From the NCBI GenBank assembly GCA_021821585.1, contig JAKACF010000003.1, positions 1 to 32,827 on the forward strand: DNA of 32,827 nt, given 5' to 3'. Shown piece by piece: positions 1-32,827 of this stretch; position 1 is the first letter of the stretch; every line of letters begins with the position of its first letter. Source of the stretch: Actinomycetes bacterium (GTDB lineage Bacteria > Actinomycetota > Acidimicrobiia > Acidimicrobiales > Bog-793). The position numbers and the translations under genes are program-made. The notes under the pieces were generated by a model. That model saw nothing but the letters and a program-made list of their open reading frames with translations. It searched no databases and had not been told where the DNA came from.

Positions 1-1577
1 TTGTTTCGCAGCTGCCGGTCGGTGGTCTGCGAGGCCGACAACCCGTAGATCGTGTTGCGGATCTCGCGGATGGTGTCGTCGAGGCCGTCGATGGCGGCCG
101 AGATCCGCTCGCGCAGCTGCTCGCTCTCGGCGAAGGGGATGGTGGACTGCAGCGCCATCCCGGTGGCGAAGAGCTCCTGGATCACGTGGTCGTGCAGGTC
201 GCGGGCGATCCGCTCCCGGTCGTTGGCCAGCATCATCCGCTCGCGGTCCCCCCGGGCCCGCTCGAGCTCGAACGCGAGGGCCGCCTGGGCGGCGAGCGAC
301 TCGGCGGCAACGACCTCGGACTGCCCGAAGGCCTCGCCCTTGTCGGCCCTCACGAGGACGAGCGCCGCCCGCACGACACCCCCGACGAGGACGGGGACGC
401 CGAGGGCCGGGCCGTCGGCGGCGACACCCTCGAGCACGGTCGAGGTCGCCTCCTTCAGTCGCTCGGCCTGCTGGTGCGAGCCGCTCTCGACGACCCGGTC
501 GACGAAGAGGCCGCCGGAGGGCAGCCTCGTCCCGACGAGGACCCCCAGCGGGCCGACGCCGGCCGCCACCTGCAGCTCGTCCCCCTCCCGCACGGTGATG
601 GCGGCCGCGGTCGCCTCGAGGATGGCCGACGCCCGCTCGCAGACGAGCGAGAGGGCCTCGGAGAGGGAGCTCCCCGACAGCAGTGCCAGGCGGATCTCGG
701 CCATGGCGGCGTGCTGACGCTCGAGGCGCTCCTCCTCCTCGAGCGCCCGCCGGAGCTCGTCCTCGGCCGCCTTGCGGTCGCGGACGTCGCGGGCGAAGGC
801 AGAGTAGCCGTCGAGGCGCTCCTCGGGGCCGTAGATCGGGGAGATGGAGACGGCGACGTCGATCTCGCTCCCCGTCCGGCTCAACCACCGCGTGTCGACG
901 GCACCCCGGGAGACGTCCTCGTGGGCGAGACGGAGCAGGTGGTCGAGATCCGCCAGCGACTCCGGGGGGACGAGGACCGTGAGGTGCCGTCCGAGCATCT
1001 CGTCGGCGGTGTAGCCGAAGAGATCCTCCGCACCCTCGTTCCAGGTCGTGATCTCCCCCTCCAGGTTCATCGAGACGATGGCGTCCAGCGAGGACCGGAT
1101 GATCGAGGCGAGCTCCGCCTGGGCGGCCGAGGCGGCGTGGCGGTCGCTCAGGTCGCGGATGGCAGCCAGCACGAGCAGCTCGCCGGAGGCGTCCACCGGG
1201 GCGAGGCTGATGTCGACCGGCATCTCGCTCCCGTCCCGCCGCCGCCCTGCCAGGTCGAGGTTCTGGCCCATCGGCCGGCGCTGGGGGTGGCCGAGGTAGG
1301 AGCCGCGGTGGCGCCGGTGCCGCTCCCGCAACTGCCCGGGCACGAGGTCGTCGACGGACAGGCCGACCAGCCCACCGGCGTCGTAGCCGAACAGCATGTG
1401 CGCCGGGACGTTGGCCGCCACGACGCGGCCCTCGCGATCGACCGCCAGGGCGGCGTCCGGCATGAGGGCGAGCAGGGGCGTGAGCAGGTCCTCGGGCATC
1501 GAGGGAACCGCGGAGCCGCCACCCTTCTCCGGTCCGCGAGAGGGACTCGGAGACGATGCCGCCAGGTCAGGTCTCAT
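1..1577 (-). CDS. Sensor histidine kinase, PAS-PAS-GAF-HisKA_3 architecture; partial, C-terminal ATPase domain lies beyond the window start
   Basis: Absent from the ORF track because there is no stop in the window. My reverse-strand translation from ATG 1577 stays open to position 1. N-terminus: MRPDLAASSPSPSRGPEKGGGSAVPSMPEDLLTPLLALMPDAALAVDREGRVVAANVPAHMLFGYD (PAS-like). Second PAS-like block: IVSMNLEGEITTWNEGAEDLFGYTADEMLGRH. The window-proximal end reads DRERMMLANDRERIARDLHDHVIQELFATGMALQ...TIREIRNTIYGL, the H-box/dimerisation motif of HisKA_3 (NarX/DevS-type) kinases. Confidence 0.85.
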   Translation of the reverse strand, partial: MRPDLAASSPSPSRGPEKGGGSAVPSMPEDLLTPLLALMPDAALAVDREGRVVAANVPAHMLFGYDAGGLVGLSVDDLVPGQLRERHRRHRGSYLGHPQRRPMGQNLDLAGRRRDGSEMPVDISLAPVDASGELLVLAAIRDLSDRHAASAAQAELASIIRSSLDAIVSMNLEGEITTWNEGAEDLFGYTADEMLGRHLTVLVPPESLADLDHLLRLAHEDVSRGAVDTRWLSRTGSEIDVAVSISPIYGPEERLDGYSAFARDVRDRKAAEDELRRALEEEERLERQHAAMAEIRLALLSGSSLSEALSLVCERASAILEATAAAITVREGDELQVAAGVGPLGVLVGTRLPSGGLFVDRVVESGSHQQAERLKEATSTVLEGVAADGPALGVPVLVGGVVRAALVLVRADKGEAFGQSEVVAAESLAAQAALAFELERARGDRERMMLANDRERIARDLHDHVIQELFATGMALQSTIPFAESEQLRERISAAIDGLDDTIREIRNTIYGLSASQTTDRQLRN

Positions 1578-1639
1578 AGTGTCAGGCGTCCTATGACTTC
1601 GACGACCCCCCACAGGCCGTACCACAGGGTAAGAAAGCC

Positions 1640-3415
1640 GTGGCTGGCCGTCAAGGCGCCGCCCCAGGCGCCCTGGTACCGCCGGTGAGCTCCCCCGGCG
1701 GGCCCGCCCGGGCCCGCCCCGAGGCCGGCGAGACAGCTCCGAGCGGCTCCCTTGTCCCGGGCGCCCGGCACCGCTGGCGGGGCGTCGGCCTCGCCGTGCT
1801 CTGCGTGAGCCTGCTCGTGGTGAGCCTCGACAACACCATCTTGAACGTCGCCCTCCCGACCATCGTGCGGGACCTGCACGCCTCGACGAGCGAGCTGCAG
1901 TGGGTGGTCGACTCCTACGTCGTCGTCTTCGCCGGCTTCCTGCTCACCCTCGGGAGCCTCGGCGACCGCATCGGGCGAAAGCCGGTCTTCCTCGGGGGGC
2001 TCGCCGTCTTCGCCGCCGGCTCGGCGGCCTCGGCCTTCTGCACGACGGCCGGCTCGCTCATCGCGGCCCGCGCCGTCATGGGCGTCGGGGCGGCCGCCAT
2101 CATGCCCTCGACCCTGTCGATCCTCATCAACCTCTTCCCCGAGCCGGCGGAGCGGGAGCGGGCGATCGGGATCTGGTCGGGGACGACCGGGCTCGGCGTG
2201 GCGATCGGGCCTGTGGCCGGCGGCTGGCTGCTCGCCCACTACTGGTGGGGTTCGGTCTTCCTCGTGAACGTCCCGATCGCGCTCGCCGGGCTCGTGCTCG
2301 GGGCCGCCGTCCTCCCCTCGTCCAAGGACCCGGCGAGCAAGCCGCCCGACCCGCTCGGCGCCGTCCTGTCGACGGCCGGGATGGCGCTCCTGCTCTGGGG
2401 CGTCATCGAGGCGCCGACACGCTCGTGGTCCTCGCCCGTCGTGCTCGGGGCGATCGCGCTCGGGCTCGCCGTGCTGGCCGGCTTCGTGCTGTTCGAGCGC
2501 CGCTCGAGCCACCCGATGCTCGAGCTCTCCTTCTTCTCCTCCCGACGGTTCTCCGCCGCCATGGGGGCGATGGCCCTCGTCATCTTCGCCCTCATGGGCT
2601 CGCTGTTCGTGCTCACCCAGTACCTGCAGTTCTCGCTCGGCTACAGCGCCCTGCAGACGGGGCTCCGCATCGCTCCGATCGCCTGCATCCTGCTCGTGGC
2701 AGCCCCGCTGTCGATGGTGGCCGTGCGTCGTGTCGGGACCAAGCCGGTGGTCTTCACGGGGATGTCGATGATCGCCGCCGGGTTGTTCCTCGCCAGCCGG
2801 GTGAGCGCCCACGGCAGCTACGGCGACGTCCTGCCCGGCTTCGTCCTCATGGGCCTCGGCACGGGCCTCGCCTTCGCCCCCTGCACCGACTCGGTGATGG
2901 GCTCCCTGCCCCTCGAGCAGGCAGGGGTGGGCGCGGCCACCAACAGCGCAGCCCTCCAGACCGGCGCGGCGCTCGGTGTCGCGGTCCTCGGCAGCCTCCT
3001 CAACACCCGCTACCAGAGCCGGCTGACACCGCTGCTCGTCCGCCACCACGTGCCGAAACCGCTCCTCGAGCTCATCACCGGGTCCCTCGGCGGCGCGCTC
3101 GCCGTCGCCGGCCACGTCGGGGGCCGCCTCGGTGCCGCCCTCGCCGCCGTCGCCAGGCAGGCCTTCGTGAGCGGGCTCGACCTCGCGCTCCTCACCGGCG
3201 CCGGGGTGGTCGCTGCCGGCGCCGTCGTCGCCGTCGTGCTCATACCGAACCGAGCGCCGTCTCCACCCGTCCCTGCTTGCGACGCGGGCTCGGCCCGCCC
3301 CGGGCAGGACGGCGCCGGCGCCGGCCTCACTCCCCAGCAGCCTGGCGGGAGGGCGCCGCGAGGTTCTCGGTCGTCAAGGCCACCACGAGGTCGCTCACGC
3401 TCACGACCCCGATGA
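1640..3415 (+). CDS. MFS transporter, DHA2 (EmrB/QacA-like) drug:H+ antiporter family
   Basis: ORF 1640..3415. Family-typical N-terminal block LDNTILNVALPTIVRDLHASTSELQWVVDSYVVVFAGFLLTLGSLGDRIGRKPVF, followed by many hydrophobic segments. The start is GTG 1640 or in-frame GTG 1685. The last ~30 codons (Arg/Ser/Pro-rich) read antisense through the 3' end of the convergent CBS gene. Confidence 0.9.
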   Translation: MAGRQGAAPGALVPPVSSPGGPARARPEAGETAPSGSLVPGARHRWRGVGLAVLCVSLLVVSLDNTILNVALPTIVRDLHASTSELQWVVDSYVVVFAGFLLTLGSLGDRIGRKPVFLGGLAVFAAGSAASAFCTTAGSLIAARAVMGVGAAAIMPSTLSILINLFPEPAERERAIGIWSGTTGLGVAIGPVAGGWLLAHYWWGSVFLVNVPIALAGLVLGAAVLPSSKDPASKPPDPLGAVLSTAGMALLLWGVIEAPTRSWSSPVVLGAIALGLAVLAGFVLFERRSSHPMLELSFFSSRRFSAAMGAMALVIFALMGSLFVLTQYLQFSLGYSALQTGLRIAPIACILLVAAPLSMVAVRRVGTKPVVFTGMSMIAAGLFLASRVSAHGSYGDVLPGFVLMGLGTGLAFAPCTDSVMGSLPLEQAGVGAATNSAALQTGAALGVAVLGSLLNTRYQSRLTPLLVRHHVPKPLLELITGSLGGALAVAGHVGGRLGAALAAVARQAFVSGLDLALLTGAGVVAAGAVVAVVLIPNRAPSPPVPACDAGSARPGQDGAGAGLTPQQPGGRAPRGSRSSRPPRGRSRSRPR

Positions 3416-3812
3416 CCGTGCCGTCCCGGCGGACCGGCAGGTGGTGGACGCCGTGCACCGCCATCTGCTCGACGGCCTCCTGCACGGTGTCAGTGGGCTC
3501 GAGGGCGATGACCTCCTCCGAGGCGACGTCGGCTGCCCAGGCGAGCTCGGGGTTGACGCCGTCCGCCACGGCCGCCACGACGTCGCGCTCGGTGATGATC
3601 GCCGAGGGGCCGTCGCCTCGCAGCAGGATGAGGGAACCGAGCCCGTGGGCGACCATCGCCCCGGCCGTCTCCCGCAGGGTGAGCTCCGGGTCGGCGAATT
3701 CCGCCGGGGCCGTCATGACCCGCGTCACCGGCGAGGCGAGCAGCTCGTCGCGCGCCCGGGCGACGGGGTCGGGCAACCCGTCGTCGTATCCGTAGTCGTC
3801 GAAGCCTTCCAC
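3327..3812 (-). CDS. CBS-pair domain protein
   Basis: ORF 3327..3866 has two CBS-like repeats: VTRVMTAPAEFADPELTLRETAGAMVAHGLGSLILLRGDGPSAIITERDVV and IALEPTDTVQEAVEQMAVHGVHHLPVRRDGTVIGVVSVSDLV. I prefer the in-frame GTG at 3812, which is preceded by AAGGAGGAGAGC (strong RBS, about 5 nt spacing). The ATG at 3866 would overlap the upstream gene's stop. Confidence 0.85.
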   Translation of the reverse strand: MEGFDDYGYDDGLPDPVARARDELLASPVTRVMTAPAEFADPELTLRETAGAMVAHGLGSLILLRGDGPSAIITERDVVAAVADGVNPELAWAADVASEEVIALEPTDTVQEAVEQMAVHGVHHLPVRRDGTVIGVVSVSDLVVALTTENLAAPSRQAAGE

Positions 3813-3853
3813 GCTCTCCTCCTTGTCCGCCGGGCGGCCCTTCCGCTCCGGCC

Positions 3854-4864
3854 TCAGTAGATCCACACGCTCGAGCCGACGGGCATCAGCCCCCTCTCCC
3901 AGATCCAGTCCATCGCCTCGACGCTCACGCGCACGCAGCCGTGGGAGACCGGCTCGGGCGGCACGTAGGACTCGCCGTGGACGGCGTAGCCCGAGTAGAA
4001 GTACTTCGGCCTCCAGAGCTCGCCGAGCGAGCTCACGACGAGGCCGTCCACCTCCCGCTCGACCCGGAACTGGCCGACGGGGGTGACGGCGACCGCCGCC
4101 ACGCCGTTGTCGTAGTAGACGTAGCCGCCGCCCGTCGAGGTGTTGAGGGCGGCGAGGAGGGCCCCGTCCCTGACGATCATGAGCACGCCGCGGTGCAGGT
4201 CGACCTGCACCCCCGAGCCGTTCTCGGAGCGGGGCCGGGCGACGACGCCGGAGGCGAGTGCGGCCGTGGTGGCCGGCCCGACGACGCCGTCGGTGGCCAG
4301 TCCGGCCACCTTCTGGAGGGCGTAGACGGCCTGCTCGGTCGCGTCGCCGAAGTGTCCGTCGGGCGTCCCGAGCCAGTAGTGGAGCGCCGAGAGCCGCTCC
4401 TGCAGTGCGAGCACCGCCGGGCCGCTCGAGCCGATCGAGAGCGTCGCGGCCGGCTCGGGTGCCGTCGTCGTGGTCGGGACGCCCGGGCTGGTCGTCGTCG
4501 GCGGGCTGGTCGTCGTCGGCGGGCTGGTCGTGGTGGTCGGAGCCGTGGCCGGCGGAGCGGTCGTCGCCGGGAGGCTGTGGTGCGGCGCCGTCCCGGCCGC
4601 TCCACCGCCTCCTCCGCAGGCGGCCACCGCCAGCGAGGCGGCCAGCAACGCCGCCCCGCTCGAGAGGAGCGGGCGAGCCTTCCGCCTCCGGCCGGGCCGC
4701 CGCGCCGGTGGAGGCGCGCCCGGAAGACCCGTCGCCCGGGCCCTCTCAGGCGTGATGCGCCTCGACCCCGGCCGGGTAGTGCTCGATGACGGCGTCGCTG
4801 CCGGGGAAGAACAGCCCCTCGTGCCCGTCGTCCGACCAGCGGACGAGATAGGGCGGGCCTCCAT
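3854..4864 (-). CDS. L,D-transpeptidase (YkuD domain) lipoprotein with peptidoglycan-binding domain; start codon unresolved
   Basis: PG_binding_1-like segment GSSGPAVLALQERLSALHYWLGTPDGHFGDATEQAVYALQK. YkuD catalytic region ends in the SHGCVRV active-site motif. Lipoprotein-type signal RRRKARPLLSSGAALLAASLAVAAC, then a Thr/Pro-rich linker. The coordinates are the longest ORF. Its first ~40 codons overlap the DUF1918 gene and have poor third-position GC, so the real start is probably downstream (see findings). Confidence 0.85.
   Translation of the reverse strand: MEARPISSAGRTTGTRGCSSPAATPSSSTTRPGSRRITPERARATGLPGAPPPARRPGRRRKARPLLSSGAALLAASLAVAACGGGGGAAGTAPHHSLPATTAPPATAPTTTTSPPTTTSPPTTTSPGVPTTTTAPEPAATLSIGSSGPAVLALQERLSALHYWLGTPDGHFGDATEQAVYALQKVAGLATDGVVGPATTAALASGVVARPRSENGSGVQVDLHRGVLMIVRDGALLAALNTSTGGGYVYYDNGVAAVAVTPVGQFRVEREVDGLVVSSLGELWRPKYFYSGYAVHGESYVPPEPVSHGCVRVSVEAMDWIWERGLMPVGSSVWIY
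4485..4538. repeat. 18-bp tandem repeat, about 3 copies (gggctggtcgtcgtcggc x2, then a degenerate copy), inside the L,D-transpeptidase linker
   Basis: Units read directly at 4485-4502, 4503-4520 (identical) and 4521-4538 (3 mismatches). On the coding (minus) strand they encode the reiterated PTTTSP linker. Confidence 0.9.
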
Positions 4865-4958
4865 CGGCGGAGTGCACTTCGAGGATCTCGCAGTCCCGGT
4901 CGGGCTCGCCGACGTGATGCCCCTTTACGACCAAGCGGTCGCCTGGTGATGCGAACAT
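4746..4958 (-). CDS. DUF1918 domain protein (M. tuberculosis Rv2302-like small SH3-like protein)
   Basis: 70-aa ORF MFASPGDRLVVKGHHVGEPDRDCEILEVHSADGGPPYLVRWSDDGHEGLFFPGSDAVIEHY. The pattern GDxLVxxG...DRxGxIxEV...DGxPPYxVRW...GH...PGxDAV is what I recall for the DUF1918 family. High third-position GC. RBS GAGAGGAGAG precedes the ATG. Confidence 0.8.
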   Translation of the reverse strand: MFASPGDRLVVKGHHVGEPDRDCEILEVHSADGGPPYLVRWSDDGHEGLFFPGSDAVIEHYPAGVEAHHA

Positions 4959-5092
4959 GGCTCTCCTCTCGTCTCCCTCCCTTCTGCCAGAGGGGCGGGG
5001 CCCCCGGAAGGGCTGAAAGTCCCCTTTTGTGCCCGGGGCACCCCGAGGCCCCCCGGGCGGCGGTACCGTCCGAGTCGGAAAGGAGGAGGACG

Positions 5093-5281
5093 ATGGATCT
5101 GACGCTCACCGAGGAGCAGGCGCGCGAGCTCTCCAGCTTGATCGACGGAGCGCTCGGCGAGCTGAGCCACGAGATCGCCGACACCGACAACGCTCATTTC
5201 AGGGTCAGCCTCGTCGAGCGCCGGCAGCGCCTGTCCGAGGTGGGAGACGCCCTGCGCCGGGGGCTTCAGGCCGCGCCCTGA
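5093..5281 (+). CDS. Small (62 aa) predicted helical hypothetical protein
   Basis: ATG 5093 is preceded by GGAAAGGAGGAGGAC (strong RBS). Product: MDLTLTEEQARELSSLIDGALGELSHEIADTDNAHFRVSLVERRQRLSEVGDALRRGLQAAP. The 49-codon extension in track ORF 4946..5281 has no RBS and is Pro/Arg-rich. I recognise no family. Confidence 0.6.
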   Translation: MDLTLTEEQARELSSLIDGALGELSHEIADTDNAHFRVSLVERRQRLSEVGDALRRGLQAAP

Positions 5282-6201
5282 TCCTCTCCGGTCGGCGCCG
5301 CCGGCAAGGGGGGGCGAGCCGGCACGGCCCCCGAGGGCGGTTCCCCCGGCCTGCCGCGGCTGGCCGACGGTCCTGCCGGCGTGGAGCGGGGGCCGAGGAG
5401 GGCCTCGCGGGCGACCTCCCAGCTCGTCTCGTCGGCCGCCACGAGCAGACCCTCGGCGGCATCGCCCGGGAGGTAACGGGCGCCGTCGAGCCGTCGGACG
5501 GCGCCACCGGCCTCCTCGACGAGCAGGGCTCCGGGCGCATGGTCCCAGGCAAGGGTGCGCCAGTAGAAGACGAAGTCCTCGTCGCCCTCGGCAACCGCCG
5601 GGTAGTCCGCTCCGGCGCACCTGCTCCCGGGGCCGACACGGGCGAAGCGCCTCCCGTTGGCGGCCAACTCGGCCGCCGCAGGGGGATCGACGAAGCCGGT
5701 GAGCACCCTCCCGCAAAGCTCGGCGGCCGACCGCCCCGGCGGCGGCCGGCGGAGGGAGAGGCCGTCCCGGCTGGCGCCCTGGCCGCGCTCGGCGACGTAC
5801 ATCCTCCGGCGGGTGGCGAGCCAGATCCACGAGGCCACCGGGAGCCCGCGCTCGAGGAGGGCTACCATGACGGCCCACTCTCCCCGGCCGGCGACGAAGT
5901 TGGTGGTGCCGTCCAGCGGGTCGAGGAGCCAGGCCCGCTCGGACGACAGGGCGCCCAGCAAGCAGGGAGCTCTCGCGCAGGCCTCCTCGCCGACGACCGG
6001 CGTCCCCGGCCAGAGCGCCGCCAGCCGCGACCCGAGCTCGGCCTCCGCCTCGAGGTCGGCGACGGTGACGATCTCGCCGGGCGACTTCGCCCGTACCTCG
6101 TCAGCCGCGAGGACACCCGCCCGCGGCTCGAGCAGCGAGCTGCTCACCTCCCGGACCGCCTCCTCCACCCGTGCGACGAGGTCGGCCACCGGTCGGCTCA
6201 C
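5266..6201 (-). CDS. Inositol monophosphatase / CysQ-family phosphatase
   Basis: ORF 5266..6201 carries both family motifs: WLLDPLDGTTNF (metal-binding DPxDGT) and WDHAPGALLVEEAGG. GTG start 6201. It lies 49 nt downstream of, and on the same strand as, the MFS gene 6251..8041. Confidence 0.85.
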   Translation of the reverse strand: MSRPVADLVARVEEAVREVSSSLLEPRAGVLAADEVRAKSPGEIVTVADLEAEAELGSRLAALWPGTPVVGEEACARAPCLLGALSSERAWLLDPLDGTTNFVAGRGEWAVMVALLERGLPVASWIWLATRRRMYVAERGQGASRDGLSLRRPPPGRSAAELCGRVLTGFVDPPAAAELAANGRRFARVGPGSRCAGADYPAVAEGDEDFVFYWRTLAWDHAPGALLVEEAGGAVRRLDGARYLPGDAAEGLLVAADETSWEVAREALLGPRSTPAGPSASRGRPGEPPSGAVPARPPLPAAPTGEDQGAA

Positions 6202-6250
6202 GGGGCCATCCTCGCGCGGCCCTCGAGCCGGGCGTCCTCTCCGAGCGTGC

Positions 6251-8041
6251 TCAGGCCGGCCGGCGCCCCTCCTGCGGCCGCCTCACGGGCTCGTCGCGTG
6301 TCGGACCGGGGGCGTAGAGCCCTCTCGCCAGGCGGAAGGCAGAGCCCTCGAGCAGCGACTGGCGGAGCGCCTCGGCGAAGACGCCGGGACCCCAGTGGCG
6401 GGCGCCGACCAGCTCGAACAGGCGGTTCCGGGCGGTGGGGCCGTGCTCGGCGAGCGCCGCCGCGATGGCGGCGCGCTGGTGGGCAAGGGCGGAGCGCCGC
6501 CCTGGCGTCGGCGAGCCGACCACCGGCAGGGTGCCGGAGTAGGTCCCGCGGCCCGGCCGGAACCGCCCGTTGCGGGCGTGCCGCCCGTCGGTGGCACTGA
6601 GCGGGCGGGCGATCTCCTCGAGCGGGGTCTGCTCGGCGGCCACGCCGAAGAGGATCTCGGCCAGCGCGCCGACCGCCATCACGCCGGCACCGATGAGGAA
6701 CCCGACGGCCACCTCGGTCCGGCTGCCGCTCGCGATGAGGTTGCCGAAGAGCACGGGGCCGCTGATGCCACCGACGGCGGTGCCGACGGAGTAGAAGAAG
6801 GCGATCGCGAGCGCCCTCGTCTCCATCGGGAAGATCTCCGAGGCGGTGAGGTAGGCGGCGCTGGCACCGGTCGAGGCGAGGAAGAAGACCGCCATGACCA
6901 CGACGATGAAGCTCCACGGCCCGAGCACGCCCTGCCCGAGGAAGAGCAGGGCGAGCAGGACCGCCAGGACGGCGGAGCCGGCATAGGTGGCCGTGATCAT
7001 GGTCTTGCGCCCGACGGTGTCGAACAGGCGGCCGAGGCTGAGCGGTCCGGCCAGGTTCGACAGGGCGTAGATGATGGTGAACACCGGCACGACGCTCGCC
7101 GCCACATGGAAGAACGTCGACATGAGCGTGCCGAGGTTGAACGTCACGGCGTTGTACAAGAAGGCCTGACCGACAAAGAGGGCGATCGCCAGCACCGAGC
7201 GCTTCGGGTACTTCTTGAAGGCCGTCCCGGCGATCTCCCGGAAGGGGATCGCCCTGCGCTCTGTGACGGTGATGGTGTCGCCGACCTCGTCGAGGCGCTC
7301 GCCGGTCGTCTCGCTCACCTCGCGCTCGATCGAGTCGACGAGCGTCTCGGCCTCCTCGTCCCGTCCGTGGATGAAGAGCCACCGCGGGCTCTCGGGCACG
7401 TTGCGCCGGACGAGCAGCACGCCGAGCCCGAGGACGACGCCGAGCCCGAACGAGAGCCGCCAGCCGATGTCCACCGGGAAGATGGAGGAGAGGAAGAACA
7501 GCACGACCGCCGAGCCCGCCGCTGCTCCCGCCCAGTAGGAGCCGTTGATGCCGAGGTCGACCCTCCCCCGTGCCCGGGCCGGGATCAGCTCGTCGATGGC
7601 GGAGTTGATGGCGGCGTACTCCCCACCGATGCCGGCCCCCGTGAGCGCCCGGAAGAGGAAGAAGTACCACGGTGCGAAGGAGAAGGCGGTCCCGGCGGTG
7701 GCGAGGATGTAGAGCCCGAGCGTCAGCATGAACAGCCGCTTGCGACCGAAGCGGTCCGTCAGCTGACCGAACACGAGCGCGCCGGCGCACGCCCCGAGGA
7801 CGTACATGGCAGCCGCGAAGCCGATGTCTGCCGTCGTGAGCCCCACGCCGGCCCCCTTTTGCACGAGGACGGCGCTGATGGCGCCGACGATCGTGACCTC
7901 GAGTCCGTCGAGGATCCAGCAGGTCCCGAGTCCGCCGATGATGCGCCAGTGGAAGCGCGCCCACGGCAGACGGTCGAGGCGGGCGGGGATCGCCGTCTCG
8001 ATCACCCTCGCCTCATTCGTCACCGCCGTCACGGTCGTCAT
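6251..8041 (-). CDS. MFS transporter (sugar-porter/metabolite:H+ symporter-like) with a ~115-aa non-membrane C-terminal extension
   Basis: ORF 6251..8041. RBS AGGAGG lies 5 nt before ATG 8041. MFS signature regions: GQLTDRFGRKRLFMLTLGLYILATAG, RALTGAGIGGEYAAINSAIDELIPARARG and VPESPRWL. After ...LEEIARPLS the protein continues with a hydrophilic tail. Confidence 0.9.
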   Translation of the reverse strand: MTTVTAVTNEARVIETAIPARLDRLPWARFHWRIIGGLGTCWILDGLEVTIVGAISAVLVQKGAGVGLTTADIGFAAAMYVLGACAGALVFGQLTDRFGRKRLFMLTLGLYILATAGTAFSFAPWYFFLFRALTGAGIGGEYAAINSAIDELIPARARGRVDLGINGSYWAGAAAGSAVVLFFLSSIFPVDIGWRLSFGLGVVLGLGVLLVRRNVPESPRWLFIHGRDEEAETLVDSIEREVSETTGERLDEVGDTITVTERRAIPFREIAGTAFKKYPKRSVLAIALFVGQAFLYNAVTFNLGTLMSTFFHVAASVVPVFTIIYALSNLAGPLSLGRLFDTVGRKTMITATYAGSAVLAVLLALLFLGQGVLGPWSFIVVVMAVFFLASTGASAAYLTASEIFPMETRALAIAFFYSVGTAVGGISGPVLFGNLIASGSRTEVAVGFLIGAGVMAVGALAEILFGVAAEQTPLEEIARPLSATDGRHARNGRFRPGRGTYSGTLPVVGSPTPGRRSALAHQRAAIAAALAEHGPTARNRLFELVGARHWGPGVFAEALRQSLLEGSAFRLARGLYAPGPTRDEPVRRPQEGRRPA

Positions 8042-8055
8042 GGATCCCTCCTAGG

Positions 8056-8316
8056 GTGAACCCACAGATGTGGTCCTGCACGGTGCTCGGTCACCGCTTC
8101 CGCTTCTCCTCTGAGGGAGCCGAAATGAGATGGGTCTGCGAGCGGGGATGCGGCGCCGGGGGCTCGAAGCACTATCCCGACGCCGACTCCGCCCGCCGCT
8201 ACGCCGCCGCGTTCGACCTCGAGGACCGTGCCTCTCTCGGGCGTAGAGCGCCACTGCTCGGCCTCCTCCCGCTCCGGCTGTGGCGAGCGGCCTCCGACAA
8301 GCGACTGCATCGCTAG
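8056..8316 (+). CDS. Small Cys/His-containing hypothetical protein (possible zinc-ribbon-like)
   Basis: ORF 8056..8316 (GTG; alternative ATG 8068): WSCTVLGHRFRFSSEGAEMRWVCERGCGAGGSKHYPDADSARRYAAAFDLED. It has a C-x4-H...C-x3-C arrangement and reasonable third-position GC. There is no RBS, and the start lies only 14-26 nt from the divergent MFS start, so it may be leaderless. Confidence 0.55.
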   Translation: MNPQMWSCTVLGHRFRFSSEGAEMRWVCERGCGAGGSKHYPDADSARRYAAAFDLEDRASLGRRAPLLGLLPLRLWRAASDKRLHR

Positions 8317-8439
8317 CCCGATACCCCCTCCCGCTCTCGCGTCATGCCTCCCCTCGGGGCGCAGCGGTGCCCGGAGGGTCAGCACTCCTTCACGCCGGAC
8401 CGGTGAGTCACCGCCGCTGCGGGCGACGTCAGGCGGCTG

Positions 8440-10173
8440 TCAGAGCCGCTTCAGCACCACGAGGCAGCAGTCGTCCTCGGGCGCCTCGCACAGCTGCCCG
8501 ATGATGGCGTCCGCCAGCGCGTCGGCGGCCTGGTCCCAGCTCTCCTCGACGAGGGTGCGCAGCGCCTCGAGCCGGGCGTCGATCTCCCCCCGCCGGCGCT
8601 CGACGACGCCGTCGGTGAACAGCACGAGCCCCGAGCCGGGCGCCAAGGCGACGACGTCCTCGCCGAGCTCGCCGACCGACCTGCACCCGAGCGGCGGCGC
8701 CCGGCGGGTCGCGAGGTAGCCGGCGCCCTCCGGGCCGAACGCGAGGGGCGGGAGGTGGCCTGCCGACGACCAGGTCACCGTGCCGGTCGCCACGTCGAGG
8801 ATGCCGTAGAGGGCGGTCGCGAGGGCGTCGGCCGAGGTGGTCGCGATCAACCGGTCGAGGCCGCAGAGCAGCTCGCGGGGCCCGTCGCCGCCGACGGCGA
8901 AGGCGCGGGCGGCGCTGCGCAGCTCGGCCATGAGCGACGCCGCCTCGATGCCGTGGCCGGCCGAGTCACCGACGCCGACGAGGAAGCGGCCGTCGCCGAT
9001 CGGGAGCAGCTCGAACCAGTCGCCGGCGACGGGGCTTCCCGCCGGGAGGTAGCGGGCGGCGGTCTCGAAGTCCTCCAGCCGGACCTCCCCGGTCGGAAGC
9101 AGGGCCCTCGTGAGCAGCTCGGCGATCCGCTGCTCGGCCCGGAACCGATCGGCGTTGGCGAGCGCGATGCCGGCTCTGGCGGCGAGACCCTCCGCCGCGT
9201 GGAGGAGCGCCGGTCCCGGAGCGTCCCGCCAACGGTCCGACACGAGGCTCATCACCCCGACGACGCTTCCGGCCGCCTTCACCGGGACGGCGAGGGCCGA
9301 CCACTGCCCCTGCTCGGCGGCGGCGAGCAGGGGCTCGGGCTCGAGAGCCGGATAGGCGGCGGCGGCGATCTCTGCGGTGACGCGGCTGATCACCTGGACC
9401 TGTCCGCTCCGGAAGGCCGCCGCCAGCAGCGACGAGGCCGCCACCGGCACACGCGAGAACGACCGGAGCGTCGCCACGAGCGGGTTCTCCTCGCTGACCG
9501 CGAGGGCGACCCGGCGCAGCTCCTCGCCTTCGAGGACGTACACGGCGCACCACGGCGCGAGCCGCGGCACCGCCAGGGTGGCGAGGCGCGAGACGATCTC
9601 GTCCGGGTCGATCTCGCTCACCATCAGCCTCGTCCCCTCGCCGAGCAGGGCCAGGATCTCCCGCTCCTGCCGCTCGGCCTCGACGACGAGCGCGGCGTCG
9701 AGAACGGCGGTGCACTGGTGGGCGACGACCTCGAGCAGCAGGAGCCGCTCGGGCGGGATCGTCTGTGGCGTGACGTAGCCGAGCGACAGCACGCCGGTCA
9801 TGCTCCCTCTGGCGACGAGGGGGAGCACGACCCACGAGGGCTGATCGCCGAGCACCGGTTCGGCCGCCACGCCCCCGTCCGCCGACGGCGGCCACACGAA
9901 CGGGACACCGGCGGCGAGCGCCTCGTCGAGCGGGCCGCCTCCGCCTCCTGCCAACCCGGGCCAGGGGGACGGGTCCGGGGCGGGCGGGGGTCCGGCCGCC
10001 GCCAGCAGGCGCATCCTCCCCGTGCCCTCGAGGACCCCGACCGCCGCGCCGGAGGCTCCGAGCAGGTCGCAGGCGACCCGCACCATCGCCCCGGCCACCT
10101 CGGCGACGCCGTCGGCGGCCGCGAGCAGACCGGCGATGTGGCGCACCGTCGCCAACTGGTCCTTGGACGACAC
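8440..10173 (-). CDS. GAF-domain-containing PP2C/SpoIIE-family serine phosphatase (RsbU-like)
   Basis: ORF 8440..10173. The C-terminal ~200 aa are typical PP2C/SpoIIE: AGDWFELLPIGDGRFLVGVGDSAGHGIEAASLMAELR...LATALYGILD...WSSAGHLPPL...LVLFTDGVVE. The N-terminal ~350 aa are Ala/Leu/Val-rich with two GAF-like regions. Confidence 0.85.
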   Translation of the reverse strand: MSSKDQLATVRHIAGLLAAADGVAEVAGAMVRVACDLLGASGAAVGVLEGTGRMRLLAAAGPPPAPDPSPWPGLAGGGGGPLDEALAAGVPFVWPPSADGGVAAEPVLGDQPSWVVLPLVARGSMTGVLSLGYVTPQTIPPERLLLLEVVAHQCTAVLDAALVVEAERQEREILALLGEGTRLMVSEIDPDEIVSRLATLAVPRLAPWCAVYVLEGEELRRVALAVSEENPLVATLRSFSRVPVAASSLLAAAFRSGQVQVISRVTAEIAAAAYPALEPEPLLAAAEQGQWSALAVPVKAAGSVVGVMSLVSDRWRDAPGPALLHAAEGLAARAGIALANADRFRAEQRIAELLTRALLPTGEVRLEDFETAARYLPAGSPVAGDWFELLPIGDGRFLVGVGDSAGHGIEAASLMAELRSAARAFAVGGDGPRELLCGLDRLIATTSADALATALYGILDVATGTVTWSSAGHLPPLAFGPEGAGYLATRRAPPLGCRSVGELGEDVVALAPGSGLVLFTDGVVERRRGEIDARLEALRTLVEESWDQAADALADAIIGQLCEAPEDDCCLVVLKRL

Positions 10174-10341
10174 CTCGTTCGGTCCCCAGCCTGCCCCTCG
10201 GTACCGGCCTGTTCCGGCGTCCGACCATCGTTGCGCCGGCGACCCGCTGTGTCAACGAGGCGCCGGGCTTGGTGACCTTCGGCCCTGGCCCGGCGGGCGC
10301 GGCGGCCCGATGCTGGGAGTGTCGACACCAAGGAGGCGGCG

Positions 10342-11064
10342 ATGAAGGTCGCGCAGGTGATGACGAGCAAGGTCGAGACCGCCGGCGCCGGCACGCCCTA
10401 CAAGGACGTCGTCGAGCGCCTGGTCCGCGCCGGGGTGAGCTCGATCCCGGTCGTCGACGACGAGAGCCACCTCGTCGGCATCGTGACCGAGGCGGACCTG
10501 ATCTCGAAGGAAGCCTTCCCCGCCGTCCACCACCGGGGCATCGCCGCCATGTTCGAGGTGCTCTCCGGCTCGTCCAAGGAGTGGCTCTCCAAGGCCGAGG
10601 CGGCGACGGCGGCCGACTTGATGACGCGCGACCCGGTCACCTGCTCACCCGACGAGGACGTCCGCGTTGCCGCCCGCCGGATGCTGCGCGAGAAAGTCAA
10701 GCGGCTGCCGGTGGTCGAGCACGGGGTGCTCGTCGGCATCGTCTCCCGCCACGACCTGCTCAGCGTCTACGACCGCCCCGACGCCGAGATCTGCGCCGAG
10801 GTCCGCCGGCTGCTGCACGAGAGCGCCGAGAGGCCCGAGGACGGCTCCATCTCCTGCTCGGTCTCCGACGGCGTCGTCGTCCTGCAGGGCGATCTTCGCT
10901 ACCAGTCCGACGCCGGCGTCGTCGTCGCCCTCGCCCGCGAGGTCCCCGGCGTGGTCGACGTCGTGAGCCACCTCCACGGCCGCGAGGCGAACCCCCGCCA
11001 TGACAGCAGGGAGTTCGAGCCCGACCCGAGCGACTCCTGGAAGCGGACCTTCGACTCGCACTGA
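10342..11064 (+). CDS. CBS-pair plus BON domain protein (Hrp1/Rv2626c-like CBS module with C-terminal BON)
   Basis: ATG 10342 is preceded by CAAGGAGGCGGCG. CBS repeats: VAQVMTSKVETAGAGTPYKDVVERLVRAGVSSIPVVDDESHLVGIVTEADLI and LMTRDPVTCSPDEDVRVAARRMLREKVKRLPVVEHGVLVGIVSRHDLL. BON-like C-terminus: ISCSVSDGVVVLQGDLRYQSDAGVVVALAREVPGVVDVVSHL. Confidence 0.85.
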   Translation: MKVAQVMTSKVETAGAGTPYKDVVERLVRAGVSSIPVVDDESHLVGIVTEADLISKEAFPAVHHRGIAAMFEVLSGSSKEWLSKAEAATAADLMTRDPVTCSPDEDVRVAARRMLREKVKRLPVVEHGVLVGIVSRHDLLSVYDRPDAEICAEVRRLLHESAERPEDGSISCSVSDGVVVLQGDLRYQSDAGVVVALAREVPGVVDVVSHLHGREANPRHDSREFEPDPSDSWKRTFDSH

Positions 11065-11085
11065 GCGGCCCCCCACCGGCTCGTG

Positions 11086-11727
11086 TCAGTACCCCCGCGC
11101 CACCCACTCCTCGAGATGGGGCGCCTCCTCGCCGATCGTCGTCTCCTCGCCGTGGCCGGTGAGGACCCTCGTCTCCCCGGGCAGGACGAGCAGGCGTGAG
11201 CGGATCGACTCGATGATGGTCGGGAAGTCCGAGAAGCTGCGACCGGTCGCGCCCGGCCCTCCACGGAACAAGGTGTCGCCGGAGAAGAGCACCTTCGAGG
11301 CGCGCAGGTGCAGGCAGCAGCCGCCGGGCGTGTGCCCGGGTGTGTGCAGCACCTCGAGCTCGACGCCCCCGGCCCGGAGGACCGAGCCGCCGAGGAGCTC
11401 GCCGTCGGGGTCGGGTCCCGACGGGTAGGTCATGGCCCACAGCGGCAGGTCGGCCGGGTGCAAGAGCACGGGGGCCCCGAGCTCCCGGGCGAGGGGGACG
11501 GCCGCGTTCACGTGGTCGTTGTGGCCGTGGGTGGCGACGATGGCGACCACGCGGCGGCCTCCCACCGCGGCGGCGATCTCGTCCGGGCGGTGGGGCGCGT
11601 CGACGACGAGCACCTCCTCGTCGGAGCCGACGAGGAAGACGTTGTTCTCCACTTCGAAGTCCTCGCCGTCGAGCGAGAAGACCCCGGAGGTCGACAGGTG
11701 CCCGATGTGGTCCAGGAGCTCGATCAT
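11086..11727 (-). CDS. MBL-fold metallo-hydrolase (glyoxalase II-like)
   Basis: ORF 11086..11727 has the HxHxDH zinc motif in VATHGHNDHVNAA, plus later HTPGHTPG and TGHG histidines typical of the beta-lactamase fold. Confidence 0.85.
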   Translation of the reverse strand: MIELLDHIGHLSTSGVFSLDGEDFEVENNVFLVGSDEEVLVVDAPHRPDEIAAAVGGRRVVAIVATHGHNDHVNAAVPLARELGAPVLLHPADLPLWAMTYPSGPDPDGELLGGSVLRAGGVELEVLHTPGHTPGGCCLHLRASKVLFSGDTLFRGGPGATGRSFSDFPTIIESIRSRLLVLPGETRVLTGHGEETTIGEEAPHLEEWVARGY

Positions 11728-11866
11728 CCGGCGAAGCTAGCCGTCCTCCCCCGCGCTCAGGTCCTTCGGCCCTGGGCGAGCCGGCACCGGCGGTCGAGCA
11801 TGGGTCAGGACACGAGCACCACGGCGCTCGCCCGAGGCAGCGAGGACGCGCCGGGGAGGAGGACAG

Positions 11867-13075
11867 ATGCGACCGAGCAGGATCTCACTGGTCGTCGCGG
11901 GCGGCGTTCTGCTGGTCGGCGCCGGGCTCTGGAGCCTGCTTGCCGTACCGGCTCTCGTCAAGTTCCCGCTCTCGACCGACGCCGTGCTGCACTACGACGG
12001 CCACTTCGTCACCTTCGTCGACCAGGCGACCGGCCGGACGCTGCCGTCGGCCTCCAGCGCACCGCTCACGGTGCGCCGCCACATCGCAGCCGTGCCCTCG
12101 GCGAGCACCTCCAGTGTCGCCGTCGTCGACGAACAGCTGGCCCTCAGCTTCGGCGGCCGGTCGGTCAGCGAGCACAACCGTTACGCCCTCGACCGCCGGA
12201 CGATGGAGAACGTCTCGAGCGACCAGGCCTACACCTTCGCCCCGGCCAACCCGGGGGCCGTCGCCGGCAGCTACTACATCACCCTGCCGATGAACCTCGG
12301 GCCGGACTCGAGCGGCCTTCGCATCTTCAAGCCGGAGACCGGGACGACCTATCCCCTCGTCCCCCTCGCCGACGGGCACCAGCCGGCGACGCTCGACGGC
12401 TTGCCGGTGCAGTGGTTCTCGGGGACCCTCCCCATGACGCCGGTCGCGTCCTACGAGCGCGCCAACCTCGCTGCCCAGGGCCTGCCGATGACGGTGCCAC
12501 CCGCCCGCATCGAAGCGGGGCTGGCGGCGGCCGGAATCTCGGTCCCCGCCCTCACGAGGGTCCTCGCCCCGGTGCTCACCCCCGCCGAGACGACGAGGGT
12601 GGCGACGGTGCTCGCCTCGCGGGTCCGCCTTGACTACTACGCCTACGGCACGGGCCTCGTCGCCGCCGAACCGCGCTCGGGCCAGATCATCGAGTTGAAG
12701 AACGTCGTCGACGGCATCGCCTTCAAGCCGGCGACCGGCGGCATCTCGACCCTCGTCTCGGTGCTCGACCGACACCGTTCGCTCCCCGGTGTGCCGGCCG
12801 CCCTCCGGGCGCTCCGGGCGCTCGTCTCGGCACCGCCTCAGGCCGTCTACCAGCTCACCTACACCGAGACGCCCGCCAGCGTGGCCTCGATGGTCGACAC
12901 GGCCAACAGCCAGCTGACCGGCATCGAGGTCGTGACCGAGGTCGTGCCGATCTCCGCCGCCGTCCTCGGAGCGCTGCTCGTCATCCTCGGCCTCGGCCTC
13001 GCCGCGATGGACCGGCGCCGGCTGACCGCCCCCGGCGCCCCCGGGGAGGCGGGCACCGCCCGGGAGGCAGCATGA
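11867..13075 (+). CDS. DUF3068 (PorA-family)-like membrane-anchored protein
   Basis: ATG 11867 is preceded by GGGGAGGAGGA. N-terminal TM then family-like MRPSRISLVVAGGVLLVGAGLWSLLAVPALVKFPLSTDAVLHYDG. C-terminal TM VVPISAAVLGALLVILGLGLAAM. The stop overlaps the next start (ATGA at 13072-13075). The CDS is firm; the family assignment is from memory of the N-terminal pattern only. Confidence 0.7.
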   Translation: MRPSRISLVVAGGVLLVGAGLWSLLAVPALVKFPLSTDAVLHYDGHFVTFVDQATGRTLPSASSAPLTVRRHIAAVPSASTSSVAVVDEQLALSFGGRSVSEHNRYALDRRTMENVSSDQAYTFAPANPGAVAGSYYITLPMNLGPDSSGLRIFKPETGTTYPLVPLADGHQPATLDGLPVQWFSGTLPMTPVASYERANLAAQGLPMTVPPARIEAGLAAAGISVPALTRVLAPVLTPAETTRVATVLASRVRLDYYAYGTGLVAAEPRSGQIIELKNVVDGIAFKPATGGISTLVSVLDRHRSLPGVPAALRALRALVSAPPQAVYQLTYTETPASVASMVDTANSQLTGIEVVTEVVPISAAVLGALLVILGLGLAAMDRRRLTAPGAPGEAGTAREAA

Positions 13076-14514
13076 GCGGAGCGCCGGCACTGATGCAGCC
13101 GGCCGACTCGATCCTCTGGCGCATCGAGCGCGACGCCGTGCTGCGCTCGACCATCACCGCCGTCACGCTGCTCGACCGGGCCCCGGACTGGGCGCGGCTG
13201 CGACGTCGCATGGACGAGGCGGTCGACATGATCCCCCGTCTCCGCCAGGTCGTGGCGGAGCCCGCCTGGCCGGTCGGGTCGCCGCACTGGGCTCCGGCCG
13301 AGGAGTTCGACCTCGACTACCACCTCCGCCAACTCTCCCTCCCCGACGAGCCGGGCCTCGGCGCCGTGCTCGACTTCGCCGCCCGGGAGGCGATGAAGGG
13401 ATTCGACCACACCCGCCCGCTGTGGGAGTTCACTCTGGTGAGGGGGCTCTCCGGCGGCCAGGCCGCCCTCGTCGAGAAGTTCCACCATGCCGTCACCGAC
13501 GGGCTCGGCGGCATGCAGCTCGCCCTGCAGGTGCTCGACGCCTCGCGGGACGCCGCCGACCTCGTGGCGGCGGTGCGGGGAGCAGAGCTGCACGCCCCCG
13601 CCGACGGCCGGACCCTTCGCCGGGCCACCGCCGCCGCGCGGGCCGCCGCCGCCCTCGAGGCCGACCTCGTCCGGACCGTCGTCCGGGCCGGCACGATGCC
13701 CGTGCGCTCGACCCGCGAGCTCCTCGACGCCGCCCGATGGGCGGCCCGCCTGCTCGCCCCGACCGGAGCGCCGCTCTCCCCCCTCATGCTCCGGCGGAGC
13801 ACCCGGCTGCGTTTCGCTGCATTCGACACCGACCTCGACCGGCTCCGCCAGGCCGCCCATCGTGCCGGGGGCTCCCTCAACGACGCCTTCGTGGCAGCGG
13901 TGGTCGCCGGCCTGCGGCGGTACCACGAGGCGCAGGGCGCACGCGTCTCGCGGCTGCGCATGACCCTGCCGGTCAGCATCCGCCGCCCCGGGGACCCGCT
14001 CGAGCAGAACCGCTTCACGCCCGTCCGCTTCGTCGTCCCGGTGCTCGCCTCGGACGACAGCCCTGCCCTCGCCGTCCAGGCCATCTCGGCCATCATCCGC
14101 AGCTGGCGGGAGGGCCCCGCCCTCGGGCTGAGCGACGGCCTCGCCCACCTGCTGAACGCGCTCCCGACCGAGGCCGTCAGCCGGGTCTTCGGTGCGCTCT
14201 TGAAGAACGTCGACTTCGTCGCCACGAACGTCCCCGGCCTCCCGGTCCCCTACTACCTCGCCGGCGCAAAGCTCGTCGGCCAGTACGCCTTCGCCCCGCC
14301 GAGCGGCGCCGCCCTCAACGTCGCCCTCGTCTCCCACCTCGACCGCGTGTGCGTCGGGGTGAACATGGATCCCGCCGCGGTCACCGACACCCCGCTCATG
14401 GCGCGCTCGCTCGAGGAGGGCTTCGCCGAGGTCCTGGACGGCCCGACGGCACGGCGGAGCGCTGCGCACCGCCGGCCGGGCAGCCCGCCGCAGGCGGAGG
14501 GAGCCGGCTCGTGA
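13072..14514 (+). CDS. Wax ester synthase/diacylglycerol acyltransferase (WS/DGAT) family protein
   Basis: ORF 13072..14514. Catalytic HHxxxDG motif in VEKFHHAVTDGLGG. C-terminal block NVPGLPVPYYLAGAKLV is typical of WS/DGAT. ATGA overlap with the upstream gene; RBS GGGAGG. Confidence 0.9.
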   Translation: MSGAPALMQPADSILWRIERDAVLRSTITAVTLLDRAPDWARLRRRMDEAVDMIPRLRQVVAEPAWPVGSPHWAPAEEFDLDYHLRQLSLPDEPGLGAVLDFAAREAMKGFDHTRPLWEFTLVRGLSGGQAALVEKFHHAVTDGLGGMQLALQVLDASRDAADLVAAVRGAELHAPADGRTLRRATAAARAAAALEADLVRTVVRAGTMPVRSTRELLDAARWAARLLAPTGAPLSPLMLRRSTRLRFAAFDTDLDRLRQAAHRAGGSLNDAFVAAVVAGLRRYHEAQGARVSRLRMTLPVSIRRPGDPLEQNRFTPVRFVVPVLASDDSPALAVQAISAIIRSWREGPALGLSDGLAHLLNALPTEAVSRVFGALLKNVDFVATNVPGLPVPYYLAGAKLVGQYAFAPPSGAALNVALVSHLDRVCVGVNMDPAAVTDTPLMARSLEEGFAEVLDGPTARRSAAHRRPGSPPQAEGAGS

Positions 14515-16004
14515 AGCTCGTCGACAAGCTCGTCCACCTCGAGCGCACCACCTCGCTCGACGCCGGCTTCCTCACCCTCGAGGGCCCGGCGACGCCGATG
14601 CACATCGGCTCGCTCACCTACCTCGAGGCGGCTCCGCTGCGCGACCGCCAGGGCAGGATCCGCCTCGGGGACCTGCGCCGCCTCGTCGAGGAGCGGCTCT
14701 CGCTCGCCCCGCGGTTCCGCCAGCGGCCAGTCCCCGGACCGCTCGGGCTCGGCCGTCCGATCTGGGTCGACGACCCCCACTTCGAGGTGGCGAACCACGT
14801 CAACGAGGTCGTGCTGCCCCCTCCCGGGTCCGAACAGCAGCTGCGCGAGCTCGTCGCCCAGCTCATGATGCGTCTCCTCGACCGCTCGCGCCCGCTCTGG
14901 GAGCTGTGGGTCGTGGACGGCCTGGCCGACGGGAACGTGGCCCTCGTCGAGAAGGTCCACCACGTGATGATGGACGGGGTGAGCGGCGTCGACGTCGTGA
15001 TGCTGCTCACCGACGACAACCCGGCCACCGGGCGGCGCCGTGGCCGGGCGGGCACGCCCGCGCCCCCGAAGGCCGGTCCCGGCCGGCCGGGGACCCTTCC
15101 CCTGCTCCTCGCCGGGGCCGCCGACGAACTGGGCGTGCCGCTGGCGCTCGCCGGCATGCCGTTCCGCCTCGCCCGGCTGGCAGCGGGCGCGCTGGCCCAC
15201 CCCTCCCGCCTCCCCGCCCTGAAGGACCAGGTCTTCCGCGTCGGCGAGATCACGAGCGGCTCGCTCTCGCTCATCCGCCGCAACGTCATCGCCCCGCGCA
15301 CCGCCCTCAACGAGCCCGTCACGAACGCCCGGACCTACGACCATGTCGAGTGGCCGCTCGAGGCGGCGCAGGCGGTCGCCCGCAGCTTCGGCTGCACGCT
15401 GAACGACGTCCTGCTCACGGCGGTGACCGGTGGGGTCCGCCAGCTCCTGCTCAGCCGGGAGCAGGACCCCGGCGAGCGCTTCCAGGTCGCCGTGCCGGTC
15501 TCGACCCGGGGCGCCGCCGAGCACCTCGCCCTCGGCAACCGCGTGGCGCTCTTCCTCGTCCCGCTGCCCGTCGCCATGGCGGACGAGGTGCTCCAGCTCG
15601 AGACGGTGCAGCAGCTCACCCGCCGGCGCAAGGAGGAGGGCCAGGCGGGCGCGATCGCAGCGCTCCTCTCGGCGGCGGACCGCTGGCCGACCCCGGTCGT
15701 CGAGCTCATCGCCCGCCTCACCCACCACCAGCCCTTCGCCAACGCCGTCGTCACGAACGTCCCCGGCCCGGCACACCGCCGTTATCTGATGGGCGCCCGC
15801 GTCCGGCGCCTCGCCCCCGTCGTCCCCCTCGCCGGCAACCTCGACCTGAGCATCTGCATGTTCTCCTACGACGGGGAGCTCTCCTTCGGCTGCCTGGCCG
15901 ATGCCGAGCGGGTGCCGGACGTCCGCCTCGTCGGCGACGGGATCCGGGCGACCCTCGAGTCGCTCGAGGTGGCGGCCTCGCAGCTGAAAGGAGTGGCCTC
16001 ATGA
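14511..16004 (+). CDS. Wax ester synthase/diacylglycerol acyltransferase (WS/DGAT) family protein, second paralogue
   Basis: GTG 14511 overlaps the upstream stop (GTGA). In-frame part of track ORF 13422..16004 from VKLVDKLVHLERTTSLDAGFLTLEGPATPMHIGSL. HHxxxDG motif in VEKVHHVMMDGVSG. C-terminal NVPGPAHRRYLMGARV. Confidence 0.9.
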   Translation: MKLVDKLVHLERTTSLDAGFLTLEGPATPMHIGSLTYLEAAPLRDRQGRIRLGDLRRLVEERLSLAPRFRQRPVPGPLGLGRPIWVDDPHFEVANHVNEVVLPPPGSEQQLRELVAQLMMRLLDRSRPLWELWVVDGLADGNVALVEKVHHVMMDGVSGVDVVMLLTDDNPATGRRRGRAGTPAPPKAGPGRPGTLPLLLAGAADELGVPLALAGMPFRLARLAAGALAHPSRLPALKDQVFRVGEITSGSLSLIRRNVIAPRTALNEPVTNARTYDHVEWPLEAAQAVARSFGCTLNDVLLTAVTGGVRQLLLSREQDPGERFQVAVPVSTRGAAEHLALGNRVALFLVPLPVAMADEVLQLETVQQLTRRRKEEGQAGAIAALLSAADRWPTPVVELIARLTHHQPFANAVVTNVPGPAHRRYLMGARVRRLAPVVPLAGNLDLSICMFSYDGELSFGCLADAERVPDVRLVGDGIRATLESLEVAASQLKGVAS

Positions 16005-17623
16005 ACGAGCTCGTCGGCACCCACCTGCTGCTCCCGACCTGGGAGCGGAGGGCGAGCACGGTCGGCTTCCACGACGGCGAGTACCACGGCGACTACGGCC
16101 GCCACGCGGACCGCGTCCTGCGCCTGGCCGACGCCATGCACCGCGAGCTCGGGCTCTCGAAGGACGAGCCCTTCGCCGTGCTGTCGGTGAACAGCCACCA
16201 GTACCTCGAGCTGCACCACGCCGCCTTCCTCGGGGCCGGTGTCATCAACCCGCTCAACCTCCGCCTCTCCCCCCGCGAGATCCAGCTCATCCTCGCCGAC
16301 TCCGAGGCGAGGGTGATCTTCGTCGACGAGTTCTTCGCCGACCACCTCGCCCGGGCGATCGAGCCCGTGCGCGACTCGCTCCCGCTCAACCGCGTCGTGC
16401 TCATCGGCGGGGGCGACCACCCCCACGACATCGCCTACGAGGAGCTGCTCGAGTCGGGCCACCCCGTCGTCCCCGACGAGCCGGAGGAGACCGACCCGGT
16501 GGTGCTCATGTACACGGGCGGGACGACCGGCCTGCCGAAGGGGGCGCTCCTCGACCAGCGGGCCGAGCTGCTCAACCTGTACCACGTCGCGATGACGGTC
16601 GACCTCTACGAGGACCGGATCTATCTCCACCAGATCCCGATGTTCCACGCCGCCTCCATGGCCGCCATCCTCGGCATCCCAGCGATCGGCGGCATCTCGG
16701 TCATCCAGCCGCTGTTCGAGCCCGGCCAGGCGATGGACCTGATCGAGCAGTACGCCGTCGACTGGACGCTCGCCGTTCCGACGATGCTCGCCATGATGCT
16801 CGATCACCCGCAGTTCCGGGCCGAACGGCTCGCCTCCCTGAGGGACCTCGTCTACGGTGCCTCGCCCATGCCGGCCGGGCTCCTCGAGCGGATCCGTGCG
16901 AGCCTCCCCGACGTGGCGCTCTGGCAGGGCTACGGCATGACCGAGTGCTCGTCGGTCCTCACGATGCTCACCGACGAGGACCACCGCCGTGGCGGAGAGC
17001 GGCTCCAGTCGGCGGGCCGCCCGGTGCTCGGCGTCGAGATCGTCATCGAGGACCGGGGCGGCAACCGGCTCGGGCCGCACGAGACCGGAGAGGTCTGCGC
17101 CCGGGCGGGCAACCTGTTCACCTCCTACTGGCACAAGCCGAGGGAGACCGAGGTGGCCATGCGCGACGGCTGGTACCACACCGGCGACATGGGCTACCGG
17201 GACGAGGAGGGCTACCTCTACCTCGTCGACCGCCTGAACGACATGATCGTCACCGGTGGCGAGAACGTCTACTCGCTCGAGGTGGAGAACGCCCTCAGCA
17301 CCCATCCCGCCGTCGCCGAGGTGGCCGTCTTCGGCGTCCCGCACCCGACCTGGGGGGAAGAGGTCCACGCCGTCGTCGTCCCCCGCCAGGGCGTCGAGGT
17401 CTCCGTCGAGGAGCTGCGCGAGCACGCCCGGACGACGATCGCCGGCTACAAGGTGCCGAAGTCGATCGAGTTCCGGTCCGAGCCGCTGCCGATCTCGGGC
17501 GCGCTGAAGCCGCTCAAGCGGGAGCTGCGCAGCGAGTACCTCGAGCGCCTCGCAGAGGCCGGTCACCAGCCGGCTCGTGGCGCGAACGCCGAGGTCGGAC
17601 CGGCGGAGCCGGCGGCGCGCTAG
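16001..17623 (+). CDS. Fatty-acid/acyl--CoA ligase (AMP-dependent synthetase, FadD-like)
   Basis: ATG 16001 overlaps the upstream stop (ATGA); RBS GAAAGGAG. In-frame part of track ORF 14906..17623 from [13 protein letters not shown]-binding motifs [52 protein letters not shown] and YKVPK. Confidence 0.9.
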
Positions 17624-18711
17624 CGGTCGAACACCACGACCGAGCGGAGCACCTCGCCCCGCTCCATGCGCCCGAACGCCTCCTCCACCTCCTCGAGCGC
17701 GATCGTCTCGGAGACGAAGCGGTCGAGGTCGAGCCGCCCGTGCAGGTAGTGGTCGATCAGCATCGGGAAGTCCCGGCTCGGCAGGCAGTCGCCGTACCAG
17801 GAGGGCTTCAGGCGTCCGCCCCGTCCGAAGAAGTCGATCATCGGCAGCTCGAGCCGCATCTCGGGCGTCGGCACCCCGACCTGCACCACGGTGCCGGCGA
17901 GGTCTCGGGCGTAGAAGGCCTGCTCGAAGACCTTCGGGTTGCCGACGGCCTCGACGCAGACGTCGGCGCCGACGCCGCTGGTGAGCCGGCGAACCGCCTC
18001 CACCGGATCCTCCCTCGACGCGTCGACGACAGCCGTCGCCCCGAAGGAGGCGGCGAGCTCCAGCTTGCGCGGGTCGAGGTCGACGCCGATGACCGTCGTC
18101 GCCCCGGCGAGGACGGCACCGGCGACAGCCGCGCAGCCCACTCCCCCGCAGCCGAAGACGGCCACCGAGTCGCCCGGAGCGACCTGCCCGGTCCACATGG
18201 CGGCACCGAGCCCGGCCATGACACCGCAGCCGAGCAGGCCGGCGGCCTCGGGGCGGGCGGCAGGGTCCACCGGCGTGCACTGGCCCGCCGCCACGAGGGT
18301 CTTCTCGGCGAAGGCGCCGATGCCGAGGGCGGGCGAGAGGACGGTGCCGTCGGCAAGGGTCATCTTCTGGGAGGCGTTGTGGGTGGCGAAGCAGTACCAC
18401 GGGCGCCCGCGGCGGCATGCCCGGCACTGCCCGCAGACCGCGCGCCAGTTCAACACGACGAAGTCGCCCGCGGCCACCGAGGAGACGTCCGGACCGACGG
18501 CCTCGACGAGGCCGGCCGCCTCGTGTCCGAGCAGGAACGGGAAGTCGTCGTTGATGCCGCCCTCGCGATAGTGCAGGTCCGTGTGGCAGACACCGCACGC
18601 CTGCACCCTGACGAGCGCCTCGCCCGGCCCCGGCTCGGGGACGAGCACCGTCGCCACCTCGACTGGAGCCCCCCGCTTGCGGGCGACGACGCCCTTCACC
18701 TCGTGGACCAC
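17620..18711 (-). CDS. mscR: S-(hydroxymethyl)mycothiol dehydrogenase / mycothiol-dependent formaldehyde dehydrogenase (class III Zn-ADH)
   Basis: GTG 18711 is preceded by AAGGAGG. The product aligns along its length with my recollection of M. tuberculosis Rv2259 (MscR/AdhE2): [91 protein letters not shown] and [13 protein letters not shown]. Confidence 0.85.
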
Positions 18712-18775
18712 CGCGCACCTCCTTGTGATGTCGTGCCGAGAACCTAGACGGCGCCGGCCTCGTTAGCCTCGGGCC

Positions 18776-19582
18776 GTGCCGCAGGACGATGCCCGCCGGA
18801 GGGACCGACACCCGGTCGGGCGGCGGCTCGCGGGACCGGTGCTCGTCGTCGTGGCGGTGCTCGCCTGCTCCTGCTCGAGCGCCGCCAGGTCCTCGGTCGC
18901 GACGACCGCCCGCCCGCCGGCGAGCACCGCCGGCAGCCCGAGCACGACTGCCGCGCCGTCGACGACGGAGCCGCCGCCGAGCTCGACGGTGGCGACGACG
19001 ACCAGCACGAGCACCACCACCACCACGACCACCACCCTTGTGACCTACCGGGCCGGCGACCTGCCCCAGACCGACGTGCTCCCCTCGCCGGCGTCGCGCC
19101 AGTTCCACCAGGAGATGGCGGACCTCTTCGCCGGCATCAAGGAGGACTCCCTCTCGCGGGCGCTCTGGTCCTTCTTCCCCGAGGCGGCCTACGACCGCCT
19201 GAAGTCGATCCCCTACCCGGCCGCCGACTGGCACGACCGCCTCGTCGAGGACTTCTCCCTCGACCTGGCGGCCGCACACCGCTACCTCGGACAGGGGGTC
19301 GGGACGGCACGCCTCCTCTACGTCGCCGTGCCGATGAACGAGGCGGCCTGGATCCCGCCGGGCTACTGCTACAACTCCATCGGGTACTGGCACGTGCCCG
19401 GCTCCCGTCTCGTCTACTCCGAGTCCGGACAGACCCGTTCCATCGGGATCGCGTCCCTCATCTCCTGGAGGGGCCAGTGGTACGTCGTCCACCTCGGCGC
19501 CGTCCTCCGCTCGAGCGCCACCGGGATCGTCGACGACCCGGCGGTCGGCCAGGGGACCTTCGGGCCGCCCGGCGGCTGCTGA
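18776..19582 (+). CDS. Secreted lipoprotein of unknown function with Ser/Thr/Pro-rich linker
   Basis: ORF 18776..19582 (GTG). Signal RRLAGPVLVVVAVLAC with a lipobox Cys. Low-complexity linker ending STSTTTTTTTT. Then a ~170-aa globular region (YRAGDLPQTDVLPSPASRQFHQEMADLF...WRGQWYVVHLGAVL) that I cannot assign to a family. Confidence 0.75.
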   Translation: MPQDDARRRDRHPVGRRLAGPVLVVVAVLACSCSSAARSSVATTARPPASTAGSPSTTAAPSTTEPPPSSTVATTTSTSTTTTTTTTLVTYRAGDLPQTDVLPSPASRQFHQEMADLFAGIKEDSLSRALWSFFPEAAYDRLKSIPYPAADWHDRLVEDFSLDLAAAHRYLGQGVGTARLLYVAVPMNEAAWIPPGYCYNSIGYWHVPGSRLVYSESGQTRSIGIASLISWRGQWYVVHLGAVLRSSATGIVDDPAVGQGTFGPPGGC

Positions 19583-19660
19583 GCCGGGCGCTCCCCGGGG
19601 TCGGTGCAGGCCGGCGGCCGTCCCCCTCCCCGGGAATTGCCCCTGCCGTGGCCCGGCAGA

Positions 19661-19681
19661 TAGACTGAACGTTCAGTCAAG
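19661..19681. promoter_or_regulatory. Operator/promoter element copy 1: TAGACTGAACGTTCAGTCAAG (contains the perfect 16-bp palindrome GACTGAACGTTCAGTC)
   Basis: Read directly. It ends 44 nt upstream of the aminotransferase start (19726). TTGCCC (19637-19642), an 18-nt spacer and TAGACT (19661-19666) resemble a sigma-A type -35/-10 pair, with the -10 embedded in the element. Confidence 0.7.
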
Positions 19682-19725
19682 ACAGCGGCGGCGGCTCCGC
19701 CCGCGCCGCCGGAAGGAGAGCCACC

Positions 19726-21099
19726 GTGGTTGCACGGACCGCGACCCTGCACAGCCTCGACGAGCTCATCGCCGCCGAGGAGCGCGCCTTCGTCGACCGC
19801 CAGCCCCGCTCGGGCGCCCTTCATGCGAGGGCCGTCCGCTCCCTCGCCGGGGGCGTGACGAGCAACTGGCAGATCTCGAGGCCCCAGCCGGTCTTCCTCG
19901 AGCGCGGGGAGGGTTCGCGGATCTGGGACGTCGACGGCAACGAGTACGTCGACCTGCACGGCGGCTACGGCGCCGGGCTCGCCGGCCACGCCCACCCCGC
20001 CGTCGTCGAGGCGGTCCGCCGCCAGGTCGCCCGCGGCACGCACTTCGCCCAGCCGAACGAGGACGCCGTCGCGGTGGCGGAGAACCTCGCCCGGCGCTTC
20101 GGTCTGCCGACATGGCGCTTCATGAACTCGGGCACCGAGGCCACGATGGACGCCGTCCACCTCATGCGGGCCGCCACGGGGCGTGACCTCATGGTGAAGA
20201 TCGAGGGCGGCTACCACGGCCACCACGACTCGGTCCAGGTCTCGGTCATGCCGGAGGCCGACGAGGTCGGCCCCGCCGGGCGACCCCACAGCGTGCCGTC
20301 GAGCAGCGGGGTCCCCTCCGCGATCAGCGCGCTCACCCTCGTCGCCCCCTTCAACGACCTCGACTCGCTGGCGGCCATCCTCGACGAGCATGCCGGCGAG
20401 GTCGCCGGGCTCATCCTCGAGCCGATCATGATGAACGCCGGGATCATCCACCCCGACCCGGGCTACCTCGCCGGCGTGAAGGAGCTCCTGCACGCCCACG
20501 GGGCGCTGCTCACCTTCGACGAGGTGAAGACGGGCCTCACCGTCGGGCCGGGCGGGGTGACGGCGCTGAGCGGGGTCGAGCCCGACCTCGTCTGCCTCGC
20601 CAAGGCGATCGGCGGGGGCCTCATCGCGGCGGCGGTCGGCGGCTCGGCGGAGCTGATGGAGGACGTGGCGGACGGCACCTACGAGATGGTCGGCACCTTC
20701 AACGGCAACCCCCTCTCGATGGCCGCCACCCGGGCGATGCTCGAGCAGGTGGCCACGCCGGACGCCTACGCCAGGCTCGCCACCCTGGCGGGGCGCGTCC
20801 GGGAGGAGCTCTCCTCGACGATCGCCGCCCACGGGCTCACCGCCCATGTCGTCTCGGCCGGGGCGAAGGGCTGCGTGACCTTCTCCCCCGCTCCCGTGCG
20901 GGACTACCGGGACTTCCTCGAGCTCGACGACCGCTTCAACCACCTCCACTTCCTCGTCCAGCACAACGGCGGGGTCTTCCTGCCGCCGTGGGGCAAGACC
21001 GAGCAGTGGCTGATCTCGGTCCAGCACGACGAGGCCGACATGGACCGCTTCCTCGCCAACTTCGAGCGGTTCGCCGCCGGCGTGGCGGCCGCCGCCTGA
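19726..21099 (+). CDS. Class-III PLP-dependent aminotransferase (glutamate-1-semialdehyde aminomutase-like subgroup)
   Basis: GTG 19726 is preceded by GGAAGGAGAG. Family blocks: DVDGNEYVDLHGGYGAGLAGHAHPAVVEAV, RFMNSGTEATMDAVHLMRAATGR, GLILEPIMMNAGII and LLTFDEVKTG (the Lys is the likely PLP site). Confidence 0.85.
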   Translation: MVARTATLHSLDELIAAEERAFVDRQPRSGALHARAVRSLAGGVTSNWQISRPQPVFLERGEGSRIWDVDGNEYVDLHGGYGAGLAGHAHPAVVEAVRRQVARGTHFAQPNEDAVAVAENLARRFGLPTWRFMNSGTEATMDAVHLMRAATGRDLMVKIEGGYHGHHDSVQVSVMPEADEVGPAGRPHSVPSSSGVPSAISALTLVAPFNDLDSLAAILDEHAGEVAGLILEPIMMNAGIIHPDPGYLAGVKELLHAHGALLTFDEVKTGLTVGPGGVTALSGVEPDLVCLAKAIGGGLIAAAVGGSAELMEDVADGTYEMVGTFNGNPLSMAATRAMLEQVATPDAYARLATLAGRVREELSSTIAAHGLTAHVVSAGAKGCVTFSPAPVRDYRDFLELDDRFNHLHFLVQHNGGVFLPPWGKTEQWLISVQHDEADMDRFLANFERFAAGVAAAA

Positions 21100-21140
21100 G
21101 CGACCCCTTGCGCGCCCGCCCTCCCGGCGCGACACTGGGC

Positions 21141-21164
21141 CCGACTGAACGAACGTTCAATCGG
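21141..21164. promoter_or_regulatory. Operator element copy 2, spacing variant: CCGACTGAACGAACGTTCAATCGG
   Basis: Read directly. It is a 24-bp imperfect palindrome (20/24 self-complementary) with the same half-sites, GACTGAAC and GTTCAaTC, separated by an extra GAAC. It ends about 60 nt upstream of the ABC substrate-binding protein start (21224). Confidence 0.55.
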
Positions 21165-21223
21165 ACAACCTTTCGTCTACTGACCCGGGTGCTCGACACC
21201 CACGACGCTGAGAGGACGAGAAG

Positions 21224-22537
21224 GTGCACCACCGCGAAGGCTGGAAGGACGGCAGGCGGGGCGCCGGCGGTGCTCCGCCGGAGGGCGGGGACGCGCCGGA
21301 CACGGGCCGGGGACCGCTCGGCTCGCCGCTCACGAGGCGCAACTTCCTCGCCCTCGGGGCGGGAGCAGCCCTCGGCGGCGTCCTGTCCGCCTGCGGGGGG
21401 AGCGGCTCGGGAAGCGGCGGGACGAGCCCGACCTCGAGCTCCGCGCTGAAGCTCCCCCGGCCGAACCACCCTGTCACCTGGCCGATCGCGGCCGACAACT
21501 CCCCCATCAAGTCCAACCTCGAGCCCGAGAAGAACGCCACCCTGCAGATCTACAACTGGGTCGCCTACATCAACGAGGCCGTGGTCAAGAACTTCTGCAA
21601 GAAGTACGACTGCAACTACTCGATCACGACCTTCAACACGATGTCGGAGGCGATGGCCAAGCTGGCGAGCGGCGAGGTGAACTTCGACGTCTTCTTCCCG
21701 ACCATCGACGTCATCGGCCAGCTGATCGACACCAAGATGATGCGGCCGCTCAACCACAGCTACATCCCGAACATCGCCAACACCTGGCCCGACTACCGCA
21801 ACCCCTTCTACGACGGCGGTTGGCGCTATACCGTCCCCTACTCGATCTACACGACGGGGATGGCCTGGCGGAAGGACAAGGTCTCGCTCGCTCCCGGCTG
21901 GGACATGCCCTGGCAGGCTGCGAAGTACAAGGGCAAGGTGGCGCTCCTCGACGACTACCGGGAGGGCATCAGCCTGGCCCTGTTGAAGCGCGGCATCACG
22001 GACCTCAACACGACGAACAGCGCCCAGATCGCCCAGGCCGGCAAGGACCTCGAGGCGCTCATCCCCCTCGTCGACGTCCGGATCGACAACAACGACTACA
22101 CCGAGATCCCGAACGGCAACACCTGGGTCCACCACGCCTGGTCGGGCGACATCGCCACGGCCGCCTACTACCTCCCGAAGGGGACCAAGATCGACGTCGT
22201 CGGCTACTGGTTCCCCGAGGACGGCAAGGGGCCGGTCGCGAACGACCTCATGAGCGTGCTCAGCACCGGCCAGAACCCCGTGCTCTCGCACCTGTTCCTC
22301 AACTACATGCTCGACGTCCACAACGCCATCGAGAACTACAGCTACGTCGGCTACATGCAGCCTCTCACCGCGGTGACGCCGTCGCTGCTCATCTCCGAGA
22401 AGCTGCTCCCGCCCCAGCTCATCTCGACGGTCGTCCGCCCGTCGGACTTCCGAGCCGGCGTCGAGGAGCTCGAGCTCCCAGTCAGCGCCAACCTGGTCTG
22501 GGAGCAGACCTGGAACTCCTTCGCCAAGGGCCTCTAG
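21224..22537 (+). CDS. ABC transporter substrate-binding lipoprotein, PotD/PotF (polyamine-type) family
   Basis: ORF 21224..22537. Tat-like/lipoprotein signal TRRNFLALGAGAALGGVLSAC. The mature part has the PotD/F-like pattern LQIYNWVAYINEAVVKNFCKKY...FDVFFPT...YTTGMAWRKD. It sits first in an operon with two permeases and a PotA-like ATPase. The start may lie downstream of 21224. Confidence 0.8.
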   Translation: MHHREGWKDGRRGAGGAPPEGGDAPDTGRGPLGSPLTRRNFLALGAGAALGGVLSACGGSGSGSGGTSPTSSSALKLPRPNHPVTWPIAADNSPIKSNLEPEKNATLQIYNWVAYINEAVVKNFCKKYDCNYSITTFNTMSEAMAKLASGEVNFDVFFPTIDVIGQLIDTKMMRPLNHSYIPNIANTWPDYRNPFYDGGWRYTVPYSIYTTGMAWRKDKVSLAPGWDMPWQAAKYKGKVALLDDYREGISLALLKRGITDLNTTNSAQIAQAGKDLEALIPLVDVRIDNNDYTEIPNGNTWVHHAWSGDIATAAYYLPKGTKIDVVGYWFPEDGKGPVANDLMSVLSTGQNPVLSHLFLNYMLDVHNAIENYSYVGYMQPLTAVTPSLLISEKLLPPQLISTVVRPSDFRAGVEELELPVSANLVWEQTWNSFAKGL

Positions 22538-22549
22538 GGCCGACGGACC

Positions 22550-23476
22550 ATGGCGAGCTCCGCCGTCGCTCGGGACCGACGAAGCGGACGGGGGCGCCTG
22601 GCGTGGGCCGCGCTGGCCGCGCCCGGGGCGGCCTGGCTGCTGCTGCTCTTCGTCGTCCCCTTCTACGTCATGCTGACCGTGGCCGCCGGCCAGATCGACC
22701 TGTTCGGGAACGTCGTCCCGGTCTGGGACCCACTCCACTGGTCGGCCGCCAACTTCACGGCCATCTGGCGGGACGTGTCGGGTCCCTCCTCCTACATCGG
22801 CCCACCGGCCATCCGGACGCTCGCCTACACGGCCATGGCGGCGGCCCTCTCGCTGCTCATCGCCTACCCGGTCGCCTACTTCGTGACGCGCTGCGCCGGG
22901 CGGCGAAAGACGCTCTTCCTCGTGCTGCTCGTGGCGCCGTTCTGGGTCAGCTACATGATGCGGATGCTCGCCTGGATCGACCTGCTCGGACAGAACGGCT
23001 TCATCAACAGGTCCTTCGCCTTCTTCCACCTCCCGGGCGGCGGCGTGAACTGGCTCGGCGGCCAGGCAGCCACCGTCATCGCCGGCCTCGTCTACGGCTA
23101 CATCCCCTACCTCATCCTCGTCCTCTACGCCGGGCTCGACCGCATCGACCCGAGCCTGCTCGAGGCGGCGCGCGATCTCGGCTGCTCGCGGACGAAGACC
23201 TTCTTGCGCGTGACCCTCCCTCTCTCCAAGCCGACGATCATCGCCGGCACCTTCATCACCGTCCTGCCGATGCTGGGCGACTACTACACGAACCAGCTGC
23301 TCTCGGCGGCACCGGGGACGACGATGATCGGCAACGTCATCGAGGGCCAGCTCGGCCAGCCCGGTGAACAGGGACAGGGTGCCGCCCTCGCCCTCCTGCT
23401 CCTCGTGGTCCTGCTCGTCCCGATGATCTGGTACGCCGTCTCGACGGCCCGTGCCTCGCGGGAGAACCTCGCGTGA
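22550..23476 (+). CDS. ABC transporter permease (PotB-like)
   Basis: ORF 22550..23476. Multiple TM segments and the EAA loop LLEAARDLGCSRTKTFLRVTLPLSKP. Confidence 0.9.
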   Translation: MASSAVARDRRSGRGRLAWAALAAPGAAWLLLLFVVPFYVMLTVAAGQIDLFGNVVPVWDPLHWSAANFTAIWRDVSGPSSYIGPPAIRTLAYTAMAAALSLLIAYPVAYFVTRCAGRRKTLFLVLLVAPFWVSYMMRMLAWIDLLGQNGFINRSFAFFHLPGGGVNWLGGQAATVIAGLVYGYIPYLILVLYAGLDRIDPSLLEAARDLGCSRTKTFLRVTLPLSKPTIIAGTFITVLPMLGDYYTNQLLSAAPGTTMIGNVIEGQLGQPGEQGQGAALALLLLVVLLVPMIWYAVSTARASRENLA

Positions 23477-24426
23477 GCGTCCTCACCCGGGAGGGTCCCG
23501 ACGAGCTGCTGCCGGGCGCACCCGAGACGAGCCGCCCGCCGGGGGCGCCGCGCCGCCTCCTCCGCCGCAGGCGCCTCTGGCGCCGGCCGGTCTTCCTCGA
23601 GGCCTTCACCTGGCTGTACCTGATCTGGTCGATCGTCCCGATCGGGATCGCCGTGCTCTTCTCGTTCAACAAGGGCCGCTCCCAGTCGGTCTGGCAGGGC
23701 TTCTCGTGGCGGTGGTACGTCACCGACCCCACCAACTCGGTCCTCCACAACCCCGAGCTCCACCAGGCCGTCGTCCAGACCCTCGTGCTCGCTGCCCTGA
23801 CGACGCTCATCACCGTGCCGATCGGGGTCGCCTTCGCCATCGGCATCGACCGGTGGAGGACCCGGACCGCCTCCGGCCTCAACTTCGTCATGATCTTCTC
23901 CTTCGTCGTGCCCGAGCTGCTGCTCGCCATCGCCCTCTTTTTCGTCGTGACCGTCCTGCTGCGCGTCGTCCCGCTCGGGACGCCGGCGGAGGTCGCCGGC
24001 CTCGTGGTCTGGAACCTGAGCTGGCCGGCCATCGTCGTCCGGGCGCGGCTCGTCACCATCGGCCGCGTCTACGAGGAGGCGGCAACGGACCTCGGGGCCT
24101 CGAGGATGCGGGCCATCGGCAGGGTGCTGATGCCGATGCTGCTGCCGGCGATCTTCGCGAGCGCCGTCCTCGTCTTCGCCGGGGTGGTCGACGACTTCGT
24201 GATCGTCGAGCAGCTCTCCTCGACCGCCGCCACCCAGCCGATGTCCGTGCTCATCTACTCGAACGTCCACGGCGGGCTCGCCGGGCCCGCCCTCAACGCC
24301 CTCGCCACGCTCATGCTCGCCTTCTCGCTCGTGGTCGCCGGGCTCGGGTACGTCGCCTACCGCTTCATGACCCGGGGCGAGCGGCGCACCACGACCGAGG
24401 CGCTCACGAGCATCGCAGGGATGTGA
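23473..24426 (+). CDS. ABC transporter permease (PotC-like)
   Basis: GTG 23473 overlaps the upstream stop (GTGA). TM-rich, with the EAA loop YEEAATDLGASRMRAIGRVLMPMLLPA. Confidence 0.9.
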   Translation: MSVLTREGPDELLPGAPETSRPPGAPRRLLRRRRLWRRPVFLEAFTWLYLIWSIVPIGIAVLFSFNKGRSQSVWQGFSWRWYVTDPTNSVLHNPELHQAVVQTLVLAALTTLITVPIGVAFAIGIDRWRTRTASGLNFVMIFSFVVPELLLAIALFFVVTVLLRVVPLGTPAEVAGLVVWNLSWPAIVVRARLVTIGRVYEEAATDLGASRMRAIGRVLMPMLLPAIFASAVLVFAGVVDDFVIVEQLSSTAATQPMSVLIYSNVHGGLAGPALNALATLMLAFSLVVAGLGYVAYRFMTRGERRTTTEALTSIAGM

Positions 24427-24463
24427 GCATGCGTCGGCCCGAGCAGGAAGGAGGTGAGGCCCC

Positions 24464-25606
24464 GTGCCAGGCGGCACCGTCACCCTCAAGAACCTGAGCA
24501 AGCGCTTCGGCGATCACCTCGCCGTCGACCGGATCTCCCTCGAGGTGCGAGCAGGTGAGTTCTTCTCCCTGCTCGGCCCGTCGGGATGCGGGAAGACCAC
24601 GACCCTCAGGATGATCGCCGGCTTCGAGGAGCCGACCGAGGGCGACATCGTCCTCGACGGCGACGAGGTCGGGCACCTCCCTCCGAACCGGCGGCCGGTG
24701 AACACCGTCTTCCAGAGCTACGCCCTCTTCCCCTTCCTCGACGTCGCCGAGAACGTCGCCTTCGGCCTCCGCTACCAGAGCGCGACCAAGGCGGAGGTGC
24801 GCCGGCGCGTCGGGGAGATGCTCGAGCTGGTGCAGCTGTCGGGTTACGAGAAGCGCCGGCCCGGCCAGCTGTCGGGGGGTCAGCAGCAACGCGTCGCCCT
24901 CGCCCGTGCCCTCGTGCTCAACCCCTCGGTGCTCCTCCTCGACGAGCCCCTCGGGGCGCTCGACGCGAAGCTCCGCCGGGCGCTGCAGATCGAGCTCAAG
25001 TCAATCCAGGAGCGCGTCGGGATCACCTTCCTCTACGTCACCCACGACCAGGAGGAGGCGCTCACCATGTCGGACCGGATCGCGGTCATGTCGAACGGGC
25101 ACATCGCCCAGCTCGGCTCGCCGCGGGAGGTCTACGAGGAGCCGGCGGACGCCTACGTGGCGGACTTCCTCGGCGTCTCGAACCTCATGGACGGGACGGT
25201 CACCGGGGCCGGCTCGGCCTCACGGCCCTGCGAGGTGGCCGTCGGGGAGTTCCGCCTCGAGGCGGCCTGCGGTGCCGTCGGGGCCACGGGGGCCGTGAAG
25301 CTCGCCATCCGGCCCGAGCGCATCTCGCTGCTCGGCTTCGACAAGCCCGGGCCGAACCGGCTCCCCGGCATGGTCGAGCGGACCGTCTTCCTCGGCAACG
25401 CCACCCAGGTGGTCGTCCGCCTGGCGGCCGGCATGGCGCTGCAGGCGCTCGTGCGCAACGACGACGGCGCCGCCGCCTTCGAGCCGGGCCTCCCGGTCCA
25501 GGTGGACCTTGCGCGAGAGGCCCTCAGAGTCCTCGAGGGCGGCGGGGTGTCGGTGGCGGCGATCCGGGAGGAGACGCTCGGCGACGTCGCCGGGCTGCTC
25601 GTCTGA
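24464..25606 (+). CDS. ABC transporter ATP-binding protein (PotA-like, with C-terminal TOBE-type domain)
   Basis: GTG 24464 is preceded by GGAAGGAGGTGA. Walker A GPSGCGKTT, Q-loop, signature LSGGQQQRVALARAL, Walker B LLLDEPLGALD and H-loop THDQEEA. Confidence 0.92.
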   Translation: MPGGTVTLKNLSKRFGDHLAVDRISLEVRAGEFFSLLGPSGCGKTTTLRMIAGFEEPTEGDIVLDGDEVGHLPPNRRPVNTVFQSYALFPFLDVAENVAFGLRYQSATKAEVRRRVGEMLELVQLSGYEKRRPGQLSGGQQQRVALARALVLNPSVLLLDEPLGALDAKLRRALQIELKSIQERVGITFLYVTHDQEEALTMSDRIAVMSNGHIAQLGSPREVYEEPADAYVADFLGVSNLMDGTVTGAGSASRPCEVAVGEFRLEAACGAVGATGAVKLAIRPERISLLGFDKPGPNRLPGMVERTVFLGNATQVVVRLAAGMALQALVRNDDGAAAFEPGLPVQVDLAREALRVLEGGGVSVAAIREETLGDVAGLLV

Positions 25607-25648
25607 GCGCCCGACCCACCGCCTCGCTGCCGGGCGGGCCGGCGAGCC

Positions 25649-26338
25649 TCAGCGGCGCCCCGCCCGCTTGCGGACGCGTCGGCCGGAGGGGACGAAGCCG
25701 AGCTGCTGGGCGGCCACGGCGATGGCGAGCTCGAAGGCGCGCTGGGCGTCGACGACGGGGTCCTCGAGCACGATCTGGATCGCCAGCCCGTCCAGGAGGG
25801 CCGTGAAGCCGACGGCGAAGTCGTCCACCGAGACCTCCTGGAATTCTCCGGCCTGCATGCCGTCGCGGACGATCTGGCGGATCGTCTCGCGGAAGCGCTC
25901 GTCGGACTCCTCCCGGACGCGGCGCACCTCCTCGTTCCGCAGCGCCTGGGCCCACAGGTCGAGCCAGAGCGCCCATGGCTCCTCCACCGACCCGGGCACC
26001 GCCGGCAGGCAGCTCATCGAGACGACCTCCTCGAGCCGCCCCGCCGCAGAGGGGATCTGGCCCGTCTGCCGGGCCATCTCGGCGTACCAGCCCTCCTCGG
26101 CCTGCCGCATCGCCTCGGCGAGCAGCCGGTCCTTGGTCTTGAAGTAGTAGATGACGAGGGCGGGGCTCACCCCGGCCCGCTCGGAGACGTCCGCGATCCG
26201 GGTCTCGGGAAAACCGCGTTCCATGATGACGTCGATCGCGGCCGAGAGGATCTGGGTCCGCCGGGCGTCGGGCAGGCCGTCGAGGCTGGTCTCCGATGTG
26301 GTGGTCACCCGCAACCGTCCTTCCTTCTCGGCGGACAC
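25649..26338 (-). CDS. TetR/AcrR-family transcriptional regulator
   Basis: ORF 25649..26338. N-terminal HTH RRTQILSAAIDVIMERGFPETRIADVSERAGVSPALVIYYFKTKDRLLAEAM. It is divergent from the flavoprotein operon, with operator copy 3 in the 96-bp intergenic region. Confidence 0.9.
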   Translation of the reverse strand: MSAEKEGRLRVTTTSETSLDGLPDARRTQILSAAIDVIMERGFPETRIADVSERAGVSPALVIYYFKTKDRLLAEAMRQAEEGWYAEMARQTGQIPSAAGRLEEVVSMSCLPAVPGSVEEPWALWLDLWAQALRNEEVRRVREESDERFRETIRQIVRDGMQAGEFQEVSVDDFAVGFTALLDGLAIQIVLEDPVVDAQRAFELAIAVAAQQLGFVPSGRRVRKRAGRR

Positions 26339-26386
26339 GGCCCTCTCCGTCGCGCACGGGCCTTGTCCGACTGTAACAGCGCTGGA

Positions 26387-26407
26387 TAGACTGAACAGTC
26401 AGTCAAT
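26387..26407. promoter_or_regulatory. Operator/promoter element copy 3: TAGACTGAACAGTCAGTCAAT
   Basis: Read directly in the TetR/flavoprotein divergent intergenic region. It ends 27 nt before ATG 26435. TTGTCC (26363-26368), an 18-nt spacer and TAGACT (26387-26392) have the same geometry as copy 1. Confidence 0.7.
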
Positions 26408-26434
26408 CACGGGAGCCGACGAACGGAGGACGGG

Positions 26435-28069
26435 ATGCCAGCGGACTACGACGCCGTCGTCGTCGGAGGAGGCCACAACGGGCTCGTCGCCGGGGCGTAC
26501 CTGGCGAGGGCCGGGATGCGGACCGTCGTGCTCGAGTCCCGCCACAAGACCGGCGGGGCGGCGACGACCGACTCGCCCTGGCCGGAGGCGCCCGAGTTCA
26601 AGGTGACGCGCCTGTCCTATGTCATGAGCCTCATGCCGAGGACCATCCTCGAGGACCTCTCCCTCGAGCGGCACGGCTACAAGGTCTACCCCATGGGCCC
26701 CTACTACCAGGCCTTCCCCGACGGCCGTTCGATCCAGATCTGGGCCGACGACTCACGGCGCAACTACGAGCAGATCGCCAAGTTCTCCCGGCGCGACGCC
26801 GAGGCGATGCCGCGCTGGGACGCCTGGCTCGGTGGCCTCGCCGACGTGCTCGGGCCGATGCTGCTCACGGTGCCGCCGAAGCTCGGCTCGAAGCGGCCGG
26901 GCGACCTCGCCGGCCTGCTGCGAATGGCCTGGCGCCACCGGGGCCTCGACGTCCGGAGGATCGGCGACGTCACGCGCCTCATGACGATGTCGATCGCCGA
27001 CCTGCTCGACGACTGGTTCGAGACCTGGCAGGTGAAGGCGCCGATCGCCGTCAACGGGGTCATCGGCACCTGGGCCGGCCCCTACGAGCCGGGCACCGCC
27101 TACGTCATGGCGCACCACTCGATCGGCGACGTCGGCGACGGCCACCTCGGCAGCTGGGGCTACCCCGAGGGCGGGATGGGCGCCGTCGCCGACGCCATCG
27201 CCCGCGCCGCGAGGACCTTCGGCGTCGAGATCCGCACCGACGCCCGGGTCGCCCGCACCCTCGTCCGCAACGGTGCCGCCACGGGAGTCGCGCTCGACAA
27301 CGGCGACGAGCTGCACGCCCCGGTCGTCGTGACGAGCCTCCATCCCCGGACCGCCTTCCTCGAGCACCTCGCCCGCGAGGAGCTGCCGGACGACTTCGTC
27401 AACGACATCGAGCACTGGAAGACGCGTAGCGGCGTCGTGAAGATCAACCTCGCCCTGTCCGAGCTGCCCGACTTCATCGCCGATCCCGGCACGAACCTGC
27501 AGTCCCACCACACGGGCTCGGTGGAGATGGCGCCCTCCATGGAGTACATGGAGCGGGCCTTCCTCGACGCGAGGGAGGGACGGGCCGCCGAGCGCCCCTT
27601 CAGCGACTCGGTCATCCCGAGCACCTTCGACAGGACGCTCTGCCCGGAGGGGACCCACGTCATGTCGCTGTTCAGTCAGTGGGTGCCGGCCGACTGGGCC
27701 GACGAGCCGCACGAGGTGGAGCTCGAGGCCTACGCCGACCGCCTCATCGCGCAGTACGACGAGCTCGCCCCGAACTTCAAGGCGTCCATCCTGCACCGCG
27801 ACATCGTCGGCCCGCACGAGATGCAGCGGGACTACGGCCTCGTCGGCGGGAACATCTTCCACGGCGAGCTCTCGGTCGAGCAGCTCTTCCACATGCGGCC
27901 GGCCCCGGGGTTCGCCGACTACCGCACGCCGGTGCGCGGGCTGTACTACGCGAGCTCGGCCACCCATGCCGGCGGCGGGGTCTGCGGCATCCCCGGCTAC
28001 CAGGCGGCAAAGGCGGCCCTGTCCGACCGGCGCTCGGCAGGGCGGCGCGCACGGCTCCGGGCCAAATGA
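26435..28069 (+). CDS. FAD-dependent oxidoreductase, phytoene-desaturase (CrtI)/PYROXD2-like family
   Basis: ATG 26435 is preceded by GGAGGA. Rossmann dinucleotide motif YDAVVVGGGHNGLVAGAYLARAG...VLESRHKTGGAA. The overall size (544 aa) and blocks such as SYVMSLMPRTILEDLSLERHGY and QIAKFSRRDAEAMPRW resemble my recollection of PYROXD2-type proteins. Confidence 0.8.
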   Translation: MPADYDAVVVGGGHNGLVAGAYLARAGMRTVVLESRHKTGGAATTDSPWPEAPEFKVTRLSYVMSLMPRTILEDLSLERHGYKVYPMGPYYQAFPDGRSIQIWADDSRRNYEQIAKFSRRDAEAMPRWDAWLGGLADVLGPMLLTVPPKLGSKRPGDLAGLLRMAWRHRGLDVRRIGDVTRLMTMSIADLLDDWFETWQVKAPIAVNGVIGTWAGPYEPGTAYVMAHHSIGDVGDGHLGSWGYPEGGMGAVADAIARAARTFGVEIRTDARVARTLVRNGAATGVALDNGDELHAPVVVTSLHPRTAFLEHLAREELPDDFVNDIEHWKTRSGVVKINLALSELPDFIADPGTNLQSHHTGSVEMAPSMEYMERAFLDAREGRAAERPFSDSVIPSTFDRTLCPEGTHVMSLFSQWVPADWADEPHEVELEAYADRLIAQYDELAPNFKASILHRDIVGPHEMQRDYGLVGGNIFHGELSVEQLFHMRPAPGFADYRTPVRGLYYASSATHAGGGVCGIPGYQAAKAALSDRRSAGRRARLRAK

Positions 28070-30168
28070 GCCTCGAGCGGATGCTCGAGGCCCGTTCGGT
28101 CGCCCTCGTCGGCGCCACCCCCCGACCCGGCTCGCTCGGGATGCGGGCCCTCACCGAGCTCGAGCGCAGTCCCGGCCGGCCGTCCATCCACCTCGTCAAC
28201 CCTGGCCGCGCCGGGACCGCGATCGCCGGTCGCTCCGTCGTCGCCTCTCTCGGGGAGGTGGCGGACGAGGTGGACCTCGTCCTGGCTGCGGTCGGGGACG
28301 CCAGCCTCGAAGCGGTGCTGACCGACGCCGCTCGATGCGGGGCGGCGGGCGCCGTCGTCTTCGGCAGCGCCGTCGACCCGGTCACGCCCGGGGACTCCAG
28401 GGCCTTCCGGGCCCGCCTCGCCGCCATCGCCCGGGACGCCGGCATGGCGCTGTGCGGTGGGGGCTGCATGGGCTTTGTCTCACAGGGCCTGCGGGCCATC
28501 GGCTACCTGGAGCGCGACCCCCTGGCGAGAGGACCGGTGGCGCTCGTCACCCACTCCGGCTCGGCGTTCTCGGCGCTGCTTCGCGCCGAGCGACCCTTCG
28601 CCTGGTCGCTGGCGGTCTCCTCCGGCCAGGAGCTCGTCACGACGACGGCGGACTACCTCGAGTACGCCCTCGGGCTGCCCGAGACCGGCCTCGTCGCCCT
28701 CGTCGCCGAGACGCTGCGGGACGTGCCGCGGCTTCGCGCCGCCCTCGAGGCGGCGGCCGAACGGGACATCCCGGTGGTCGCCCTGCCCGTCGGCACCTCG
28801 GAGAGCGGCCGGGCGATGGTGGCGGCGCACTCGGGCGCGCTCGCCGGTGGAGCCGCCGCCTTCGAGGCCCTCTTCCGCGCCCACGGGGTGGTGCAGGTCG
28901 CCGATCTCGCCGAGCTGTGCGACACCGTCGAGCTCCTCCTCGCCGCCCGCCGGCACCGTGGCTCGACCCGACCGGGAGGAGCGCTGGCGGCGGTGCTCGA
29001 CTCGGGAGCCGAGCGCGCGCTGCTCGTCGACGTGGCCGACGAGCTCGGTGTCCCCTTCGCCGCGGTGTCGCCGGCGACCACCGCACGGCTCGAGGAGCTC
29101 CTCGACCCCGGGCTGCCGGCCACCAACCCGCTCGACGTCTGGGGGTCCGGGCGCTCGACCGAGGAGCTGTTCACCGAGACCCTCCTCGCCCTGTCGAGGG
29201 ACGCCTCCGTCTCGGTCGTCGCCCTGGCGGTCGACCTCGTCCCCGAATTCGACGGCGACGACTCCTACCGGAGCGCCGCCCTGGCGGTGGCCGCCCGGTC
29301 CGAGGTCCCGGTCTGCGTCCTCTCCCACGTCCCGAGCGCGCTCGACCGGGAGGCGGCGGCGCGCCTGCGGGCTGCCGGCGTGGCCGTCCTCGAAGGGACG
29401 CGCCCGGGCCTCGCCGCCCTCGGGCACCTCCTCTCCCGGGCCGAGGGGTCGCCGGGGGAACGGGGCCGGACGCCCGGGCCGGACGCCGACCGCCGGGAGC
29501 GCTGGCGGGCCCGGCTCGCCGACGGCCCGCTCCGCCCCGACGAGGCGGTCGCGATGCTCGCCGACTACGGCATCGCCTCGCCGGCGACACGGGTCGTCGG
29601 CGACGAGAGGGCCGCCGTGGCGGCGGCCGCCGAGATCGGCTTCCCCGTCGCCCTGAAGACGGCCGCGGGGGACCTCGCCCACAAGTCCGAGGTCGGCGGC
29701 GTCGTGCTCGGCCTGCGCGACGCGGACGGAGTGGCCGCCGCCTACGGCGACCTCTGTCGGCGGCTCGGGCCGGCGGCGGTCGTGTGCGCGATGGCCCCCG
29801 AGGGCGTCGAGCTCTCCCTCGGCGTCCTCCGCGACCCCCTCGTCGGCCCGCTCGTCGTCGTCGGCGCCGGGGGGGTCCTCGTCGAGCTGATCGCCGACCG
29901 CGCCGTCGCCCTCCCGCCCGTCGGGCCCGAGGCAGCCGCCACGATGGTGTCGGGGCTCCGCCTCGCCCGCCTGCTCGAGGGCTTCCGGGGCGGGCCGCCT
30001 GCGGACCTCGGCGCCGTCGCGAGGGCGATCACCTCGATGTCGGCGCTCGCCACCGAGCTCGGGGCCGACCTCTCCGCCGTCGAGGTCAACCCGCTGTCGT
30101 GCGGCCCCTCCGGTGCCCTCGCCCTCGACGTCCTCGTCGAGGGGCGCTGTGCTCAGAAGATGACGTAG
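28066..30168 (+). CDS. ADP-forming (NDP-forming) acyl-CoA synthetase family protein (CoA-binding + succinyl-CoA-ligase-like + ATP-grasp domains)
   Basis: ATG 28066 overlaps the upstream stop (ATGA). In-frame part of track ORF 27679..30168 from MSLERMLEARSVALVGAT (CoA-binding start). Also VTHSGSAFSALL and a C-terminal ATP-grasp-like region, LADYGIASPATRVV...IGFPVALKTAAGDLAHKSEVGGVVLGL. Confidence 0.8.
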   Translation: MSLERMLEARSVALVGATPRPGSLGMRALTELERSPGRPSIHLVNPGRAGTAIAGRSVVASLGEVADEVDLVLAAVGDASLEAVLTDAARCGAAGAVVFGSAVDPVTPGDSRAFRARLAAIARDAGMALCGGGCMGFVSQGLRAIGYLERDPLARGPVALVTHSGSAFSALLRAERPFAWSLAVSSGQELVTTTADYLEYALGLPETGLVALVAETLRDVPRLRAALEAAAERDIPVVALPVGTSESGRAMVAAHSGALAGGAAAFEALFRAHGVVQVADLAELCDTVELLLAARRHRGSTRPGGALAAVLDSGAERALLVDVADELGVPFAAVSPATTARLEELLDPGLPATNPLDVWGSGRSTEELFTETLLALSRDASVSVVALAVDLVPEFDGDDSYRSAALAVAARSEVPVCVLSHVPSALDREAAARLRAAGVAVLEGTRPGLAALGHLLSRAEGSPGERGRTPGPDADRRERWRARLADGPLRPDEAVAMLADYGIASPATRVVGDERAAVAAAAEIGFPVALKTAAGDLAHKSEVGGVVLGLRDADGVAAAYGDLCRRLGPAAVVCAMAPEGVELSLGVLRDPLVGPLVVVGAGGVLVELIADRAVALPPVGPEAAATMVSGLRLARLLEGFRGGPPADLGAVARAITSMSALATELGADLSAVEVNPLSCGPSGALALDVLVEGRCAQKMT

Positions 30169-30509
30169 ACCTTCCGCAGCGTCTCGTGGATCTCCCACGT
30201 GCCGGTCCAGCCGACCGGGAAGACGACGTTGTCACCCGGGCCGATCTCGACGGGCTCCCCGTCGGTCGGCGTCACCGTCATCGACCCGGAGAGGACGTGG
30301 ATGAACTCGTTCTCCTCCTGCACCCAGTACGACGGCCCCGGCGTGCACTCCCAGATGCCCATCTCGGCCCCGTCGTGGGACCAGGCCGTGAGCCCGGAGG
30401 CGGCCATCGCCGGCCCCGTCGCCTCCTCGAGCGGCCCCCAGTCCTCGAGCGCCGCCGCGGCGGCCTCGTGCACGAGGGCGAGGGGCGGGGCGATGCGTGC
30501 GTCGGTCAT
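30153..30509 (-). CDS. Cupin-fold protein, DUF861/Cupin_3 (EutQ-like)
   Basis: ATG 30509 is preceded by GGAGAAAGGA. Product: MTDARIAPP...MGIWECTPGPSYWVQEENEFIHVLSGSMTVTPTDGEPVEIGPGDNVVFPVGWTGTWEIHETLRKVYVIF, the pattern I associate with DUF861. The 45-codon extension in the track ORF is Arg/Pro-rich with no RBS. Confidence 0.8.
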   Translation of the reverse strand: MTDARIAPPLALVHEAAAAALEDWGPLEEATGPAMAASGLTAWSHDGAEMGIWECTPGPSYWVQEENEFIHVLSGSMTVTPTDGEPVEIGPGDNVVFPVGWTGTWEIHETLRKVYVIF

Positions 30510-30659
30510 GACGGTGCGGTCCTTTCTCCGGTGAAGGCGTGCCACGAGCTCGGCGCGGGTCGTCCGACCGGAGCCGACGTGTGACGGGTTTCCGCCCACC
30601 GCCGGTGCCGGTCGCTTCGCCGCCCTGGCCGGGCCCGTGCGCACGGACGAACCTTGGCA

Positions 30660-30680
30660 TAAACTGAACAGTCAGTCAAT
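30660..30680. promoter_or_regulatory. Operator/promoter element copy 4: TAAACTGAACAGTCAGTCAAT
   Basis: Read directly. Positions 30659-30681 match 26386-26408 at 22 of 23 bases. It ends 16 nt before the acyl-CoA dehydrogenase ATG (30697), with the RBS GAGGAG in between. TAAACT fits a -10 (TAnnnT). Confidence 0.7.
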
Positions 30681-30696
30681 CGCTGAGGAGCGCCCC

Positions 30697-31863
30697 ATGT
30701 ACCAGCTGACGCCTGCGGACGAGTCGATCCGGGACCGCGCGCGGTCCTTCGTCGGCGACCTCATCCCCTACGAGGAGCAGGCGGAGGCCAACGAGGGCAG
30801 GCTGCCGGACGGCGTGGCCGAGAAGATGAAGGCCCGGGCGCGACAGGAGGGCCTGCTCGCCACCAACATGCCGGCGGACCTCGGGGGCGGCGGCTGCTCG
30901 ATGCTCCAGCAGGTCCTCGTGCAGGAACAGGTGGGGCGCGTGACCAACACCCTCGCGTGGATGCTGTCGACCCCCCCCGCCTGGTGGCCGGCGGTGGCGA
31001 CCGAGGAGCAGCGGCGCCGCTACCTCGTCCCGACGGTGGCCGGCGAGATGTCCGAGTGCTACGCCATCACCGAGGAGGCGGCCGGCTCCGACGTCGACGG
31101 CATCGAGGCGACGGCGAGGCGGGAGGGCGACGGGTACGTCCTCGACGGCGTGAAGTGGCACGTCACCTCCTTCAACGAGGCGGCCTACGCCTTCTTCCAG
31201 GCCCGCCTCGCCGACGGGCCCCACGCCGGCGAGCACGCCATGTTCGTGGTCGACCTCCCCTCCCCCGGCGTCCGGGTGGTGCGCACCCCGGCCTACTCCC
31301 ACACGACCACCCACCACCATCCGATCGTCGCCTTCGAGGGCGTGCGCGTGCCCGCCGGCAGCCTCGTCGGCCAGGAGGGCGCCGGCATGACCTTCGCCTA
31401 CGAGTGGTTCCGCTTCGAGCGCTTCATGGTGGCAGCCCGCTGCCTCGGGGCCGGCGAGCGCCTCGTCGAGGAGGCGACCCGCTTCGCGAACGAGCGCGTC
31501 GTCGGCGGGCGGCCGATCGCCGAGTACCAGCTGGTGCAGGCGATGCTGGCTGACAGCGCGACCGAGCTCTTCGCCGCCCGCTCGATGCTCTACGAGGCGG
31601 CCCGCGGGGTCGACGAGGGCCGTGACGTGAAGATCCAGCACGCCCAGGCGTCGATGGCCAAGCTCTACTGCTCGGAGATGGCCAACCGGGTGGCCGACCG
31701 GACGGTGCAGATCTTCGGGGGCCGGGGCTTCATGCGCGAGAACGTCGCCGAGCGCTTCTACCGGGAGCTCAGGGTGGAGCGGATCTGGGAGGGCACGAGC
31801 GAGCTCCAGCGGCTCATCGTCGCCGGCCAGCTCGCCAAGCGGGGCGTCCGCTCCCTCGTGTGA
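30697..31863 (+). CDS. Acyl-CoA dehydrogenase
   Basis: ATG 30697 (RBS GAGGAG). In-frame part of track ORF 30637..31863 from MYQLTPADESIRDRARSF. ACAD blocks: CYAITEEAAGSDVDGIEATA, DGYVLDGVKWHVTS, RPIAEYQLVQAMLAD and QIFGGRGFMRENVAERFYRELRVERIWEGTSELQ. Confidence 0.9.
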   Translation: MYQLTPADESIRDRARSFVGDLIPYEEQAEANEGRLPDGVAEKMKARARQEGLLATNMPADLGGGGCSMLQQVLVQEQVGRVTNTLAWMLSTPPAWWPAVATEEQRRRYLVPTVAGEMSECYAITEEAAGSDVDGIEATARREGDGYVLDGVKWHVTSFNEAAYAFFQARLADGPHAGEHAMFVVDLPSPGVRVVRTPAYSHTTTHHHPIVAFEGVRVPAGSLVGQEGAGMTFAYEWFRFERFMVAARCLGAGERLVEEATRFANERVVGGRPIAEYQLVQAMLADSATELFAARSMLYEAARGVDEGRDVKIQHAQASMAKLYCSEMANRVADRTVQIFGGRGFMRENVAERFYRELRVERIWEGTSELQRLIVAGQLAKRGVRSLV

Positions 31864-31866
31864 GGC

Positions 31867-32827
31867 TCAACCGGCCGAGCTGAACTCGGCCGTGCGGACC
31901 GGCTCGCCGAGGTAACCGCGGGCCACCATCGTGACGAACTGGTACACGCCGTCCTCCTGGCTCGAGAGCGGCCCGGGGAGGGCGCCCTTGGACGACAGCC
32001 CGCGCTGGACCGACTCGCAGGCGAGCCAGTCCTGACGGTTCGTGATGTCCCAGAAGTCGACGGCGAAGGCGGGGTCGAAGTCCTCGCGGGCGGCGTCCTC
32101 GGGGGCGAAGTGCCACTCGCAGACGATCTTCGTCCGGTCCGGGCCGAGCGGGGTGAGGACGTGGGTCATCACGTAGTCGGGGTGCAGGCTGACGAGCACG
32201 TTCGGGAACAGTCCGATGTAGTCGACGATGCGCCGCCGCCGCTCGTCGAGGCCACGCAGCGGAGAGGCACCCGTCGTGGTGTGGAGCGACATCGTGGCGT
32301 AGCCCTCCCGGATGTCCATCCAGCCCGCCACCCAGGCGCCCCGGCCGGGGTGGTAGTAGTTCTCGCCGCTGCGGGGCGGGCTGGCGGCGCACAGCTCGGG
32401 GTGGATGACCGGGCAGTGGTAGCACTCCTGGTAGTTCTCGGTCAGGATCTTCCAGTTGGCCGCCACGACGTACTCGTGGCGGCCCCGTGTCACCAGCCGT
32501 TCCGGCTCGTAGGGGGCGACGATCTCCTCCAGGCCGGCCACGTGCTCGGAGAAGGGCCCGGCGGCGCCTGCGGCGTCGACGAAGAGCAGGCCGTGCCACT
32601 CGGCGAGGGGGAGCTCGACGAGGCCGAACTCGAGTGGGTCGAAGTGGTCGTCCCCGTCGAAGTCGGGCGCCTTGCGCAGCCTGCCGTCCAGGCGGTACGA
32701 CCAGGCGTGGTAGGGGCAGAGCACGATCGGCCGGTTGACGGTGGCCGCCCCGCACGCCAACAGCTCATGGCCGCGGTGGCGGCAGGCGTTGACGAAGGCC
32801 CTCGCCCGGCCCTCCTGGTCCCGCATG
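31867..32827 (-). CDS. Rieske [2Fe-2S] non-haem-iron oxygenase alpha subunit (GbcA/Stc2/CntA-like); partial, N-terminus beyond the window end
   Basis: ORF 31867..32826. Rieske ligands appear in CRHRGHELL...CPYHAWSY. A catalytic-domain His pair appears in NYQECYHCPVIHPEL. The Met at 32826 is almost certainly internal, because a Rieske domain normally begins about 40-60 aa before the CxH. Confidence 0.85.
   Translation of the reverse strand, partial: MRDQEGRARAFVNACRHRGHELLACGAATVNRPIVLCPYHAWSYRLDGRLRKAPDFDGDDHFDPLEFGLVELPLAEWHGLLFVDAAGAAGPFSEHVAGLEEIVAPYEPERLVTRGRHEYVVAANWKILTENYQECYHCPVIHPELCAASPPRSGENYYHPGRGAWVAGWMDIREGYATMSLHTTTGASPLRGLDERRRRIVDYIGLFPNVLVSLHPDYVMTHVLTPLGPDRTKIVCEWHFAPEDAAREDFDPAFAVDFWDITNRQDWLACESVQRGLSSKGALPGPLSSQEDGVYQFVTMVARGYLGEPVRTAEFSSAG

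Follow-up and report, generated by a model that had tools for sequence, protein, structure and literature searches.

The stretch of DNA analyzed here (the window; 32,827 nucleotides of a contig from an Actinomycetes bacterium) contains four palindromic sites, S1 to S4, which are probably, at roughly 80%, operators of the BetI-like TetR repressor encoded at 25649-26338, judging from the sites themselves and from their counterparts in other genomes. The preliminary description of this DNA had proposed one TetR regulon tying together units on both strands, and the comparative evidence, from 80 orthologous loci and a gene-blind scan of genomes, supports that proposal. Loosely arranged "hypothetical catabolic" genes on both strands would in this way become one defined regulon with a precise operator model that overlaps the -10 element. 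The features of the window are collected in Table 1.

Table 1. Genes, predicted operators and promoter-like elements of the island
Feature	Position	Strand	Basis and remarks
-35-like hexamer TTGCCC, aminotransferase promoter	19637..19642	+	18 nt upstream of TAGACT in S1
S1 operator (predicted)	19661..19680	+	TAGACTGAACGTTCAGTCAA, 41.6 bits
Class-III aminotransferase, glutamate-1-semialdehyde-aminomutase/beta-transaminase-like subgroup	19726..21099	+	Pfam PF00202, 216 bits
S2, degenerate operator (predicted)	21141..21164	.	GACT[GAAC][GAAC]GTTCAATC
PotD/PotF-like ABC importer operon	21224..25606	+	Pfam; NCBIfam PotD/PotF weak; binding protein 21224-22537, permeases 22550-23476 and 23473-24426, ATPase with TOBE domain 24464-25606
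TetR-family regulator, BetI-type C-terminal domain; proposed repressor	25649..26338	-	PF00440 + PF13977
-35-like hexamer TTGTCC, flavoprotein promoter	26363..26368	+	18 nt upstream of TAGACT in S3
S3 operator (predicted)	26387..26406	+	TAGACTGAACAGTCAGTCAA, 41.8 bits; tetR/flavoprotein spacer of 96 bp
FAD-dependent oxidoreductase, phytoene-desaturase/CrtO-like family, weak amine-oxidase domain	26435..28069	+	
ADP-forming (NDP-forming) acyl-CoA synthetase	28066..30168	+	CoA_binding_2 + Succ_CoA_lig + ATP-grasp_5
EutQ-like cupin, 118 aa	30153..30509	-	PF05899; gene call from near-identical contig L202
S4 operator (predicted)	30660..30679	+	TAAACTGAACAGTCAGTCAA, 41.1 bits; between cupin (-) and ACAD (+) genes
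Acyl-CoA dehydrogenase (ACAD), 388 aa	30697..31863	+	Pfam ACAD N, M, C domains; start ATG at 30697
Rieske oxygenase alpha subunit, GbcA-like	31867..32827	-	cut by window end

Palindromic sites in the window

Read from the window sequence, S1 is TAGACTGAACGTTCAGTCAAG (19661-19681), S2 is CCGACTGAACGAACGTTCAAT (21141-21161), S3 is TAGACTGAACAGTCAGTCAAT (26387-26407) and S4 is TAAACTGAACAGTCAGTCAAT (30660-30680). All four elements had been reported to begin at 19661, 21141, 26387 and 30660, and each was found there with letters identical to those quoted. S1 to S4 precede the next forward start codon by 44, 62, 27 and 16 nt, in agreement with the 16-62 nt given for them earlier. Within S1 there is a 16-bp perfect palindrome, and the site opens with TAGACT, six bases that are a putative -10 hexamer. 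When the whole window was searched on both strands for GACTGAACNNTCAGTC, allowing at most 3 mismatches, matches were confined to the places of S1-S4 and numbered 9 strand-matches vs 2.15 +/- 1.47 expected, a count reached by none of 100 shuffles. We also scored the window with a matrix of 20 columns trained on 241 orthologous sites of other genomes. The maximum in 100 shuffled windows was 6.4 bits, and the best position of the window outside S1-S4 had -15.6 bits, which bears out the claim that no full copy lies within the coding regions of the window. A generic repeat search returned GC-rich coding noise only. The palindromic sites are genuine and non-random.

S2 had been listed as one of the four copies; its presence at 21141 stands, but it is not a full copy. 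It is a palindrome in which 4 bp at the centre are duplicated and a half-site has one mismatch, read in two overlapping registers 4 bp apart (21141-21160 on the plus strand and 21145-21164 on the minus strand) that score 9.6 and 10.2 bits, above the shuffle maximum, with 3 mismatches each vs GACTGAACNNTCAGTC. The spacing of its half-sites is wrong for a canonical dimer. Sites before the binding-protein gene are also the weakest and least conserved class among the orthologous loci. With S2 mis-spaced and no detectable site at 20 of the 53 binding-protein orthologues, the importer's control is the weakest link of the regulon. The aminotransferase and the importer may form one operon in which S2 is internal, and the four separate units proposed earlier would then not all be separate. 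The importer block is missing from a locus of 91% identity (L001).

Genes of the island

The aminotransferase scores below every equivalog cutoff of NCBIfam, and its nearest solved structures are GSAM and beta-transaminases, while the nearest solved structures to the importer proteins bind spermidine or putrescine. The flavoprotein matched CrtO with 238 bits (cutoff 1000) and the solved CrtI weakly. Its stop codon is overlapped by the start of the CoA synthetase gene, for which the label "acyl-CoA synthetase" was right as far as it went and is here corrected, from the domains in Table 1, to the ADP-forming type; the best NCBIfam match of this protein, 3-hydroxypropionate-CoA ligase, is far below cutoff. 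At S4 the ACAD gene was described correctly, but the divergent cupin gene on the minus strand had been overlooked. The open frame of the cupin runs on to 30644. In most orthologous loci the cupin gene follows a gene for a DAO-type flavoprotein, which is absent in the lineage of the window, and the stretch between S4 and the cupin gene, when searched, contained no DAO remnant. The best NCBIfam matches of the ACAD are the acryloyl-CoA reductase AcrC and crotonobetainyl-CoA dehydrogenase, all below cutoffs.

Conservation of the sites across genomes

The comparison covered 80 loci with TetR orthologues of 55-93% protein identity; because the loci were chosen through TetR, its co-occurrence in them is by construction. 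The exact core GACTGAAC-NN-TCAGTC occupies the spacer that separates the divergent tetR and flavoprotein genes in 79 of the 80 loci. For the aminotransferase orthologues, 42 of 52 loci have an upstream site of at least 25 bits, sites occur between the ACAD and the DAO/cupin genes in 38 of 46, and further copies precede binding-protein and Rieske orthologues. Conservation upstream of orthologues in relatives, which the preliminary description had named as a check, is thus what the 80 related loci display. The 1.45 Mb scanned contained 254 sites of at least 12 bits, 163 of them outside ORFs and 74 no more than 120 nt from the 5' end of an ORF. The remaining 17 belong to the tetR/flavoprotein, ACAD, Rieske and aminotransferase classes, and we attribute their location within ORFs to over-extended or merged ORF calls.

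Gene-blind scans with strict consensus patterns offset the choice of loci through TetR only partly. Searching for TAGACTGAACNNTCAGTCAA in 185,579 species genomes gave at least 119 matches vs about 17 expected by chance. Among the matches listed, all are from Actinomycetota, and the site stands before genes of this cluster in all 80 of the loci inspected; the matches inspected thus pointed to promoters of the cluster only, and not to the scatter across genes and genomes that had been considered as a ground for doubt. The matches include the cultured Mycolicibacterium chubuense, Nocardioides koreensis and N. agariphilus, in which the TetR is only 44-48% identical.

The regulon extends past the four units first assigned to it, which are retained, and a Rieske oxygenase with a fifth site must be added. 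This site spans the start codon of the Rieske gene, about 230 nt outside the window, and on the 99.85%-identical contig L202 it is TTGACTGTATGGTCAGTCAG at 3263-3282 (28.8 bits). A Rieske-type variant stands before Rieske orthologues in 73 of 80 gene-blind matches, and some sites of this type are on other contigs or amid housekeeping genes. Copies at Rieske genes far from tetR show that the factor predicted to bind the palindrome acts in trans. The operator is a handle on unlinked members of the regulon, and the Rieske oxygenase was found by means of it.

The BetI-like TetR regulator

The helix-turn-helix of the TetR protein (PF00440, residues 30-76) scores 48.7 bits vs a cutoff of 24, and its C-terminal domain (PF13977, TetR_C_6) 76.3 bits vs 27. 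Its best NCBIfam family is BetI, with scores below cutoff for both TIGR03384 and NF001978 (103.2 vs 201.3 and 91.6 vs 118 bits), and a full-length comparison with E. coli BetI gives 26% identity. Residues 1 to about 23 are unconserved, and the true start may be later. Among 72 TetR orthologues the mean frequency of the top residue is 0.87 in the helix-turn-helix vs 0.72 in the ligand domain, and this higher conservation of the DNA-binding part fits an invariant operator. The domain annotation contains no other DNA-binding regulator gene, so the TetR remains the sole regulator of the island, as described before. The placing of S3 in the divergent region of tetR itself was also correct, with an equal layout of the spacer in 79 of the 80 orthologous loci.

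A factor bound at sites far from tetR need not be encoded nearby, and the binding of the TetR is a prediction. The operator could then belong to another factor encoded elsewhere, with the local TetR as a co-regulated passenger or as a regulator of its divergent neighbour only. We consider this unlikely, given that tetR is the only regulator consistently within the cluster and that the strongest and most conserved site lies in its divergent promoter. The high conservation of the helix-turn-helix parallels the invariant operator, and the pairing of a BetI-like protein with a palindrome similar to a betI box is an independent match.

Overlap of the sites with putative promoter elements

The left flank of the palindrome, TAGACT, is probably a -10 hexamer, and a TTGnC -35 element is conserved 17-18 nt before it. 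The TTGnC element is kept at equal distance in 53 orthologous aminotransferase sites, and a CTTGTc element 17 nt upstream is conserved in 69 orthologous sites on the flavoprotein side. With TAGACT as the -10 and TTGnC as the -35 element, binding at the palindrome should occlude the promoter. A convincing -35 element is absent upstream of S4 in the window, and the tetR promoter could not be defined. The scan of positions 19400-31000 for E. coli-consensus promoters returned no promoter, an emptiness expected at the G+C content of the host, and the promoters were consequently assigned by conservation alone; terminator-like matches were uninformative.

The agreement of TAGACT with the actinobacterial -10 pattern TANNNT, the conserved -35 element at the right distance and an orientation of the orthologous sites that is fixed relative to the downstream gene are also what would be seen if the conserved sequence were a shared promoter only, that is a -10 element and discriminator read by RNA polymerase or an alternative sigma factor, with no repressor site. 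This reading is very unlikely in our judgment. No sigma-factor element explains the two-fold symmetric GACTGA-N4-TCAGTC with its AA/TT flanks, which extends 14 bp past the -10 element. The palindrome also takes other promoter positions, reading TTGAC first towards the binding-protein gene and tetR, and at the Rieske gene it is centred on the start codon. The cluster is also without a sigma factor gene.

The repressor-site reading was further weighed against the possibility that the palindrome works as RNA, as a hairpin in the 5'-UTR that attenuates transcription or binds a protein. The S1 core can fold into a 6-bp stem with a 4-nt loop, and start codons closely follow the sites. We nevertheless regard this possibility as extremely unlikely: both arms are invariant, without covariation, in phylogenetically distant genomes, the inferred transcription start inside the site would leave the left arm untranscribed, and in divergent regions the site would function in either orientation. 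The Rfam scan of the whole window matched no family.

Proposed mechanism

The arrangement is an ordinary bacterial gene switch of the standard TetR type. From the evidence above we infer that the protein binds the sites physically, acts as a repressor and not as an activator, and regulates its own gene; the transcription starts, the effector and the substrate are inferred as well, and the switch would operate as follows. A repressor dimer would bind the 20-bp palindrome T(A/T)GACTGAAC-NN-TCAGTCAA. The TAGACT/TAAACT flank would serve as the -10 element of a housekeeping-sigma promoter in front of the aminotransferase, flavoprotein/CoA-synthetase and ACAD genes, and the bound repressor would sit over this element and the transcription start and block initiation. 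The position of S3 in the tetR promoter region would provide autoregulation. A small-molecule effector, most likely the amine that is imported or an intermediate of the pathway, would free the repressor, and its release would turn on the PotD-like importer, the class-III aminotransferase, the CrtI-like flavoprotein with the ADP-forming acyl-CoA synthetase, the cupin, the ACAD and, just beyond the window, the GbcA-like Rieske oxygenase.

Possible metabolic area of the regulon

Taking the substrate from the best family matches (3-hydroxypropionate-CoA ligase, acryloyl-CoA reductase/CaiA, GbcA and PotD/F) was rejected, all of these matches being far below curated cutoffs. For the same reason beta-alanine, betaine, gamma-butyrobetaine, glutarate and polyamine routes are all possible. 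Tentatively, and with rather less than even confidence, we suggest that the regulon is an undescribed route, widespread in soil Actinomycetota, for degrading a polyamine-like or N-methylated amino compound, run by a BetI-family sensor with a new effector and with an operator across the start codon of a leaderless Rieske gene. The PotD-like importer would take up the compound, which would then undergo transamination and, in some genomes, oxidation of the aminobutyraldehyde type; the ALDH of some orthologous loci is of the aminobutyraldehyde-dehydrogenase type. N-demethylation could proceed via the GbcA-like Rieske oxygenase and a sarcosine-oxidase-like flavoprotein, and an unusual CoA branch would comprise the ADP-forming acyl-CoA synthetase, the ACAD, the CrtI-like flavoprotein and the cupin. 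The N-demethylation steps would have formaldehyde and formate dehydrogenases nearby.

The regulon occurs in hundreds of uncultured Actinomycetota of peat and soil and in cultivable Mycolicibacterium and Nocardioides, which makes the prediction directly testable. The operator offers a way to identify which substrate an uncharacterised pathway of amine degradation consumes and which effector controls it, and the system would add a new BetI-family sensor/operator pair and a potential biosensor.

Comparison with known systems

Full-text literature searches found no paper on the motif strings, nothing for TGAACGTTCA together with BetI, and nothing relevant on a BetI-like, polyamine or TetR system of Actinobacteria that has these genes. 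The closest solved relatives of the TetR by sequence are the structural-genomics TetR proteins 4ICH, 4KWA, 4JNN and 4NEL (88 bits, residues 17-190); their entry names give no function, operator or ligand.

KstR and KstR2 of mycobacteria are catabolic TetR repressors of Actinobacteria with multi-operon regulons. They resemble the system described here in the short palindrome repeated before many catabolic operons and in the ACAD genes among their targets, and their regulon was likewise defined by motif conservation over actinobacterial genomes. The KstR motif, TnnAACnnGTTnnA, the family of the C-terminal domain and the gene content (steroid catabolism) all differ from those found here. The spacing of the half-sites presumably rules out a KstR-type operator as the identity of the palindrome.

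The other system for comparison is BetI, the choline-responsive repressor of the bet genes in E. coli, S. meliloti, P. aeruginosa and Ruegeria pomeroyi (BetI1), with which the TetR has in common the TetR_N helix-turn-helix and PF13977. Here too the regulator gene and a gene predicted to be under its control diverge, the predicted operator sits in the spacer between them and overlaps promoter elements, and this palindrome of 14-16 bp has an equal architecture and centre, with the half-site A(C/T)TGAAC here. The E. coli betI-betT spacer, as read from its sequence, contains ATTGGAC-GTTCAAT, and the footprinted box presented for R. pomeroyi BetI1 is ATTGACG-CGTCAAT (PMC12442346). Compared with the idealised ATTGAAC-GTTCAAT, a form modelled on the right half of the E. 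coli box, S1 (ACTGAAC-GTTCAGT) has one difference per half, and the mycobacterial and Nocardioides copies of the site have one ATTGAAC half. By its letters, then, the predicted operator motif resembles a betI box. The systems differ in that betA, betB and betT are absent from the window and from the conserved cluster, and in that the regulon here would be larger, with 4-6 promoters, unlinked ones included, in a host group that is Actinomycetota. The chemistry differs as well, being here that of an aminotransferase, an ADP-forming CoA synthetase, an ACAD, a CrtI-like flavoprotein, a DAO, a cupin and a GbcA-like Rieske oxygenase.

Gene organization and candidate operators

Our gene map of the window (G+C ~72%), based on codon-position G+C together with Pfam and NCBIfam searches, is summarized in the table below. 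The preliminary description took the TetR gene to be the only regulator gene of the island, and the map shows no other DNA-binding regulator there. It overlooked the minus-strand cupin gene upstream of the acyl-CoA dehydrogenase (ACAD), which puts S4 in a divergent spacer, and the acyl-CoA synthetase it named is present but is of the ADP-forming type. The aminotransferase and the importer possibly form one operon. The left part of the window contains unrelated genes (PAS/GAF histidine kinase, MFS transporters, SpoIIE phosphatase, WS/DGAT and others). For the 507-aa ORF there, codon-position G+C is good and the related locus L001 has an orthologue, and a Pfam search gave no match. The Ser/Thr/Pro-rich ORF directly 5' of S1, on the strand of the aminotransferase, had a sub-threshold mucin-like Pfam match and no other; it is kept in L001 and in a second related locus (L005), and the gene call on a near-identical contig is just 180 aa.

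Features of the window and candidate operator scores (20-column matrix)
Feature	Position	Strand	Remarks
Metallo-beta-lactamase-fold hydrolase	11086-11727	-	
Wax-ester synthase/DGAT	11867-14514	+	beside PorA-like gene
ORF, 507 aa	14253-15776	-	overlaps alternative frame 14618-15322
Mycothiol-dependent formaldehyde dehydrogenase	17620-18711	-	642 bits, cutoff 513; without site
Ser/Thr/Pro-rich ORF	18776-19582	+	
TTGCCC	19637-19642		18 nt before TAGACT at 19661
S1	19661-19680	+	41.6 bits
Class-III aminotransferase	19726-21099	+	
S2	21141-21164		10.2 and 9.6 bits, two registers 4 bp apart
PotD/F-like ABC importer, four genes	21224-25606	+	
TetR with BetI-type C-terminal domain	25649-26338	-	
TTGTCC	26363-26368		18 nt before TAGACT at 26387
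S3	26387-26406	+	41.8 bits
CrtI/CrtO-like FAD oxidoreductase	26435-28069	+	
ADP-forming acyl-CoA synthetase	28066-30168	+	CoA_binding_2, Succ_CoA_lig, ATP-grasp_5
EutQ-like cupin	30153-30509	-	
S4	30660-30679	+	41.1 bits
ACAD	30697-31863	+	
GbcA-like Rieske oxygenase, truncated	31867 to window end	-	
Fifth site	equivalent ~33057-33076		28.8 bits; ~230 nt past window end

The conserved element was confirmed in the window by sequence and by matrix scan, and the four sequences and positions quoted for it are exact. S1 to S4 share the core GACTGAAC-NN-TCAGTC, which with up to 3 mismatches matches at these sites only and gives 9 strand-matches versus 2.15 expected, a number reached by 0 of 100 shuffles. 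When a matrix trained on 241 sites from other genomes was run over the window, the highest-scoring position apart from S1-S4 had -15.6 bits, and the top score over 100 shuffled windows was 6.4 bits. These scores make S1, S3 and S4 the canonical sites (41-42 bits) and S2 a weak, though significantly motif-like, one; its sequence, GACT[GAAC][GAAC]GTTCAATC, is the shared palindrome with a 4-bp central duplication. The claim of four copies thus stands for three sites but not for the mis-spaced S2 as a full copy, while the matrix scan found no full copy in coding sequence of the window, as had been stated.

Conservation of the sites

A search with the TetR, using one genome per species, gave 80 loci (55-93% identity), all from uncultured Actinomycetota (Acidimicrobiales, Streptosporangiaceae, Solirubrobacterales). 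The exact core lies just 5' of tetR in 79 of them, usually in a spacer divergent with the flavoprotein gene, and sites recur 5' of the aminotransferase, between the ACAD and the DAO-type flavoprotein/cupin operon, in degenerate form 5' of the binding-protein gene, and as a variant class at the Rieske gene. Matrix sites of at least 12 bits numbered 254 in the 1.45 Mb of these loci: 163 outside every called ORF, 74 at most 120 nt from the 5' end of an ORF, and 17 others, which fall into the site classes already seen at promoters and which we read as artefacts of crude, over-extended ORF calls.

The importer operon with S2 (21081-25520; G+C 0.67-0.70, below its surroundings) is wholly missing from L001, where the stop codons of the aminotransferase and tetR abut and the flanks are ~91% identical. 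Since most orthologous loci have the importer there, the L001 lineage seems more likely to have lost this block than the window lineage to have gained it. Most orthologous loci also encode, between the cupin gene and the operator on the ACAD side, a sarcosine-oxidase-like DAO flavoprotein of ~409 aa; its gene is missing in the window lineage and L001, with no remnant detectable in 30510-30696.

Ignoring genes, we also scanned a 596-Gb species collection for exact matches to TAGACTGAACNNTCAGTCAA (18 fixed bases). At least 119 stretches matched versus ~17 expected by chance, all Actinomycetota among the matches listed, and each of the 80 loci inspected has the site in front of an ACAD/DAO, flavoprotein/TetR or aminotransferase orthologue. 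The matches include cultured strains (Mycolicibacterium chubuense DSM 44219, Mycobacterium spp., Nocardioides koreensis JCM 16022, N. agariphilus KCTC 19276), in which the TetR is just 44-48% identical. Together, the scan and the orthologous loci answer the two objections that the preliminary description had raised against itself, that the motif might be scattered through genomes and genes or lack conservation upstream of orthologues.

Probable promoter overlap

When sites were oriented by the downstream gene, the flanks were almost always TA on the left and AA on the right; the resulting hexamer, TAGACT or TAAACT, conforms to TANNNT, the -10 pattern of actinobacteria. At orthologous sites of the flavoprotein, aminotransferase and ACAD promoters, a conserved TTGnC lies 17-18 nt 5' of the -10-like hexamer; a good -35 is absent at S4 in the window. 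Shine-Dalgarno-like sequences follow S1, S3 and S4. Read toward tetR or the binding-protein gene, the site instead runs TTGAC-first. From the -10-like flank and the -35 spacing, the operator would cover the -10 and the expected, sequence-predicted transcription start, a layout typical of repression by occlusion, and tetR would probably be autoregulated. Were the palindrome purely a promoter element, neither its two-fold symmetry nor its recurrence at differing promoter positions would be accounted for. An RNA hairpin is likewise disfavoured: both arms are invariant without covariation, the predicted start falls inside the site, and Rfam gives no match.

The Rieske site

The regulon had been described as four units; these stand, but its extent was incomplete, as it reaches the Rieske gene. 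Contigs 99.85% identical to the window that run beyond its right end carry the fifth site, TTGACTGTATGGTCAGTCAG. The Rieske-type variant reads TTGACTGT-ATG-RTCAGTC (3258-3282 of one such contig, L202); the Rieske gene is annotated as starting at the ATG in the middle of this variant, whose right half forms codons 2-4 (Val/Ile-Ser-Gln). A TAGGAT hexamer (putative -10) ends 7 nt ahead of the A of this ATG; from this spacing the mRNA is probably leaderless, with +1 at the operator centre. When we searched for the variant irrespective of genes, at least 119 stretches matched, and in 73 of 80 inspected it lies directly on the start of a Rieske orthologue; the number of exceptions is consistent with chance, four of the seven being in non-actinobacterial genomes without a Rieske gene. 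In several MAGs the Rieske gene is on another contig than tetR, or amid housekeeping genes, and the factor recognising the site would therefore act in trans.

In 19 loci fetched with the variant motif (L206, L210, L229, L241 and others), a gene of about 165 aa, glutathione-peroxidase-like as judged by eye from its sequence, lies 3' of the Rieske oxygenase. A second wax-ester-synthase/DGAT gene (L202 1769-3223) lies beyond the window immediately 5' of the Rieske gene, a position seen again in several related loci; neither DGAT gene has an operator.

Possible metabolic area of the predicted regulon

The conserved members are the importer, aminotransferase, ADP-forming CoA synthetase, ACAD, cupin, Rieske oxygenase and, outside the window lineage, the DAO flavoprotein; the CrtI-like flavoprotein is a usual member. 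Frequent neighbours, which sometimes share a site, pass curated cutoffs: an aminobutyraldehyde-dehydrogenase-type ALDH (636 bits, cutoff 615), an NAD-dependent formate dehydrogenase (694, cutoff 329) and the formaldehyde dehydrogenase. For the last, 6 of 15 related loci show a strong operator no more than 250 nt from the gene start, and in some related loci its orthologue adjoins that of the metallo-beta-lactamase-fold hydrolase. Members and neighbours together tentatively suggest that a polyamine-like or N-methylated amino compound is taken up and degraded; every substrate-level family match of the core enzymes is far under its cutoff. Full-text searches with motif strings and the gene set found no published description of the system. 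The regulon is broad in soil Actinomycetota, delimits an uncharacterised pathway and, as cultured strains carry it, offers a testable prediction.

Comparison with BetI

The comparative evidence supports the proposed TetR regulon, with five points corrected (S2, CoA synthetase type, cupin, Rieske, operon), and robustly predicts a conventional TetR/BetI-type repressor regulon. BetI is the best curated family for the TetR (103 bits, under the equivalog cutoffs), and the E. coli protein aligns over the full length at 26% identity. In 72 orthologues the HTH region is better conserved than the ligand domain (0.87 vs 0.72), which fits an essentially invariant operator. A distant regulator, encoded elsewhere, could instead bind the site, but this is disfavoured by the match of protein and operator family at the locus and by the autoregulatory layout at tetR. 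The TetR itself falls outside BetI by score cutoffs and gene context, with betA, betB and betT all missing, yet the system would work alike. The E. coli betI-betT spacer holds TTGATTGGACGTTCAATA, and the footprinted Ruegeria pomeroyi BetI1 box, ATTGACG-CGTCAAT, agrees with the betI-box consensus according to its authors (PMC12442346). The tetR-proximal sites of mycobacteria and Nocardioides have one ATTGAAC half, and the betI box and the present motif, ACTGAAC-GTTCAGT, are alike in architecture and centre.

Follow-up and report, generated by a model that had tools for sequence, protein, structure and literature searches.

Which compound would an actinobacterium take up through a PotD-type importer and pass to an aminotransferase, a Rieske oxygenase and a CoA synthetase? 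The question is raised by an 11-gene cluster at positions 19726–32827 of a 32,827-nucleotide stretch of DNA (the window) from an Acidimicrobiales bacterium, which most likely specifies an unusual, CoA-dependent breakdown of an amine that matches no characterised pathway. All 11 genes were called real by GC3 frame analysis and by the independent gene calls of an ENA contig (L089) that is 99.85% identical to the region, the two agreeing. Using Pfam and NCBIfam, we found every family that a first reading of the sequence had named in the region, namely the aminotransferase, PotD/F importer, CrtI-like flavoprotein, synthetase, DUF861 protein, acyl-CoA dehydrogenase (ACAD) and Rieske protein. The gene content stood and the bounds were amended: the cupin has 118 aa (30153–30509), the ACAD starts at 30697 and the Rieske gene is truncated at the window end. 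The habitat is mine drainage and soil. The genes and operator sites are:

19663..19678, no strand: operator O1, perfect palindrome GACTGAACGTTCAGTC, ~48 nt upstream of the aminotransferase start
19726..21099, + strand: gene A, class-III GSAM-like PLP aminotransferase, 457 aa (Aminotran_3, 215.7 bits)
21144..21162, no strand: operator O2, degenerate copy ACTGAACGAACGTTCAATC, 3 mismatches, upstream of the binding-protein gene
21224..22537, + strand: gene B, PotD/PotF-family solute-binding lipoprotein, 437 aa (SBP_bac_8, 73.9 bits)
22550..23476, + strand: gene C, PotH/PotB-like ABC permease, 308 aa (BPD_transp_1)
23473..24426, + strand: gene D, PotC/PotI-like ABC permease, 317 aa (BPD_transp_1; PotC 119 bits)
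24464..25606, + strand: gene E, polyamine-type ABC ATPase with TOBE_2 domain, 380 aa (ABC_tran and TOBE_2)
25649..26338, − strand: gene F, TetR-family repressor with BetI-type C-terminal domain, 229 aa (TetR_N and TetR_C_6)
26389..26404, no strand: operator O3, GACTGAACAGTCAGTC, F/G divergent promoter
26435..28069, + strand: gene G, CrtO/CrtI-family FAD oxidoreductase, 544 aa (DAO, Amino_oxidase, NAD_binding_8)
28066..30168, + strand: gene H, fused ADP-forming acyl-CoA synthetase of DddX type, 700 aa (CoA_binding_2, Succ_CoA_lig and ATP-grasp_5)
30153..30509, − strand: gene I, DUF861/Cupin_3 protein, 118 aa (Cupin_3, 86.5 bits; independent gene call)
30662..30677, no strand: operator O4, AACTGAACAGTCAGTC, I/J divergent promoter
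30697..31863, + strand: gene J, short/medium-chain-type ACAD, 388 aa (four ACAD domains)
31867..32827, − strand: gene K, Rieske non-haem-iron oxygenase alpha subunit, Group V type (Rieske and Ring_hydroxyl_A)

The genes had been described as motif-linked, and we observed that ACTGAAC-NN-TCAGTC sites indeed sit in their promoter gaps. This palindrome is the consensus operator common to five promoters, O2 being degenerate and the fifth, operator-like site overlapping the start of K just past the window end, where it was read in L089. O1 has no mismatches on both strands, and the identical 20-mer lies upstream of aminotransferase genes in relatives. The repressor gene F is located within the cluster and transcribed divergently from G; its product scored 103 on the BetI model TIGR03384 (cut-off 201). 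At least 119 Actinomycetota stretches contain the exact 20-mer, where chance alone would give ~17 by our own estimate from the collection size, and all but one of 118 loci with it adjoin cluster genes. In relatives its commonest position is the gap between the (DAO-)cupin and ACAD genes (43 of ~120 sites), followed by that between the TetR gene and G.

Soil Actinomycetota of several orders keep the cluster together as one set; synteny is strong in Acidimicrobiia, Mycobacteriaceae, Nocardioidaceae and Streptosporangiaceae, among others, and cultured carriers include Mycolicibacterium litorale F4, M. chubuense DSM 44219 and Nocardioides koreensis JCM 16022. Among 57 loci centred on H with full 10-kb flanks, a TetR gene was found in 56, the ATPase in 51, the aminotransferase in 49, the ACAD in 48, the binding protein in 45, the Rieske gene in 42 and the CrtO-like G in 41; a sarcosine-oxidase-like DAO flavoprotein, absent from this window, was carried by 40, and the cupin by 26, mostly downstream of the DAO gene. 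When 80 loci were centred on G, the TetR gene, ATPase and H were each present in ~45–50, the aminotransferase in 36, the ACAD in 32, the Rieske gene in 30 and the cupin in 29. Gene order and strand of the core are rearranged between loci, with co-occurrence retained (42–56 of 57). Synteny and operator conservation are far beyond chance, and these data show a core of ABC importer, aminotransferase, Group V Rieske protein, DddX-type CoA synthetase, ACAD and TetR regulator, with G, DAO and the cupin as variable add-ons. Nocardioides and Solirubrobacterales variants have neither G nor the cupin, and in L001, the closest relative, the ABC operon has been lost.

The neighbourhood check proposed earlier, run on these 57 H loci and on the 118 operator loci, found the gene set syntenic across Actinomycetota. 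HMM, PDB and literature searches placed the set in no characterised pathway, in agreement with the claim that no named pathway is present, and the equivalog cut-offs for HemL, PotD/F, BetI, GbcA, CaiA, AcrC and CrtO were all missed by wide margins. Synteny and pathway identity were the two tests set in advance against the original prediction; neither refuted it, and its reading is upheld overall and sharpened.

The binding protein B carries a Tat-like RRNFL motif and an LSAC lipobox. Its PDB matches were solely PotD/PotF/SpuD/E-type chains, and it scored 72 bits for PotD (cut-off 582) and 68 for PotF (cut-off 636). The pocket check that had been suggested was run by alignment to a PotD-family chain (7xjm), not to the E. 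coli PotD chains themselves, with residue numbers that we take to be those of E. coli PotD. Most of the amine-binding residues are present in B (W34, Y37, D168, E171, W229, D257 and Y293) and three are changed (E36 to A, Y85 to D and W255 to A). Permease C scored 150 bits for PotH and 134 for PotB, each under its cut-off, and its stop overlaps the start of D by 4 nt. The ATPase E lies over the TIGR01187 potA subfamily cut-off (371.9 versus 355.6) and under that of PhnT2 (383 versus 457.7). The retention of the acidic and aromatic residues of PotD argues that the importer takes up a cationic amine, and against uptake of a zwitterionic betaine or an N-alkyl amino acid. Of the 'amine / N-alkylated amino acid' pathway proposed before, the amine is retained, and import of an N-alkyl amino acid is disfavoured by the pocket of B.

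Gene A was rejected as HemL, scoring 347 on TIGR00713 hemL (cut-off 527) and 362.5 on PRK00062 (cut-off 398). It also fell below the PRK07046 transaminase (310 versus 425) and GntE (296 versus 525) models; its PDB relatives were GSAM, followed by beta-transaminases and D-phenylglycine aminotransferase, and its PLP-lysine motif is LAKAIGGG. The N-terminal ~80 aa of K lie beyond the window end (400 aa in L089). Its best PDB matches were 3n0q, Stc2 (3vca/4qup) and CntA, and a full-length homologue scored 177.5 on the GbcA model (cut-off 670). The motif QECYHCPVIH (ECYHC) fits the Glu-Cys-x-x-Cys signature described for Group V (quaternary-ammonium) Rieske oxygenases (PMC10952381); K carries this signature, which refines its Rieske assignment. 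No Rieske reductase partner was found near the cluster.

H, translationally coupled to G via an ATGA overlap, found its best PDB match, over the full length, in DddX (7cm9, 263.7 bits), and hhalign aligned the two with a probability of 100% and 31% identity over 662 columns. DddX is an ATP-dependent DMSP lyase whose mechanism has been described (PMC8163506), and a second, divergent clade, just 23% identical to it, likewise cleaves DMSP (PMC13543886). The phospho-histidine and the cation-pi tryptophan of DddX (His292 and Trp391) are conserved in H as His255 and Trp359, invariant in 15 of 15 homologues, whereas Tyr181, Asp208 and Phe435 are not. HMMER and hhalign pair the catalytic Glu432 with Ser400; MAFFT alone pairs it with Glu394, which is near-invariant. 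With three residues lost and Glu432 ambiguous, the lyase activity of H is putative. By sequence, H belongs specifically to the DddX family (CoA ligase/onium lyase), which refines 'ADP-forming acyl-CoA synthetase'. A Rhodobacterales plasmid carries an H–ACAD pair (41% and 36% identity), and in a plasmid search for H the matches in Sinorhizobium were all Pat-like and partial.

In G the amine-oxidase signal is weak. It scored 238 bits over the full length of the CrtO model (cut-off 1000); in the PDB only CrtI was reported (37 bits), together with an N-terminal match to putrescine oxidase. At least 8000 homologues were found at E ≤ 1e-20 (all scored candidates passed), and those of the 120 listed that are named bore only the names 'phytoene dehydrogenase-like', 'phytoene desaturase family protein' or 'NAD(P)/FAD-dependent oxidoreductase'. 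GcvT/DmdA-like aminomethyltransferases adjoin G paralogues in actinobacterial loci (327.6 on the DmdA model, cut-off 410) and proteobacterial G homologues, the latter on plasmids of Fuscovulum, Rhizobium, Parasedimentitalea and Shinella that also carry genes for aminotransferase, Rieske and polyamine-type ABC proteins. Some relatives of the cluster add GcvT or dimethylglycine-oxidase-like genes to the DAO, a member of the family of the gamma-glutamylputrescine oxidase PuuB. On a Shinella plasmid, a polyamine-type ABC operon is linked with a Cupin_3 gene, an FAD oxidoreductase and an aldehyde dehydrogenase. On a Shinella plasmid, too, homologues of G and H share an operon with a BKACE-family gene, GcvT and genes for enoyl-CoA hydratase and 3-hydroxyacyl-CoA dehydrogenase. 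The proteobacterial analogues share G, H and J alone (35–43% identity), whereas their aminotransferase, binding protein, TetR and Rieske proteins are only 25–32% identical to those of the cluster, and other substrates are possible there.

The cupin I is convergent with H, the 3' ends overlapping by 16 nt, and matched only uncharacterised structural-genomics cupins in the PDB. J has the MCAD-type catalytic glutamate (IWEGTSE). Its best NCBIfam model was the acryloyl-CoA reductase AcrC (198.5, cut-off 640; CaiA 169, cut-off 540), and its best PDB matches were the caffeyl-CoA reductase CarC (183.5) and SCAD (177.7). As J is as near to oxidative SCADs as to enoyl-CoA reductases, either direction is possible.

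The original prediction had seen no aldehyde dehydrogenase or enoyl-CoA hydratase, and this held in the ~5 kb beyond the window. An aldehyde dehydrogenase lies within 10 kb in just 2 of the 57 related loci; among the recurrent gene clusters inspected and the genes of that ~5 kb, no hydratase turned up. Since these ~5 kb hold unrelated genes, and given the 2 of 57 loci, the missing functions are not an edge effect, and a pathway cut off by the window edge was rejected.

We give roughly even chances to the reading that the 11 genes, in five transcription units, form a single, self-contained catabolic regulon under TetR repression, most likely for a cationic, probably N-methylated amine. The substrate would probably be a quaternary or tertiary ammonium, an 'onium' amine. 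The PotD-type protein would import a cationic amine without a free carboxylate, and K would hydroxylate the carbon beside the charged nitrogen, giving N-demethylation or C–N cleavage as in GbcA, Stc2 and CntA. G and DAO may oxidise the leftover N-methyl or N-alkyl bonds, the C1 unit being trapped in some relatives by the GcvT or dimethylglycine-oxidase-like partners; as G and the cupin are missing in some variants and DAO is missing here, these N-oxidising steps are not fixed. A would convert a primary amino group to a carbonyl. H would then activate a short, still cationic carboxylic acid via phospho-His255, with Trp359 holding the cationic group, and, should this group be at C3, might expel it in the manner of DddX to leave acryloyl-CoA. 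J would act last on the acyl-CoA, as a reductase that turns acryloyl-CoA into propionyl-CoA or as a dehydrogenase that desaturates a longer omega-onium acyl-CoA. This scheme would explain the absence of aldehyde dehydrogenase and hydratase only if the step from aldehyde to acid falls to G or to a housekeeping enzyme. The new points are the DddX-like H, the Group V signature on K, the DAO, GcvT and dimethylglycine-oxidase-like additions in relatives and the consistent lack of aldehyde dehydrogenase and enoyl-CoA hydratase.

That unrelated small operons are merely adjacent (amine importer with aminotransferase, fatty-acid-type CoA ligase with ACAD, and aromatic Rieske oxygenase) is hardly credible. 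The patchiness of G, DAO and the cupin (41, 40 and 26 of 57) and the lack of the ABC operon in L001 would fit, but five promoters with one operator sequence, its near-confinement to cluster genes at 118 loci in several orders and the persistence of the core through rearrangements largely refute it. An unmethylated aminopropyl polyamine route, which we consider unlikely but the strongest of the alternatives, would import spermidine, norspermidine or 1,3-diaminopropane; G and/or DAO would cleave as polyamine oxidases, A would transaminate to beta-alanine, H would make beta-alanyl-CoA and eliminate ammonia, and J would reduce the acryloyl-CoA to propionyl-CoA. All primary omega-aminoacyl-CoAs except beta-alanyl-CoA readily cyclise to lactams, so a CoA route would be justified. 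The PotD/F-type importer with its pocket residues and potA-subfamily ATPase, the GSAM/beta-transaminase placement of A, the amine-oxidase signal and putrescine oxidase match of G, the PuuB kinship of DAO, the DddX-like H, the AcrC match of J and the Shinella ABC–cupin–oxidoreductase–dehydrogenase linkage are all consistent with it. It leaves unexplained the near-core Group V Rieske protein, the BetI-type domain and the C1-trapping partners (GcvT, DmdA-like and dimethylglycine-oxidase-like), however; an aldehyde dehydrogenase is still required, and DMS and trimethylamine are better leaving groups than ammonia.

An actinobacterial version of known betaine pathways, with a zwitterionic betaine such as gamma-butyrobetaine, carnitine or delta-valerobetaine imported directly, is less probable again. 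H would be a BcoAB-like betaine:CoA ligase, J a BcoC/CaiA-like betainyl-CoA dehydrogenase and K a CntA/GbcA-like enzyme releasing trimethylamine or formaldehyde. BcoAB of S. meliloti is an ATP-dependent gamma-butyrobetaine:CoA ligase (PMC8364193), and the CaiA score of J, the ECYHC motif and CntA/Stc2 kinship of K, the BetI-type TetR and the Shinella operon of G and H homologues point the same way. Yet thioesterase, carnitine dehydrogenase and BKACE were found in none of the 57 loci, nor a hydratase in the recurrent clusters inspected; the transporter is PotD-type with acidic pocket residues, not OpuAC/BCCT-type, the near-core aminotransferase would have no role, and every equivalog cut-off was missed. 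Improbable, too, and somewhat more so, is the degradation of DMSP-amine, of 3-dimethylsulfoniopropylamine derived from S-methylmethionine, or of DMSP itself, in which A would yield DMSP-aldehyde, a flavoprotein DMSP, and H, as a true lyase, DMS and acryloyl-CoA. Against it stand the mine-drainage and soil habitat, the nitrogen-directed group of K, the ambiguous Glu432 equivalent, the TmoX/OpuAC-like rather than PotD-like DMSP-binding protein DmpX, and the marine genera of the actinobacteria reported to cleave DMSP, none of them seen among the carriers. In its favour, no solved structure is closer to H than DddX, whose His and Trp are kept, the clade only 23% identical to DddX is also active, the aminomethyltransferase beside G paralogues is DmdA-like, a PF16867 DMSP_lyase cupin occurs in the Fuscovulum analogue cluster, and the paper on DddX notes that Actinobacteria strains carrying none of the known lyase genes form DMS from DMSP (PMC8163506). 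If this were true, H would represent a type of DMSP lyase so far undescribed in that phylum.

The gene models of the window, whose G+C content is 72%, were drawn from third-position G+C frame analysis together with translation, which gave one clear gene per stretch; raw ORF lists were crowded with spurious frames because of this base composition. From 19726 to the window end we obtained 11 genes, referred to below as A to K:

19726-21099, plus strand: A, class-III aminotransferase
21224-22537, plus strand: B, solute-binding lipoprotein (SBP)
22550-23476, plus strand: C, ABC permease
23473-24426, plus strand: D, ABC permease
24464-25606, plus strand: E, ABC ATPase
25649-26338, minus strand: F, TetR regulator
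26435-28069, plus strand: G, FAD oxidoreductase
28066-30168, plus strand: H, ADP-forming acyl-CoA synthetase
30153-30509, minus strand: I, Cupin_3/DUF861 protein
30697-31863, plus strand: J, acyl-CoA dehydrogenase (ACAD)
31867 to beyond 32827, minus strand: K, Rieske oxygenase alpha subunit

An ENA contig, L089, is 99.85% identical to window 16437-32827, and its independent gene calls agree in length (457, 437-438, 308, 317, 380, 229, 544, 700, 118, 388 and 400 aa). The protein families named in the original prediction were each confirmed by Pfam and NCBIfam; in these collections every protein of the cluster belongs to a known superfamily and none reaches a curated equivalog cut-off. G and H overlap by ATGA, and this tight coupling suggests that the product of G feeds H. 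Beyond the window end, L089 contains a WS/DGAT acyltransferase, a dUTPase, RNase T and other unrelated genes, and therefore the Rieske gene K is the end of the cluster. In L089, which was read for 5 kb past the window, K is followed by no gene for a reductase, an aldehyde dehydrogenase or an enoyl-CoA hydratase.

The neighbourhood upstream of the cluster (11867-17623) is of a lipid-storage type and includes a PorA-like protein, tandem WS/DGAT wax-ester/triacylglycerol synthases (13072-14514 and 14511-16004) and an AMP-forming acyl-CoA ligase (16001-17623); a third WS/DGAT gene lies immediately downstream of K (L089 16683-18137). Between this neighbourhood and the cluster, 18776-19582 encodes a Thr/Pro/Ser-rich secreted protein of 268 aa, possibly a lipoprotein, which has no significant Pfam family and is found next to the aminotransferase gene in three close relatives only. 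Further upstream, the coding of 4380-6201 is ambiguous: the minus-strand ORF 4925-5878 is Arg/Pro/Gly-rich, of low complexity and probably spurious, and the frame plot favours an inositol monophosphatase family gene at 5266-6201 (minus strand).

The palindrome ACTGAAC-NN-TCAGTC was found at 19663, 26389 and 30662 with zero mismatch in one orientation, and a degenerate copy lies at 21144-62. These four sites coincide with the four promoter gaps of the region, and the secreted-protein gene is located immediately upstream of the first of them. The palindrome GACTGAACGTTCAGTC is the putative 16-bp operator for the TetR regulator F (25649-26338). A related palindrome, GACTGTATGGTCAGTC, makes a fifth site and overlaps the first codon of K about 235 nt past the window end (L089 16626-16641); just 48 bp separate K from the WS/DGAT gene upstream of it in L089. 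Together with a repressor gene divergent from G, the predicted operators have the architecture of a TetR-controlled regulon.

We then scanned the GTDB representatives, one genome per species, with the 20-mer TAGACTGAACNNTCAGTCAA. It occurs in at least 119 stretches, and among the matches listed all are from Actinomycetota; about 17 chance matches are expected by our own estimate from the collection size. In the 118 loci that we recovered, every site except one (L195) flanks cluster genes; the linkage of these genes by a shared motif, claimed in the original prediction, is real. The 20-mer lies between the ACAD gene and a gene for a sarcosine-oxidase-like flavoprotein (DAO family) in 43 cases, between the TetR gene and G in 30, upstream of the aminotransferase gene in about 27 and between the TetR gene and H in six. 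No extra regulon members emerged from the 118 operator loci, in which about 20 sites have an unprobed gene on one side.

The set is also syntenic in relatives. The best 80 genomic relatives of G are 65–95% identical and belong to Acidimicrobiia, Streptosporangiaceae, Frankiaceae, Sporichthyaceae and Mycobacteriaceae; one of the sources is the complete Mycolicibacterium litorale F4 genome. Among these 80 G-centred loci, several of which reach contig ends, TetR, ATPase and H genes lie beside G in about 45–50, an aminotransferase in 36, an ACAD in 32, a Rieske oxygenase in 30 and the cupin in 29. Against the bias from picking G, a second sampling was centred on H and comprised 57 loci with full 10-kb flanks. 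Here the TetR gene is present in 56 of the 57 loci, the ATPase in 51, the aminotransferase in 49, the ACAD in 48, the SBP in 45, the Rieske oxygenase in 42, G in 41, a DAO-family flavoprotein in 40 and the cupin in 26; a DAO+GcvT fusion resembling dimethylglycine oxidase occurs in nine and a free GcvT in six. Aldehyde dehydrogenase was seen in two of the 57, and enoyl-CoA hydratase was not among the recurrent genes inspected. The longer L089 contig and the 57 related loci rule out that the apparent lack of these two enzymes, noted already in the original prediction, is an artefact of the window edge.

From these counts the core of the cluster is the importer, the aminotransferase, the Rieske oxygenase, H, the ACAD and the TetR regulator. 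G, DAO and the cupin are variable members, and the Nocardioides and Solirubrobacterales versions are without G and the cupin. In relatives the DAO protein is sarcosine-oxidase-beta-like and about 413 aa long; its gene precedes that of the cupin, and the operon they form diverges from the ACAD gene (e.g. L004 14117-15373). This gene, normally between the cupin and the ACAD promoter, is absent in the window (30510-30696), where the divergent promoter directly precedes cupin I. The closest sequenced relative, L001, has about 91% nucleotide identity and keeps every other cluster gene, although the entire 4.4-kb ABC operon (window 21076-25516) is replaced by about 90 bp (L001 8989-9082); either this is a recent deletion or import is done elsewhere.

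The most informative member of the core is H. Its best solved relative is DddX of Psychrobacter sp. D2 (7CM9; 263.7 bits, full length), of which residues 47-726 align to H 8-693 with about 30–31% identity, and a profile of 15 H-family proteins matched DddX with an hhalign probability of 100% and 31% identity over 662 columns. Other matches were a 3-hydroxypropionate-CoA ligase (201, with swapped domain order), a 4-hydroxybutyrate-CoA ligase (158) and archaeal ACD subunits (about 112). DddX is an ATP-dependent DMSP lyase of the ADP-forming acyl-CoA synthetase (ACD) superfamily (PMC8163506). During its reaction His292 is phosphorylated and DMSP-CoA is formed, the sulfonium group is held by cation-pi contacts with Trp391 and Phe435, and Glu432 abstracts the alpha-proton, upon which DMS leaves and acryloyl-CoA is released (PMC8163506).

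H has the same fused domain order in Pfam (CoA-binding, succinyl-CoA-ligase-like flavodoxin, C-terminal ATP-grasp). His255 of H (AAHSGALAG) corresponds to the phospho-histidine His292 and is invariant in 15 homologues; Trp359 (NPLDVWG) corresponds to the cation-pi residue Trp391, is invariant in the H family, and has no equivalent in the 3-hydroxypropionate-CoA ligase aligned beside H or in a homologue on a Shinella plasmid. Around the site of Glu432, H has a conserved acidic loop with E394 and D398, the exact equivalence being ambiguous between aligners: in the MAFFT alignment Glu432 falls on the near-invariant Glu394 (EFD with EFD; H-E-F-D against P-E394-F-D), and in those of HMMER and hhalign on Ser400, with near-invariant Glu394 and Asp398 a few residues off. 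H shows no conservation of Tyr181, Asp208 and Phe435, which in DddX lie close to the substrate. In a study from 2026, a 'DddX-like' Roseobacter clade, about 23% identical to DddX and without the Glu, was shown to cleave DMSP to DMS and acryloyl-CoA (PMC13543886); WP_188673365.1 and WP_024092211.1 are characterised DddX-like proteins. We conclude that H would activate a short carboxylic acid bearing a cationic group; that it also eliminates this group is plausible but unproven. By analogy with DddX, the product would be an acyl-CoA passed to downstream CoA enzymes. The surroundings differ from those of DddX, which is accompanied by BCCT, DddB and DddC: the partners of H are a PotD-type ABC system, an aminotransferase, a Rieske oxygenase and an ACAD, and its hosts are terrestrial or mine-drainage Actinomycetota.

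Homologues of H are also carried on proteobacterial plasmids. Those of Ruegeria and Leisingera are 35–36% identical to H, and on a Paracoccaceae plasmid an H homologue (40–41%) is followed directly by a J homologue (36%); thus the pairing of H with an ACAD recurs outside Actinomycetota. A tblastn search of plasmids with H returned, in Sinorhizobium, Pat-like ATP-grasp fragments only. At 446685-450343 on the Ruegeria pomeroyi DSS-3 megaplasmid there is a separate string of ACAD, cupin, AMP-forming CoA ligase and RidA genes, 8 kb away from the H homologue. This is a hint that in other settings, too, CoA-dependent catabolism of amino-acid-like compounds may involve cupins and enamine/imine deaminases.

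The Rieske oxygenase K provides a second pointer to the substrate. Translation and Pfam gave a Rieske CxH...CxxH centre (CRHRGH...CPYHAW) and a Ring_hydroxyl_A domain, and the stretch QECYHCPVIH contains the bridging Glu and a Cys-x-x-Cys beside the iron-binding histidines. This Glu with Cys-x-x-Cys is the hallmark of Group-V Rieske oxygenases, whose substrates include glycine betaine, stachydrine, carnitine and benzalkonium (PMC10952381). K thus shares the signature of the quaternary-ammonium oxygenases GbcA, Stc2 and CntA (PMC10952381, PMC7948474), with Stc2 and CntA as its closest solved relatives. By score it is no orthologue of GbcA: the full-length homologue in L004 reaches 177.5 bits against an equivalog cut-off of 670. 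A reductase partner of the GbcB/CntB type was found neither in the window nor in the 5 kb beyond it (L089).

Signals for N-methyl chemistry recur around the G family, whose proteins repeatedly adjoin folate-dependent aminomethyltransferases. In paralogous actinobacterial loci (L057-L080, e.g. L070 9893-14349), a G paralogue of 62–68% identity has an MFS transporter upstream and an aminomethyltransferase next to it. The latter reaches 327.6 bits with the DmdA model, whose cut-off is 410, and the gene after it encodes a Ring_hydroxyl_A protein that has lost the Rieske domain. Actinobacterial relatives of the cluster add a soxB-like DAO, dimethylglycine-oxidase-like fusions and, in three loci, an amine oxidase. 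Plasmids of Fuscovulum, Rhizobium and Parasedimentitalea have the order TetR, G, a second G-like gene, aminomethyltransferase, aminotransferase, Rieske subunits and polyamine-type ABC. The Fuscovulum ytuae plasmid (L082; NZ_CP124537, 111801-126258) encodes a TetR regulator, two CrtO-like flavoproteins, an aminomethyltransferase, two Rieske alpha subunits, a polyamine-type ABC system and a GntE-like aminotransferase (420 bits against a cut-off of 525). It further encodes a true member of the PF16867 DMSP-lyase cupin family, together with an amidohydrolase and a methyltransferase. A Shinella plasmid operon combines G, GcvT and an H homologue with an enoyl-CoA hydratase, a 3-hydroxyacyl-CoA dehydrogenase and a BKACE-family gene. 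We rejected orthology of these plasmid clusters: the proteobacterial clusters share G, H and J only, at 35–43% identity, and are thematic parallels because their aminotransferase, SBP, TetR and Rieske proteins are 25–32% identical.

Among the other genes, A scores 347.3 on hemL (TIGR00713; cut-off 527.3), 362.5 on PRK00062 (cut-off 398) and 310 on the PRK07046 transaminase subfamily of NCBIfam; its solved relatives are GSAM, followed by beta-transaminases and D-phenylglycine aminotransferase (PDB). A role as HemL, the glutamate-1-semialdehyde 2,1-aminomutase, was ruled out by these scores and by the location of the gene downstream of a predicted TetR operator, among catabolic genes. The SBP B is distantly PotD/PotF-like (72 and 68 bits against cut-offs of 582 and 636), ATPase E passes the potA subfamily cut-off (TIGR01187, 371.9 > 355.6), and the best permease matches of C and D are PotH/PotB and PotC/PotI. 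The pocket of B was mapped on the alignment to the PotD-family chain 7xjm, using what we take to be the residue numbers of the E. coli PotD pocket. Seven of the ten residues are kept (W34, Y37, D168, E171, W229, D257 and Y293) and three are changed (E36, Y85 and W255); the pocket remains acidic and aromatic in character and would therefore suit a cation rather than a carboxylate. The long N-terminal extension of B (21224-21400) contains a twin-arginine-like motif, RRNFL, and a lipobox, LSAC, which suggests Tat export and lipid anchoring; the true start codon of B may be downstream of 21224.

F consists of TetR_N and a BetI-type C-terminal domain and is not a BetI orthologue (TIGR03384, 103.2 against 201.3; PRK00767, 91.6 against 118). 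G aligns at full length to the CrtO model with 238 bits against a cut-off of 1000 and scores 80.6 against 238 on crtI_fam, and CrtI is its sole solved sequence relative (37 bits). By these scores it is placed only as a distant member of the CrtO/CrtI superfamily; a carotenoid role is ruled out by score and context, carotenoid genes being absent nearby. In the literature searched, PYROXD2 has no biochemistry and is connected to trimethylamine and dimethylamine by human mQTL associations only (PMC3169529). J is an SCAD/MCAD-like ACAD with the catalytic Glu, matching best the acryloyl-CoA reductase AcrC and the caffeyl-CoA reductase CarC, with mammalian SCAD scoring nearly equal. For cupin I, the PDB matches are uncharacterised structural-genomics entries only, and a full-text literature search for 'DUF861' returned nothing relevant to cupin function.

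Taken together, these findings are consistent with a regulon that handles a cationic and probably N-methylated amine. The amine-catabolic reading of the original prediction is supported and sharpened by the DddX-type H, the Group-V signature of K, the operator and the synteny. The cationic amine would be taken in by the PotD-type system, the bonds around its charged nitrogen would be attacked by K and the flavoproteins, and a primary amino group would be removed by A. H would turn the remaining cationic acid into a CoA thioester, possibly expelling the onium group to give acryloyl-CoA, and the acyl-CoA would be passed to J. Candidates for an aldehyde-to-acid step are G, DAO or a housekeeping dehydrogenase. 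Because lactams form from primary 4- or 5-aminoacyl-CoAs by cyclisation, a CoA route would be sensible for beta-alanine-type C3 acids or for onium acids with a fully substituted nitrogen.

Chance juxtaposition of the genes is essentially excluded, the set being syntenic in both samplings. Degradation of unmethylated aminopropyl polyamines via beta-alanyl-CoA is a rather unlikely alternative. The cluster shares with potABCD/potFGHI an importer of the same family, whose ATPase is above the potA subfamily cut-off, and with polyamine catabolism a class-III aminotransferase as the amine-removing enzyme. Unlike in puu/spu, however, a gamma-glutamylation enzyme (PuuA/SpuB type) and an aminoaldehyde or succinate-semialdehyde dehydrogenase are missing; of the puu/spu families (gamma-glutamylpolyamine synthetase, gamma-glutamyl-amine oxidase, aldehyde dehydrogenase, hydrolase) none is among the 11 genes, and B departs from PotD/PotF in its low scores and three changed pocket residues. 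Established N-demethylation routes follow the logic of gbcAB, dgcAB or DMGO, and soxBDAG, and Arthrobacter has 4-methylaminobutyrate oxidases. The cluster resembles the glycine betaine/dimethylglycine/sarcosine chain in its apparent stepwise oxidative N-demethylation, in which the Rieske oxygenase would act before the flavoproteins; some relatives add a THF-dependent C1 capture of the GcvT type. It differs in that the window flavoprotein is CrtO/CrtI-like, not DgcA- or DAO-like, DAO and GcvT are absent from the window, GbcB, DgcAB and SoxBDAG are missing, an aminotransferase and CoA enzymes are added and the transporter is polyamine-type.

A betaine pathway of the Bco/Cnt kind would resemble the CoA-dependent gamma-butyrobetaine pathways of S. 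meliloti (BcoAB/BcoC) and E. timonensis (Bbu), in which a CoA thioester is first made from an onium acid and an ACAD-family flavoenzyme then acts on it (PMC8364193). We consider it improbable: unlike in cai/bco, the hydratase, thioesterase and CoA transferase are missing and an aminotransferase and a Rieske oxygenase are present. Of the Bco set, the window, L089 and the recurrent genes of related loci contain a ligase and an ACAD only, with neither crotonobetainyl-CoA hydratase nor carnitinyl-CoA thioesterase, and a literature search combining valerobetaine and Rieske gave nothing pertinent. A sulfonium pathway for DMSP-amine or DMSP appears very unlikely; unlike in ddd/dmd, the cluster is without BCCT, DddB/C, DmdA and DmdB, and the analogy to a DMSP transporter has no support because DmpX is TmoX/OpuAC-like. 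As far as homology can tell, no named pathway fits the cluster, which appears to be an uncharacterised combination of known enzyme families; its separation from puu/spu, gbc/dgc and cai, proposed from the outset, is borne out by the missing characteristic enzymes of each.

Within the reading as a regulon for a cationic amine, a bolder and distinctly speculative proposal, which we consider rather unlikely, is that the H family is a CoA-dependent 'onium lyase' central to an undescribed aminopropyl-/onium-propyl degradation. The amine end would be transaminated and oxidised to a 3-onium-propionate, H would thioesterify this acid and expel trimethylamine, an amine or DMS to give acryloyl-CoA, and the ACAD would reduce it; the regulon would then encode neither an aldehyde dehydrogenase- nor a hydratase-dependent step. 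Candidate substrates are N-methylated polyamines, 3-(trimethylammonio)propylamine and homocholine-type compounds, and further DMSP-amine from plant S-methylmethionine and the headgroups of trimethylornithine or betaine lipids. If this is true, CoA-dependent onium elimination would be a central C-N+/C-S+ cleavage in a widespread soil actinobacterial pathway; with DMS leaving, H would be a kind of DMSP lyase undescribed in Actinobacteria, and with trimethylamine leaving, a new aerobic source of trimethylamine in soils. The likeness of H to DddX extends an enzyme type that has so far been known only from marine DMSP cleavage to a different phylum, habitat and set of partners, and it makes testable whether CoA-dependent elimination serves more generally to break C-N+ or C-S+ bonds.

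The cluster is coherent and experimentally tractable, its substrate resting on inference. One TetR repressor and a well-defined 16-bp palindrome offer a handle for ligand screening by operator release, and cultured species are among the carriers, making growth, induction and knockout work feasible; these include Mycolicibacterium litorale F4, M. chubuense DSM 44219, M. rhodesiae DSM 44223, Nocardioides koreensis JCM 16022 and N. agariphilus KCTC 19276. The cluster is common, with at least 8000 matches to the G family, mostly unnamed proteins from metagenomes, and the operator in at least 119 actinobacterial stretches. Abundant soil Actinomycetota may thus scavenge a cationic, nitrogen-rich class of substrates of which current annotation gives no sign. 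The operator-bearing stretches come from peat, soil, groundwater and mine-drainage bins, and the window sequence itself, from an Acidimicrobiales host, was found in DNA metagenome runs only, of mine drainage and soil. Partial copies of the cluster also occur in bins labelled Dormiibacterota, 'Micrarchaeaceae archaeon' and Gemmatimonadota (L049, L051 and L271), which reflect either horizontal transfer or mis-binned actinobacterial contigs.
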